Source: Phaeosaccion multiseriatum (lineage: Eukaryota > Protista > Ochrophyta, other classes). Taken from it: DNA of 64,000 nucleotides. Location of the stretch: NCBI GenBank assembly GCA_965112735.1, contig OZ218951.1, positions 1 through 64,000 of the forward strand. The letters are read 5' to 3'. Within the stretch, counting starts at the first letter, position 1. The number at the start of each line of letters is the position of its first letter. Both the position numbers and the translations under genes were made by a program. Below are positions 1-64,000 of the stretch, in pieces. The notes beneath the pieces were generated by a model. It saw nothing but the letters and a program-made list of their open reading frames with translations. It made no database searches and had not been told where the DNA came from.

Positions 1-180
1 CCTAACCCTGGCCCTAACCCTAGCCCTGGCCCTGGCCTGGCCTGGCCCTGGCCTGGCCTGGCCTGGCCTGGCCCTAACCCTGGCCCTAACCCTAACCCTG
101 GCCTGGCCTGGCCTGGCCCTAACCCTGGCCTAACCCTAACCCTGGCCTGGCCTAACCCTAACCCTGGCCTAACCCTAACC
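1..180 (+). repeat. Telomeric CCCTAA repeats intermixed with CCCTGG/CCTGG variants (left chromosome end)
   Basis: cctaaccctggccctaaccctagccctgg...; C-rich strand on +, the orientation expected at a left chromosome end with TTAGGG telomeres. Confidence 0.85.
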
Positions 181-3100
181 CTGGCCTGGCCTGGCCTGGC
201 CTGGCCTGGCCTGGCCTGGCCTGGCCTGGCCTGGCCTGGCCCTGGCCTGGCCTGGCCTGGCCTGGCCTGGCCTGGCCTGGCCTGGCCTGGCCTGGCCTGG
301 CCTGGCCTGGCCTGGCCTGGCCTGGCCTGGCCTGGCCTGGCCTGGCCTGGCCTGGCCTGGCCTGGCCTGGCCTGGCCTGGCCTGGCCTGGCCTGGCCTGG
401 CCTGGCCTGGCCTGGCCTGGCCTGGCCTGGCCTGGCCTGGCCTGGCCTGGCCTGGCCTGGCCTGGCCTGGCCTGGCCTGGCCTGGCCTGGCCTGGCCTGG
501 CCTGGCCTGGCCTGGCCTGGCCTGGCCTGGCCTGGCCTGGCCTGGCCTGGCCTGGCCTGGCCTGGCCTGGCCTGGCCTGGCCTGGCCTGGCCTGGCCTGG
601 CCTGGCCTGGCCTGGCCTGGCCTGGCCTGGCCTGGCCTGGCCTGGCCTGGCCTGGCCTGGCCTGGCCTGGCCTGGCCTGGCCTGGCCTGGCCTGGCCTGG
701 CCTGGCCTGGCCTGGCCTGGCCTGGCCTGGCCTGGCCTGGCCTGGCCTGGCCTGGCCTGGCCTGGCCTGGCCTGGCCTGGCCTGGCCTGGCCTGGCCTGG
801 CCTGGCCTGGCCTGGCCTGGCCTGGCCTGGCCTGGCCTGGCCTGGCCTGGCCTGGCCTGGCCTGGCCTGGCCTGGCCTGGCCTGGCCTGGCCTGGCCTGG
901 CCTGGCCTGGCCTGGCCTGGCCTGGCCTGGCCTGGCCTGGCCTGGCCTGGCCTGGCCTGGCCTGGCCTGGCCTGGCCTGGCCTGGCCTGGCCTGGCCTGG
1001 CCTGGCCTGGCCTGGCCTGGCCTGGCCTGGCCTGGCCTGGCCTGGCCTGGCCTGGCCTGGCCTGGCCTGGCCTGGCCTGGCCTGGCCTGGCCTGGCCTGG
1101 CCTGGCCTGGCCTGGCCTGGCCTGGCCTGGCCTGGCCTGGCCTGGCCTGGCCTGGCCTGGCCTGGCCTGGCCTGGCCTGGCCTGGCCTGGCCTGGCCTGG
1201 CCTGGCCTGGCCTGGCCTGGCCTGGCCTGGCCTGGCCTGGCCTGGCCTGGCCTGGCCTGGCCTGGCCTGGCCTGGCCTGGCCTGGCCTGGCCTGGCCTGG
1301 CCTGGCCTGGCCTGGCCTGGCCTGGCCTGGCCTGGCCTGGCCTGGCCTGGCCTGGCCTGGCCTGGCCTGGCCTGGCCTGGCCTGGCCTGGCCTGGCCTGG
1401 CCTGGCCTGGCCTGGCCTGGCCTGGCCTGGCCTGGCCTGGCCTGGCCTGGCCTGGCCTGGCCTGGCCTGGCCTGGCCTGGCCTGGCCTGGCCTGGCCTGG
1501 CCTGGCCTGGCCTGGCCTGGCCTGGCCTGGCCTGGCCTGGCCTGGCCTGGCCTGGCCTGGCCTGGCCTGGCCTGGCCTGGCCTGGCCTGGCCTGGCCTGG
1601 CCTGGCCTGGCCTGGCCTGGCCTGGCCTGGCCTGGCCTGGCCTGGCCTGGCCTGGCCTGGCCTGGCCTGGCCTGGCCTGGCCTGGCCTGGCCTGGCCTGG
1701 CCTGGCCTGGCCTGGCCTGGCCTGGCCTGGCCTGGCCTGGCCTGGCCTGGCCTGGCCTGGCCTGGCCTGGCCTGGCCTGGCCTGGCCTGGCCTGGCCTGG
1801 CCTGGCCTGGCCTGGCCTGGCCTGGCCTGGCCTGGCCTGGCCTGGCCTGGCCTGGCCTGGCCTGGCCTGGCCTGGCCTGGCCTGGCCTGGCCTGGCCTGG
1901 CCTGGCCTGGCCTGGCCTGGCCTGGCCTGGCCTGGCCTGGCCTGGCCTGGCCTGGCCTGGCCTGGCCTGGCCTGGCCTGGCCTGGCCTGGCCTGGCCTGG
2001 CCTGGCCTGGCCTGGCCTGGCCTGGCCTGGCCTGGCCTGGCCTGGCCTGGCCTGGCCTGGCCTGGCCTGGCCTGGCCTGGCCTGGCCTGGCCTGGCCTGG
2101 CCTGGCCTGGCCTGGCCTGGCCTGGCCTGGCCTGGCCTGGCCTGGCCTGGCCTGGCCTGGCCTGGCCTGGCCTGGCCTGGCCTGGCCTGGCCTGGCCTGG
2201 CCTGGCCTGGCCTGGCCTGGCCTGGCCTGGCCTGGCCTGGCCTGGCCTGGCCTGGCCTGGCCTGGCCTGGCCTGGCCTGGCCTGGCCTGGCCTGGCCTGG
2301 CCTGGCCTGGCCTGGCCTGGCCTGGCCTGGCCTGGCCTGGCCTGGCCTGGCCTGGCCTGGCCTGGCCTGGCCTGGCCTGGCCTGGCCTGGCCTGGCCTGG
2401 CCTGGCCTGGCCTGGCCTGGCCTGGCCTGGCCTGGCCTGGCCTGGCCTGGCCTGGCCTGGCCTGGCCTGGCCTGGCCTGGCCTGGCCTGGCCTGGCCTGG
2501 CCTGGCCTGGCCTGGCCTGGCCTGGCCTGGCCTGGCCTGGCCTGGCCTGGCCTGGCCTGGCCTGGCCTGGCCTGGCCTGGCCTGGCCTGGCCTGGCCTGG
2601 CCTGGCCTGGCCTGGCCTGGCCTGGCCTGGCCTGGCCTGGCCTGGCCTGGCCTGGCCTGGCCTGGCCTGGCCTGGCCTGGCCTGGCCTGGCCTGGCCTGG
2701 CCTGGCCTGGCCTGGCCTGGCCTGGCCTGGCCTGGCCTGGCCTGGCCTGGCCTGGCCTGGCCTGGCCTGGCCTGGCCTGGCCTGGCCTGGCCTGGCCTGG
2801 CCTGGCCTGGCCTGGCCTGGCCTGGCCTGGCCTGGCCTGGCCTGGCCTGGCCTGGCCTGGCCTGGCCTGGCCTGGCCTGGCCTGGCCTGGCCTGGCCTGG
2901 CCTGGCCTGGCCTGGCCTGGCCTGGCCTGGCCTGGCCTGGCCTGGCCTGGCCTGGCCTGGCCTGGCCTGGCCTGGCCTGGCCTGGCCTGGCCTGGCCTGG
3001 CCTGGCCTGGCCTGGCCTGGCCTGGCCTGGCCTGGCCTGGCCTGGCCTGGCCTGGCCTGGCCTGGCCTGGCCTGGCCTGGCCTGGCCTGGCCTGGCCTGG

Positions 3101-4287
3101 CCTGGCCTGGCCTGGCCTGGCCTGGCCTGGCCTGGCCTGGCCTGGCCTGGCCTGGCCTGGCCTGGCCTGGCCTGGCCTGGCCTGGCCTGGCCTGGCCTGG
3201 CCTGGCCTGGCCTGGCCTGGCCTGGCCTGGCCTGGCCTGGCCTGGCCTGGCCTGGCCTGGCCTGGCCTGGCCTGGCCTGGCCTGGCCTGGCCTGGCCTGG
3301 CCTGGCCTGGCCTGGCCTGGCCTGGCCTGGCCTGGCCTGGCCTGGCCTGGCCTGGCCTGGCCTGGCCTGGCCTGGCCTGGCCTGGCCTGGCCTGGCCTGG
3401 CCTGGCCTGGCCTGGCCTGGCCTGGCCTGGCCTGGCCTGGCCTGGCCTGGCCTGGCCTGGCCTGGCCTGGCCTGGCCTGGCCTGGCCTGGCCTGGCCTGG
3501 CCTGGCCTGGCCTGGCCTGGCCTGGCCTGGCCTGGCCTGGCCTGGCCTGGCCTGGCCTGGCCTGGCCTGGCCTGGCCTGGCCTGGCCTGGCCTGGCCTGG
3601 CCTGGCCTGGCCTGGCCTGGCCTGGCCTGGCCTGGCCTGGCCTGGCCTGGCCTGGCCTGGCCTGGCCTGGCCTGGCCTGGCCTGGCCTGGCCTGGCCTGG
3701 CCTGGCCTGGCCTGGCCTGGCCTGGCCTGGCCTGGCCTGGCCTGGCCTGGCCTGGCCTGGCCTGGCCTGGCCTGGCCTGGCCTGGCCTGGCCTGGCCTGG
3801 CCTGGCCTGGCCTGGCCTGGCCTGGCCTGGCCTGGCCTGGCCTGGCCTGGCCTGGCCTGGCCTGGCCTGGCCTGGCCTGGCCTGGCCTGGCCTGGCCTGG
3901 CCTGGCCTGGCCTGGCCTGGCCTGGCCTGGCCTGGCCTGGCCTGGCCTGGCCTGGCCTGGCCTGGCCTGGCCTGGCCTGGCCTGGCCTGGCCTGGCCTGG
4001 CCTGGCCTGGCCTGGCCTGGCCTGGCCTGGCCTGGCCTGGCCCTGGCCTGGCCTGGCCTGGCCTGGCCTGGCCTGGCCTGGCCTGGCCTGGCCTGGCCTG
4101 GCCTGGCCTGGCCTGGCCTGGCCTGGCCTGGCCTGGCCTGGCCTGGCCTGGCCTGGCCTGGCCTGGCCTGGCCTGGCCTGGCCTGGCCTGGCCTGGCCTG
4201 GCCTGGCCTGGCCTGGCCTGGCCTGGCCTGGCCTGGCCTGGCCTGGCCTGGCCTGGCCTGGCCTGGCCTGGCCTGGCCTGGCCTGGC
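180..4287. repeat. (CCTGG)n pentamer tract, ~4.1 kb, possibly miscalled telomere
   Basis: Near-perfect cctgg tandem with only rare single-C insertions; flanked on both sides by CCCTAA units. Confidence 0.95.
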
Positions 4288-4352
4288 CTAAACCCTAACC
4301 CTGGCCTGGCCTGGCCTGGCCTGGCCTACCCTAACCCTAACCCTAACCCTAA
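4288..4352 (+). repeat. Proximal telomeric CCCTAA units at the telomere/satellite junction
   Basis: Four CCCTAA units at 4329-4352 run directly into GGCCTCGGAC of the satellite. Confidence 0.9.
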
Positions 4353-7300
4353 GGCCTCGGACAAAGTGGTTCTCCACTGGTTCTCGAGTCCTGAGACCTT
4401 GGACGAAGTGGTTCTCCACTGGTTCTCGAGTCCTGAGGCCTCAGAAGAAGTGGTTCTCAAGTGGTTCTCGAGTCCTGAGGCCGCGGACGAAGTGGTTCTC
4501 CACTGGTTCTCGAGTCCTAAGGCCTCGGACAAAGTGGTTCTCCACTGGTTCTCGAGTCCTGAGACCTTGGACGAAGTGGTTCTCCACTGGTTCTCGAGTC
4601 CTGAGGCCGCGGACGAAGTGGTTCTCCACTGGTTCTCGAGTCCTGAGGCCGCGGACGAAGTGGTTCTCCACTGGTTCTCGAGTCATGAGGCCTCGAACGA
4701 AGTGGTTCTCAAGTGGTTCTCGAGTCCTGAGGCCTCGGACGAAGTGGTTCTCCACTGGTTCTCGAGTCCTGAGGCCTCGGACGAAGTGGTTCTCAAGTGG
4801 TTTTCGAGTCCTGAGGCCTCAGAAGAAGTGGTTCTCAAGTGGTTCTCGAGTCCTAAGGCCGCAGACGAAGTGGTTCTCCACTGGTTCTCGAGTCCTGAGG
4901 CCTCGAACGAAGTGGTTCTCAAGTGGTTCTCGAGTCCTGAGGCCGCGGACGAAGTGGTTCTCCACTGGTTCTCGAGTCCTGAGGCCTCGGACGAAGTGGT
5001 TCTCCACTGGTTCTCGAGTCCTGAGACCTCGGACGAAGTGGTTCTCCACTGGTTCTCGAGTCCTGAGGCCGCGGACGAAGTGGTTCTCCACTGGTTCTCG
5101 AGTCCTGAGGCCGCGGACGAAGTGGTTCTCCACTGGTTCTCGAGTCATGAGGCCTCGAACGAAGTGGTTCTCAAGTGGTTCTCGAGTCCTGAGGCCTCGG
5201 ACGAAGTGGTTCTCCACTGGTTCTCGAGTCCCGAGGGCTTGGACGAAGTGGTTCTCCACTGGTTCTCGAGTCCTGAGGCCTCGGACGAAGTGGTTCTCCA
5301 CTGGTTCTCGAGTCCTGAGGCCGCGGACGAAGTGGTTCTCCACTGGTTCTGGAGTCCTGAGGCCTCGGACGAAGTGTTTCTAAAGTGGTTCTCGAGTCAT
5401 GAGGCCTCGGACGAAGTGGTTCTCCACTGGTTCTCGAGTCCTGAGGCCGCGGACGAAGTGGTTCTCCACTGGTTCTCGAGTCATGAGGCCTCGAACGAAG
5501 TGGTTCTCAAGTGGTTCTCGAGTCCTGAGGCCGCGGACGAAGTGGTTCTCCACTGGTTCTCGAGTCCTGAGGCCTCGGACGAAGTGGTTCTCCACTGGTT
5601 CTCGAGTCCTGAGGCCGCGGACGAAGTGATTCTCCACTGGTTCTCGAGTCCTGAGGCCGCGGACGAAGTGGTTCTCAAGTGGTTCTCGAGTCCTCAGGCC
5701 TAGGACGAAGTGGTTCTCCACTGGTTCTTGAGTCCTGAGGCCTCGGAAGAAGTGGTTCTCCACTGGTTCTCGAGTCCTAAGGCCTCGGACAAAGTGGTTC
5801 TCCACTGGTTCTCGAGTCCTGAGGCCTCGGACGAAGTGGTTCTCCACTGGTTCTCGAGTCCCGAGGGCTTGGACGAAGTGGTTCTCCACTGGTTCTCGAG
5901 TCCTGAGGCCTCGGACGAAGTGGTTCTCCACTGGTTCTCGAGTCCTGAGGCCGCGGACGAAGTGGTTCTCCACTGGTTCTGGAGTCCTGAGGCCTCGGAC
6001 GAAGTGTTTCTAAAGTGGTTCTCGAGTCATGAGGCCTCGGACGAAGTGGTTCTCCACTGGTTCTCGAGTCCTGAGGCCGCGGACGAAGTGGTTCTCCACT
6101 GGTTCTCGAGTCATGAGGCCTCGAACGAAGTGGTTCTCAAGTGGTTCTCGAGTCCTGAGGCCGCGGACGAAGTGGTTCTCCACTGGTTCTCGAGTCCTGA
6201 GGCCTCGGACGAAGTGGTTCTCCACTGGTTCTCGAGTCCTGAGGCCTCGGACGAAGTGGTTCTCCACTGGTTCTCGAGTCCTGAGGCCTCGGACGAAGTG
6301 GTTCTCCACTGGTTCTCGAGTCCTGAGGCCTCAGAAGAAGTGGTTCTCAAGTGGTTCTCGAGTCCTAAGGCCGCAGACGAAGTGGTTCTCCACTGGTTCT
6401 CGAGTCCTGAGGCCTCGAACGAAGTGGTTCTCCACTGGTTCTCGAGTCCTGAGGCCTCGGACGAAGTGGTTCTCCGCTGGTTCTCGAGTCCGAAGGCCTC
6501 GGACGAAGTGGTTCTCCACTGGTTCTCGAGTCCTAAGGCCTCGGACGAAGTGGTTCTCCACTGGTTCTCGAGTCCTGAGGCCTCGGACGAAGTGGTTCTC
6601 CACTGGTTCTCGAGTCCTGAGGCCTCGGACGAAGTGGTTCTCCACTGGTTCTCGAGTCCTAAGGCCTCGGACGAAGTGGTTCTCCACTGGTTCTCGAGTC
6701 CTGAGGCCTCGGACGAAGTGGTTCTCAAGTGGTTCTCGAGTCCTGAGGCCTCGGACGAAGTGGTTCTCCACTGGTTCTCGACTCCTGAGGCCGCAGACGA
6801 AGTGGTTCTCCACTGGTTCTCGAGTCCTGAGGCCTCGAAGGAAGTGGTTCTCCACTGGTTCTCGACTCCTGAGGCCTCGGACGAAGTGGTTCTCCACTCG
6901 TTCTCGACTCCTGAGGCCTCGGACGAAGTGGTTCTCCACTGGTTCTCGAGTCCTGAGGCCGCAGCCGAAGTGGTTCTCCACTGGTTCTCGAGTCCTGAGG
7001 CCTCGGACGAAGTGGTTCTCCACTGGTTCTCGAGTCCTGAGGCCTCGGACGAAGTGGTTCTCCGCTGGTTCTCGAGTCCTAAGGCCTCGGACGAAGTGGT
7101 TCTCAAGTGGTTCTCGAGTCCTGAGGCCTTGGACGATGTGGTTTTCCACTGGTTCTCGAGTCCTGAAGCCTCGGACGAAGTGGTTCTCCACTGGTTCTCG
7201 AGTCCTAAGGCCTCGGACGAAGTGGTTCTCCACTGGTTCTCGAGTCCTGAGGCCTCGGACGAAGTGGTTCTCAAGTGGTTCTCGAGTCCTGAGGCCTCGG

Positions 7301-9605
7301 ACGAAGTGGTTCTCCACTGGTTCTCGACTCCTGAGGCCGCAGACGAAGTGGTTCTCCACTGGTTCTCGAGTCATGAGGCCTCGAACGAAGTGGTTCTCCA
7401 CTGGTTCTCGACTCCTGAGGCCTCGGACGAAGTGGTTCTCCACTGGTTCTCGACTCCTGAGGCCTCGGACGAAGTGGTTCTCCACTGGTTCTCGAGTCCT
7501 GAGGCCGCAGACGAAGTGGTTCTCCACTGGTTCTCGAGTCCTAAGGCCTCGAACGAAGTGGTTCTCCACTGGTTCTCGAGTCCTGAGGCCTCGGACGAAG
7601 TGGTTCTCCGCTGGTTCTCGAGTCCTAAGGCCTCGGACGAAGTGGTTCTCCACTGGTTCTCGAGTCCTAAGGCCTCGGACGAAGTGGTTCTCCACTGGTT
7701 CTCGACTCCTGAGGCCTCGGACGAAGTGGTTCTCCACTGGTTCTCGAGTCCTGAGGCCTCGAACGAAGTGGTTCTCCACTGGTTCTCGACTCCTGAGGCC
7801 TCGGACGAAGTGGTTCTCAAGTGGTTCTCGAGTCCTGAGGCCTTGGACGAAGTGGTTCTCCACTGGTTCTCGAGTCCTGAGGCCTCGGACGAAGTGGTTC
7901 TCCACTGGTTCTCGAGTCCTGAGGCCTCGGACGAAGTGGTTCTCCACTGGTTCTCGACTCCTGAGGCCGCAGACGAAGTGGTTCTCCACTGGTTCTCGAG
8001 TCCTGAGGCCTCGAAGGAAGTGGTTCTCCACTGGTTCTCGACTCCTGAGGCCTCGGACGAAGTGGTTCTCCACTGGTTCTCGACTCCTGAGGCCTCGGAC
8101 GAAGTGGTTCTCCACTGGTTCTCGAGTCCTGAGGCCGCAGACGAAGTGGTTCTCCACTGGTTCTCGAGTCCTGAGGCCTCGAACGAAGTGGTTCTCCACT
8201 GGTTCTCGAGTCCTGAGGCCTCGGACGAAGTGGTTCTCCGCTGGTTCTCGAGTCCTAAGGCCTCGGACGAAGTGGTTCTCCACTGGTTCTCGAGTCCTGA
8301 AGCCTCGGACGAAGTGGTTCTCCACTGGTTCACGAGTCCTAAGGCCTCGGACGAAGTGGTTCTCCACTGGTTCTCGAGTCCTGAGGCCTCGGACGAAGTG
8401 GTTCTCAAGTGGTTCTCGAGTCCTGAGGCCTCGGACGAAGTGGTTCTCCACTGGTTCTCGACTCCTGAGGCCGCAGACGAAGTGGTTCTCCACTGGTTCT
8501 CGAGTCCTGAGGCCTCGAAGGAAGTGGTTCTCCACTGGTTCTCGACTCCTGAGGCCTCGGACGAAGTGGTTCTCCACTGGTTCTCGAGTCCTGAGGGGAG
8601 TCCTAAGGCCTCGGACGAAGTGGTTCTCCACTGGTTCTCGAGTCCTGAGGCCTCGGACGAAGTGGTTCTCCACTGGTTCTCGAGTCCTGAGGGGAGTCCT
8701 AAGGCCTCGGACGAAGTGGTTCTCCACTGGTTCTCGAGTCCTGAGGCCTCGGACGAAGTGGTTCTCCACTGGTTCTCGAGTCCTGAGGCCTCGGACGAAG
8801 TGGTTCTCCACTGGTTCTCGAGTCCTGAGGCCTCGGACGAAGTGGTTCTCCGCTGGTTCTCGAGTCCTAAGGCCTCGGACGAAGTGGTTCTCAAGTGGTT
8901 CTCGAGTCCTGAGGCCTTGGACGATGTGGTTCTCCACTGGTTCTCGAGTCCTGAGGCCGCGGACGAAGTGGTTCTCAAGTGGTTCTCGAGTCCTCAGGCC
9001 TCGGACGAAGTGGTTCTCCACTGGTTCTCGAGTCCTGAGGCCTCGGACGAAGTGGTTCTCCACTGGTTCTCGAGTCCTGAGGCCTCGGACGAAGTGGTTC
9101 TCCACTGGTTCTCGAGTCCTGAAGCCTCGGACGAAGTGGTTCTCCACTGGTTCTCGAGTCCTAAGGCCTCGGACGAAGTGGTTCTCCACTGGTTCTCGAG
9201 TCCTGAGGCCTCGGACGAAGTGGTTCTCCACTGGTTCTCGAGTCCTGAGGCCTCGGACGAAGTGGTTCTCAAGTGGTTCTCGAGTCCTGAGGCCTCGGAC
9301 GAAGTGGTTCTCCACTGGTTCTCGACTCCTGAGGCCGCAGACGAAGTGGTTCTCCACTGGTTCTCGAGTCCTGAGGCCTCGAAGGAAGTGGTTCTCCACT
9401 GGTTCTCGACTCCTGAGGCCTCGGACGAAGTGGTTCTCCACTGGTTCTCGACTCCTGAGGCCTCGGACGAAGTGGTTCTCCACTGGTTCTCGAGTCCTGA
9501 GGCCGCAGACGAAGTGGTTCTCCACTGGTTCTCGAGTCCTGAGGCCTCGAACATAGTGGTTCTCCACTGGTTCTCGAGTCCTGAGGCCTCGGACGAAGTG
9601 GTTCT
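4348..9605. repeat. 42-bp subtelomeric satellite, distal block (~125 copies)
   Basis: Consensus GTCCTGAGGCCTCGGACGAAGTGGTTCTCCACTGGTTCTCGA with point variants; explains the 14-aa repeat ORFs. Confidence 0.97.
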
Positions 9606-9911
9606 TGTAAGAAGGCTTCCTTTTGCTAGGCTGGCAGCTATCCACTGAATATTCACGGGGGTAGCTGCCAGCCTAGCAAAAGGAAGCCTTCTTACATGCC
9701 TGTCAGTTAAGGTCGATCCTTCCCCCCCCTCCGAAAACTCCTCCGAAAACCTTGGGGGGCTAACTACCTAGGATTTCTCCCACACCGAGCCCGTTACCTC
9801 GAATTTCAGTGTCATGCCCAACTTTCGCCCTCGGAAATTTTCTCACCATCCTCAAAATCGAACCCCGTCTGGGCATGTAAGAAGGCTTCCTTTTGCTTAG
9901 GGTTAGGGTTA
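9606..9911. mobile_element. 306-bp non-coding fold-back insert with TTAGGG tail, flanked by GTTCT direct repeats
   Basis: 35-bp inverted arms at 9606-9640 and 9662-9696; 26-bp inverted pair at 9675-9700 and 9872-9897; TTAGGGTTAGGGTTA at 9897-9911; GTTCT at 9601-9605 and 9912-9916. Structure is seen directly; mobility is inferred. Confidence 0.55.
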
Positions 9912-12900
9912 GTTCTCCACTGGTTCTCGAGTCCTGAGGCCTCGGACGAAGTGGTTCTCCACTGGTTCTCGAGTCCTGAGGCCTCGGACGAAGTGGTTCT
10001 CCACTGGTTCTCGAGTCCTGAGGCCTCGGACGAAGTGGTTCTCAAGTGGTTCTCGAGTCCTGAGGCCTCGGACGAAGTGGTTCTCCACTGGTTCTCGACT
10101 CCTAAGGCCTCGGACGAAGTGGTTCTCCACTGGTTCTCGAGTCCTGAGGCCTCGGACGAAGTGGTTCTCAAGTGGTTCTCGAGTCCTGAGGCCTCGGACG
10201 AAGTGGTTCTCAAGTTGTTCTCGAGTCCTGAGGCCTCGGACGAAGTGGTTCTCCACTGGTTCTCGAGTCCTGAGGCCTCGGACGAAGTGGTTCTCCACTG
10301 GTTCTCGAGTCCTAAGGCCTCGGACGAAGTGGTTCTCCACTGGTTCTCGAGTCCTGAGGCCTCGGACGAAGTGGTTCTCCACTGGTTCTCGAGTCCTCAG
10401 GCCTCGGACGAAGTGGTTCTCCACTGGTTCTCGAGTCCTGAGGCCTCGGACGAAGTGGTTCTCCACTGGTTCTCGAGTCCTAAGGCCTCGGACGAACTGG
10501 TTCTCCACTGGTTCCCGAGTCCTGAGGCCTCGGACGAAGTGGTTCTCCACTGGTTCTCGAGTCCTGAGGCCTCGGACGAAGTGGTTCTCCACTGGTTCTC
10601 GAGTCCTGAGGCCTCGGACGAAGTGGTTCTCCACTGGTTCTCGAGTCCTGAGGCCTCGGACGAAGTGGTTCTCCACTGGTTCTCGAGTCCTGAGGCCTCG
10701 GACGAAGTGGTTCTCAAGTGGTTCTCGAGTCCTGAGGCCTCGGACGAAGTGGTTCTCCACTGGTTCTCGACTCCTGAGGCCGCAGACGAAGTGGTTCTCC
10801 ACTGGTTCTCGAGTCCTGAGGCCTCGAAGGAAGTGGTTCTCCACTGGTTCTCGACTCCTGAGGCCTCGGACGAAGTGGTTCTCCACTGGTTCTCGACTCC
10901 TGAGGCCGCGGACGAAGTGGTTCTCAAGTGGTTCTCGAGTCCTGAGGCCTCGGACGAAGTGGTTCTCCACTGGTTCTCGAGTCCTGAGGCCTCGGACGAA
11001 GTGGTTCTCCACTGGTTCTCGAGTCCTAAGGCCTCGGACGAAGTGGTTCTCCACTGGTTCTCGAGTCCTGAGGCCTCGGACGAAGTGGTTCTCCACTGGT
11101 TCTCGAGTCCTCAGGCCTCGGACGAAGTGGTTCTCCACTGGTTCTCGAGTCCTGAGGCCTCGGACGAAGTGGTTCTCCACTGGTTCTCGAGTCCTAAGGC
11201 CTCGGACGAACTGGTTCTCCACTGGTTCCCGAGTCCTGAGGCCTCGGACGAAGTGGTTCTCCACTGGTTCTCGAGTCCTGAGGCCTCGGACGAAGTGGTT
11301 CTCCACTGGTTCTCGAGTCCTGAGGCCTCGGACGAAGTGGTTCTCCACTGGTTCTCGAGTCCTGAGGCCTCGGACGAAGTGGTTCTCCACTGGTTCTCGA
11401 GTCCTGAGGCCTCGGACGAAGTGGTTCTCCACTGGTTCTCGAGTCCTGAGGCCTCGGACGAAGTGGTTCTCCGCTGGTTCTCGAGTCCTAAGGCCTCGGA
11501 CGCAGTGGTTCTCCACTGGTTCTCGAGTCCTAAGGCCTCGGACGAAGTGGTTCTCCACTGGTTCTCGAGTCCTGAGGCCTCGGACGAAGTGGTTCTCCAC
11601 TGGTTCTCGACTCCTGAGGCCTCGGACGAAGTGGTTCTCAAGTGGTTCTCGAGTCCTGAGGCCTTGGACGAAGTGGTTCTCCACTGGTTCTCGAGTCCTG
11701 AGGCCTCGGACGAAGTGGTTCTCCACTGGTTCTCGAGTCCTGAGGCCTCGGACGAAGTGGTTCTCCACTGGTTCTCGAGTCCTGAGGCCTCGGACGAAGT
11801 GGTTCTCCACTGGTTCTCGAGTCCTGAGGCCTCGGACGAAGTGGTTCTCAAGTGGTTCTCGAGTCCTGAGGCCTCGGACGAAGTGGTTCCCCACTGGTTC
11901 TCGAGTCCTGAGGCCGCGGACGAAGTGGTTCTCCACTGGTTCTCGAGTCCTGAGGCCTCGGACGAAGTGGTTCTCAAGTGGTTCTCGAGTCCTGAGGCCT
12001 CGGACGAAGTGGTTCTCAAGTGGTTCTCGAGTCCTGAGGCCTCGGACGAAGTGGTTCCCCACTGGTTCTCGAGTCCTAAGGCCTCGGACGAATTGCTTCT
12101 CAAGTGGTTCTCGAGTCCTCAGGCCTCGGACGAAGTGGTTCTCCACTGGTTCTCGAGTCCTGAGGCCTCGGACGAAGTGGTTCTCCACTGGTTCTCGAGT
12201 CCTGAGGCCTCGGACGAAGTGGTTCTCCACTGGTTCTCGAGTCCTGAGGGGAGTCCTAAGGCCTCGGACGAAGTGGTTCTCCACTGGTTCTCGAGTCCTG
12301 AGGCCTCGGACGAAGTGGTTCTCCACTGGTTCTCGAGTCCTGAGGGGAGTCCTAAGGCCTCGGACGAAGTGGTTCTCCACTGGTTCTCGAGTCCTGAGGC
12401 CTCGGACGAAGTGGTTCTCCACTGGTTCTCGAGTCCTGAGGCCTCGGACGAAGTGGTTCTCCACTGGTTCTCGAGTCCTGAGGCCTCGGACGAAGTGGTT
12501 CTCCACTGGTTCTCGAGTCCTGAGGCCTCGGACGAAGTGGTTCTCCACTGGTTCTCGAGTCCTAAGGCCTCGGACGCAGTGGTTCTCCACTGGTTCTCGA
12601 GTCCTAAGGCCTCGGACGAAGTGGTTCTCCACTGGTTCTCGAGTCCTGAGGCCTCGGACGAAGTGGTTCTCCACTGGTTCTCGACTCCTGAGGCCTCGGA
12701 CGAAGTGGTTCTCAAGTGGTTCTCGAGTCCTGAGGCCTTGGACGAAGTGGTTCTCCACTGGTTCTCGAGTCCTGAGGCCTCAGAAGAAGTGGTTCTCAAG
12801 TGGTTCTCGAGTCCTGAGGCCGCGGACGAAGTGGTTCTCAACTGGTTCTCGAGTCCTGAGGCCTCGGACGAAGTGGTTCTCCACTGGTTCTCGACTCCTG

Positions 12901-15900
12901 AGGCCTCGGACGAAGTGGTTCTCCACTGGTTCTCGAGTCCTGAGGCCTCGGACGAAGTGGTTCTCCACTGGTTCTCGAGTCCTGAGGCCTCGGACGAAGT
13001 GGTTCTCCACTGGTTCTCGAGTCCTGAGGCCTCGGACGAAGTGGTTCTCCGCTGGTTCTCGAGTCCTAAGGCCTCGGACGCAGTGGTTCTCCACTGGTTC
13101 TCGAGTCCTAAGGCCTCGGACGAAGTGGTTCTCCACTGGTTCTCGAGTCCTGAGGCCTCGGACGAAGTGGTTCTCCACTGGTTCTCGAGTCCTGAGGCCT
13201 CGGACGAAGTGGTTCTCCACTGGTTCTCGAGTCCTGAGGCCTCGGACGAAGTGGTTCTCCACTGGTTCTCGAGTCCTGAGGCCTCGGACGAAGTGGTTCT
13301 CCACTGGTTCTCGAGTCCTGAGGCCTCGGACGAAGTGGTTCTCAAGTGGTTCTCGAGTCCTGAGGCCTCGGACGAAGTGGTTCTCCACTGGTTCTCGACT
13401 CCTGAGGCCTCGGACGAAGTGGTTCTCCACTGGTTCTCGACTCCTGAGGCCTCGAAGGAAGTGGTTCTCCACTGGTTCTCGACTCCTGAGGCCTCGGACG
13501 AAGTGGTTCTCCACTGGTTCTCGACTCCTGAGGCCGCGGACGAAGTGGTTCTCAAGTGGTTCTCGAGTCCTGAGGCCTAGGACGAAGTGGTTCTCCACTG
13601 GTTCTCGAGTCCTGAGGCCTCGGACGAAGTGGTTCTCCACTGGTTCTCGAGTCCTAAGGCCTCGGACGAAGTGGTTCTCCACTGGTTCTCGAGTCCTGAG
13701 GCCTCGGACGAAGTGGTTCTCCACTGGTTCTCGAGTCCTCAGGCCTCGGACGAAGTGGTTCTCCACTGGTTCTCGAGTCCTGAGGCCTCGGACGAAGTGG
13801 TTCTCCACTGGTTCTCGAGTCCTAAGGCCTCGGACGAACTGGTTCTCCACTGGTTCCCGAGTCCTGAGGCCTCGGACGAAGTGGTTCTCCACTGGTTCTC
13901 GAGTCCTGAGGCCTCGGACGAAGTGGTTCTCCACTGGTTCTCGAGTCCTGAGGCCTCGGACGAAGTGGTTCTCCACTGGTTCTCGAGTCCTGAGGCCTCG
14001 GACGAAGTGGTTCTCCACTGGTTCTCGAGTCCTGAGGCCTCGGACGAAGTGGTTCTCCACTGGTTCTCGAGTCCTGAGGCCTCGGACGAAGTGGTTCTCC
14101 GCTGGTTCTCGAGTCCTAAGGCCTCGGACGCAGTGGTTCTCCACTGGTTCTCGAGTCCTAAGGCCTCGGACGAAGTGGTTCTCCACTGGTTCTCGAGTCC
14201 TGAGGCCTCGGACGAAGTGGTTCTCCACTGGTTCTCGACTCCTGAGGCCGCAGACGAAGTGGTTCTCCACTGGTTCTCGAGTCCTGAGGCCTCGAAGGAA
14301 GTGGTTCTCCACTGGTTCTCGACTCCTGAGGCCTCGGACGAAGTGGTTCTCCACTGGTTCTCGAGTCCTGAGGCCTCGGACGAAGTGGTTCTCCACTGGT
14401 TCTCGAGTCCTGAGGCCTCGGACGAAGTGGTTCTCCACTGGTTCTCGAGTCCTGAGGCCTCGGACGAAGTGGTTCTCAAGTGGTTCTCGAGTCCTGAGGC
14501 CTCGGACGAAGTGGTTCCCCACTGGTTCTCGAGTCCTGAGGCCGCGGACGAAGTGGTTCTCCACTGGTTCTCGAGTCCTGAGGCCTCGGACGAAGTGGTT
14601 CTCAAGTGGTTCTCGAGTCCTGAGGCCTCGGACGAAGTGGTTCTCAAGTGGTTCTCGAGTCCTGAGGCCTCGGACGAAGTGGTTCCCCACTGGTTCTCGA
14701 GTCCTAAGGCCTCGGACGAATTGCTTCTCAAGTGGTTCTCGAGTCCTCAGGCCTCGGACGAAGTGGTTCTCCACTGGTTCTCGAGTCCTGAGGCCTCGGA
14801 CGAAGTGGTTCTCCACTGGTTCTCGAGTCCTGAGGCCTCGGACGAAGTGGTTCTCCACTGGTTCTCGAGTCCTGAGGGGAGTCCTAAGGCCTCGGACGAA
14901 GTGGTTCTCCACTGGTTCTCGAGTCCTGAGGCCTCGGACGAAGTGGTTCTCCACTGGTTCTCGAGTCCTGAGGGGAGTCCTAAGGCCTCGGACGAAGTGG
15001 TTCTCCACTGGTTCTCGAGTCCTGAGGCCTCGGACGAAGTGGTTCTCCACTGGTTCTCGAGTCCTGAGGCCTCGGACGAAGTGGTTCTCCACTGGTTCTC
15101 GAGTCCTGAGGCCTCGGACGAAGTGGTTCTCCACTGGTTCTCGAGTCCTGAGGCCTCGGACGAAGTGGTTCTCCACTGGTTCTCGAGTCCTAAGGCCTCG
15201 GACGCAGTGGTTCTCCACTGGTTCTCGAGTCCTAAGGCCTCGGACGAAGTGGTTCTCCACTGGTTCTCGAGTCCTGAGGCCTCGGACGAAGTGGTTCTCC
15301 ACTGGTTCTCGACTCCTGAGGCCTCGGACGAAGTGGTTCTCAAGTGGTTCTCGAGTCCTGAGGCCTTGGACGAAGTGGTTCTCCACTGGTTCTCGAGTCC
15401 TGAGGCCTCAGAAGAAGTGGTTCTCAAGTGGTTCTCGAGTCCTGAGGCCGCGGACGAAGTGGTTCTCAACTGGTTCTCGAGTCCTGAGGCCTCGGACGAA
15501 GTGGTTCCCCACTGGTTCTCGAGTCCTGAGGCCGCGGACGAAGTGGTTCTCCACTGGTTCTCGAGTCCTGAGGCCTCGGACGAAGTGGTTCTCCACTGGT
15601 TCTCGAGTCCTGAGGCCTCGGACGAAGTGGTTCTCAAGTGGTTCTCGAGTCCTGAGGCCTCGGAAGAAGTGGTTCTCCACTGGTTCTCGAGTCCTGAGGC
15701 CTCAGAAGAAGTGGTTCTCAAGTGGTTCTCGAGTCCTGAGGCCGCGGACGAAGTGGTTCTCAAGTGGTTCTCGAGTCCTGAGGCCTCGGAAGAAGTGGTT
15801 CTCAAGTGGTTCTCGAGTCCTGAGGCCTCGGACGAAGTGGTTCTCCACTGGTTCTCGAGTCCTGAGGCCTCGGACGAAGTGGTTCTCAAGTGGTTCTCGA

Positions 15901-17133
15901 GTCCTGAGGCCTCGGACGAAGTGGTTCTCCACTGGTTCTCGAGTCCTGAGGCCTCGGACGAAGTGGTTCTCCACTGGTTCTCGAGTCCTGAGGCCTCGGA
16001 CGAAGTGGTTCTCCACTGGTTCTCGAGTCCTGAGGCCTCGGACGAAGTGGTTCTCCACTGGTTCTCGAGTCCTGAGGCTGCGGACGAAGTGGTTCTCCAC
16101 TGGTTCTCGAGTCCTGAGGCCTCGGACGAAGTGGTTCTCAAGTGGTTCTCGAGTCCTGAGGCCTTGGACGAAGTGGTTCTCCACTGGTTCTCGAGTCCTA
16201 AGGCCGCGGACGAAGTGGTTCTCCACTGGTTCTCGAGTCCTGAGGCCTCGGACGAAGTGGTTCTCAAGTGGTTCTCGAGTCATGAGGCCTCGGACGAAGT
16301 GGTTCTCCACTGGTTCTCGAGTCCTGAGGCCGCGGACGAAGTGGTTCTCCACTGGTTCTCGAGTCCTGAGGCCTCGGACGAAGTGGTTCTCAAGTGGTTC
16401 TCGAGTCCTGAGGCCTCGGACGAAGTGGTTCTCAAGTGGTTCTCGAGTCCTGAGGCCTCGGACAAAGTGGTTCTCCACTGGTTCTCGAGTCCTAAGACCT
16501 CGGACGAAGTGGTTCTCCACTGGTTCTCGAGTCCTGAGGCCGCGGACGAAGTGGTTCTCCACTGGTTCTCGAGTCCTGAGGCCTCGGACGAAGTGGTTCT
16601 CGACTGGGTCTCGAGTCCTGAGGGCTTGGACGAAGTGGTTCTCCACTGGTTTTCGAGTCCTGAGGCCTCGGACGAAGTGGTTCTCCACTGGTTCTCGAGT
16701 CCTGAGGCCGCGGACGAAGTGGTTCTCCACTGGTTCTGGAGTCCTGAGGCCTCGGACGAAGTGGTTCTCCACTGGTTCTCGAGTCCTAAGGCCGCGGACG
16801 AAGTGGTTCTCCACTGGTTCTCGAGTCCTGAGGCCTCGGACGAAGTGGTTCTCAACTGGTCCTCGAGTCATGAGGCCTCGGACGAAGTGGTTCTCCACTG
16901 GTTCTCGAGTCCTGAGGCCGCGGACGAAGTGGTTCTCCACTGGTTCTCGAGTCCTGAGGCCTCGGACGAAGTGGTTCTCAAGTGGTTCTCGAGTCCTGAG
17001 GCCTCGGACGAAGTGGTTCTCAAGTGGTTCTCGAGTCCTGAGGCCTCGGACAAAGTGGTTCTCCACTGGTTCTCGAGTCCTGAGGCCGCGGACGAAGTGG
17101 TTCTCCACTGGTTCTCGAGTCCTGAGGCCTCGG
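9912..17133. repeat. 42-bp subtelomeric satellite, proximal block (~170 copies)
   Basis: Same 42-bp unit and orientation as the distal block; ends at ...cctgaggcctcgg near 17133. Confidence 0.97.
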
Positions 17134-17325
17134 CCTAATTCTCTCTTTGAGCTACTTTCACGAGTGTTACCACTTGTCTAAGCGGCTTAGGTCGCTTTTA
17201 CAACCCCAACTAGGCCACTTCTAACAATCCCCTTCCACAGCCATGCCGCGCTCATGTAGCTCGAGGCTGGAAGGGAAAAGATACAGCCAATGCACTTTCT
17301 TTATTTCTTAGTTACTAGTAAGTAT

Positions 17326-18595
17326 TCATTGATGAAGGGCCTGGTGAGCTCTCATCATGGTCAAGACGAGAGTCGACCCGTTCCAGCTTGAGTTGCTGTG
17401 CCTGGCTTCTTGCGCATTCAGAATCTGCTGGAAGCACCTCTCAGCCCGCGGACTCGGCAGGTAGACGTCGTGTACCGGTGGCATTTCGTCAAAGAAGAGC
17501 CGCAGGAAGTAGCTCAACGCGGGAAGCAAATTCCTCGAGGCGAGAAAGTCTTCTGTAGAGAGGATTCGAGGTCGTGTGCCACCGGCACTCTCGACTGCCA
17601 GTTGGAGCGTCTCTGGTGCAATGGTAAAAGCCTCACACGCAGCGTTGTACACCGTCGGTGCTGTTGGTGTATCGCTGCTGCGCCTGCCAACTCCCGCACT
17701 TGCCACTCCCGGCTGTGTACTGAGCCGGACGATGACCTGCGACACCAAGTCAACCGGAGTGGCGTTCATAGCGTGCGTCACAGCCTCCCCGTGCTTGCTG
17801 GCCTGCACAATCATGGATGTAAACACGTCGCCGCGCATGGGGGCAAATCCTGTGGAGGTGTGCCCTGCGACGAGTGGGACTCTGTACACATTGACGGCCA
17901 GGCCCTCCTGCGCTGCCTGCGTGACGAGCTTCTCTGCTACCCACTGCGGGGTTTTGGGGGGAAACGAGACAAACAGCGAGAAGGTGTGAGCATAGCGTGA
18001 TAAGAGGGTAGACGGACGAGCAAGAGTAAGGCAGCGCTGCCTTTGATCGTACCTTGCTTTGGTAGTACCCGATCTGCTTGCCGAGCGCGCACCCCGAGGC
18101 AGGGGCTGCAGTCATGTCTCCCAAGGGCGCGTCGGCGGGCATCCTCCCGTCCTCGTTGACCATGTCCGGAGTAAGAACAGCTGTTGTGGAAACCATGTGC
18201 AGCGTCTTTAACGAGTTGGTAGCAGCGAAGCTGAGCACATGAAGAGTCCCCAGCACGTTCGGCGCGAACAGCTGTGCATAGCTCTTGGAGTAGCTCAGGA
18301 GAGCGGCCGAGTGGTAAACGAGAGTCACTGTGCTGGCCAGGCGCTGATACACTTCTTTGGAAAGCCCGAGAGTTGGAGAAGTGACGTTCCCCTCGTAGAC
18401 CATCAGCCTCGCTCTTTCCGACTCGCGTAGAGTAAGCTTGGCTTCTTTCAATCCGAACAGAGTGCGCTGCATGGCGTCCTTATCGTCCGAAGCGCGAACG
18501 ATGCAGTGCACAGTCGACTGAGGGTGAGCCTGCAGCAAGTCCACTAGCAGATGCCGCCCTACGAATCCTGTCGCGCCTGTGAGCAGTATGGACTC
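17326..18595 (-). other. Terminal thioester reductase (NAD_binding_4 / SDR) domain
   Basis: ILLTGATGFVG, VHCIVRA, VYHSAA, NVLGT, MVST, catalytic GYYQSKWVAE across the last intron, VYRVP. Confidence 0.92.
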
Positions 18596-21500
18596 TGCTA
18601 CTGGTGTGCTCAACCTTACACCTCCTGCTGATGCCTGCCGCGCCATTTCCCGTATCGTGGCGGCGATATCACTCGGCAGATACGCGTCCACCCAAAGATC
18701 TGGAGCTTCTCTCTTACCCACAAGATCCGCCTCGAACTCTCCGTCAGCGCCGTTGCGACTGTAGGCACTGCGCGACATACGCACCGCGGGCACCCCTTCG
18801 AGCAGCACATCATCCGTCTGCTGGAGCCCGGGACTAATGAGAGTTCCCGGAGACACGCCGCAATCACGGGGAAGAGACGCCGAGGCAGCAACAATGGATC
18901 CTGCCCCTACCGTCACCCTTTGGCCGACCCGAACCTTTTCAAATAGAATACAGCAGGTGGTGCTTTCCTCAACGTGAGCTGGAAGCGCCCTCCCTTCTTC
19001 CACACTTCCAGACACGCTGTAATCAAAGGGTAGAGACGCCGAGTCGCCTGCCCCCACTGTCGCCTTTCGTCCAAGGAGGACCTTCTCAAGCAGACTACAG
19101 CAATTGGTGCTTTCGGCACTGCCAGCTGAAAGCCCCCTCCCTCCATCCACATGCACGACTCGCCGGGCGTCGACCTCGCAGTCCCTATCCACAACGCTTC
19201 CTGCCCCCAAGTGCACCAAATCGAAGGTGGACAGGCCATCCGTTGCAAGCACCACCGCATTTTTGCCCACTTCAGCTCCCATGGCTCGTAACCACAAGGA
19301 GTGCGCTGCAGTGCCAGCGAGGCCGTTGACACCACTCTGTCTGGCTACCTGCGTGAAGCGGGTGCTGAACAAGTCTCTGTGGAACACCACGCCCCCGACG
19401 GCCGCGTAGCAACCTGCGCGAGCTCGGCCAACGACGCCCCACTTGAGCACCACAGCCCACACAATCATAGCCATGTTGAGTGACAAGAGAATCACAGGCG
19501 ACATGACCAGAGCCAGCCACCTACCCACCGCAGTCACAAGCCACTGGGCCAACAGGGTGCTCGCGTACACACTGGTGAATTGAAACAGAAGAATGGCAAC
19601 AGGGGCCACGATGGAGTACAACACGGTTCCCGCACCAGCCCCCCGCGCGAGTCCCCCACCCGCCCGAGGCTCCTGCTGCTGCTCATGCCGCTTGTGGAGC
19701 TTCACTCTTACCACTAGGTGGCCGCTGCGAAGAGTTCTGTGTCGCACCTTCGGATCGTAGGACGTCGATGACGACGCACACGTCAATGGGCCAACCACAG
19801 AGGTGTCGCAAAGCTCAGACCCCGGACACAGACAGGAGCCTGGTGCCGTCACCGCGCACGCTCCAATCCTGATTGTCCCTGTATATCCTTGCGCCCGGGT
19901 GGCGAAGCTCCCCGACGCCACAGAGTGAGGCCCCAGATCTAGCAAAGCAGGGTCCAGCACAGGGGAAGGAGCGCTCATTTTGGCAGTCCAGGCGACGCGA
20001 GCGCCCAGAGAACGAAGCCAGAGGACCATGCCCGGCCCTGCTGAGTGCAGAACCACGTACCGGGGGTACACCAGTCGCATCATCACGTCGACAGCGTGGA
20101 GCTCTTGCCTTGTGACGCTGCGGCCACTACTGCTGACGGCAGCAAGGGCTCCCAGGCATCGTTTCAGAGCGACGCTCATGACGGTCATACAGATGCCCGC
20201 AACTGAATAGGACAAGGCCAGAATCAGCATAGGCTTCGCCAGATACTGCTCCGTCGTCAGCTCCTTCAGCGGCGCGAGAGTGTCCACAAAACCAAGGGCG
20301 ATGGGAAGCAGCGGCACCAGCGCCAGATCGAAGGTGCCGACACATGCAGCCACGAGGTAGCCCACGTCAAGGGAGCGATAGTCCGGCACGTAGCGTCCAA
20401 GCTGAGGTACGTACGTGAAAAGGCCCCACGCTTTACTCATCTCCCCCCAGACAAAGTACGCGGGTATACTCGCGGCCGCCATGCAAACTGCGGCCAGCGC
20501 GAAGCCAACCACAGTCATCATGACGTCTTTCACGGTCGTAGCGGCAGGGTCATTCACACTGGGCCACAGGGAGCTGCTCCCCATTCTATCAGCATTGTCG
20601 TCGCACTGCTTGGCCGGAGAGCCCCCCCACTCTGTGCAAGGGGAAAGGAGCCCACACCGCCCGCTGACCACCGTGGACGGCCGCAAGCGCACCAATTCGC
20701 CCATGGTTGTGCCTCCAAACACCTGAGACGATGCCCCCAACACGCAATCTGCGCCAACGGTGATTTGCCGGAGAAGGAGATGCCGGTCCTCTATCACCGC
20801 AGGCCGAACCCGACAAAACTCCTCCACAGTGGACTGCCGCCCCAAGTGCACCAAGTCGAACTCCGATACCGACACCGAATGCAGGCGACACCCATGCCCA
20901 ATCTTTGCTCCGAGTGCGCGAAGCCACCATGTCCACACCACACTCCCATGCAGCGGCAGTCGCTGCAACGCAAAGTCCGTCACGCGATCCACAAAGAGCC
21001 AGCGGAAGTAGTACCCGCTATTGATGGGATAAGACCCCATCCGGTACCTGCCGATCACCACCCACTTGGTCAGCGTCACCACTGCCATCAGCAGAATAGC
21101 CCACGAGAGGAAAGCGAGAGGTACACAGGCCAGCGCAATCCATCTGCCCCACTTGTCTAGGACAATCGAGTCAAGGACGATGACAGCGGGCAGCGCAGAC
21201 GCGGCGACCAGCAGCGAGCTGTAAACCATCGCCACGATGCCCATGCAGAAGCTGACAATGTCGGAGGAGGACGAGCCAATGTAGTCAGCATCCTTGCCGT
21301 ACAGATCACGGTCACCATCTTCTCTCTCGTCAGCATCCCTGGCGTCCAGAGCACGGTAGCCCTCTCTCCTCTCATCCTCCCGCACAGCAGCGGCTTCGCT
21401 GGTGTCTGCTTTGGCCACCACGTCCACACCTCCATCGTCTTTTAAACGAACGAAAAGCCCCAGTATATGCCGCGCGATATCTGCCGGTGTCGGGTGTTCG

Positions 21501-24500
21501 ATCAAAATCGAAGGCGGTAGACTACAGCCGACCCACGCGGAGAGTCGGTTGACAATCTCCACCAAGGCCAACGAGTCCACACCGGCGTCCATCAGGAGGG
21601 TGGAATCATGAATCAGACCACCTTCGTCTCCAATGCAATGCTCCACAACCCGCTTCACCTTGCTCACGACCATTGCTTGACGCGCCACCGGTGGCAGGTT
21701 CAACAACTCCTCATGTAGCTCCGAATTTCCTTCTCCTGCTTTCAAATCTCCCTTTGCATAGCCCAAAAGCCCTTCGAGCATGGGAACACGCCCACCCCTC
21801 GTGGCCTTCCCATACTTGGCCCAGTCCATCCCAGGCAGGATGGACACATCGCCTAAAGACGCTGAAGAAGCTGACGACATCGCAGCAGCATCTAAGGCAG
21901 CCATACCCAGCTCAGCTGACACCGTGCCCACGCCCGCAAGCTCAAGCTGCTTTTGGACGGCACTGTCGATGTACCAAGGAAATGATCGGCGAGTCGAATA
22001 AAGCTCTAGATGCTCCGGCCCCGCTACTCTGTCCAGGGCTGCTCCAAACGACTCCTCGGAGCTCTTCCCGCGGGTGAGGGAAGATATCCACGACAGCCCC
22101 TCGCGACGCTCGCACTTGGCTCCCATGCTGCTCAGCACAGGGTTGGGGCCCACCTCAACGATGCTCAGGTCAGGCCCCCTCCCGTCTCCCATCCAGTGCT
22201 CCACCAGCGTGTGGATGCCTTCTGCGAACAGCACTGGCGACAGCATGTGTTGCACCCAATACGTCGCCTGCGTCACCTCCTCCGCTCTCACCACCTCACC
22301 CGTCACGTTGGACACCAGGGGAATGCGTGGGGCGCTCAATGACATCTGCTTCAGAACCTCCTCCAGCGCACGTACAGCGGGCTCCATCAGAGGAGAGTGG
22401 AAGGCGTGCGACACCTCCAGGGCCTTGCAGCCCACCCTATCTGCCGTGAGCTTCTCCACCACCTTGTCCACAGCGCTGCGAGCTCCAGAGATCACGCTCG
22501 CGCTCGGTCCATTCGACGACGCCAGCACCACCTCCCCTGCCACCCCCGCAGCGTCGATGCTTGCCAAAGTCGCCTCCTTGCCTGCCCTCACTGCGAACAT
22601 CACTCCTTTGCCCTCGGGGCAGGCCTGCATGGCGGCTCCTCTCTTGGCGGACAGCATCAGCCCGTCCTCCAGCGACATGACGCCGGCCACGCACGCCGCC
22701 ACTACCTCGCCCAGGCTGTGGCCCATCACCATGGACGGCTCCACGCCCTCCGACTTCCACAGCTCACACAGGGCGTACTCCAGCACAAACAGGCATGGCT
22801 GGCAGTAGCATGTCTCCTTCAGCAGCGCTTGTGCAGTCTCCTCCTCCTCTCCCCCGTCCTCAGTGGCGGCAGGGTACATGAGCTCCACCACAGACTTGTC
22901 CAGCCAAGCCCGCTCCATGAGCAGCGTACTGCACCGCTGCACGCACTCGCGGAACACGCCCTCCTTCTCGTACAGCTCCCTGCCCATGCCCACGTACTGC
23001 GAGCCCTGTCCAGTGAACAAGAACGTCACCGGCGATCTCTTCTTGCTTTGCTGCACATCAAGCTGCGGCAAGACCTCACCCCTCTCAACCAACGTTGGTC
23101 CGAAGCTGCTGAGCACTACATGGGCGTTGGCACCACCAGCACCGAAGGAACTGACTGCAGCGATACGTCGCTGCCCGTCCCTGGCACTCAGTGGCACCAT
23201 GGCAGACGGCAAAGTCACCGGAAAGCCATCCAAGCGCAGCTCCGGATTGAGCATCTTCATGTGGAGATTGGGGGGAGCAGATCCGTGCTGAAGGACCAGC
23301 AGAGCTTTGATGAGGCCAGCGATTCCGGACGCACCCTCTAGATGTCCGATATTGGTCTTCACCGCCCCAACCACTAGGGGCCGAGCTTCCTCGCGGCCGT
23401 GGCCATACACGGCTCTCAAAGCACTCATCTCGATGGGGTCGCCGAGAGACGTCCCGGTGCCGTGTGCCTCCACGTAATCAACCTCCAGACCGTTCAAGCC
23501 GGCCTCCGCCAGTGCCTGCTCCATCAGACGCTGCTGAGCAGTAGGGCTCGGGGCAGTGTAGCGCAAACTTCTCCCGTTGTGGTTCGCAGAGCAGCCATTG
23601 ACGACAGCAAGGATGTGGTCCCCATTGGCCTGTGCATCGTCCAGTCGCTTCAGCACCACGGCGCCGCAGCCCTCACCTCGAACATATCCGTTGGCCGCAG
23701 CGTCGAACGTCTTGCAGCGCCTGAAAATGAGGAATTGTGCGTTCGCAACAGTGAAGAACAGATAAGAGGTAGTCTATCAGCAACAGAGGCCTTTCAGACA
23801 GCTTGGGCGTTTTGATCTTGCTCTCATACCGGCCCCCAAGAACAAGCTCCCACCCACACAAACGAGACACGCACTTACCAGTCAAGACTCAGGAAACCAC
23901 CGTCGGCGAGGGTCTCGAACGTTTGTGTACCCAGCAGCAAGTTGACGCCTCCCACCACGGCGATGTCACACTTACCCAGCCGCAAGCTGCTGCAGGCCCC
24001 TTCCAGTGCCACCAAAGACGACGAGCAAGCCGTGTCGACACTTACGCTCGGCCCTCCGAGGCCCAGCACGTAAGACATCCGATTTGCTGGACTCGCATTG
24101 GAGATGCCCATGACGGAGTACACACCTTTGCTCGCATCGTCTACCACTGAGCCCCACTCGCTGCCGGACATACCCACGAACACACCGGTGTTGCTGCCAT
24201 GTAGTGTATCCTTGCGGTAGCCCGCCCTGTGCAGAGCCTCGTACCCCACCTCCAGCATGACGCGCTGATGAGGGTCCATGGCACCCGCCTCGGCCGCCGA
24301 GATGCCGAAGAATGTGTTGTCAAAAGCCTCCACCCCATCAATAAAGCCCCCTTGCCACTGCTTCTGACCCTCATCGGCCCAGCGACCAAGGGGGCTGGCT
24401 CCAATACAGTCTGTCCCTGCACAGAGCATATCCCAGAAGTCCTCCGGGTTCTTCACCCCTCCAGGGAAGCGACAGGCGACACCGACGACTGCCAGTGGCG

Positions 24501-27500
24501 CCCTTGACTCAGTGCGGTGCGCTTCAGCAGCGATCGCCGCAGAGCGACTGCCAGAGGGTTCCTCTATCTCTCCAAGCACCTCTGCTTCGATCCACACTGC
24601 CAGCGCCGCTACCGTGGGATATGCGAAGAGCACATCAGTGGTCACTACAACCCCGAAGCGAGCCTGTAGCTGGCCGCGCAGCTCCACTGTTGACAAAGAG
24701 TCAAGACCTGCTTCCATCAAAGGCGTGTTCGCGTCCAGCTCTTCGACACCCTCCCCAAGGAGGTCCTTGGCCATATCAAGCACCGCCAATCGCACTGATT
24801 GCTGTCGGTCGCCAGGGGGCAGTCTCAAGAGCGCCTCGCGCACTTCATTGTTGAGTTTGGTGTTGCTGGACGCACCTGCTGCTGTTGAGACAAGCCCTGA
24901 CAGCAGGGGCGATCTACGGGATGCCCCCAAGCTGCCTGCAAACCTGCCCCAGTCCATGCCAGGCAGGACAGCCACATCACCCACGGATGCTGACGACATC
25001 GCAGCCGCATCTAAGGCAGCCATGCCCAGCTCAGCTGACACCGTGCCCACACCCGCGAGCTCCAACTGCTTTTGAACGATATCGAGTTCAGCGGCCATAC
25101 CCACGGCAGCCCACGGCCCCCACTGCAATGACGTCCCTGCGAGCCCGAGGTGTCGCCTGTGCCGCATCAGCCCATCCACAGCCGCATTCGCCGCAGCGTA
25201 GTTGGCCTGTCCAGCGTTCCCCAGTACTCCGGCCATGGATGTGAAGCAAAAGAAAAAGTCAAGGCCAGAAGTGCGCCCCTCCTCCTTCGCCCAAGCCAAC
25301 GAGAGCTCATGTAAGTTCACCGCCCCCTGCACCTTGGGTCGGAAGACGTTCGTCACGCTCTCCGCCGTCTGCTCTCCCATCAGCATATCATCCAGCACCC
25401 CGGCAGCATGCACCACACCGCGTACAGGGGGGAGCAAAGGCAGGACGCACCCCAGGCAAGTCCGAAGTGCCTCAGTATCAGCAACATCACAAGTAGGAGT
25501 ATGGATCAGCTCCACCTTGTTCCGAAGCTGCTGCCACTGTTCTGTCATGCTCTCGGCGACCTTCCCACTCCTCGACAGCAGCACCAAGTGACGAGCGCCC
25601 CTCGACGCGAGGTGCTGGGCCGTCACGAGGCCGAGAGCTCCCAGACCGCCGCTGATGACGTACGTGCCATCGGACACCACTGGCACACCATACGAGGGGT
25701 TGGTCAGCACCACCTTGCCGATGTGCTTCGCTTGGCTCATAAGTGCCATGGCCTTCTGAGTATCCTCCCTCATGTCAAAGGGTATGGTCCGTAAGGGCTT
25801 CACATGGCCAGACATGCAGTCATCAGCCAGATGCTGCAGCTCGTCGCTTATCCAGCCCGGCTCACCCGCGGAGAAGTCAGACTCAATCATGTTATCCAGT
25901 GCCAGCAGGTCGTACCTCACATCGGGCCGGGCGGTGCGCATCTGCTCGTGACTCCACACGCCTCGCTTGCCAAGCTCGACGAATATACCACCCTCATGTA
26001 GCATGTCCAATGAGAAGGGAATGTAATTCTCGCTCAGAGAGTTGAGCACCACATCGACCTTCATCTCACCCATGGACTGCTTGAACGCCTCTGCGTCTCT
26101 TGAAGACGCAATGTGCTCCACTCCCAAGCTCCGGAGGAAGTCATGCTTCACAGCAGCACCGGCAGTGACGTACACCTCTGCGCCGACCCGCTGAGCATAC
26201 TGTACGGCAGCAAGGCCCACACCGCCGGATGCGGCGTGAATCAGAACCTTCTCTCCAGCCTTGAGGCCCTCAAGGGCCTTCATCACGGTGAGGAACACGG
26301 TGGGAAGTGCAGCGGCCTGCTCGAAGCTCAGTACGGCCGGCATCACGGCCAGACACACATCACTCGTCGTCGTATGACTGCGCAAACACCCTCCGTCCGC
26401 AAAGCCAAACACAGCGTCGCCGACACGGAAGCGCGAGCTCCCTCCCACACTGATCACCTCGCCGGCAAACTCGAAGCAGGGATTGCCAGGGTCGCCAGGG
26501 TACATGTCCAGCACATTCAGCACGTCTCGGAAGTTCAGCCCAACGGCCCTCACCGCCACCTCTACGGAGCTACCAGCTGCTGGGTCGAGGGACTGATGCT
26601 TACCAACGCTCGTATCGTCACGCAGGGCGAAAGCGTTCGCAATGCTGCCTCTTGCCTTCAAGTCAAGCGCGAAGGGAAGCCGCAGGGGCTGATGTACAAG
26701 CTGAGGCGTCCAGCACTGCCCATCGCGTACCCGCAAATCTTCTGAGGTGGGAGTGAAGGCCAAGCCCAAGGCAAGCTCGCTGTCTGAGGGCTTCTTGTCG
26801 CTCAGGTCCACCACACCAACCTGCATGGAAGGGTGCTCCATCCTCGCAGTCCTCACCAAACCTGTCACCCAGCTGTCACGCCAGTCCTTGCCGCTTTGGA
26901 CGCCTCTCGTCAAAATCGTCAGCGGCACACTCGACGCAGTGCACAGGCTCCTGAGAAGAGCCATCAGGGCGTAGGCCGCTCGTGCTTGGTGCCCCGCTTT
27001 TAAGTCTTGATCGTCATACCCAGAGATGAGAACGTACAAGACACGAGTCCACTCGTCCTCTCCAAGAAGAAGAGTACCATCATCCCAGGAGGCGTCCATC
27101 CCCCCATACTGAGTGTGTACGTGCACGTTCTCCGGAACACAGCGCCGCACTGCAGCAATGATTGAAATCTCTTCCTCCCTCTCGTCCTGTGGAATAACCA
27201 CCAGCCACTTCTCTGGCACCGCCGCATCGGCAGGGTCAGCATCACTACCAAGGGCCTCCTCCTGTGTAGACGGTTCAGCAACCTGCCACTCCAATGCGTA
27301 CATTGCACGGCGAACGGGGCTGACGCGCACAAAGCCCCTCGCCCGCTGCACGCGAAAGCCCCGCATCTCCACTAGCACCTCTTTGCTGTCGAAGTCTGCA
27401 ATCACCACGTCGAACTTTGCGCTGTCCGCCTCTGACTGAACCTCACTCAGCTTCGTGTGCACCCACACGTTCTTTCCTGTTATGGAGGCGGAAACGACCA

Positions 27501-30500
27501 CCTCGTCAAAGCCAGCAGGTAGGAATGGAGAGCCCCCCCCTTCCTTGAGCAGCTTCCTTGGCAACGCTTGCATGATGGTATGGGTAGCATTGTCCAGCAC
27601 CGCGGGGTGCAGAGCAAAGCCCTTCATCTCCCACGGCTCGCACAGCTCCTCATCCATGGCACAAACGACCGACAGAACCTCTCCGTCCCCGCCGTACATG
27701 TGGCGGGTCCGCTGAAAGCGGGGGCCGTAATGGAAGCCGGCGTCTGCGAAAGACTTATAGAGCCCACTCGATACGTCCTGCTCGCCAACTCTAGCTCGAA
27801 TGGATTCCACGTGCAGCGAAGCAGGCGCCGTGCTACGCTCCAAGACAGACACGTGCTTCATTCTTGCCGTGGTGCCCTTGTCGCCCGTGGCACCCCCGAA
27901 AAACTGCATGCTTCCATCTGGCGCGTGAAGGGCACTCATCCCGGCACCGACCATAGTATGGCGGCTTTGGGCCTGGTCCGTGCCGGTGTGCTGAAAACCC
28001 TCAATCTCCAGTGGAACCACAAACCTGGCTCCTTGCAGGACTACCTGCTGCTCCACTCCGAGCTGGCTTCCTCCTAGAGCAGCGATGACGCCCACTTCAA
28101 TGTACGTCACCCCCGGAATGATTACCACATTGTTGACGGCATGGTCCTTGAGAAGATTCTTGAGATGAGGGGAGAAGGGGCTGGCGAGCCGCATTCCGCC
28201 TCTCTCTTGGACCACCTCACCACTTGGCATAAACGCCAGCGGAGGCTTGTACCAAGGAAATGATCGGCGAGTCGGATAAAGCTCTAGATGCTCCGGCCCC
28301 GCTACTGTGTCCAGGGCTGCTCCAAACGACTCCTCGGAGCTCTTCCCGCGCGTGAGGGAAGAGATCCACGCCAGCCCCTCACAACGCTCGCACTTGGCTC
28401 CCATGCTGCTCAGCACAGGGTTGGGGCCCACCTCAACGATGCTCAGGTCAGGCCCCCTCCCGTCTCCCATCCAGTGCTCCACCAGCGTGTGGATGCCTTC
28501 TGCGAACAGCACTGGCGACAGCATGTGTTGCACCCAATACGTCGCCTGCGTCACCTCCTCCGCTCTCACCACCTCACCCGTCACGTTGGACACCAGGGGA
28601 ATGCGTGGGGCGCTCAATGACACCTGCCTCAGAACCTCCTCCAGCGCACGTACAGCGGGCTCCATCAGAGGAGAGTGGAAGGCGTGCGACACCTCCAGGG
28701 CCTTGCAGCCCACCCCATCTGCCGTGAGCTTCTCCACGACCTTGTCCACAGCGCTGCGAGCTCCAGAGATCACGCTCGCGCTCGGTCCATTCGACGACGC
28801 CAGCACCACCTCGCCTGCCCCCCCCGCAGCGTCGATGCTTGCCAAAGTCGCCTCCTTGCCTGCCCTCACTGCGAACATCACTCCTTTGCCCTCGGGGCAG
28901 GCCTGCATGGCGGCTCCTCTCTTGGCGGACAGCATCAGCCCGTCCTCCAGCGACATGACGCCGGCCACGCACGCCGCCACTACCTCGCCCAGACTGTGGC
29001 CCATCACCATGGACGGCTCCACGCCCTCCGACTTCCACAGCTCACACAGGGCGTACTCCAGCACAAACAGGCATGGCTGGCAGTAGCGTGTCTCCTTCAG
29101 CAGCGCTTGTGCAGTCTCCTCCTCCTCCTCCTCCTCCCCGTCCTCAGCGACCACAGGGTACATGAGCTCCACTACAGACTTGTCCAGCCAAGCCCGCTCC
29201 ATGAGCAGCGTACTGCACCGCTGCACGCACTCGCGGAACACGCCCTCCTTCTCGTACAGCTCCCTGCCCATGCCCACGTACTGCGAGCCCTGTCCGGTGA
29301 ACAAGAACGCCACCGGCGATCTCTTCTTGCTTTGCTGCCCATCCAGCTGCAGCAAGGCCTCGCTCCTCTCAACCACCGTTGGTCCGAAGCTGCTGAGTAC
29401 AGCGTGTGCATTGGCACCACCAGCACCGAAGGAACTGACTGCAGCGATACGTCGCTCCCCGCTCTCGTAACTCAGAGAGACCATGGCGGAAGGTAGAGTC
29501 ACTGAAAAGCCTTCCAGTGGCAGCTCCGGATTGAGCTTGCTCATGTTGAGATTCGGCGGGGCAGCTCCATGCTGAAGCACCAACACAGCCTTGATGACGC
29601 CAGCTATTCCGGAAGCCCCCTCTAGGTGCCCGATATTGGTCTTCACCGCCCCAACCACCAGAGGCCTCGCTTCCTCCCGACCCTTGCCGTACACGGCCCT
29701 CAAAGCGCTCATCTCGATGGGGTCACCGAGAGAGGTGCCTGTGCCGTGCACCTCAACGTAGTGCATGTCTAAACCGTCAAAGGCGGCCTCCGCAAGAGCC
29801 TCATTAATCACGTCCTGCTGGGCCAGTGGGCTCGGGGCGGTGTATCGCACGCCCTTTCCGTTGTGGTTCGCGGAGGATCCATTCACAAGTGCGAGAATGA
29901 CGTCGCCATCAGTCTCTGCATCATCCAGTCGCTTCAGCACCACAGCGCCGCAGCCCTCGCCCCGAACGTAACCGTTGGCCGATACATCGAAGGTTTTACA
30001 GCGCCTTGATTACAGGAGGGCACAAGCAAAAATGAAAACAATGGTTGCGGGCCGCGGGGGCTATGAGGGTAATGTAGTTTGCTCCCAGGAAGATCCAAAA
30101 ACTACAACTTTGCGCGTCCTCATCGTGGATATGTGAGTCTCTCATCAAGACACGACACACACTTACCAGTCAGGTGAAAGAAATCCCCCAGCTGCGAGAC
30201 CTTCGAAGCCTGCGGTGCCTAGAAGCAGGTTTACGCCGCCTACCACGGCGAGGTTACTCTTACCCAGCCTCAAACTGTTACAGGCAGCGTCCAGTGCCAC
30301 CAGTGATGACGAGCAGGCAGTGTCTACACTGAAGCTAACGCCCCTCAGCCCCAGCACGTAAGACAGCCGGTTGGCAGGACTTGCGTTTGACGTGGCCATC
30401 ACGGAGTATGCGCTTCGCTCCTCATCCGCACCCACTGAGCCCCACTCGCTGCCGGACACACCCACGAACACACCGGTGTTGCTGCCATGTAGTGTATCCT

Positions 30501-33500
30501 TGCGGTATCCCGCCCTGTGCAGAGCCTCGTACCCCACCTCCAGCATGACGCGCTGATGAGGGTCCATAGCTCGAGCCTCCGCTGCTGAGATGCCGAAGAA
30601 GGCATTGTCGAACATCTCCACTCCGTCAATGAAGCCCCCGTGCCACTGCTTTTGATTTCCATCGTCTGCCCAGCGGTCGACAGGGGCCTCTCGAATACAG
30701 TCTGTACCCGCAGAGAGCATGGACCAGAAGGCCTCGGGGCTGCTTGCGCCACCAGGGAAGCGGCAGGCCATACCCACAACGGCCAAGGGGACTGCTGAGT
30801 CCACTTGATCCAGGTTAGATCTCGCACCGCCAGCTGAGCGACCTCTGGCAGCGTCTGTGACCTCTCCCAACACTTCCTCTTCGACCCACGTCGCTAACGC
30901 CGCTACCGTAGGATACGAGAAGAGCACGTCGCTGGTCACATTCACTCCAAAGCGAGCCTGCAGTCGGGTGCGCATATCTACCGTCGACAGCGAGTCAAGG
31001 CCAGCCTCCATGAGCGAAGTGGAGGCGTCCAGCTCTTCGACACCCTCCCCAATCAGGTCTTTCGCGATGTCCATCACCGCAAGGCTCACCAAGTGTTTTC
31101 TGTCTCCAGGGGACAGCTCCAACAGCTCCTCGCGCACTTGTTCATTGAGCACGGTGTTTCCCAGCCCCTCTGCTCCGGCCACGGCCCTTAATACGAGCCT
31201 TGACAGTAGAGGCGGACTGTGGGACGCCCCCACGCTGTCTGCAAACTTGGCCCAGTCCATGCCAGGCAGGACGGCAACATCTCCCAAAGACGCTGACGGC
31301 GTCGCAGCCGCATCGAAGGCCGACATACCCAGCTCAGCTGACACCGTGCCCACACCCGTAAGCTCCAACTGCTTTTGCACCACGTCAAGCTGGGCTGCCA
31401 TACCCATATCAGCCCACGGGCCCCACTGCAATGACGTCCCTGCCAGCCCGAGGCGTCGCCTGTACCGCATCAACCCGTCCACAGCGGCATTTGCCGCAGC
31501 ATAGTTGGCCTGTCCAGCGTTCCCCAGTACTCCGGCCATGGATGTGAAGCACACGAAGAAATCAAGGCTGGCAGTGCGCTCCTCCTCCTTCACCCAAGCC
31601 AAAGAAAGCTCGTGCAAGTTGACCGCCCCCTGCACCTTGGGTCCGAAGACGTTCATCGCGCTCTCCGCCGTCTGATGTGCCAGCAGCTTGTCGTCTAGCA
31701 CCCCGGCAGCATGCACCACGCCTCGCACAGGGGGAAGCAGAGGAAGCATGGACCCCAAGCATGTCCGAAGGGCCTCGGCGTCACCGACATCACAGGTCGG
31801 AGTATGGATGGTCAAACGCGATGTCTTTCGAAGTCGCTGCCACTGCTCAGTCATACTCTCAGCGACGCTTCCACTCCTTGACAGCAGTACCAAGTGACGA
31901 GCACCCCTTGACGCAAGGTGCTGAGCCGTCACGAGGCCGAGAGCTCCCAGACCGCCGCTGATGATGTACGTGCCATCCGACACAACTGGCACACCATATG
32001 AGGGGTTGGTCAGCACCACTTTGCCGATATGCTGCGCTTCCATCATAAACACCATTGCTTTGGGCGTCTCGCCTCGCATGTCGAAGGGTGTCACGGGCAA
32101 TGGCTGCGTAGCCCCAGACATGCACTTGTCAGCAAGATGCTGCAGCTCGTCGCCAATCCAGCCAGGCTCCCCCCCCGAGAAGTCAGCCTCGATCACGGTG
32201 TCCAGATCCAGCAGCTCGTACGTCACGTCGGGCCGGGTGGTGTACATCTGCTCATGACTCCACACGCCTCGCTTCCCAATCTCGATGAATCTGCCTCCCT
32301 CTGTCAGCACGTCCAGTGAGAAGGAAATGAAATCCTCACTGAGGGAGTTGAGCACCACATCCACCTTCATCTCACCCATGGACTGCTTGAACGCCTCTGT
32401 GTCTCTTGATGACGCAATGTGCTCCACTCCCAAGCTCCGGAGGAACTTGTGGTTCACAGCAGCACCGGTAGTCGCGTACACCTCTACGCCCACACGCTGA
32501 GCGTACTGAATGGCGGCAATACCCACACCACCAGCTGCAGCATGGATCAGCACCTTCTCACCCGCCTTAAGGTCATGGAAGGCCTTCAGTACCGTCAGGC
32601 ACACCGCAGGAAGTGCTGCTGCCTGCTCGAAGCTCAGCACGGATGGCATCACGGCCAGGCACGCATCACTCGTCGCCACATGACTGCGCAAACATCCAGC
32701 ATCCGCAAAGCCAAACACAGCGTCGCCGACGCTGAAACGTGAGCCTTCTCTCACACTGGTCACCTCCCCGGCGAACTCGGAGCAGGGATCTCCAGGGTCA
32801 CCAGGGTACATGTCCAGCACATTCAGCACGTCCCGGAAGTTCAGCCCAACGGCCCTCACTGCCACCTCCACATAGCTGCAAGTCGGGTCGAGAGGCTGAT
32901 GCTTGCCCACATTCACATCGTCAACAAGGGCGAAAGCGTTGGCAATGCTGCCTCTTGCCTTCAAGTTAAGCGCGAAGGGAAGCTGCAGGGCCTGGTGTGA
33001 AAGCTGAGGCGTCCAGCACTGCCCGTCGCGTACCCACACATTTTCTGTGGTAGCGGGGAAGGCCAGGCCTAAGGCAAGCTCGTTATCTTGGGCCTCCTTG
33101 TCGCTGAGGTCCACCAAGCCAATCTGCAAGGAAGGATACTCCACCCTCGCAGTCCGCACCAGCCCAGTCACCCAGCTGTCACGCCAGTCCTCGCCGCTTT
33201 GGACGCCCCTCGTCAAGACCGTCAGCGGCACATTCGACGCAGCAGTGAATAGGCCTCTGAGTAGAGCCATCAGGGCGTAGGCCGCTCGAGCTTGTAGGCC
33301 CTGTTCTGCGTCTTCGTCGCCATCTCCGGGGATCAGTACGTACAAGACTCGAGTCCACTCCTCCTCTCCAAGGAGAAGAGCATCATCATTCCATGAGCCG
33401 CTCATCCCTCCATGCCGAGTGTGAACATCCACGCCCTCCGGAACAGAGCGCCTCACTGCCGCAGTCATCGAAGTCTCGCCGTCTCTCTCCTCCTGCGCAG

Positions 33501-36500
33501 CGAGAACCAGCCATTTCTGTCGCGCCGCCTCCTCAGTAGTGTGAGCATCAGGGGCCTCCTCCTGCCATTCCAGCGTGTACATTGCGCGACGAAGAGGGTT
33601 GACAGGCGCAAAGCCTCTCGCCCTCTGCAAGCGGAATCCACGCATCTGCACCAGAACCTGCCTACTCTCGTAATGGGCAATGCTGATGTCAAACTTGATG
33701 ATGTTGCCCCCTTTCTCCACTTCCGTGAGCCTTGTGTGCACCCATACTCTCTCTTCCGTAATCGGAGCAGAGACTACCACCTCGTCGAAGCCAACGGGCA
33801 AGAACGGAGCTCCACCACTCGAGTTGAAGAGCTGACTTCGGATTGCGCGGAAAATGGAGTGCGTTGCACTGTCGAGGACCGCAGGGTGTAGAACAAAACT
33901 CATTTCCTCCCACGGCTCGCAAAGCTCCGAGTCTAGGGCGCGGACGACCGCAAGCACCTCTCCGCTCTTTTCGTACATACGCGTGTTTCGCTTGAATCGA
34001 GGGCCGAAGCAGAAGTTGGCGTTGGCCATTATCACGTACACGTCACTGGACATGTCCTCCCCTACTCTCCCTTTGATACCCTCCACATCGAGCGTTTCAC
34101 GCGGCTCGGTTCGCTCCTTGACAGACACGTGGGCCATCCTCGCGGTGGTGCCACGGTCACCGTCAGCACCGCCGGAGAATTCCATGCCTCCATCTTTCCC
34201 GTGCAGAGCACTCAGGCCGTCACATACAATAGTGCTGCGGCCGTGCGATTGATCCGTACCGGGGTGCTGAAAACCCTCAATCTCCAGTGGAACCACAAAC
34301 CTGGCTCCTTGCAGGACTACCTGCTGCTCCACCCCGAGCTGTCTTCCTCCTAGAGCAGCGACGACGCCCACTTCAATGTATGTCACCCCCGGAATGATTA
34401 CCACATTGTTGACGGCATGGTCCTTGAGAAGATTCTTGAGGTGAGGGGAGAAGGGGCTGGCGAGCCGCATTCCGCCTCTCTCTTGGACCACCTCACCACT
34501 TGGCATAAACGCCAGCGGAGGCTTGTACCAAGGAAATGATCGGCGAGTCGGATAAAGCTCTAGATGCTCCGGCCCCGCTACTGTGTCCAGGGCTGCTCCA
34601 AACGACTCCTCGGAGCTCTTCTCGCGCGTGAGGGAAGAGATCCACGCCAGCCCCTCACAACGCTCGCACTTGGCTCCCATGCTGCTCAGCACAGGGTTGG
34701 GGCCCACCTCAACGATGCTCAGGTCAGCCCCCCTCCCGTCTCCCATCCAGTGCTCCACCACCGTGTGGATGCCTTCTACGAACAGCACTGGCGACAGCAT
34801 GTGTTGCACCCAATACGTCGCCTGCGTCACCTCCTCCGCTCTCACCACCTCACCCGTCACGTTGGACACCAGGGGAATGCGTGGGGCGCTCAATGACACC
34901 TGCCTCAGAACCTCCTCCAACGCACGTACAGCGGGCTCCATGAGAGGAGAGTGGAAGGCGTGCGAAACCTCCAGGGCCTTGCAGCCCACCCCATCTGCCG
35001 TGAGCTTCTCCACCACCTTGTCCACAGCGCTGCGAGCTCCAGAGATCACGCTCGCGCTCGGTCCATTCGACGATGCCAGCACCACCTCCCCTGCCCCCCC
35101 CGCAGCGTCGATGCTTGCCAAAGTCGCCTCCTTGCCTGCCCTCACTGCGAACATCACTCCTTTGCCCTCGGGGCAGGCCTGCATGGCGGCTCCTCTCTTG
35201 GCGGACAGCATCAGCCCGTCCTCCAGCGACATGACGCCGGCCACGCACGCCGCCACTACCTCGCCCAGACTGTGGCCCATCACCATGGACGGCTCCACGC
35301 CCTCCGACTTCCACAGCTCACACAGGGCGTACTCCAGCACAAACAGGCATGGCTGGCAGTAGCGTGTCTCCTTCAGCAGCGCTTGTGCAGTCTCCTCCTC
35401 CTCCTCCGCCTCCCCGTCCTCAGCGGCGGCAGGGTACATGAGCTCCACCACAGACTTGTCCAGCCAAGCCCGCTCCATGAGCAGCGTACTGCACCGCTGC
35501 ACGCACTCGCGGAACACGCCCTCCTTCTCGTACAGCTCTCTGCCCATGCCCACGTACTGCGAGCCCTGTCCAGTGAACACAAACGTCACCGGTGAACGCT
35601 TCTTGCTTTGCTGCACATCAAGCTGCGGCAAGACCTCACCCCTCTCAACCAACGTTGGTCCGAAGCTGCTGAGCAGTGCGTGGGCGTTGGTGCCTCCAAA
35701 TCCGAAGGAGCTCACCCCGACCACCACAGATCCATCGGAGTTGGTGGGTAAAGGGGTCATGGAAGATGGGAACAGGACCTCAATTCCCTCCATGTCGAGC
35801 TCTGGGTTTGGCTCGATGAAGTGAAGATTGGGTGGAGCGGTCTTGTGCTGCGCCATCAGCACAGCTTTTATGAGTCCGGCAATCCCTGCGGCACCCTCCA
35901 AGTGCCCGATGTTTGTCTTGAGCGCCCCTACAATCAAAGGCTTCGCTTCATCGCGGTCGTGGGCGAACACTCCTCTGAGAGCGCTCATCTCGATGGGGTC
36001 GCCGAGAGACGTGCCCGTGCCGTGGGCCTCGACGAAACTGACGTCGTTTGGAGATAGTCCGGCGTCGATCAAGGCGTCTGTGATGAGCTGCTTTTGAGCA
36101 CCAGGGTTTGGAGCCGTCATCCGCGCGGTGGGCCCATTATGGTTCACAGCCGAGCCTCGCAGGACAGCCAGCACCTCATCGTCGTTGGCAAGGGCGTCGT
36201 CTAGGCGCTTCACCACGATTGCTCCGCACCCCTCGCCTCTGACGTAGCCGTTGGCGGCCTTGTCAAATGTTTTACAGTGCCTTGAGAGTGAGGAAGGAAG
36301 GGGGAAACAGGGAAGATTTAGCTAAGAAGGCGGGAGGCGAAGGGGCGATTTAAGGTTCTCACTCTACCTCCCTCAACGAAACAGTGGTGTGCGTGACCAG
36401 GTGCCTACCGACTAGAATACTAGCTTCCACCTGTCGGGGTATCATACTCATTCACTTCCTCCCTCCCTCCATCCCTCCCTCCCTCCCTCCCTCCCTCCCT

Positions 36501-39500
36501 TCCCCCCTCACCCTCTCCCTCCCCTCCTTCCTTCCTCCCTACTCCCCCTCCAACGCACACTCACGCACTCACCAGTCTGGCGAGAGAAACCCTCCTGAGG
36601 AAAGGAGCTTGAAGGGCGCCTCGCTGAGAAGCAGGTTCACTCCACCGACCACAGCTGCGTCACACTTGCCCAATCGAAGGCTGCTGCAGGCGTTGTCCAG
36701 GGCGACCAAGGAAGAGGAGCACGCCGTGTCTACTGTTGAGCTCGGCCCCTTCAACCCCAGCGCGTAGGAAACTCGGTTGGCCAAATTCGACATGGAGGCT
36801 CCTGACGCCGCGTACACGCCCTCGCTCGCCTCGCCAGCTCCTTGGCTTGCTTTGGCCTGCAGCCAATCGCTTCCAGCGCAGCCGATGAAGACCCCTGTCT
36901 CGCTCTTGCGGAGACTGCGCTTGTCATAGCCTGCCCTGTGCAGCGCCTCGAAGGCCACCTCCAGCAGCACGCGCTGGTTGGGGTCCATGCTTTCCGCTTC
37001 CGCTGACGAAATGCCGAAGAAGGTGTTGTCGAAGAAGTGGACGCCCTCTATGAAGCCTCCTCGCCACTCCTTAGAGCCGCTTCCCCACCTGTCTGCTGGA
37101 GCTGTAGAGATGCAGTCAGATCCCGTGCAAAGCATGCTCCAGAAACCTTGGGGCGAAGTCACTCCTCCTGGAAAGCGGCACGCCATGCCCACCACCGCCA
37201 GCGGAGCTCGCACGCCTTGAGGCGAAGCCGAGGTGGGGCGCAAACCTCGCATTGGGTCTGTGGCAGCCCTCCCCATTACCTCGCCATCAAGCCAGCCCAC
37301 CAGCTCCGCCACGCTGGGGTACTCAAACAGCACATCGGCGGTGGCTGTAACCCCCAAGTCAGTTTGAAGGCGATTCCGCACCTCTACGAGTGCCATCGAA
37401 TCCAGGCCTGCCTCCATCAAGGGCACATTGTCGTCCAGCGGGGGCATGTCTGCATCAACACACTTCAGCACGGTCGCCTTGAGCGCTTCCAGGAGAGCAA
37501 CGCGTCGATCCTCTGGGGAGACAGCAGAGAGAGTCTCGCGCAGCTGTGAGAGGGCGTCTCCAGCTGGGGGCGGAGCAGACGCAGCACCCTCGTAATCATG
37601 TGGTGGTATTGCCCTCTTCGGGAGGGGAAACTCTCGCGACGAGGGGAACCCCTGCCAAGGGGTGCCCACTCTCTCTGCTGCGCCTTTGGGCCTCATGCCG
37701 CCATAGCTGCCCAAGATGACGTGGGCGTTGAAGCCGCCAACACCGTAGGAATTCACCCCTGCGAGCAGCGTCGAGCCGTCGGAGCAGTAGGAGGAGAGGG
37801 GCGTCCTTCGGGTGGGCAGCGTGACGGGCACGCCCTCCAGCTTCAGGTTGGGGTTGACCTCCTTCAGGTGTAGGTTGGCTGGGGCCTCTCGGTGTTGTAC
37901 TACCAAGATGGCCTTGATGAGCTGAGCCATCCCTGATGCCCCTTCCATGTGGCCTAGAGTAGTCTTGACAGTGCCCACTACAAGAGGGGAGGTATCAGGT
38001 CTGTTGGCGGTGAACGCTGCCTTGAGAGCGCCTAAGGAGTATCACGTGACGTGCGTGCGTGCGTGCGTGCGTGGGTGCGTGTGTGCGTGCGTGCGTGCGT
38101 GCGTGAGGGAGGGAGGGAGGGAGAGAGGGAGGGAGGGAGGGAGGGAGGGAGGGAGGGAGAGGGAGGAAGGAAAAGATCGAAGGAGGGAGGGAGGGAGGGA
38201 GGGAGGGAGGGAGGGAGGGAGGGAGGGAGGGAGGGAGGGAGGGAGGGAGGGAGGGAGGGAGGGAGGGAGGGAGGGAGGGAGGGAGGGAGGGAGGGAGGGA
38301 GGGAGGGAGGGAGGGAGGGAGGGAGGGAGGGAGGGAGGGAGGGAGGGAGGGAGGGAGGGAGGGAGGGAGGGAGGGAGTGAGGTATGTAGAGAAGGAGAGG
38401 GAGGAAGGAAAGGGTGGAAGGAGGGAGGAGGGAGGGAGAGACGAGGGGAGGGCACGAATAAGCTTTGTTTACTATGTCTCATCACAGCATCATTTTTCTA
38501 GTTGAGACGTAAGAGAGACATCACAATGATGGTCCAACACGAATGCCCCTCTTTGAACCCCCTTTGCCTCCTTCAACGTACCCAGCTCGATGGTGTCGCC
38601 CATGACCGTTCCCGTGGCGTGAGCCTCCACGTAGCCCACTTCTCTCCCCTCGCACCCTGCCTGCCGCAGGGCGCTCCTCGCCAAGCTCTCTTGGGCGGCT
38701 CCCTTGGGGGCAGACAGAGAACTGCTGACGCCATTGTGGCTGACAGCCGCTGCCTTGATGACGGCAAGGATGTTGTCTCCGTCCTTGATGGCGTCCGGCA
38801 GGGACTTCAGCACGACGGCCCCACTGCCCTCACTGCGCACGTAGCCGTCCCCGGCCGCGTCAAAGGACTTGCAGTACCTGAAGCAGGAGACGGGGCACAG
38901 GAAGCAGAGGGGGGGGGTGGGGGGGATCAGTGTCCAAGCAAGGGACCAGAGAGAAGAAAAAGGGCGCTATGGAAGGAAGAAAATATATGCAGCAAGAGCT
39001 TCAGGAATACACTCACCCTTCCTTCGACAGAAGTCCCGCACTGGCTAGGCCGCCAAAGCCTTGGTCATGGAGCAGCAGGTTGACCCCGCCAACGACGGCA
39101 GAGCTGCACTGCCTCAGTTTCAGACTGTTGTACGCGTTGCTGAGGGCCACTAGGGCCGACGAACACGCTGCGTCTATGCTTTCGCATGGACCTACAAGGC
39201 CGAGTGTTTGCGAAATGCGGCCAGCGAAACATGCTCTGCTTGCCCCTGCCAACGTGTAGGCGCTGAGAGAAACGCCATCCGCGCTCTCACGCAGCAAAGC
39301 GGGCCAGTCACTCCCTGCAGCGCCCACAAACACGCCAACTCGGTGACCTTCAAGCCTGCGTCGGCCCTCGTAGCCGGCTCTGTGCAGAGCCTCGTACGCC
39401 ACTTCGAGCATGATGCGCTGGTTGGGATCTTGGGTCTCCGCCTCGGCGGTGGACATGCCGAAGAATGCATTGTCGAACACTTCAACACCGTCGATGAAGC

Positions 39501-42500
39501 CACCTGATCGCATGACGGGGAGAGGAGGAGCGTCCTAAATGGGGTGAGTGGGGCACAGAGACGGGCAAAGAAGCGCCCAGCAAGGCTTCCATGCCCTCTA
39601 AGACTAACATTTGCAAGCCTCGTGGACACAGGGTAGAAACGCACCTCTCACTCCTGTTCCCAAGCCTCGCTCAAGGGGTGCATCGGTGACGCAGTCCTCT
39701 TCATTGCACAGCTTCGCCCAGAGCTCTTCCGGGCTGTTGCAGCCACCGGGGAACCGACAGGCCATCCCAATCACTGCAATATCACCGCTGCTACCGTCAG
39801 AAGAAGGGGCCCCAGGAATAGAGGGAGGCAGTCCGTCAACGGAAGCGTCGTCCTCCTCTCCTTCTCCGAACAGGACCGTCTCCAGGTGAGCTGCGAGTAG
39901 AGCAGGTGTCGGATAGTCAAAGAAGGCGTCGGCCCCAATCTCAGAATCCTTGTCGCTCCCGTCTTCAGTCTTCTCGCAGCCCAGAAAGTCCTCCAGCATC
40001 ACCGCCAGCTCGGCCATCATCACCGAGGTCATGCCCACCTCCATGAAGCGGTCGTCGGCGGTCAAATCTCCGTTATGCGTCATCTCTACGGCAAACTCGA
40101 GGAGCTGCTCCAAGATGATGGCCACCCTTGCCTCCCTATCGAGGCCCTCCATAGCACGCATGGCCAGACCGCCTTCTCCTCCTCCTTTCCCCTCCGGGAC
40201 ACCGCCTTCGACGAAGCAAGCCCTTTCCTCGGGAGCTGAGCACACGCTGGCAAGGTTCACAGGAGGAGAGTCCTGTCGGTTTAGGTTGGGGGAGAAAAGG
40301 GCATGACAAGTGGGGTGAGACTCGACGCAGAACCCTCAGCAGACGATTCCCTCACACAACGGCACGGATGAAAAGGGCTGTGAAGGGCAAGTACCAAAGC
40401 ACACAGGTTGAAGGGGGCAAAGGAAGGGAGAGATGGGCAAGAGGCCTCCACTCCCTTTCGCTCGCACCTGTGACATCGCAGTGCGGTTATCGATATCGAT
40501 GATCTCGTGCACCATGTGCAGCTCGCCAGCGTGAAGCGCCTGTCTCGTCGCCCGCCGTCGGATCTTGCCGCTCGTGGTTTTGGGGATGGTCTTCTGCTTG
40601 ATGGCCACAACCTTCGCCGCTCTGAGACCCAAGGAGGACGACAAGGCGGCTTGAGCAGCCTCCACCACTGCCTGGGCCTCGCCCTCTCGCCCTTGGCGGA
40701 TCTCGAACACCACCTCCAGCACACCGTCCCCTCCCGTCTCGTCGGAGGAGAAGGCCGCAATGCAGCCCTGCCGAATAGCGTCAGACGCTTCTTGCACGGC
40801 GAACTCGATGTCCTGCGGGTAGTGGTTGACCCCGTTGAAGATGATGAGGTCCTTGATGCGGCCGCAGATGTACAGCAGCCCCTCCTCCACAAAGCCCACG
40901 TCGCCCGTCCGCAGGTACTTGCAATTTGAGGAGAGGTCACTGCCATCGCTCCCCCCCGTTCCTTTGGGGAGTGCGAGTGCTGCGCCAAACGTCTCCTTCG
41001 ACAGCTCGGGCTTGCCCCAGTACCCGGCGGTGATACAGGGAGAGGAGACCCAAATCTCTCCCGTGGCTGCTGCTTCGCTGACCTCGGCCATGGTGTCGGG
41101 ATTGACAATTCGAATGTCCATAAAGTCTGCCCTCTCGCTCGGGGCGCCGACGCTGGTGAGGTCGGGGCGAGAAGGCGATCGATCGAGGACAGTGCTCCAG
41201 GAGACTGGGGAAAGTGTGCATTGTGGTGGGGAAGACGAGAGGACGAGTGCTTGAGCCTTTGGACCGATTCTTACACTGAGAGCGAATTAACTGCACCACC
41301 CCCTGTCCCTTCGCCTCGACCCGCCCCCCCTTCTGTGCAGACTTCTTACCTGACACTACGTGTTCAGCGAGCCCGTACGCAGCCGAGAACCACCTGTCGA
41401 CTCAGTGCACAAACCACAGAGAGACACAGCCATACACGGGAGAGGTATAAGGTTAGAGACGTCTCAGTGGCCAAGAAAGGGGGGGGGGGGGGCAGGGAGG
41501 ATGTCGTGACAAGTCTCTCGAGCTCAAGCGCAGTCATAGCTCTCCTACCACACACTCACTCACCCCTGCCGGAGGCCGAAAGGCAGGAAGGCCCCTTCGA
41601 ACCTCTCCACCGTCTCGGCCCGGATTGGCTCGGCTCCTGACGTCAGCGTGACCACGAGGGACAGATCCAGCTTGGGCTCTTTGCGAGTGCCGCGCACCTT
41701 GGCCATGTAGCGGGCGCAGAGGGCGTAGGCGAAGTCGGGGGCGACGGACCACTCCACGCGGTGCCGAGAGACGAGCTCCAGCCAGAGCAGGGGCCGCTTG
41801 ATGAAGCTCACGGGGGACATGTAATGCATAGTCATGCCCGTCAGGAAGGGGGTGAGGAGGCCGAGCACGAGACCCATGTCCTGAGAAGCACAGAAAGAGA
41901 AGGCAGGGCAGTGAGTGGGGCGCGAATGAGCAACAGCAAAAGGCAAGACGGAGGCGCAATGGAGAGTAGAGGGGTGTCCGGCCGCACATCGTTTCTACCC
42001 TTCCTCACGCTTGCTTGGCGCTTCGTTCCTGGCCGTCCGTTTCCACGTTTCTCCTCCCTTCATCTGTCCTGCCTCTACTTCCTCCCTCTCGCTCGCTCAC
42101 CTTCCCCCTATACACAAGTCAACTCACATGATACTGGGGCAACCACGAGAAGCCCGTTGTTGGCACATTATGGATCCGCTCACTTGGTGCAGCCCTCTGG
42201 GTAGGACCGCTGCTGCTCACTTCAGGCTGGTCTGATGAGGAGTGCGAGGGCCACAAGCGGCACATCCCCGTGGCGGGGTGGCAGCCGATGAGGTACACAT
42301 TGGCCATGAGCGCACCGAAGGTCACCATGACGCCCTTGGGGTCTCCGGTGGAGCCGCTGGTGTACTGCAAGAAGGCCAGGTCCTCTTCGGCCACGCTCAC
42401 CTCATCGAAACTCCTTGCTGACGAGGAGGACAATGAGGATGAAAAGAAGCTCTGAAACAGCCCCCCATTTGTAACCTTAAAGTCGAGGTCATCAGGCCAC

Positions 42501-43586
42501 AGCTTGCGGGAGTCCGAGAGTGGATTGACCTTGTCCATATTGCGCACAGCTGCGATGATGGAGTCGGTGAGGCACAGCACGGGCTTGCAGTCCTCCACGA
42601 TCTTGCTCATCTTTGGCAGAGACGTGGACAGGGGAGGAGCAGGCGGGTACACCATCACCGCCACCACGCCCGCTCTGAAGCAGCCCAGAAAGGCGGCGAA
42701 GAAATGCAGGCCCGGCCCGTAGCACAGCACCACCATGCTGCCCTTGGGCACGCCCCACTCCTCGCGCAGCATGTAGGCAATCTTGCCCGCCTGGTAACAA
42801 GAAAAAGGAAGTCAAGAGACTTGTCCGGTGGGTACTGGTGGGCGGGTGCAAGAAATATTTGACCCCTTTACACGATGGGCATCACCAGCCACAAGCAACC
42901 AAGGCTACGTCCGGCCGTAGCTAGTATGGAAGGGGCACAAAGAAGTCGTGAATTCTTTGTCTTCTCCTCCTTCTCGTCCCTCTTACCTCATCCCACATGG
43001 TCTTGAAGGTGTGCGTCTCCGCTTGCTTTCCCTTACCATCGTACCAGAAGGCGAAGGGCTTGGCGCCAAGCTCAGTCACAACCTGCCGCGCCCTTGCCAG
43101 CAGCAAAGGAGCGAGAGAGTGAGGAGGGGATGAACCTGTTCCCGCGGCCACCACTTTTGTTGCTTGTTGTTCTCGCAGCAGACATGCGTCCATTCTGCTG
43201 ATTCTGGGCAGCGCCTTCATCTCCTCCTCTCCCTCTTCGTCAGTGATACTGCTGTCGCCCCGCCGATGGCGGCCGCCCTTCTCGTCGCTCCTCTTCTTTC
43301 CGCTCCCGCCGCCACTGCCACCAGTGCCCATGCTGGCGCTAGTGCCAGCAGCTGGTGCCAGCAGTGGAACGGCGTGGGCGGGGAAGAGGAAAGCAGGCGC
43401 CGTCTGCTCCGCCTGGCTCTTCTTCAAACTGGTACTAGTGCCCGAGCCACCACCACCACCAACATTACCGTCGTCAGCTGGGCTGCCGCTGCTTGAAGAG
43501 GCTTCCTCCCCAGCACCATCAGGCCTCGTCCCTGCTCCCCCTCTTTGCCAAGGAGGAAACAGGCCTTCCATCTCCTTCTTCCTCAT
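17326..43586 (-). CDS. Giant modular type I PKS, ~7,918 aa, 13 exons: FAAL-ACP-KS-ACP-KS-AT-DH-ER-KR-ACP-KS-AT-DH-ER-KR-ACP-KS-AT-ACP-[Pls-like membrane domain]-thioester reductase
   Basis: Hand-spliced GT-AG exons: 43586-42987, 42790-42128, 41880-41564, 41393-41350, 41204-40468, 40272-39645, 39503-39017, 38877-38582, 38031-36573, 36280-30167, 30004-23879, 23720-18053, 17943-17326. Sum is 23,757 nt and all phases are compatible. Splicing restores split motifs (SWLPQYH|DMGL, SPDW|RCKTFD, GYYQSK|WVAEK). Start codon is uncertain. Confidence 0.9.
18785..21265 (-). other. Pls-like / TIGR02353-like membrane domain: hydrophobic helix pairs alternating with hexapeptide (LbH-like) segments
   Basis: Three WLRxLGAx(I/V) units (WWLRALGAKIG, LWLRSLGARV, LWLRAMGAEVG); KWVVIGRYRMGSYP and LKWGVVGRARAGCY; FDLVHLG twice; unit ends WGGSPA and LEGVPA; several ~20-aa hydrophobic stretches. 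Confidence 0.75.
21460..24500 (-). other. PKS module 4: KS-AT-(KR C-terminal remnant)-ACP (non-reducing)
   Basis: KS and AT motifs are intact; RRSFPWY is followed almost at once by VQKQLELAGVGTVSAELG; ACP LMDAGVDSLALVE. Confidence 0.9.
24590..30790 (-). other. PKS module 3: KS-AT-DH-ER-KR-ACP (fully reducing)
   Basis: Same motif set as module 2 (EVHGTGT, GHSLG, HAFHS, DHAVNNVVIIPG, LIHAASGGVG, GGLGALG/LDD/YAAAN, GLDSL). Confidence 0.93.
30880..37205 (-). other. PKS module 2: KS-AT-DH-ER-KR-ACP (fully reducing)
   Basis: DTACSSS, EAHGTGT, NIGHLEG; AT GHSLG and HAFHS (malonyl type); DH LKDHAVNNVVIIPG and HPAVLD; ER LIHAAAGGVG; KR GGLGALG, VLDD, QANYAAAN; ACP GLDSL. Confidence 0.93.
37290..40120 (-). 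other. PKS loading ACP plus module 1 (KS-ACP; no AT, no reductive domains)
   Basis: ACP FMEVGMTSVMMAEL; KS IAVIGMACRFPGG, IDAACSS, EAHATGT, LGHMEGASG, VNSYGVGG; short linker; ACP LMEAGLDSMALVE. No GHSxG AT motif between KS and ACP. Confidence 0.85.
38050..38377. repeat. (GCGT)n and (GAGG)n microsatellites in PKS intron 8
   Basis: Direct reading; inside intron 38581-38032; gives spurious GGRE/PPSL ORFs. Confidence 0.95.
40520..43130 (-). other. PKS domain: fatty acyl-AMP ligase (FAAL) loading domain
   Basis: LAFLQYTSGSTGDPKGV, SWLPQYHDMGL, YGLAEHVV (44-nt micro-exon 41393-41350), GEIWVSSP, YLRTGDVGF, GRIKDLIIFNGVNHYPQDIE, IPKTTSGKIRR. Confidence 0.92.
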
Positions 43587-46477
43587 TCTTGCTCTACAGC
43601 TCTCTCCTCTCCCCTCCTTTTTTTGATTGTTGTCTCTACAGCTCTCTCCAACAACAAATAGATACCCCCCCCCCGCCAGCGCGTGTCCCACTGTCCCGCC
43701 CCCTTAGCAAATAAAGGTGAAAGAGAAACCGAAATCTTTGTCAGGAGGCGGCTCCTAAATTGGACGTTACAAATTACGTGTTCCCCAATGTTCCCCCCCA
43801 CCCGGAGTGAAAAATTTGACCGGCCGCCCGTCCCGCGTAAACCATAGTTTTTCAATCAAGCACAAAAACAAAACCGTCAACCCTTTTTTTACTAGAGGCC
43901 CTGGCTGCTATGATGCACGGATGGCGGGGGGGGCACGCATGGGTGTGCTTGGGGGGGCGCACAAGAACAGATTGCTTGTCGAAAAGCGCCCTATTGAAAA
44001 ATTAAATTATAGCAGCAGGGGGCGGGGCGGGGGCGGGGGGCGGGGGGGGTTGCGCTCTGCATTCTCGCTCTGCCTTGCCTTGGTCCATCCTCACGCACCG
44101 ACGCCGACTTGACTACTGCCCCCGATAGATGGTACTGCCTCAACCCCTCAATGCCATCACCTGCACTCGCTCCATGCATGGATATCTTGGGCGATGCCAT
44201 CTTGCTTGTGACCCGGGATCCCGGCCGAGGATTGTGGAGGGTGCTTGTGAGATCGTGAAGCTTGAAGTGCTGCCCCTGTAGCACCAGCCATGGCCACCGC
44301 GGGACACACCTCTCCCTCCTGGCTGTTGCTGCTGCTGGGACAGCAGGGAGAGGTCCCAGCCACACCAAGCAAGCAAGGCGGGCATTGCGAGACATCCGCC
44401 GCCCTCCTGCCTCTTCGCTCGGGCTGCTCCGTGACTGAGCAGTAAAATCAAGGTGATGGTAGTAGCTAATCAAGGAGGCGAAACGCTCAATGTCACGCAG
44501 CATGCATGGGCTCATGACGACGATACGCCGTCACTCATCAGTCGTTGTCCTATTGTCCACAAGCAAGGTACTCCGCCAGGGTATGATTGCTGCTCTTGAA
44601 TGAGAAGCTCTTGCCGTTCACCACCCCACCGGCCCATAGAAGGCACAGTTCAACAACCCTCCCGGCTCGAAATCAGATCCAGATTCCGAAAGGGGGCAGG
44701 CTTTTCATACGGGTGTGGTTTGGGCCTCCAAAAGGGGGGGGGGGGGACTGGATGACACAGGCGCGATTTTTGCGCTGTTTTTGCCACAAATTAGAAGGGG
44801 CTCATAGGCGTCGACGCCGGCGACAGCCAGCGTCGTTGAGTTTCGTCTCTTCGTTATCTAATGCCCCTTTATCCTCCCTGCCTCTGCCTGCCCTTCCTCT
44901 TCCTCCCTGCGGCCTTCTCCCGCCGACTCTCGTCTACCGCTTTCTCTTCGTCCGTCAGCCCTGCCTCTTTCTGCTCCCTCTTATACTTGTTCCTGCTGCC
45001 TCTTCTCCTTGGCCTTCTGAAGCTTCCGTCGCTTGCGCTGGTCCGCGCTGATCAGGGGAGCTTCCATCCCTGCGCTTGGTGTCTGCTGCTGTGTAGCTCC
45101 TGCTGCGCTGCTTCCCTGAGCTGCCACCCCTGCGGTTGACGAAGGTCCCTACTCACTCATCCGTGTCTCCGGCTCTTGTGCTGCTCTCTGCTGCCGATGC
45201 CGCCGACAAGGGCCTGCAGCCAGCACCCCCCAGGGGAGTACTGGCTCTGAGAAGCTCCACAGCAACGTAATGAGAGCCCCCCGCTCCCCTTGCCCCTGCA
45301 TGGGCCATGGGCACACCAACGAGAGCAGGGCCGACAGGAGCGGCCTCACGACTTGACATGACGCCGGATAGCGACGCCGACGTTGCTGCCCCCTGAGGAA
45401 GTCTCTCCACAAGCAAGCAAGCAGCCTCCTTCGCCACGAGCTTCTCTGAAAGAGTACCCACAGCCGACGGACTCGAAAGAGGCCCTGCTGATACTAGGCT
45501 TCTCTGCCCGAGTTGTGGTCTGCTCGTGCTGATGCTACCAAAGCAACGTCCCGTCTAGTCATCCTGTTGGCTCCACGCAGAGTACCCCTTCAAACCCTGT
45601 GGGTTCGCCAGCCTGTGTCCGGCTCCTCGACGCCTCTTCAGGCCTCGTCTCCTGCTACCCTTTCCTCTCTGCTGGCTGTTGTTACTCCTCTGATGCCTTC
45701 TCATTTTGCCTCTGAAGCGCTAAAAGGGAGGATGAAAAGGAGGGGGTGTTTTCAGGCCCCCTACTCAATCCTTCGACTCTATCCTGGCCACAGTGTTGAA
45801 GTACTTCAGTGCGCTTTCAAAGCAAAAAAGCAGCTGCAAAAAAGGATGATCAAAAAAGGGAGAAACCGAGTGAACCCGTCGCCTTCGGACAACCACGCAC
45901 GAGCACATATACGATCTTACGGCTTTGTTCACCGCTTCGTTCGGCACACACTGTGAAGCTCTCACCTCGTGACGAGCTCCTTGTCCAGCGAGGAGAGGAG
46001 CGCCCCTGTGAGGGGATTAAGCCACAGGGGCAGCACGTAACCGACGCTGCGGGGGAATGGACGAAAAGGGGAAAGAAACGTGAGTACTCAAGATAAAGGG
46101 GGGAAGGGGAGGGGAAGAGGACAGAATGCGTCGATAGCGTTGCCAAGCCCCAGCGGGACCAGCACGATCAGCGGAAACCAGGGGGCTGAGCCGTCCACAC
46201 ACGGCTCCACGGTCAAGCTCCTGCTCCGGGAAAGCGGGACGATTTTGGCTTCAGCAGTGCTGCTCACCTCCTTTTCCGGCTCGGTGCTGCCGTAATTTGC
46301 GCTCTGTTCCCTTGCCTGTTCCCCAACCTAGTATAGCCCCTCCCACCCTCTCTGTGTCTGTGCCCCTCCCTCCTGTTAGTGTCTGTGATTTACGATTCAA
46401 AGCCACAGGAGCGCCTCCTGAGCCGACACCAGCAGCTGAGTCAGAAGTCTGGGCATAAGGGGGAGCAGTAGACTGCA

Positions 46478-48910
46478 ATGATGCGGCTGCTTCCAAGACC
46501 ATGTAGCCATGCTCCGGTGCTGTTGCTGCTCTTCCTCACCATCTTGTATAGGGCACATGGCTGGGGTCTGCTTTCCACCACAGTGCTTCCCTCTCGGAGC
46601 ACCACCAGCACACTCCGAGCGACAGCGCCCTCACGCACTCACTCGACATGGGTTGACGACACGGTCGGGGGACGGTGCGGCTCGGAGGAGCACAAGGAGC
46701 AGGGGCAAGTGGGGCTGGATGGCGCCGGGGGGCTGCTTGAGCAACTGGACCAGGCTCTGGTGGGGGGGATGGGGCAAGTTCCACCACGAGTCGAGCTGGG
46801 CCTGGGCTCGGCTGCTCTATCCAGTGCCATCGTGTCGGAGCTCGAGATAGTGAGTGCATGAGAGCTGATACCACTGTCATGCATCATTTGACTTGTAAGC
46901 AGCTTACTTGGCTGTCAGTGCCTGGAAGAGTGGACCATGCATACAACGAGCGTTTAAGCACCACCACCCCTCCCGACCTCTCGCAGGCGAGCATCCCTTT
47001 CCTGGAGGACTTGAAAAGAGCATTACTAGCAGTGCCTCGAGCAGGAGCAGACCCAGTTGCCACAGCCAGAGGCGATGCCGCCTTCCCGCTGGAGTACAGG
47101 GCGACACTGCTTTTTCTGGGCAGGCTGACAGCCAAGGTGAAGCAGCAACAGCCGGAGCTGTTCCCAGCCTTCAAACACGTGACCAAGAAGAACGGACTCA
47201 CGCGCCACATCCGCACAGTGGTGAGGGCCCGCGAGCCGACGGACGGGCGGCGGTGGGGGGGGGGAGGGGGCTCTCGTCAGTGTCCACAAAGAAGTGCTAA
47301 CATGGCAACTGCCCCCCCCCCTTGTCTCCTCCGGTGTGCAGGAGGAGGAGGGGCAGCCGGTGCTGAAGTCCAAGCGTGAGACTTGGGCACTCATGCTGGC
47401 CATCCAGCGCAGTCTCGCAGAGGCGGAGATGGTGCTCGCCACCTTCAACTTGCTCCCGGCCTGTCCGAGAGAGGGGAGGGGGGGGGGGGGCAGAGAGGGG
47501 GGGCGGGAGGCGAGCGTGCGGGAGGATTTTGTTTGGTCGGTTCGGCCTCTGCTGGAGCACTGTACAGGTACGGTCGTTTCAGCAAGGGAGAGAGGGAGAG
47601 AGAGAAGGAGGGAGACAGAGGAAGGGAAAGAGAGAATGAAAGAAAGAAACCTCATTGGCGCTGGCCCCACTCTGTCCCTTACTGCCACTGCTCCGCCTTT
47701 GCCCATCGCGGGATGAGGCCCTGCAGAGTCGCTACGGTCGCCTCCCTCCCTCGAGCCACTCTCACCTTTCAGTGCCGCCTCAGCATATGTGTCTGCAGCC
47801 CTGCTTACTTGCCCTGTTGCTGTCCTGTGTGCTGCTGCAGGGAAAGACCGGCCCGTAGAGTTGGCCGTCTTAGTGAGGGGCATATTCGGGCCTGAGTGGG
47901 GGCGGGGAAGACCCAACCCTCTCCTGCAAGGGCAAGGCTTGGGCGGATACCGATCTGTGACAGGGGCCTTCCCGAGAGGGGAGGCAAAGAGGAAGAGCGC
48001 AAGGGAGACAGCAGGAGGAGGGGGAAAGGGAAAAGGAGAAAGCGGCGGGGCAGAAGTAGCGACAGCAGCAGCAGCGACAGCAGCGAAGGCAGCTGATGGC
48101 CCTGGCCTGACGCGGGGGGCTCGTCTGGGGGCCCGTCTGGCATGGCCCATCATGGCCGTCGCCTTCAGGGCCTACACTTCCCACAGGGCCTACAGATCCC
48201 GCAGGCCTCCGGAGGGGACAGGGGTAAACAGTAAGGAGGAGGAGGAGGAGGAGGAGGAGGAGGAGGAGGAGGAGGAGGAGGAGGAGGCAGCGGTAGGGGC
48301 ACTATGGAGCTGCAGTAAGGAGGAGGAGGAGGCAGCGGACGCTGAGATGCGCTCTCTCGTCAGGCGCTTGTCGCAGGTAGGTAGGTAGGTAGGTAGGTAG
48401 GTAGGTAGGTAGGTGCTTGGTATGGAGGGGGGTGGGTACTTGGGTTGGTTGGTACGTTGCTTGATGTGTAAGCAGGCATGTAGGCAGGTAGGTGGGTAGG
48501 TAGATAGGCAGGCAGGTAGGCAAATAGGCCTACTGTAGACAGGTAGGTAGGTAGGTAGGTACGTAGGTAGGTACGTAGGTAGGTAGGTAGGTACGTAGGT
48601 AGGCGGGTACGTAGGTAGGCGGGTAGACAGGTGGGCTGGTAGGCTATGCTTAGGCACATCCCTGGGTGCGATGTGGGGCCTCTGTGTCGCAGGTACTCTG
48701 TCGCAGGTAGGTGGCGCTTCCCAACCGCTAGAGTAAGCTGCTGTCGTCCACTACTATCCGCTGCCGTCCACTGCCGTCCCTGCTCATGCCCTCTGTCCTA
48801 CCTCCCCCCTCCGTACCCTCTTTGTGCACCGGTCACGTATGCCTCCTGTAGGCCGACCCCGGCGGGGGAGCTTTGCGAGCGCTACACGACTGGCTCTGCC
48901 AAATGATGAG

Positions 48911-48963
<53 letters not shown>

Positions 48964-51628
48964 GGACGGTGAGAGAGACGGGGGGGCTCTTTCTCTCGAG
49001 GCGGTGGTGTCATAAGTGCGTGTATCAACTTCGCCACGTTGCGCCCCTGAGTTTGCTCCAATGCCTCCCCATCCTGTCCCTCCGTTGCTCCAATCCCTCT
49101 CCCTGCCTCAGCCCCCAGGACAGTGACGAGGCAGTGGAGGCAGGGGAAGAATGGACAGTTAATGAATGGTCAGGGACAGGGGCGGGGGAAGGCCTGCTCC
49201 GTTTGGGCCTGTTGCTGCGCACAATGTCCGGCGGCGGGCGGGAGGGGAGGGAGCTGCTTAGACACGTGCGCCTCGTCATGCTCGTGCCCAGCCTGATGGA
49301 GGGACTACCTTGTGACACGAAGGACGACCTAATTGACACAGCAGCAGGAGCCAGGAAAGCCTACGAGGCCTTGGTGCTGGAGAACGCCTCCCCGGGGGGG
49401 GGTGAGACGGAAGGAGTGCTTTCTGCGCCCCCGGGGGAGCGGGAGGAGGAGCTGAGCAGGCACCTCGACCAGGTGGGCATGATGGGGGAGATGACAAGGC
49501 GTATGTATGGGGTACCCCTTTAGGGTCACATGGGTCATACACTTGCACACATCCGTAATACGTGCGTTGCCGACTCGCCTGACTCGTACCTCGCTGCTCT
49601 ACTGCCGCTCGAAAAGAAGAGAGAGAACAAGTGTCTTCATATCGAAGGAGCGAGAGAATAGGTTTCTTCATGTCACCTCTCTCCCTCGTCTCATCTCACG
49701 CGCATGTTTTGCTTGTGCCGCACCTCCCCCTCCTCCCCCTCCCCGTGCGTGTGAAGGTGTTTGGGCGGTGCCTGGTGTCAGGCCTAGCCGCCCTCCTCGA
49801 GGTGCCCTCTCAGAAGCTGCTCACCCCCGCTAGCCTCGAGGCCACTTCCTCCCTGCTGCAGAGCTGGCGGGCCCCGCACCTCCTCCTGGCCTACTGTAGC
49901 ATGCATCAGGACGTTCACCCCAGTGTGGTGCGCAGCTTCAAGCGCTTCCTCAGAGCGCTGTTTTCTGTAACGGCAGACGCGGAGACGGAGGCGGAAACCC
50001 TCTTTGACATTCGCTTCCGAGACCCATTCAATGCCAAGCACCTCGCTCTCTTCTCGGAGGAGGTCCGCAGCAAGTGGGAAGGTGGGTGGAGGGGTGGAGG
50101 GGTGGAGTTTGGTGTGTTTGGTGCGTTTGGCTGTCTGTTGGTCTATATGCTTGTGGACGGACCTGTGCTATGCAAGTACTGTGTTGGAGCCTGACTGCAC
50201 AACTCAACGTCCGTCAGTCCGTCAGTAAGTCAGTCAGATCAAATTGCACCACGCTGATACCACCCTCCTGACACCGTCCCCTTCCCCTCTCCCCTCCCTG
50301 CCCTCTTCTCCTCCTCTGTGTTGGGTTTGCTGCTGCCTGCCCAATCCCTCAATGCCCAAGCGCAGATAGGGAGGGCGTCCTGGCGGGCACAAGCTCGGCA
50401 GAGGCCATTTTCTCGGTGGGGTCCTTGGGTGGCCGCTCTTGCATGGCCATCCTCCCGCAAAACAAAAGCGAGAACAGTGCGCTACTGGCCTACCTGCTGC
50501 AGGGCAACTGCCGCCTGCTGCTGGCCATGACTAGCGAGGATGAAGACCAGGCGGGCGGAGGAGGTGGAGGGAGTGGAGGGAGTGGAGGGGGGAGAGGGGG
50601 TCCCGCCGTGGCGGCCCGGGCGGTGGTTCGGCTTTTACTACGTCAGGACAATTCTCAGCCCGTGCTGTATATGGACAGCGTGTACTTCGCTGCAGGCCGG
50701 GATGAAGACGCGAAGGAGCGCCTCTGGAGGGAGGCGGAGAGACTCGGTAGCCAGGTGGGTGGGTGGGTGAGTGGGTGGGTGGGTCCAGGGGCGCTAGACT
50801 TGTTTGAGCGCAAAAGACACCTGAGTCGGTAGCACTTGGCAAAATAGTAGGACAAGTGTCCAGCGATGCTTCTGATCGGGTGGGCCCAGGTGGGTGGAGG
50901 CTTCAATCCCATTGATTGTCATCGCGGCATAGGCCGTGGAAAGGCCCGCTTCCATCCTCACTTGGGGCTCCTGTGGCCCACTCTGTGCACGACCCATACA
51001 CCTGCAGGTGGGCGTGCCTGTGTACCGAGCGACGAGCCGCATCCCCCGGCCCGCCCCCTCCGCGCACCCCCTGGGGCCGAGCCTCAACTCGGAGGAGGGG
51101 ATTCGGGACACGCTCGAGGGGGTGCTGCCAAAAGACACCACGTACGTGGGATGGATGGGAGGGGACGGCAGTAGATGACAGTGATTAACAATGAATGGGA
51201 GGGGATGACACTGGATGGCAGTGGAGGGGAGGGGAGATGGGCTGCTTTTCCGAGCCGTAGGTGGTGGCCCTTTCTGTCTGGCCGGCCATGTTTGAGAGCA
51301 CGCTGCCCCATGAGCGTTGCTGTTGCTGCTCCTCCCTCCCATCTGAACCGAGAGCCTGCCTGCCCCCTACTCCCCTCTGGACAGGGCCGTGGAGCTCGTG
51401 GAGGTGGACGGGCTCTCGGACTTCGTTTACTCCGACGGCGTGAACATCGGGCGAGGCCGTCTCGGCGCGCAAGGCCTTTTAGTGCGGCAGGGGAAGGGCG
51501 GAGACTCCTCTGCCATCCCTGGGCAGCCATCCGCTGCCATCCCTGGCTCCAACCGGCAGCTGTCCCTGGCGTTGCTCAACTACGAGGAGGAGGACGGCTC
51601 TGCACAAGTCAAGCGATCATTGGAGTAA
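46478..51628 (+). CDS. Multi-exon hypothetical protein with signal peptide and Ser/Thr-rich leader (possibly plastid-targeted)
   Basis: MMRLL...VLLLLFLTILYRAHG|WGLLSTT. Approximate exons: 46478-46849, 46987-47220, 47342-47567, ~47841-48376, 48852-48910, 49118-49471, 49757-50062, 50366-50753, 51008-51141, 51385-51628, each with GT/AG ends. Phases not fully verified. Confidence 0.65.
48375..48640. repeat. (GTAG)n-type intronic microsatellite
   Basis: aggtaggtaggt... starting right at a CAG|GTAGGT donor. Confidence 0.9.
48914..48961. repeat. (GA)n microsatellite
   Basis: Direct reading. Confidence 0.95.
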
Positions 51629-52088
51629 GGGAGGGAGGGATGAATGACTCCATGGGCGAGCGAACCGTTCTGCTTCCCTCGCTGGGTGATGTTCATTCCA
51701 TGTCATGGGCATGAGATGAGCGGCCGATTGAGGCAAGCACCGTCCCCACATAAGGGTTAAGGGCAGACAGACAGACACCGAGCTTGTTTCGCTCCTGTCC
51801 TAGGAATAATGGGTCGACTCCGCTGCGAGAACCCCGCGCGGCGGCAAGTACTTCCCACTGACTTATTGTACAGCAGACAGATTAGGCACGAGAACATCGG
51901 TGTGGTGTGGTACAAACTGTGTAAGTAAACAAGTCACTTTCAAAACAGAGGTGGCCTCCCCTGTCCCCTCCGCTCTGGTGTTTGGCCTTCCTGCGTGTGG
52001 TATGGTGCACACTCTAGTGTGGAAGTCCGTTGAGTCCCCTGCCTGTGCCCTTTGTCTCCTACAGCCCATCCGGTCAGTCCGTGTACCC

Positions 52089-53436
52089 TCAGACGAGGAG
52101 GTGAGCGTGGTCCTCCCCTGTGCCCTCCCACACGAGCGCAGTCCTGACGTAGAGCAGCACCAGCTCGTGCATTCGGAGGTCCAGGATCTTGCGCTGAAGG
52201 GAGGGGATGGCAGTGGATGTGATGTGATCCGCCATCGGACACGAGGGAGAGGGGCAAGAGGGTGGGGTGGAGAGAAGCACTGCGTGTTAGAGGAAGCCTT
52301 CCCCTATTGGCAGGTCGTAGCTCTCATTCCTTTCCTCCCCCCCCCCTATAAACTGGAACTGAGAACTGATACTCTCCTCCTCACCCCTCACCCCCCACCT
52401 GGTCGTCTGCCCGCCTGAGTCTGAGGCCCTGTCCATTGGACTGACTGCTGCCGCTGCTGCTGCTGCTACGCACAAGCACGGCCATACCCCAGAGCTCGTC
52501 CTCTAGCGCCTGAAGGGAGGGGAACAGAGCAGAACAGTTGGCAGAACAGTTGGCAGAACAGTTGGTGATGCCGAGTGGAGAAGACGCAAGTGCCCCTGTG
52601 TGCACTGTAAGAAGGCCCCTACTTCACCCTACGTAACGTCATGTACGTACCTGAGGGGACACGTGCCACTGAGTGCCCAGGAGGGTGTGCCCCGTCACCG
52701 CTGACCAGAACACGCGAGGGCCTTCACGCAAGAAAGCAAGCAGGCAGAGGGCACACGCAGCTCACGTCAGGCAAGCCAAGGCAAGGCAAGGCAATCGCTT
52801 AGTCTGGTACTCAACAGCTCAGCTCATGCAGAGAAGGGGAGTGGGAAGAAGGAGGAGGGAAGTGGGAGTCTGCCTTCCTTCCTGCCCTACTGCAAGAAGT
52901 TTCCACAGCCTCACCTACTCCTTTGGAGTATTTGAGTAGGTACAGAAGCTTCGGTATCGATCCCATTTATGTTCAAAAAACTGAGCCTCACCTGCACCGG
53001 TGTCGAAGGCCCCACTTGCGCTGGCCTGCACCTTCCCTGACTTACTGCCCCCCTTTGCTCCCACGCCCCACTTGGCCCGTGCGTTGATGCTGCTGCTGCT
53101 GCTGCTGCTCCTGCTGTTTCTGTCTCCACTATTGCTTCCTCTAGCAGCCCTGGTGCCCCCGTCTGCCCCACCCCCCTCCCTGGACAGACCCCTCCTCCTC
53201 TGCATCCACACGTCCTCCGCATCTTGCAGCAAAGACACGAGGCGGCTCCCGAGCACACGCGACGCGCGGGCCTTGTCCCCCGGGGTGGAGGCCGGGCCCA
53301 GCGACAGAGAAGAAAGGTCCGTGTCCGCGTTGTCGAAAACATTGGCCTCACGCTCCTCCCGCTCCTCCCGCTCCAGCAAGGACAGCGCCTCTCCGTGCGC
53401 CTTGCCCTTGCCGCCCTTGCCCTTCCTCCGCACGGC

Positions 53437-53473
<37 letters not shown>

Positions 53474-56400
53474 ATGCTGCCTCGCTGCTGCTTCTTCTTG
53501 GAGGAGGCTTTGGCTGTGCCTGTTGCTGTGGCTGTGGCGGCCCTCTCCTTCTCGAGCAGGGCCCGTATGCTCTCGTATGCCCTGAGGAACACGAGCAACA
53601 TCCACTTCAGAGCCCCGTGGGACGCATCGCGCAGCCGCTGCTGAAACTGCACATGCAAGGGGGTCACATACTGGTGAGTAGGAGAGCCGGGGAGGGGCGG
53701 GGGGCACACACACTCGCTCTGACTCTGAGGCTCGACATATTGAGCTCTGACTGCCTCCACCAACGCCTCGCTCAAGCCCACGCACGCGCCTGCACGCACT
53801 TGCTTACCTGCATCTTCTCCACACTGGTGAGGGGGGGGGGCGTGTAGTCCCTCCCGAAGGCCTCCCTGTGGTCAGCGTCGACGGTGCGGTGCAGCTGCTC
53901 CTGCACGCTGTACAGCTCCTCCGCGATGCGCCGCCGCACTGACCCAAGTAGCCTGAAGGTTAGGGTTAGCAGTGAGAGGGGTGGGCGGCAGTGGCATGGC
54001 AGGGGGGGTAAGGGGTTCGGGTTGGGGTATTGAGAAGGCAGAGAGCGAGAAAGAGTGAGAGAGAGAGCAAGGCAGCGAGGAAGTAAGGAAGGAAGAAGGA
54101 GGGACGGAAGGCAAAGGACCTGGTGTGTGTGTGAAGAACAAGACAATCCCAAGAGTCACCCCGAGAGCCGCTCCCCCCGCCCCCCCTCTGTACCTGGGCA
54201 GGGTCTCCAAGTCGCCGTGTTTGAGGTGCTGCAGCTGCGCGGCCCACTCCTCCCGGCCGTCGTAAGGCTGTGGCGGCGGGTAGGCGGAGAAGCCCTGTCC
54301 CACGCCATCCTGCTCCTCTTGCGGCTGCTCCTGCTGCTCCTGCGGCTGCTCCTGCTGCTGCCCGCATACCTGCGGCTGCGGTAGGCCGAAGTCGTCTGAG
54401 GCCCGGGCCGGCGTGAAGGGGAAGGGCGTGCCCCGAGATGCGGGTGTGGCGGGCGTGAAGGGAGAGGTCGGCCTTAAGGGGGAGGGAGAGCGCACCGTCT
54501 GCCTTGCCCCTTGCTCCTCTGTCTGCCCCTCGTCCTGCGGCTGCGTTGGCTGTGTCTGTGTCTGTGTCTGCTGAGGCGGCGGCGGCGATGGAGGGAGGGA
54601 CTGCCGCGGAGGAGAAGGCGAAGGCTGTGCCGCTAATTGCTGCTGCTGGCGCTGTATCACCAACTGCTGCTGCTGCTGGGTCCTGAGCATGTCGACCTCC
54701 AAGCGCGTACGGTCGAGCTCTCTCTGAGTCACCAAGTGCTCCTGCTGCGACGCCACCAGGCTCCTCTGTTGCTGCCCGCCCTCCTCGCGCAGCCGCTGCA
54801 GCTCCCCCTGGGCCTGCGTGTGCTGTATCACTAACTGTTGCAGCTCCCCCTCCCTCCTCCTCTCCTCGGCCCGCCTCTGTTCCCTCTCGGCCTTTGCCTC
54901 CCTATCCAGCGCGGCCTGCACGCCATCCCTCCACCAACAAAACGCCTCCCTGGTGCGGTCCTCCCTCTGCTCCTCCAGTCTGCGCCTCACCACCCTCTTG
55001 GCGAGCGTCATGTGTGCCTGTGCCCTGCCCCTGCCCGCCTCCTCCAGCGCTTGTCGCGTGTGCTCCTCTTTCTCCTCCAGCGCTGCCTGGCAGCGGAGGG
55101 CCTCTTCCTTCGCCTCTCTCTCAAGCGCAAGCTCCGCCAGCCCCTCCTCCTCCCTCTTCAGTCCGGCCTCTCGCTGCTCGATGAGGCCATCTCTCTCCTT
55201 CCTCAGCGCCTCCCCCTCCTTCCTCAGCCCTTGCGCCACGCCCACCAAGCCCGCAGAGTGCCATCTGTCGAACGCCCCGCCCAGCAGGGTGGGGAAGTCT
55301 GGTGGTAAGGCCCCACCCCCCTCCCCCTCCTCTTCTCCCTCTGCTGCTGCCGTATCACCACCTGCCGCAGTAAGCTGGTACGGGGCGGCTCTAGCGGCGT
55401 TGTGGCGGGCGGCAAGAGCGACAAGGGTGTCCCTGCGGTCTTTGGCAAGGGCCTCTCGCTCCAGAGCCTCCGCATGTGCTGCCTCCAGCGCCGCGTGAAC
55501 AATGAGCCTGCGCAGATGGCAGTGGATGGGGTACACAAGATGGGCATATGGCAGTGGACGGGTTCAGAGGCGAGGCAGGCCAGCAGGTGTGCGTGTGTGT
55601 CGCGTGTGGGCAGGGCAGGCGCAGAGAGAGAGAGAGAGCAGTTGGAGGAGAGAGCAGGAGTCGGGAGAGAGGCGGGTGGGCGGCGGCACAGAGGCGACAG
55701 ACAGGCGGACGCTGACGCTGACCACTCACCGCCTCCAGGCCGGCGCCAGGCGGCGTTTGCGGACTTGGGAGGAGATGGAGCCCAATCTGTGAAGGGCGAA
55801 CTGTCGCCGAAGCTGTTGCAAGTACCCGAGCAGGAAGCAGCGCACACAAGAGTCGGCGGGGGGCGGGTGGTGCGTCAGGCACGGCAAAGGAAGGGCAGAG
55901 AAACGCGGCCACACAACGACACGGCTCTACATGGTGGCACCCCCCTGTCCTGAGACCCCCCACCTTGTGCAGCTTGGCGTGGCTGGAGGCGGCCTCCGCT
56001 CCGAAGTCGTCCCTCTGCTCTCTGACGCTTCGCAGCTCCTGCCTCAGCCCCGCCAGAGCGCCCTCATGCACGTTGGCGGCGGCGGCCATCTCGGTCCTGA
56101 CACCCGCCAGCGTCACGCGGGACAGCTCCAGGTCCCTGGGGGGGGGCGGGGGAGGGCAGCGTGGCGGGAGTAGGGGTGTAGGGATCAGAGCTTCTTCATG
56201 CTCATTCCATTCGGAAAGCAGGCATACGGGCACGGGGCCGTCGCTCGCCGAGTGAAGTGCGAGCCCGCTCATCCTTCGCCCTCTCTTCCTCGAGACCCTC
56301 ACTAGTGTAGGGTGAAGATGGGCTTGCCTTGCTTAGGGCTGGGCTACCTTAGGGCTTAGGGTTTGCCCTGCTTACCTTGTGAGCTTGGCGTTCTCGTGCT

Positions 56401-57543
56401 GCGCTTCTGCTTGGTGCCCCTGTGCGGTCAGCAGCTTGGCCCTCACGTTGGTGAGCTCCCTCTGAGCAAAGTCCTGCGCCGCCTGCCCCCTGCCCAGCTC
56501 CAAGCGGGCCTCCTTGCTCTCGCGCCGCACCTCCCTACAGGAGAGGGCAGGAAGGGTAGCGTTGGGGTCATCATCAGAGAGAGATACACCAGAGAGAGGG
56601 GGGGGGGAGAGGTATAGCGCAAGATACGAAGACGGAGAGACAGAGAAACAGACAGGAGCGAGGAGAGAGCGAGAGAGTCGCGCACCTGAGGCTGGCGCTG
56701 AGCGAATCTCTGCTCTGTCTGAGCTTAGTCACCTCCATCAGCGCCTCCACTTGCCGCTCGTCCTCCGGGGGAGGCCTAGGGCGGGGGTGGGGCTGGTGGC
56801 AAGTGGCCAGCATGAGCCGGTTCACCTCCCCCTTGAGCCGAGACACCTTCTGGCGGGAAGAGCTCATACTCAGAGCAAGCTGACCTGCCATGGAGTCCGC
56901 CTGGAGGTGGGGGAGGGGTTTGAGGGTCGAGGGTGGAGCGTTGAGGCTTTTCGGGGGGCTTGCGCGAGCATGGCACTCGGAGGACAAGATGCTGGCATGG
57001 CATAGAACGGAAAGAGTGCCGAGTTTGGCCATGTACGTACGTGCGCCTTAGCCTCCGAGGCCTCCCCCGCCGCCCTCCTTACGGCGCTTTGCAACCGTTG
57101 CGAATGGCGCTGGTTGGCGTGGCGTTCGTGCCTCAGGCGCGAGTCGCACTCGCTTACCGTGGCGTCCAGGGCCCCCAGGTGGTCTCGCTCCAGCTGGGCA
57201 CTCTGCTCGAGATTCTGCTTGACCTGAGGAAGGGGAGAGGGACTGGGAATGAGTAAGGGGTCTGGACAGTCTATCTCTGTGTCCGTCAGTCGGGCCTTAT
57301 TTGTCGATCTTAGACATAAAGATGAGATGTTTGATTGCGAGAGAAAAGGAGTAGAGATACTTTGCGACAGAGAAAGATGGATATTGCGGAGAGAGGGAGC
57401 ATCATGATTGCCACGCACCTCCAAAGCAAGCTCTCTCTCCAACCTGACCAGCTGTGACTCGGTCTCTCCAGCGTCCCTCCAGCGCAAATGAGAGGAGGAA
57501 CTCCCCCTACACGGGGAAGGAGAGGAGAAGAATGCGGCCGTCA
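52089..57543 (-). CDS. Multi-exon coiled-coil, low-complexity hypothetical protein
   Basis: E/R/Q/L heptad-rich segments with splice signals (ESQLVRLERELALE, VKQNLEQSAQLERDHL, ORF 53872-55536, AQFFEHKWDRYRSFC, RKILDLRMHELVLLYV). Boundaries approximate. Confidence 0.6.
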
Positions 57544-57845
57544 TTGTCTTCTCCCCCTCTCTCTCGATCTTTGAAGCTGCTCTGAGGGAGCGAGGTACAA
57601 ACCGTCCCAGTTTCAGTTTTTCCCTTTGCACTGTTTGCTGCCATCCCGACTATTCGCTAACACCCAATTGTTTGATTTATTCGAGTTCACAATCCCCTAC
57701 AGTACGGCTCTTGTACGGCTCTTACACCAGGCAGGCGCTTTATTCGTAGAATCAAACCATCATCTCGAAGGCGAAGGGCGAGCGTGGTGCACTCTGCCCC
57801 CCCCCCCTTCAGCTGCCATCTTGCCATGCCTTCAGCCCCCCCCCC

Positions 57846-59178
57846 TTCAATTGTTCTTGTCGATCTTGATCTTGCGCTTGGCCCGCTTGGTGCGGCGGCT
57901 GCTGCTACTGCTGCCTGCGAAGAGCTCGTCCTTGAACGCAAAGACGCCGAGACAGGCCTAGGGCGCGAGGAAGAGAGAGCCATGGACAGTGAGGAGGGAG
58001 GGAGGGCGGGAGTGGGAAGAAGTGAGAGCAGGGTGAGCGTGAGCGTGGCCTATCTCTAGCGAGACGAGAGGGCACGCAAAAGTCAGAGCATCACCCTCCT
58101 GACCCTTCAGAGCTCGATTGACCCCGGGCAAAGGACGAAGGAAAGGGAGGAGGCTAGAAGCAGGCTGCCAACTCCTACACAGCCTCGCAGGTGGAGGACA
58201 AGCGCGACACAGACGAATGACTACCCATCTTAAGGAGCGGGAGCGCAATGACTACCCCATCTTCTCGCGGAGGGTGGGCCTAGCACACTGCACCAAGGCC
58301 CGCACATCCCCTCCCCCGCCTCCAAGAATGGCCTCCCCTCGACCGGTGCTTCCTCTCTCCCTCCGGGCTCACAAGGGCTGAACGGAGAACCAACCCACTC
58401 ACCATCATGGCGGCCATGGCGTACGCAAGGTACTGCACAAAGGTGCCGTTCTCGAACATATCGTCCGATTGAGAGAGCTGAGGGGCGAGGGAAGGGGGGG
58501 AGGGGACTCATCTCAGTCAGAAGACAGACGGGACCACGAATCGGAGTCTTCGCACGGACACTCGAGCAAGAGAGCGGGGGCGGGCACAGGCCAGGGGGCG
58601 CAGTACAGCTCACCCTGTGAGACGGGGGGGGAGTGGACGAACCCAATACACTTCACCCCGCCCCACTCACTCATTCGCAAACTCATTCGCAAACTCACTC
58701 ACTCACTCACTCACTCACCCTCTTGATGTCGTTCTTGGTATTGTAGGTCTTACCCCCCCCCGGGTACTTCCCCTCGAGCTTCTGCGCAGCCAAAGCCTCC
58801 ACCCTTCTCAGCAACTCGTCCTCCTCGCTCCCCTCCATATCTCTGAGCCGAAGCAGCACAGAAGAGGGGATGGGGCAGAGGGAGGAGCTTATTACAGAGC
58901 AGACCACATCTAAGTGCTCCCCCTCCCCGCTCAGCCGTCTCGTGCATACGCTCCCCATGCCTCGTCCCATCGGTTCAGACCTGCCGCGGCCCTGCTCCTC
59001 GATAAAAAGAGCCCAACGATTGTACGAGTGCACTGACCAAAGCCCTATCTTGCAGTGCACTTACACCGACCTGAACTTCTCGTCATCCCCGTCCTCTCCC
59101 TCCTTCTCAAGCCGATCTACCGTCTCTGCCTCCTTCTCAGCCATGACCTTCGGGTGGCGGTGCGGGGAGAAGAGGGGA

Positions 59179-59211
<33 letters not shown>

Positions 59212-60040
59212 GAAGGGTATAAAAAAAAAAACTTAGATGGATGCATTTAGAGAGTGGGAGAAAAAGGGAGAGAAGAGGGATGGAGAGAATACCAATCAGT
59301 GAGCCTGTCTAGACCAATCAAAGGGCGTGTCGAGACCCTGTCTCACCTCGTTCATGGCCTGCATCTCTGCCAGCCTGACGTCTGTCTCCGTAGGCTCGCC
59401 CGCCCTACGATTGCGTCGGTTCTCCGCCCTGTTGCGCTGGGCCTCCGCGGGAAGGGCCTTGTGAGAGAGCAGCAGGGCCGGAAGAACAAGCACGGAAGAC
59501 ACGAGACATAGAGATCGCGGAGATGCTTGGGCTGGAGCAAGGGACAGGACGAGGAAGAGGAGGAGGAGGAAGGGGCCCGCAAAGAGCACGAGCGAGGTGG
59601 GTCCTCGCATGGCGCGTGTGCTCTCCCTGAGGGAGGTTCTAGAGGGGGAGACTCTCCTTCCCTTACCCCTGCCCCCGTAGTGCTTGTTGTGAGTAGTATA
59701 GGCGATGGTAGGGAAGGGTTTACTCTTCTATCTGGTTGGGGGGCGTCGGATTCGCAGGTTGCGACACTTTTACATAAGGCAATGGAAGGCCTTCTCGCCG
59801 AGCGGTAGCCCACCAGTAGACCGCGCTATCTAAGTGATTGAGCTCTCCCTCTCTCGCCGCCTTCTCCAACTCTCTCCCCTCCCTCCCTCCCTCTTCCCCT
59901 CCTCCCTCCTCCACCTTTCCTCTCCCTACTCCCCTCCTCTGATAACCCTGCTGCGCACTACGCACCTGCTCGTTGGCGGTGGCCTTATTCCTGGCCACCG
60001 TCGCCTGTGAGCCCCCCTCTCTTCTCACGAGCAGCACTAA
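57846..60040 (-). CDS. Small multi-exon hypothetical protein, probable paralogue of the divergent neighbour
   Basis: Segments GSQATVARNKATANEQ, VMAEKEAETVDRLEKE, EEDELLRRVEALAAQKL, and LGVFAFKDELF...KRKIKIDKNN-stop, with splice signals. Exon model is tentative. Confidence 0.4.
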
Positions 60041-60762
60041 TACCAGCGAAGACGAGCAGCACGAACCACCGGAAGGAGGAGTCTAGTGAGGAAAGGATAG
60101 GGGGAAGAGGGGTGGAAGGGAAAGGGAAGGGAAGGGCTGGAGGGCTGGAGGCAAGGAGCTAGGAGAGGAAGACGATGCGCGGCTGCAGGGCGACAGCGCT
60201 TCTATTGATGGGCATGGTTGTGTGTCTGCTGATTCTAGTGCTGCCATTGCATGTGGAGGCGAGGTGAGTGGAAGGAGGAGTCTCTGCTGCTGGAGCCGCA
60301 GCAACCACCGTCAGCATGTCTTCGACAATCACATCGTCCTCTTATGCCTCCGTGTTGAGTCGTTCTTGCTCGTCCCTGAACCCTGGCCACTGTCTCGGTC
60401 TTGCCATGTCCTGCCCTCCCGTCTCCCTCTCCCTCCCTGTGCTGCAGGTGGGGACAGGGGGGCTCACAGGCGACGGTGGCCAGGAATAAGGCCACCGCCC
60501 ACGAGCAGGTGCGTAGTGCGCAGCAGGATTATGAGGCAGAGGAGGGGAGTAGGGGGAGAGGAAAGGTGGACGAGGCAGGAGGGGCAGTAGGGAGTGAGGG
60601 AGGAAGAGAGGGGATGGAGAAGGACGAGACAGGGAGAGGGGTTGATGCCCGCTCAATCACTTAGATAGATACGCGGTCTACTGGTGGGCCACCGCACGAG
60701 TAGGCCTTCCATGGCCTAGCCTGAACCCGAACAGCCTGACTGACCCCCAAGTGTCGCAACCT
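59756..60762. repeat. Imperfect inverted repeat (arms ~59756-60018 and ~60456-60762, ~440-bp spacer)
   Basis: Shared reverse-complement blocks: ggctcacaggcgacggtggccaggaataaggccaccgcc, gctcaatcacttagatag, cgcggtctactggtggg, aagtgtcgcaacct. Confidence 0.9.
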
Positions 60763-61532
60763 CTTGCCTAGCCTGACGCCAAGTGTGGCAACCCCTGCTG
60801 GCCTTTGGCTGTAGGTGCGGATTGATGTGCTGGCGGAGCTTGGGGAAGACGCTTCGGAGGCGGACAGACTGCACAGAGAGCGGGTGAGGCACACGGAGCT
60901 GGCAGCAGATGCGTCTCAATGGGGGACTGGGGACTGGCCTCTGCCTCCGTCTACTCTTCCACCGTCCGTAGGCCCTCATTCGACAGAATGAGCGAATCAG
61001 TGCAGCCTCCTATACCCTGAGCAGCGCGCGCCCTCACACCACACACACACACACAAACACACACACATACACACGCAGGAGGTGCTGGCGGAGAGGAAGG
61101 CTTTAGCGATGGAGGCGGAGAGGGCCCGTCTGGAGAGCATTCGAAACGACCCCGTCAGAGAGGGCTACTACGTGCGGGTGAGGACACCCGAAACCTGTGA
61201 TATACCTGCCTGTCTGTCTGCCTATCTGTACGTATGTCGGCATGCCTGCCTTCCTCACGCTCAGTGCTTGTCCCAACCTCTGTCTGCATATGCCTACCTG
61301 CCTTTGACTTGCCCTCTCTGCCCGTCCATGTGCCTGCCTGCTTCCCTCTCTGCCTGTCCATGTGCCTATCCATATGTCTGCCCATATGCCCGCCACAGCT
61401 CATGGCCCTGGCGGGCCTTGCTGTGCTTGCAGGGTGCGCTGTGTACGCCTTCCGAGACGACCTCGGAGAGAGCTTCGACGCCGTGGGGAGAGACAAGGCC
61501 GGAGCCACGTGGACTGCCCCGGAAGGGGGCAA

Positions 61533-61569
<37 letters not shown>

Positions 61570-61599
61570 GGTAGTGACGGCAGCAAGAAGGAGAAGTGA
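60316..61599 (+). CDS. Small multi-exon protein with C-terminal transmembrane helix
   Basis: Exons ~60448-60508 (GSQATVARNKATAHEQ), ~60815-60883 (VRIDVLAELGEDASEADRLHRER), ~61079-61171, ~61399-61599 (LMALAGLAVLAGCAVYAFRDDL...). Start is uncertain. Confidence 0.55.
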
Positions 61600-61710
61600 C
61601 AGGCAAAGACACTGAGTCGACTAGGCGTGATATGTGAGCATAACAAACGATTCATATTACATCAAGTTGAAGTCAACATAGGCGCTGCTGTGCTGCTGCC
61701 GCCCTTACCT

Positions 61711-62186
61711 ACCCTACTGTCGAGGATGCTAGAAAGAAGGGTGTTCACCTCCCTCCTCTGTCCTCCTTATGCTATGCTACGCAAATTGCTTCATCGTACT
61801 CTCTAACCCTACTGTCGAGGATGCTAGAAAGAAGGGTGTTCCCCTCCCTCCTCTGTCCTCCTTATGCTATGCTACGCAAAGTGCTTCATCGTACTCTCTA
61901 ACCCTACTGTCGAGGATGCTAGAAAGAAGGGTGTTCCCCTCCCTCCTCTGTCCTCCTTATGCTATGCTACGCAAAGTGCTTCATCGTACTCTCTAACCCT
62001 ACTGTCGAGGATGCTAGAAAGAAGGGTGTTCCCCTCCCTCCTCTGTCCTCCTTATGCTATGCTACGCAAAGTGCTTCATCGTACTCTCTAACCCTACTGT
62101 CGAGGATGCTAGAAAGAAGGGTGTTCCCCTCCCTCCTCTGTCCTCCTTGTGCTATGTTACACAGAGCGCTTGCTATCGCACTCTCT
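61711..62186. repeat. 95-bp minisatellite, ~5 copies
   Basis: Unit accctactgtcgaggatgctagaaagaagggtgttcccctccctcctctgtcctccttatgctatgctacgcaaagtgcttcatcgtactctcta starting at 61711, 61806, 61901, 61996, 62091. Confidence 0.95.
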
Positions 62187-62239
62187 AAGGCGCTACCCAG
62201 GCCGTCCTGCCCGGCCTGTTTGTCTTCCAATCACTCTTC

Positions 62240-64000
62240 CTCACTTCAGGAGCAGCGTCGGACCCTGGCGCTCCATCTCCTTCCTCTCCCGAGCACTGCT
62301 GGCCGGGGCACATGATGACGCTTCCGCACGATGATCCCGCATTGGCAGCGAGGTACTTGGCAGAGCCTGTCGAGAGGAGGAGGGCAGTGAGCATTAGGCG
62401 CAGAAGGGGGACAATTGGGCCGCGCTGGGAAGGGAGACTAGCCTAGCCCGACCCCAGCTTCGGCTCCTGTGGACCGAGCGAGCGAGGGCGATCATCTCGA
62501 GCCCGCCTCGCCTCGCTTCGGTCAAAGGCTCACCTTCCGTACTGTAGCAACCCCTGCACTCCCTTTGGAGGCCGAACATTCCGCACCACAGCCCGTCCAG
62601 GGAGGGCTCTTCATCGAGGCACGAGGTGTCGCAGAACAGCCCCTTCATCTGCTGCTCGAGCTCCATTGACTGCTCCTCAGTCAGGTGCGTCGTATCGCAC
62701 ACGCAGTCCGCATCGGGCACCAGGGGGGCGGTAGTAGCCTCAGGCCCCATAGCTAGTGGGCACCTCCACCTCCACCTCCACTGTCATGGGCGTGGGGAGG
62801 ACGGGGTAGACAGGGACGTCCTCTTCGCCGCACACGTTGAGCTCTCCTGCACAAAAACACACACACACACGCAGGGACAGACAGACGAGGGGAGTGAGAG
62901 CCTGCAAGGGATGGCGAGGTGAGCGACATTCTCGACAGCCACAGTGGTACTCCGCCTAAGGAGTAGCCCTCTGTCGTAAGCTTCAAGTCACGAACGGTTA
63001 CGTACCTGCAGGGGTGTCGGGGTGCTCCGCGACATACTTTGCCGCGCCCTCCTCCGTGTAGCAAGCTCTGCAATTCTTGCCAGCCTCGAAGATGTCGCAG
63101 TGGCTGGAGGGGAGGGGAGACAAGAGGCCAGTCACAAATGCCAGCGGTGAAGGAGCATGAGGATGAGAACACACAAGGGCAGCAGCGAGAAGAGGGGGTG
63201 AGGAGTGGAGACCTTTTCCCCGCCGTCTTCATGGACGCTATTCAGGGCGCTCTGGCAACCGACTGCACTCCCAGTGACTTAATCACTTCCCCTACTCACA
63301 TTCCGCCGAAGGTGGGGTGTCCAGACGTGCACGTGACGTCACACACGAGGCGCTTGTGGTGCTCGTCAAGATACTTCTGGTCGTCCTCCGTCAGGGGGGC
63401 GCAGCAGGGCTTGGTGGGGGCGGGGGTCATAGGGTAAGGCGTCGGCTTCGGTGTCGGTGCCACTGTAGGAGGCGCTGTCCAGGCCTTGGTGGGGGGCAAG
63501 GTGTCTTCCGGGGTAGGAGGTGCTGTCCATGCCTTGGTTGGGGCGGGCGTCGGATGCGGCGTCGGCTTCGGTGTCGGTGCCACTGTAGGAGGTGCTGTCC
63601 AGGCCTTGGTGGGGGGCAAGGTGTCTTCCGGGGTAGGAGGTGCTGTCCAGGCCTTGGTTGGGGCGGGCGTCGGATGCGGCGTCGGCTTCGGTGTCGGTGC
63701 CACTGTAGGAGGTGCTGTCCAGGCCTTGGTGGGGGGCAAGGTGTCTTCCGGGATAGGAGGTGCTGTCCAGGCCTTGGTGGGGGCGGGCGTCGGATGCGGC
63801 GTCGGCTTCGGTGTCGGTGCCACTGTAGGAGGTGCTGTCCAGGCCTTGGTGGGGGGCAAGGTGTCTTCCGGGGTAGGAGGTGCTGTCCAGGCCTTGGTTG
63901 GGGCGGGCGTCGGATGCGGCGTCGGCTTCGGTGTCGGTGCCACTGTAGGAGGTGCTGTCCAGGCCTTGGTGGGGGGCAAGGTGTCTTCCGGGGTAGGAGG
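62240..64000 (-). CDS. Partial (5' end outside window) Pro/Thr-repeat, Cys-rich protein, probably secreted or cell-surface
   Basis: 40-aa PT-rich repeats followed by two Cys-rich units (CDVTC...CDIFEAGKNCRACYTEE; CDTSC...CGMFGLQRECRGCYSTE) on separate exons. 3' end is uncertain. Confidence 0.7.
63440..64000. repeat. Coding 120-bp tandem repeat (at least 4.6 copies)
   Basis: Sequence lines repeat every 120 nt; encodes PPTPEDTLPPTKAWTAPPTVAPTPKPTPHPTPAPTKAWTA. Confidence 0.95.

Follow-up and report, generated by a model that had tools for sequence, protein, structure and literature searches.

A FAAL-primed modular PKS gene of Phaeosaccion multiseriatum with a Pls/PosA-like membrane domain ahead of a terminal thioester reductase

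The last gene at one chromosome end of Phaeosaccion multiseriatum is predicted to encode a fatty acyl-AMP ligase (FAAL), a modular PKS, a membrane domain related to that of Pls and PosA, and a C-terminal thioester reductase (R). In assembly-line enzymes the usual terminal domain is a thioesterase, a reductase or one of the condensation type. The ending reported here, a Pls-like domain followed by R, may be regarded as a conserved release device that has remained unstudied and is seen on PKS as well as on NRPS-like proteins. It is quite possible, if somewhat short of probable, that the protein is a membrane-anchored, FAAL-primed, FAS-like modular PKS whose product is released by reduction at the membrane surface.

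The window is the whole stretch of DNA that was analysed, namely the first 64,000 nucleotides of contig OZ218951.1. The splice model and its translation gave one open frame of 7,912 amino acids (CDS 23,739 nt) on the minus strand, running from the ATG at 43586 to the stop codon at 17326-17328. The initial annotation had proposed a single spliced frame, which was confirmed, yet with 12 exons instead of 13 and 7,912 residues instead of about 7,918. All 11 introns are of the GT-AG type and no internal stop occurs. In the order of transcription the exons lie at 43586-42987, 42790-42128, 41880-41564, 41275-40468, 40227-39645, 39503-39017, 38877-38582, 38031-36573, 36280-30167, 30004-23879, 23720-18053 and 17943-17326, and the peptides at the junctions agree with the KS and reductase consensus. 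A (GAGG)n repeat is found at 38182-38377. Exon 11, with 5,668 uninterrupted nucleotides, contains the C-terminal part of KS4, AT4, ACP4, the entire membrane domain and the N-terminal half of the reductase. Because both lie inside this single exon, the last ACP is connected to the membrane domain without any stop or splice; the case of a stop before the membrane domain had been raised by the initial annotation, and none is present. An open frame of 23.7 kb whose catalytic motifs are all preserved excludes a chance origin, and by the predicted exon model the gene is real and forms one intact unit. Beyond it the chromosome end consists of 12.8 kb of a 42-bp satellite and the telomere. The ten largest open reading frames between 44 and 64 kb gave no Pfam match, so that a visible cluster partner is absent there.

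According to Pfam and NCBIfam the domain order is FAAL-ACP, KS-ACP, two modules of KS-AT-DH-ER-KR-ACP, KS-AT-ACP, a membrane domain of about 890 residues, and the thioester reductase. The initial annotation had named these domains in this order and compared the layout, acyl-ligase/ACP loading followed by elongation modules and a terminal reductase, with CpFAS1/CpPKS1; all of the domains were found on the minus strand, including those of this layout. The protein begins with a low-complexity extension of about 150 residues rich in Gly, Ser and Glu (43137..43586, from the translation), whose start codon is uncertain and which has neither a Pfam match nor a hydrophobic signal. The putative FAAL (40471..43124, exons 1-4) was delimited by Pfam AMP-binding and AMP-dom_DIP2-like together with tblastn guides. 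Its largest piece has fatty acyl-AMP ligase families as top NCBIfam matches (PRK12476, E 1.3e-45; FadD32, E 9.5e-43), whose scores do not reach the cut-offs, each exon having been scanned on its own. The loading carrier ACP0 follows directly (39811..40113, Pfam PP-binding, Ser in the motif GMTSV).

Module 1 (37286..39732) consists of KS1 and ACP1, located by Pfam and by an alignment of the four KS, and Pfam finds neither an AT nor reducing domains in it. KS1 retains the Cys-His-His triad in the motifs DAACSS, HATGT and TLGH, and KS2-4 carry it as DTACSS, HGTGT and NIGH. Modules 2 (30835..37204) and 3 (24586..30798) are both KS-AT-DH-ER-KR-ACP, assigned by Pfam with motifs and with a module alignment, respectively. 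They are 78% identical to each other, with about 200 residues of the AT being 100% identical. Used as a query, module 2 returned only matches of about 35% identity, mostly bacterial. Module 4 (21458..24504, Pfam) is KS-AT-ACP and can be aligned to modules 2 and 3 over KS-AT and ACP only; since it lacks DH-ER-KR, a beta-keto group would stay on the chain. Each of the three ATs has GHSLG and HAFH, i.e. the malonyl type, and both the Ser of the five ACPs and the DH histidine are kept.

The membrane domain (18674..21343, minus strand) was delimited by TIGR02353, hydropathy, an AlphaFold2 model, fold matches and a tree. In the model it is a single pseudo-trimeric domain of three repeats, each composed of a long membrane-helix pair and a left-handed beta-helix: C1 (21274-20594), C2 (20533-19694) and C3 (19657-18764), the latter with an internal duplication. 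The loop between helices 3 and 4 is specific to the clade described below and holds a seventh hydrophobic segment according to hydropathy. The match to TIGR02353 (E 2.5e-50) has its best stretch at profile positions 20-440 of 695, and its 171.6 bits are below the curated equivalog cut-off of 423.1 bits, so by profile comparison the domain is a clear homologue of TIGR02353 and not an equivalog member. When the model (pLDDT 78.9, pTM 0.86) is superposed on PosA, residues 621-1330 match it at E 2.5e-31 and TM 0.68, and Pls/PosA clusters in the ESM Atlas reach TM 0.70-0.74. Profile and PosA fold match together bear out the Pls-like assignment of the initial annotation. A sequence search of solved structures returned weak hexapeptide matches only and no Pls structure. 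Upstream of the domain are KS4-AT4-ACP4 of a PKS and not amino-acid adenylation and thiolation domains.

The reductase (17329..18601, minus strand) is matched by Pfam NAD_binding_4 in both of its exons and by TIGR01746 with E 2e-40 and 139.2 bits against a curated cut-off of 213, the scanned exon holding the N-terminal half only. It keeps the NADPH motif GATGFVG and the catalytic Tyr-x-x-x-Lys as YYQSK. The last intron splits it right after this motif, and the junction YYQSK/WVAEK matches the consensus. Because the glycine motif and both Tyr and Lys of YxxxK are retained, we ruled out that the terminal R is a non-reducing Dieckmann-type domain. R is 34-37% identical to the R domains of the R-linked clade described below, and 32-37% identical when the other uncharacterised eukaryotic proteins with a Pls-like domain and R are taken together.

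In the tree of the membrane domain, our sequence and seven others form a clade with 99% SH-aLRT support, and all seven carry R after the domain. The members of this R-linked clade are from dinoflagellates and metagenomic eukaryotes, and the clade stands apart from the 86 classical A-T-Pls domains. A chytrid protein (Cladochytrium tenue KAJ1556441.1) is on a looser branch outside of it. Judged by the tree and the domain assignments, the pairing of the Pls-like domain with R is conserved as a unit, both in dinoflagellate proteins of the C-A-T and A-T types and in metagenomic eukaryotes. There are also PKS proteins that end in a Pls-like domain without R, namely P0085 from Stygiella and P0113 from a metagenome. 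The arrangement FAAL-ACP-KS-AT...ACP-Pls-like-R was found in an unrelated metagenomic eukaryote with 40% GC (P0151/L001), and on this comparison the FAAL-PKS architecture with a Pls-like domain and R is not unique to the Phaeosaccion multiseriatum gene. The view of the initial annotation that the architecture is undescribed is therefore in part upheld: a full-text search of the published literature found no characterised PKS with a Pls-like domain between the last ACP and a reductase, but the ending recurs in dinoflagellates and metagenomic eukaryotes, once with a FAAL-PKS front.

The analysis established the domain order, the catalytic motifs, the clade of the membrane domain and its predicted fold, and from these we infer the chemical steps. 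The FAAL would adenylate a free fatty acid, probably a long-chain one, and load it onto ACP0. KS1-KS4 would extend it by three malonyl units, and by a fourth if ACP1 is charged by a neighbouring AT; the number of extensions is uncertain because module 1 has no AT. The units of modules 2 and 3 are expected to be fully reduced, and the final unit to remain beta-keto. The chain on ACP4 would be offered to the Pls-like domain and to R, both at the cytosolic face of the membrane. With six membrane helices in three hairpins, a topology deduced from the helix pairs and weakened by the seventh hydrophobic segment, the domain could keep its three beta-helices on that side together with ACP4 and R. Using NAD(P)H, R would turn the thioester into an aldehyde or alcohol, and the Pls-like domain may serve as a dock from which the hydrophobic product passes into the bilayer or across it. 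One point against this preferred reading is the beta-keto thioester, which reductases that release a chain do not usually have as their substrate.

A further aspect arises from the motifs of the membrane domain. The classical residues of repeats 2 and 3 (E455, F/A/D 475-478, F/G/N 498-501, R570 and HLFEDR 790-795), which are 95-100% conserved across the 86 classical A-T-Pls domains, are replaced in our sequence and in the R-linked clade, a judgement based on alignments of 20-28% identity. The corresponding motifs E, F-x-A-D, F-x-G-N, R and T-H-L-F-E-D-R are absent from our sequence, and the third beta-helix of the clade could not be aligned to the HMM of the 86 classical domains. The clade retains the repeat-1 residues K93, W94, G98, R114, W115 and D163, and within the clade repeat 1 is strongly conserved, including the charged residues E161, D163, E185, R153 and R180. 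Such conservation suggests more than an anchor and speaks against a mere dock; one acyl-transfer site may be left in repeat 1. It should also be kept in mind that a different active site could have evolved, which weakens the argument from motif loss.

The Pls-like domain could accordingly be a true off-loading enzyme that uses the beta-helix pseudo-trimer to pass the acyl chain from ACP4 on to a membrane-located acceptor with an amine or hydroxyl group. The acceptor might be a lipid head group, a wall precursor or, in which case a wax ester would result, a fatty alcohol produced by R, and R would either supply the acceptor or tailor the product. We consider this rather unlikely, although several observations fit it: classical Pls and PosA domains couple a thioester held on a carrier with an acceptor that diffuses freely (PMC9205021, PMC10522769), among solved structures the closest folds belong to hexapeptide-family O- and N-acyltransferases, and it would account for the conserved repeat 1 and for PKS with a Pls-like domain but no R. 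Against it, the invariant residues of repeats 2 and 3 are lost, including the sole conserved histidine motif, and the clade alignment contains no conserved histidine at all. In addition, an intact R is always present in the clade, which points to reductive release.

The public sequencing runs that bear this sequence, nearly all from one sample, behave as DNA, with an even depth of about 110 over intergenic sequence, and they therefore inform on paralogues and not on splicing. The exons are at 10- to 70-fold the depth of their flanks, which indicates many copies that are 95-99% alike, whereas the N-terminal extension, unlike the exons downstream, is at single-copy depth. Some read joints end 3-8 bases inside the edges of the predicted introns 41881-42127 and 42791-42986, and a third lies entirely within the intron 41276-41563. 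We rejected these joints as introns and attribute them to paralogues in which the splice sites are conserved and the interiors of the introns have diverged. The gene belongs to a recently expanded family. One could argue that it is a silent or decaying subtelomeric paralogue whose frame is intact only through the youth of the copy, in line with its place next to satellite and telomere, its many near-identical copies and the lack of an RNA run among the public runs bearing the sequence. This is improbable in our opinion, given that all 7,912 codons are open, the splice sites are canonical and the catalytic motifs intact. Moreover, 12 of the 24 exon differences among copies are synonymous, which exceeds the neutral expectation of approximately one quarter.

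The initial annotation had allowed for reductive release, for condensation or polymerisation, or for both. The retained motifs of R agree with release, while condensation or polymerisation is disfavoured by the lost motifs of repeats 2 and 3, and a role of the Pls-like domain as a polymerase is unlikely. By analogy with the way Pls joins lysines, it could in principle link many hydroxy- or keto-acyl units into a polyester or into a wall polymer resembling algaenan, and its fold does match the Pls/PosA polymerases. This would be very improbable for a domain outside the classical polymerase clade that has lost the invariant motifs, the more so as the predicted chain lacks an obvious nucleophile, which R or a further enzyme would first have to create, and no precedent was found for a reductase adjoining a polymerase. 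That two genes are present, a PKS ending at ACP4 and a separate Pls-like/reductase protein such as P0011, which the gene call on a metagenomic contig of 9 kb presents as a separate protein of Pls-like domain and R and which may be the last exon of a larger gene, is hardly credible and was rejected on the shared frame of exon 11 and on the collinearity of the L001 homologue from ACP to R.

Returning to a membrane-anchored PKS with reductive release, we may ask what the ending could mean. A doubtful generalization is that ACP-Pls-like-R represents a dedicated, ancient eukaryotic release module, in which reductive off-loading of very-long-chain oxygenated acyl chains is coupled to membrane insertion, passage or esterification. 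If true, the expanded FAAL-PKS family would supply the enzymes still missing for the synthesis of long-chain keto-ols, diols, hydroxy acids or algaenan-type wall lipids. An understanding of the ending would yield a concrete candidate for the unknown steps in the synthesis of algal long-chain diols, keto-ols and resistant wall polymers. The function of the ending would show how very hydrophobic polyketide or fatty products are delivered to membranes or walls, and would reveal the role of the Pls fold outside of polymerases.

To our knowledge CpFAS1 has no membrane domain between its last ACP and R, in contrast to the 890-residue, six-helix domain of our protein. The two enzymes CpFAS1 and CpPKS1 of Cryptosporidium parvum resemble our protein (PMC2995488) in acyl-ligase and ACP priming, in fully reducing FAS-like modules, in a C-terminal NAD(P)H thioester reductase, and in being one giant polypeptide that lengthens a preformed fatty acid; the terminal R of CpFAS1 is reported to act on very-long-chain acyl thioesters (PMC2995488). 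Differences are the introns, the AT-less KS-ACP module and the last module without DH-ER-KR in the Phaeosaccion gene. The similarity to Pls (Streptomyces albulus) and PosA (Acinetobacter baumannii) lies in three repeats of helix pair and beta-helix directly after a carrier domain (PMC9205021, PMC10522769); in PosA, too, a beta-helix comes after each of the three long-helix hairpins (PMC10522769). Unlike in these enzymes, the upstream partner is a PKS ACP and not an amino-acid A-T, and a reductase is located downstream; the domain is below the TIGR02353 cut-off, in another clade and without the residues that are invariant in repeats 2 and 3 of classical members. No polymer is implied.

Among stramenopile algae, PKS-Clade II of Nannochloropsis (Balzano et al. 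2019, PMC6872974) has the layout AMP-PPT-KAS-AT-KAR with membrane helices and was proposed as a source of the 3-hydroxy fatty acids that lead to long-chain diols and hydroxy acids. Shared features are the stramenopile-algal PKS, the AMP-ligase front and the predicted membrane helices, whereas no reductase is reported for PKS-Clade II and homology to Pls is unmentioned in that paper. Its layout matches P0113, which carries a Pls-like domain; word-seeded protein searches with P0113 found no protein under the name of Nannochloropsis.

The order of a Pls-like domain and then R is shared with uncharacterised proteins of dinoflagellates, CAK0807952.1 (Prorocentrum/Polarella; C-A-T-Pls-like-R) and CAE7780214.1 (Symbiodinium pilosum), and with the equally uncharacterised chytrid protein KAJ1556441.1. 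The membrane domains of the dinoflagellate proteins fall into the same clade at 99% support, but the dinoflagellate and chytrid proteins have an NRPS adenylation front where ours has a four-KS FAAL-PKS front. A related uncharacterised set is the NRPS_term_dom gene family of Symbiodiniaceae (bioRxiv 10.64898/2026.09.08.749829). P0151/L001 (ENA ERZ25071330) likewise combines FAAL, ACP, KS, AT...ACP, Pls-like domain and R in a single gene that is collinear with ours from ACP to R (E 5e-76). It differs in having a single KS-AT module with an inserted flavin monooxygenase and DH, and the shared part is 24% identical.

The PKS domains follow a consistent order on the minus strand, where three long open frames (about 2,000 codons each) and roughly ten shorter ones carry them. 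Splice sites were set by frame continuity, GT-AG ends, the database homologues P0113, P0179 and P0249 as protein guides, and Pfam profile coordinates. In the resulting gene model 12 exons, encoding 7,912 aa, are joined across 11 canonical GT-AG introns that measure 109–550 nt; the 13 exons and approximately 7,918 aa estimated in the initial annotation come very close to this. The coding sequence of 23,739 nt extends from an ATG at 43586 to the stop codon at 17326–17328; the choice of this first ATG is uncertain, and the first 150 residues are of low complexity and without a hydrophobic signal. A single exon of 5,668 nt holds the C-terminal part of KS4, AT4, ACP4, the entire membrane domain and the first half of the terminal thioester reductase (R), so that the fusion of PKS, membrane domain and R needs no splice prediction. 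Introns 7 and 8 contain long microsatellites, (GAGG)n and (CCTC)n (38105–38438 and 36458–36552).

The domains are arranged as FAAL-ACP0, KS1-ACP1, two KS-AT-DH-ER-KR-ACP modules, KS4-AT4-ACP4, membrane domain and R. The ligase domain scores highest with fatty acyl-AMP ligase families (E 1.3e-45), and in module 1 KS1 is followed by ACP1 without an AT. Cys-His-His is kept in all four KS domains (in KS1 as DAACSS, HATGT and TLGH), the three ATs carry GHSLG and HAFH, the malonyl signature, and the serine of five ACPs as well as the DH histidine (within HAVNNVVIIPG) are retained. R possesses GATGFVG and YYQSK, with the last intron directly behind the latter (exon junction YYQSK/WVAEK). An intron splits the same codon in all four KS domains (36573/36280, 30167/30004, 23879/23720 and 39017/38877); this codon reads Trp in KS2–4 (DWHCK or DWRCK) and Gly in KS1 (EGYCK), Gly being the usual KS consensus. 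While modules 2 and 3 are 78% identical overall, approximately 200 of their AT residues (34300–35000 and 28000–28700) are 100% identical, which is probably due to gene conversion within the gene. Module 4 can be aligned to both over KS-AT and ACP only, and thus looks like the outcome of a clean loss of DH-ER-KR.

The 890-aa membrane domain (21343–18674, minus strand) matches TIGR02353, the terminal domain found in epsilon-poly-L-lysine synthetase (Pls) and delta-poly-L-ornithine synthetase (PosA), with E 2.5e-50 and 171.6 bits, which is below the curated cut-off of 423 bits. Its hydrophobic segments come in pairs, separated by soluble parts rich in hexapeptide repeats. The AlphaFold2 model (102 aligned homologues, pLDDT 78.9, pTM 0.86) consists of three repeats, in each of which a pair of long helices precedes a left-handed beta-helix, and PosA was described with the same arrangement from its predicted model (PMC10522769). 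Foldseek placed PosA residues 621–1330 onto residues 31–857 of the domain (E 2.5e-31, TM 0.68), and ESM Atlas clusters named Pls/PosA reached TM 0.70–0.74. Among solved structures, where no Pls-type structure is deposited, the matches were hexapeptide acyltransferases to single repeats only. The architecture and the Pls homology put forward in the initial annotation are correct, with all domains in order, and the Pls-like assignment withstands the objection of a lacking HMM or structural match, as both TIGR02353 and the PosA/Pls folds match. A Streptophyta cluster of the ESM Atlas, combining a catalase domain with hexapeptide repeats, matched the model in part (TM 0.42–0.47), probably by the beta-helix alone. 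The third beta-helix (about 19000–19200) contains an internal duplication of approximately 35 residues, with two motif copies ending ...CC.L.EKV..G...TVGAG, and this duplication falls where the model has its one extended stretch of low confidence.

When 1.84 billion cluster representatives were searched exhaustively with HMMER, 1,528 matched the membrane domain, all at ≤32% identity. The majority are A-T-Pls proteins with a length of about 1,320 aa, whose three repeats all match repeat 1 of our domain only. A small set of homologues is collinear over the full domain, and a thioester reductase follows in every one: P0075 from Prorocentrum cordatum/Polarella glacialis (C-A-T-Pls-like-R), P0096 from Symbiodinium pilosum, P0086 from an EukProt transcriptome, and P0059/P0151, P0125, P0011/P0152 and P0142 from metagenomes. 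R is also present in P0072 of the chytrid Cladochytrium tenue, which is placed more loosely. The R domain itself is 32–37% identical to those of the named members of the collinear set (28% to that of P0125). In a maximum-likelihood tree the domain falls into a clade of eight (99% SH-aLRT) whose seven other members are all R-linked, nested in a group of 16 (100% support) apart from 86 classical A-T-Pls domains; due to long branches the inner branching order of the Pls-like group is not safe. Two members of the group of 16, P0085 (Stygiella incarcerata) and P0113, are PKS proteins with the domain at their end and no R.

The 416-kb contig carrying P0151 has 40% GC, and the neighbours of P0151 on it are eukaryotic (PH, YEATS and reverse-transcriptase domains). 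With the FAAL exons immediately upstream included, the order is FAAL-ACP-KS-AT-flavin monooxygenase-DH...ACP-Pls-like-R, and our gene model aligns to P0151 continuously from ACP4 through R (E 5e-76). Two eukaryotic genomes that differ greatly thus share the conserved ending and even the FAAL-PKS front. Uniqueness of the architecture is therefore not favored, as the Pls-like-R ending occurs in dinoflagellates and metagenomes and the FAAL-PKS front in P0151 too. In this metagenomic relative (ENA ERZ25071330 contig, 10001–20791 of the region L001) the flavin monooxygenase between AT and DH (Lys/Orn-oxygenase-like) is an unusual in-line tailoring domain.

Columns that are 95–100% identical in the 86 classical domains include E455, F/A/D 475–478, F/G/N 498–501, R570 and HLFEDR 790–795 (numbering of the 890-aa domain); all of these are replaced by varied residues in our domain and the R-linked clade. 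With an HMM of the classical set the entire third beta-helix of the clade stays unaligned. The apparent loss of classical motifs is consistent across the two methods, in alignments of 20–28% identity where single columns are uncertain. Repeat 1 retains K93, W94, G98, R114, W115, G145 and D163, and within the clade Y100, S109, D119, R120, R153, E161, E185 and C200 are conserved further. No conserved histidine was found in the alignment of the R-linked clade. Particular to this clade is a loop, about 50 residues long, that connects helices 3 and 4.

The window starts (1–4330) with telomeric CCCTAA repeats, among which a (CCTGG)n/(GCCTG)n satellite is scattered before it takes over completely. 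This satellite is long, has about 80% GC and lacks A on the given strand. A second satellite of 302 copies of a 42-bp unit (91% matches, 12.8 kb, 4348–17133) is without stop codons in several frames, which leads to long spurious ORFs on both strands. The PKS gene ends (17326) less than 200 bp from it, so no further gene separates it from the chromosome end. On the other side (44000–64000) none of the ten largest ORFs had a Pfam match, and the PKS gene thus has no visible neighbour coding for a phosphopantetheinyl transferase, a transporter or a tailoring enzyme.

Read depth was taken from the four runs containing the sequence, all from one sample. It is even over the intergenic part 42845–44440 (approximately 110, 60, 58 and 32) and roughly 10–70 times higher over the exons from 42844 to 38445, with intron-dominated bins much lower; in these DNA runs it rises abruptly, from about 110 for the flank to 1,000–8,000 for these exons. 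There must therefore be tens of copies of the FAAL-ACP-KS1 exons, 95–99% alike. Exon 1 and the upstream region appear single-copy, so this gene copy may have a locus-specific 5' end. About half of the aligned read contigs are 95–99% (not >99%) identical to the window, whose base is in the minority at several sites. Two read-contig joints end 3–8 bases within predicted introns (41881–42127 and 42791–42986) and a third lies entirely inside intron 41276–41563, which fits paralogues that have kept their splice sites but diverged in the interior of their introns. Among copies, 12 of the 24 differences in exons are synonymous, and 16 more occur in the much shorter intronic part. Taken together, these data suggest a gene family that has expanded recently and is in part subtelomeric.

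The chemistry we propose is derived from PKS logic, the Pls mechanism and the CpFAS1 precedent, and is applied to the observed domain order, motifs, fold and clade. FAAL would load a fatty acid onto ACP0, and malonyl units from the three ATs would allow three extensions, or four if a neighbouring AT charges ACP1. Modules 2 and 3 would reduce fully, and module 4 would leave a beta-keto group. As the chain of three helix hairpins crosses the membrane an even number of times, one membrane side should hold ACP4, the three beta-helices and R together. R might then release the chain by reduction as an aldehyde or alcohol, with the Pls-like domain serving as membrane dock and hand-off site. We tentatively favor this reading, at somewhat less than even probability, because the catalytic motifs of R are all present, whereas most of the classical ones are gone from the Pls-like domain. 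The terminal R of CpFAS1 is described as working on very-long-chain acyl thioesters (PMC2995488).

The main rival, rather unlikely in our view, is that repeat 1 still moves the acyl chain onto a membrane-located acceptor and R supplies or tailors a partner. The conservation of repeat 1 speaks for it, and Pls joins a free acceptor to a carrier-bound thioester (PMC9205021). A silent young paralogue is improbable. Polymerisation, considered in the initial annotation, is more doubtful still given the lost motifs, and two separate genes, set against the one exon from KS4 into R, have very little probability.

In a full-text literature search, none of the papers found described a Pls-type domain on a PKS. 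The Pls-like-R ending may represent a conserved, unstudied release device across protists that is possibly connected with the way algae make walls and long-chain lipids. In Symbiodiniaceae a large NRPS_term_dom gene family of unknown function was reported (2026 preprint, bioRxiv 10.64898/2026.09.08.749829). PKS-Clade II of Nannochloropsis was drawn as AMP-PPT-KAS-AT-KAR plus membrane helices, with a proposed role in initiating the synthesis of long-chain diols and hydroxy acids (PMC6872974). Pls homology is not mentioned in that paper; this layout, compared by drawn domain order only, is equal to that of P0113.

Follow-up and report, generated by a model that had tools for sequence, protein, structure and literature searches.

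The 64,000-nt window analysed here contains a Phaeosaccion multiseriatum gene in which two potential release devices, a Pls-like membrane domain and a thioester reductase, are fused in tandem in one protein. The gene is a large eukaryotic FAAL-primed (fatty-acid-primed) modular PKS. Chains made by PKS and NRPS enzymes are released by thioesterases, reductases, condensation-type domains or, in polyamino-acid synthetases, the Pls membrane domain. We favour, with a probability of about one half, a reading of the sequence and structural models in which the reductase would release the chain and the Pls-like domain would have been re-purposed as a membrane platform or conduit, without Pls-type acyl transfer.

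The domain order of the gene is FAAL-ACP-KS-ACP-KS-AT-DH-ER-KR-ACP-KS-AT-DH-ER-KR-ACP-KS-AT-ACP5, followed by the Pls-like domain and then the thioester reductase. On the minus strand, 1969 codons run without a stop in a single frame (window 23659–17750), from KS-AT-ACP5 through a membrane region of ~870 residues to the Rossmann motif TGATGFVG (residues 1693–1700, window 18583–18560). The same frame stays open upstream of 23659, past the KS motif and as far as the start of the exon near 23720. The initial annotation had ACP5 running into the membrane units and TGATGFVG with no stop or intron, and the frame is indeed open throughout; its coordinates, 17326–21265, were also right, 17326 being the last base of the stop codon and 21265 lying just inside the first TM helix (21271–21149). 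Domains were placed with Pfam and NCBIfam profiles on the 1969-codon frame, and residue numbers of the protein count from window position 23659. The features are as follows.

Residues 1–134, minus strand: C-terminal part of KS (Pfam/NCBIfam)
Residues 212–488, minus strand: AT (Pfam/NCBIfam)
21455–21706, minus strand: ACP5, the last carrier (residues ~652–735; PP-binding 683–732, E 6.9e-11; DSL serine S696)
21272–21454, minus strand: charged disordered tether of ~60 residues from ACP5 to TM1 (AlphaFold2 (AF2) pLDDT <50 at model residues 100–150)
20555–21271, minus strand: Pls-like unit 1 (TM1 797–837, TM2 846–868, helical subdomain, beta-helix 1 937–1012)
19658–20554, minus strand: Pls-like unit 2 (TM3 1038–1077, TM4 1141–1175, helical subdomain, beta-helix 2 1227–1318; hydropathy, AF2 and hmmalign)
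18776–19657, minus strand: Pls-like unit 3 (TM5 1335–1378, TM6 1380–1410, helical subdomain, beta-helix 3 1482–1628; alignments and AF2)
18857–19141, minus strand: 49-codon tandem duplication within beta-helix 3, private to this copy (DNA self-alignment, copies about 75% identical)
Residues 825–1301, minus strand: TIGR02353, Pls/PosA terminal domain (NCBIfam, E 1.8e-50)
Residues 920–1000, minus strand: Hexapep (weak Pfam matches)
18590–18775, minus strand: linker between beta-helix 3 and the reductase; one helix (1663–1678), no hydrophobic segment (hydropathy, AF2)
Residues 1691–1848, minus strand: NAD_binding_4 / thioester reductase (Pfam PF07993 / TIGR01746)
18053–18589, minus strand: thioester reductase, exon-1 part (PF07993 E 4.4e-38, profile positions 1–146; TIGR01746 E 2.6e-40)
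17944–18052, minus strand: phase-0 GT-AG intron of 109 nt within the reductase, after YYQSK (gt at 18052, ag at 17945–17944)
17326–17943, minus strand: thioester reductase, last exon, 205 codons plus TGA (17328–17326), beginning WVAEKLV (PF07993 positions 182–258, E 1.9e-7)

Reductase profile matches were obtained exon by exon. The exon-1 part ends at YYQSK (Y1865, K1869), and one public contig (run X5) joins 18053 to 17943, skipping exactly the 109 intron bases, whose ends read CT..AC on the plus strand. The in-frame fusion between the last ACP and the reductase was thus borne out, with the reductase complete over two exons. Downstream, about 190 bp separate the stop codon from a 12.8-kb satellite array adjoining the telomere, telomeric repeats occupy positions 1 to about 4330, and other public contigs part from the window sequence 9 nt past the stop codon.

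The reductase is of the Rossmann type and has both TGxxGxxG and the catalytic Y-x-x-x-K, motifs shared with the terminal R domains of MxaA (myxalamid), M. tuberculosis Nrp, carboxylic acid reductases and Cryptosporidium CpFAS1; by its sequence it is apparently redox-competent. The closest solved structures were MxaA 4u7w (6e-24) and the M. tuberculosis Nrp R domain 4dqv (range 6e-24 to 1e-23), with carboxylic acid reductase domains likewise among the best solved matches. The MxaA and Nrp R domains are alcohol-forming. Known R domains are joined to their carrier by a short linker, whereas this reductase lies about 950 residues of membrane protein away from its carrier. With no KR, DH or ER in the last module, the chain on ACP5 should be a 3-oxoacyl one, and R* cyclases act on substrates of this type. 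This raises the alternative that the chain leaves by another route and that the reductase, instead of releasing it, is either a non-redox R* domain of the Dieckmann type or a tailoring enzyme that reduces the free product. We consider it very unlikely, given the intact Y-x-x-x-K and glycine-rich nucleotide motifs and the redox-active best matches (MxaA, Nrp, carboxylic acid reductase). In addition, tetramate-forming R* domains need an amino-acid-adding module upstream, and no such module precedes this reductase. Release of long-chain acyl thioesters as aldehydes or alcohols by an R domain with NAD(P)H has been described (PMC2995488).

The match of the membrane region to TIGR02353 scored 172.1 bits against a curated cut-off of 423.1 and covered profile positions 20–440 of 695. 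A word-index search with the Pls-like domain returned 608 matches (best 5e-58), nearly all of them A-T-Pls proteins, and an exhaustive HMMER search returned 1513; two word-index searches and the HMMER search gave no close orthologue above about 32% identity. The likeness to Pls suggested by the initial annotation is borne out as homology (TIGR02353 and family searches; E 1e-50 to 1e-60), and on this sequence evidence the Pls/PosA terminal domain and the membrane region are true homologues but not equivalogs. Unit 1 was the best conserved of the three, and it gave the best alignment for each of the three units in bacterial Pls-type proteins; the reading that unit 1 alone matches was dropped for this reason.

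Hydropathy analysis revealed seven hydrophobic segments in a 2+3+2 pattern. In the AF2 model (pTM 0.79; unit 1 pLDDT mostly >90), a helical subdomain and then a left-handed beta-helix come after each of three TM pairs, and the beta-helices pack into a single soluble pseudo-trimer that stands on a membrane bundle of six helices. This comparison, proposed with the initial annotation, agrees with the published PosA model (PMC10522769), in which the same repeats form a pseudo-trimer on a six-helix bundle; in both systems the domain directly follows a carrier. The best Pfam Hexapep match (E 1.6e-5) was below the cut-off, with the left-handed beta-helix fold backed by the AF2 strands and by Foldseek (serine and maltose acetyltransferases). 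Foldseek with the AF2 model matched hexapeptide acetyltransferases only, and neither sequence nor fold searches found a solved Pls-type structure. The soluble trimeric hexapeptide acyltransferases (serine, maltose and galactoside O-acetyltransferases) superposed on the helical subdomain and beta-helix of each unit. In contrast to them, the P. multiseriatum protein has three fused, diverged copies in one membrane-embedded chain, and the equivalent of their catalytic histidine, which sits at a subunit interface, is not conserved.

Unit 2 contains an extra hydrophobic helix-break-helix loop at 1083–1139, between TM3 and TM4, whose hydrophobic segment 1099–1125 was modelled with low confidence. 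A seven-helix (odd) topology was rejected: the extra segment sits within the TM3-TM4 loop, and the parity of ACP and reductase is set by TM1-TM2 and the joint beta-helix assembly alone. Since a single TM pair separates ACP5 from beta-helix 1, no hydrophobic segment lies between beta-helix 3 and the reductase, and the beta-helices form one pseudo-trimer, ACP5 and the reductase should share one side of the membrane. This face, predicted to be the cytosolic one, would also hold all three beta-helices. The placement of ACP and reductase on the same side that the initial annotation called for is thus what the AF2 model and the hydropathy profile predict.

Alignment with hmmalign to a profile of bacterial members showed that the unit-2 family motifs AEIST, FIAD and FVGN are missing from the P. 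multiseriatum protein. In unit 3, the QTH position of the family motif QTH...EDR reads DAR and MKGE is missing; of the EFD motif, the aspartate alone is retained. The protein also differs from Pls/PosA in its unit-2 hydrophobic loop and its private unit-3 duplication. Pls/PosA carriers are loaded by an amino-acid adenylation domain, whereas ACP5 is fed by a KS-AT PKS module with no A domain in the last module, and the Pls/PosA domain is terminal, whereas here a thioester reductase comes after it in frame. Because of the substrate type and the motif loss, iterative diamino-acid polymerisation by this domain appears unlikely.

We then compared 379 fetched proteins (all family matches plus two cluster co-members), with the P. 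multiseriatum protein aligned separately. At least 12 of 16 key positions were kept in 347 of them; the other 32 were mostly long, divergent or truncated and included every fetched reductase-bearing protein. The ACP5 serine column (S696) was kept in 95% of relatives. The unit-3 histidine was present in nearly every reductase-less relative, PKS-fused ones included, and was kept in the reductase-less PKS-, FAAL-, NRPS- and fungal-fused proteins P0312, P0340, P0313, P0361, P0346, P0209, P0369 and P0338. In contrast, it was replaced in 10 of the 10 distinct reductase-bearing proteins inspected, as well as in the P. multiseriatum protein, an association that may go back to a single evolutionary event and is therefore not independent evidence. 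The surrounding acidic and basic motifs were likewise lost in these proteins, and the alignment revealed no invariant histidine anywhere in the Pls-like domain of the reductase-bearing class. Class-specific invariant charged residues were found instead, namely E933, E947, R952 and E957 in unit 1 and R1200 in unit 2; those of unit 1 stand where, by equivalence of position, the bacterial unit 3 has its E, D and E. In this check on conservation, proposed with the initial annotation for the Pls catalytic residues, the unit-2 and unit-3 motifs and the histidine were lost and the class-specific unit-1 residues kept. The reviews surveyed give no catalytic residues for Pls; from the pattern of conservation, we infer that the unit-3 histidine may be the catalytic residue of the family.

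The reductase-bearing relatives came from dinoflagellates, transcriptomes and metagenomes and, together with one partial protein, were arranged as follows.

P0301 (Prorocentrum cordatum / Polarella glacialis), P0328 (Symbiodinium pilosum) and P0314 (EukProt transcriptome): C-A-T-PlsLike-R
P0120: T-PlsLike-R
P0287/P0378 (metagenome): PKS form of the cassette
P0368 (Cladocopium goreaui, partial): carrier and Pls-like domain, ending before any reductase

Phylogenetic analysis, from which P0368 was excluded as partial, placed the reductase-bearing proteins and the P. multiseriatum protein on one branch (SH-aLRT 98); when P0309 and P0302 were added, two adjacent branches were obtained instead, again with good support. 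The protist carrier-PlsLike-R proteins have the same cassette as P. multiseriatum, with the Pls-like domain co-linear as a single stretch and the histidine motif lost alike. However, they are only 21–26% identical to it over the carrier and Pls-like stretch (28% at best over tree columns), mostly stand behind NRPS modules, and none has the unit-3 duplication. On these sequence comparisons, they represent a distinct, eukaryote-rich Pls branch in which PKS modules in some proteins and NRPS modules in others precede a carrier-PlsLike-reductase cassette. From Karenia brevis, multidomain PKS transcripts that end in beta-helix (LbH) regions at the C terminus have been reported, where neither Pls kinship nor membrane embedding was recognised and no reductase partner was described (PMC5725682), and Symbiodiniaceae genes (Cladocopium) are cited just as having a 'terminal domain of unknown function' (bioRxiv 10.64898/2026.09.08.749829). 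These two mentions were all that we found on Pls-like domains in algal PKSs, and within the searchable literature the cassette is unstudied.

The initial annotation offered two functions for the membrane domain: acylation of a reductase-made alcohol, or anchoring or export. The first is weakened by the loss of the histidine and neighbouring motifs and the absence of any invariant histidine in the class. In its broader form, the domain would still be an acyltransferase or polymerase with a non-histidine base, moving the ACP5 chain to the reductase-made alcohol, a membrane lipid or a lipid polymer and giving wax-ester, estolide or polyester-type products. Such activity would fit the position of the domain directly behind a carrier, as in Pls, the intact fold modelled with high AF2 confidence, the unit-1 charged residues at positions matching the bacterial unit-3 ones, and the apparent constraint on units 1 and 2 described below. 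Against it stand the loss, in every reductase-bearing member, of the histidine conserved in reductase-less branches, with no other invariant histidine, the missing unit-2 and unit-3 motifs, the changes S1172L, R1190V, N1454S and D1467N at class-conserved polar positions of the P. multiseriatum copy, and a disruptive insertion in unit 3. We regard continued transferase activity as rather unlikely.

The 49-codon insertion was missing from every relative aligned, and AF2 pLDDT fell to 30–50 across it. With no orthologue above about 32% identity, dN/dS among orthologues was impossible, and differences between public contigs were used instead. In 40 of 129 variant places, from contigs that may mix alleles, strains and near-identical paralogues, units 1 and 2 showed 13 synonymous and 6 non-synonymous differences and unit 3 showed 4 synonymous and 11 non-synonymous ones. 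By these counts, units 1 and 2 look constrained and unit 3 looks relaxed, and the P. multiseriatum copy may be decaying. Neutral evolution of a degenerate domain, which the initial annotation named as evidence against a function, is thus suggested for unit 3 by its ratio and duplication but not for units 1 and 2. Carried to its end, the Pls-like domain of this subtelomeric copy would be a decaying remnant, at most a passive tether, and the gene perhaps one redundant paralogue of many. The unit-3 differences, the duplication and the low model confidence there would be expected of such a remnant, as would the replacement of several class-conserved residues, the closeness of the stop codon to the satellite array next to the telomere, and the divergence of contigs just beyond it. 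However, the 1969 codons are open, the intron is intact with a junction-spanning contig known, differences in units 1 and 2 are mostly synonymous, and AF2 models the whole assembly well except for the insert. The class-specific unit-1 residues are all retained, and invariant residues of this kind argue against a dead remnant. We therefore judge decay quite unlikely; at ~870 residues, and with invariant charged residues that are specific to its class, the domain probably does more than anchor the protein passively.

The second function, anchoring or export, is favoured, with the domain probably doing more than anchoring passively. Since the membrane domain lacks the otherwise universal histidine of its family, the reductase most likely releases the product and the membrane domain positions it or passes it on. 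In the re-purposed platform or conduit that we favour, the last module would leave a long, probably 3-oxo, acyl thioester on ACP5, which the reductase would use NAD(P)H to turn into an aldehyde or alcohol. Having given up Pls-type acyl transfer, the Pls-like domain would hold the last module at the bilayer; it may accommodate or receive the chain, which is very hydrophobic, and may hand the product on into the membrane or through it. The charged site formed by E933, E947, R952, E957 and R1200 would serve in docking or binding and not in classical His-based catalysis. A more specific version, which we consider unlikely, makes the cassette a release-and-export machine: the reductase would free a very-long-chain aldehyde or alcohol at the membrane, and the histidine-less pseudo-trimer would thread it through the six-helix bundle or join it to an outside acceptor by a new mechanism. 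The monomers of a resistant lipid polymer outside the cell, or unusual long-chain diols and ketols of protists, would be supplied in this way.

To our knowledge, the structure and mechanism of the Pls family are still unsolved, and ACP-PlsLike-R would offer enzymologists a compact construct. We propose as a rule that a Pls-like domain without a reductase keeps the histidine and one followed by a reductase has lost it. If the rule is true, it would pinpoint the residue responsible for catalysis throughout the Pls family, and a membrane-coupled reductive release module would exist across dinoflagellates, stramenopile-type algae and other protists, with a bearing on how very-long-chain lipids are made and placed in these organisms.

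The PKS gene on the minus strand contains a stop-free frame of 1969 codons (window positions 23659 to 17750; residues are numbered from 23659). No stop interrupts it farther upstream either, past the KS motif CKTFD..GYVRGEG, as far as the exon start near 23720. Pfam/NCBIfam profiles and the sequence itself placed the following features on the minus strand:

Residues 1–134: C-terminal half of a KS
Residues 212–488: AT
Residues 683–732: PP-binding, the last carrier domain (ACP5), with the DSL serine at 696
Residues 825–1301: TIGR02353 'Pls/PosA family' terminal domain (PlsLike), E 1.8e-50, 172 bits against a curated cut-off of 423
Residues 920–1000: weak Hexapep matches
From residue 1691: NAD_binding_4/thioester reductase (R), E 4.4e-38; TIGR01746, 2.6e-40
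18052 to 17945–17944: intron in the reductase, donor gt at 18052 and acceptor ag at 17945–17944
17943–17329: last exon of the reductase, beginning WVAEKLV; TGA at 17328–17326

The Rossmann motif TGATGFVG begins at residue 1693 in the same stop-free frame as ACP5, so the fusion of ACP5, membrane region and reductase needs no splice, as the initial annotation had claimed. YYQSK lies directly before the intron (its aag codon ends at 18053), and WVAEKLV continues the Y-x-x-S-K-W-x-A-E motif in the canonical way. Reductase profile matches were obtained for each exon separately, the last exon matching NAD_binding_4 positions 182–258. One contig from the public sequencing run X5 joins 18053 to 17943, skipping exactly the 109 intron bases (CT..AC ends on the plus strand); a spliced or intron-less form of this junction therefore occurs in nature.

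Each of two upstream exons opens with the C-half of one KS and closes with the N-half of the next ([KS C-half]-AT-DH-ER-KR-ACP-[KS N-half]), so that introns interrupt all the KS domains at one and the same position; farther upstream lie KS...ACP...KS and then a FAAL-type AMP-binding/DIP2-like piece. From these contents the line is FAAL-ACP-KS-ACP-KS-AT-DH-ER-KR-ACP-KS-AT-DH-ER-KR-ACP-KS-AT-ACP5-PlsLike-R. The domain spacing of the two large exons (window 23878–36216) is near-identical, which suggests a recent module duplication. Across the AT-domain region (window 21831–23012), summed contig depth reached 10–100 times the level elsewhere in the stretch, which fits an AT sequence repeated in other modules and many paralogous PKS genes. 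Since the last module is without reducing domains, the expected load of ACP5 is a long 3-oxoacyl chain. Among solved structures, the reductase came closest to MxaA and the M. tuberculosis Nrp R domain, with carboxylic acid reductases next; in MxaA and Nrp the chain is reduced twice in succession and leaves as an alcohol. The nucleotide motif is there, as are the catalytic tyrosine and lysine, and beside them a non-release role for the reductase is very improbable.

Word-index searches returned 608 and 345 matches (best 5e-58 and 4.5e-60), nearly all A-T-Pls proteins of ~1330 residues, many of them named 'Pls/PosA family non-ribosomal peptide synthetase'. An exhaustive HMMER search gave 1513 matches (E up to 1e-3), with no relative above about 32% identity and no close orthologues. 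All three units of the bacterial proteins aligned best to unit 1 of this protein, so units 2 and 3 are the diverged ones here. Among the other relatives, P0234 (1890 aa) is an A-T-Pls protein with canonical motifs in which Pls is followed by a fused 4'-phosphopantetheinyl transferase (ACPS) domain, making it a polyamino-acid synthetase of a self-priming kind, and P0209 (Mycena epipterygia) is a fungal A-T-Pls-like protein that also has RING-type zinc-finger domains and keeps the unit-3 histidine. A minority of matches aligned co-linearly as one stretch, and such proteins have a reductase after PlsLike:

P0287 and P0378 (eukaryote-like metagenome contig): KS-AT-FMO-DH-ACP-PlsLike-R
P0301 (Prorocentrum cordatum/Polarella glacialis), P0314 (EukProt transcriptome) and P0328 (Symbiodinium pilosum): C-A-T-PlsLike-R
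P0120: T-PlsLike-R
P0244 and P0379: PlsLike-R, carrier domain not detected
P0353: PlsLike-R
P0309: A-PlsLike-R
P0368 (Cladocopium goreaui): partial, carrier and Pls-like domain, ending before any reductase; candidate member of the set

By these architectures, the carrier-PlsLike-R cassette is found behind both PKS and NRPS modules. P0287 and P0378, whose AT and DH are separated by a flavin monooxygenase-like domain, are the nearest PKSs with the same ACP-PlsLike-R end.

Kyte-Doolittle hydropathy revealed seven hydrophobic segments, grouped 2+3+2. The AF2 model of ACP5 and the membrane region, aligned with 71 relatives, had a mean pLDDT of 76.5 (core mostly >90) and a pTM of 0.79, and predicted three repeats, each comprising a long helix pair, two to three short helices and a left-handed beta-helix:

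Unit 1: TM1 797–837, TM2 846–868, beta-helix 937–1012
Unit 2: TM3 1038–1077, TM4 1141–1175, beta-helix 1227–1318
Unit 3: TM5 1335–1378, TM6 1380–1410, beta-helix 1482–1628

The seventh hydrophobic segment (1099–1125, with two prolines) falls within the TM3–TM4 loop as a low-confidence helix-break-helix and is tentatively a re-entrant or peripheral element. The model agrees with the published AlphaFold/RoseTTAFold model of the PosA terminal domain, in which three packed beta-helices lie over six bent membrane helices (PMC10522769). No Pls-type structure was among the PDB matches by sequence profile or Foldseek: the sole Foldseek matches were soluble hexapeptide acyltransferases (serine, maltose and galactoside O-acetyltransferases), and the profile search found carrier domains, hexapeptide transferases and gamma-carbonic-anhydrase-like subunits of complex I. 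A charged, disordered tether of ~60 residues joins ACP5 to TM1, a single helix pair lies between ACP5 and beta-helix 1, and the ~60-residue linker from beta-helix 3 to the reductase is without a hydrophobic segment (hydropathy, AF2). Because the three beta-helices are modelled as a single soluble assembly, ACP5 and the reductase are predicted to lie on the same membrane side, whatever the unit-2 loop does; hydropathy, model and homology thus accord with the same-side arrangement on which the initial annotation depended.

Conservation of the near-invariant polar motifs of A-T-Pls proteins (AEIST, FIAD and FVGN in unit 2; EFD, QTHLFEDR, VMK and MKGE in unit 3) agreed between a MAFFT alignment and hmmalign to a profile of bacterial members. 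All 16 key positions were matched in 228 of the 379 fetched proteins, and at least 12 in 347. On the proposed check for conserved Pls catalytic residues, this protein retains only the EFD aspartate of these motifs, the QTH position reading DAR. PlsLike follows the same plan as Pls/PosA but departs from it in four membership features (a score below the curated cut-off, and the lack of the amino-acid A-T feeder, the terminal position and the conserved motifs); its proper place is a diverged eukaryotic sister class rather than the Pls/PosA synthetases.

Divergent relatives that have no reductase served as the control for histidine loss: a Stygiella incarcerata PKS of 4380 residues whose last domain is Pls-like (P0312), a FAAL fusion (P0340), multi-module NRPS forms (P0313, P0361), fungal-type proteins (P0346 and the Mycena P0209), P0369 and P0338. 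Most amino-acid-type motifs were lost in these, yet all kept E/D...x-x-H at the same beta-helix position. Every reductase-bearing protein has L, V, R or I there, and no other histidine is conserved within that class. The unit-3 histidine is probably the catalytic base of the Pls family, as a histidine is in soluble hexapeptide acyltransferases; the reductase-bearing lineage appears to have given up histidine-based chemistry. Acylation of the reductase-made alcohol by PlsLike, the first option of the initial annotation, would now mean a still-active, histidine-independent transferase. Charged residues are invariant in the class (E933, E947, R952, E957 and R1001 in unit 1; R1200 in unit 2), those of unit 1 all being kept here; set against the motif loss, they leave such activity possible but doubtful.

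The ML tree of the Pls-like domain placed ten reductase-bearing rows, this protein included, on one side of a branch (SH-aLRT 98). When P0309, the fragment P0302 (histidine lost, no reductase detected) and divergent reductase-less relatives were added, the set comprised an eight-row clade (98) and a two-row clade (100) in an unresolved neighbourhood, placements being approximate because branches are long. The set may have a single origin, and the histidine/reductase correlation therefore counts as one event, not many.

This copy departs from class-conserved residues in units 2–3 (S1172L, R1190V, N1454S, D1467N), and its unit 3 has a ~60-residue insertion found in no relative (pLDDT 30–50), which holds a 49-codon tandem duplication (19141–19004 and 18994–18857, about 75% DNA identity). 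Comparison with public contigs, which may mix alleles, strains and near-identical paralogues, listed 40 differences of 129 places: four synonymous and one non-synonymous in unit 1 (plus one non-synonymous in the tether just before it), nine and five in unit 2, and four and eleven in unit 3. As rough dN/dS in this small sample was near 0.3 overall but approached 1 in unit 3, the whole domain appears not to be evolving neutrally, and unit 3 may be relaxed; the neutral degeneration envisaged earlier would thus apply at most to unit 3. Decay of PlsLike to a remnant in this subtelomeric copy is unlikely, the state of unit 3 pointing towards it and the overall ratio and the intact unit-1 residues away from it.

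Window 1–4330 is a chromosome end with CCCTAA-type telomeric repeats, resembling a vertebrate-type telomere. A long CCTGG/GGCCT 5-bp satellite (GC about 0.8) is interspersed with them and also continues past them. A 42-bp minisatellite (4348–17133; about 302 copies, 12.8 kb, 91% matches) occupies the interval from the telomeric repeats to within about 190 bp of the stop codon of the PKS gene and accounts for long stop-free 'ORFs' on both strands. Contigs from runs X2, X3 and X5 match the last exon and diverge 9 nt past the stop codon (17317), so either a second version of the 3' flank exists (allele, strain or near-identical paralogue) or this chromosome end underwent truncation and healing immediately beyond the gene.

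Architecture, homology, motif loss and clade, with the predicted fold and same-side topology, are consistent with a reductase that acts as release catalyst and a PlsLike domain re-purposed as a membrane platform, a reading to which we assign a probability of about 0.5. The reductase would release the chain, and the platform would keep the end of the assembly line at the bilayer, where a very hydrophobic product could be taken up or passed on; the class-specific charged site of unit 1 may dock the carrier arm or the reductase.

In the searchable literature, protist domains of this kind have only passing mentions: Karenia brevis PKSs are described with C-terminal 'LbH regions' (PMC5725682), and Symbiodiniaceae with a gene family for a 'terminal domain of unknown function' (bioRxiv 10.64898/2026.09.08.749829). 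Our analysis adds the junction-spanning contig, the parity argument, the unit-3 duplication specific to this copy, the reductase-bearing clade and a family-wide histidine/reductase rule with a reductase-less PKS control.
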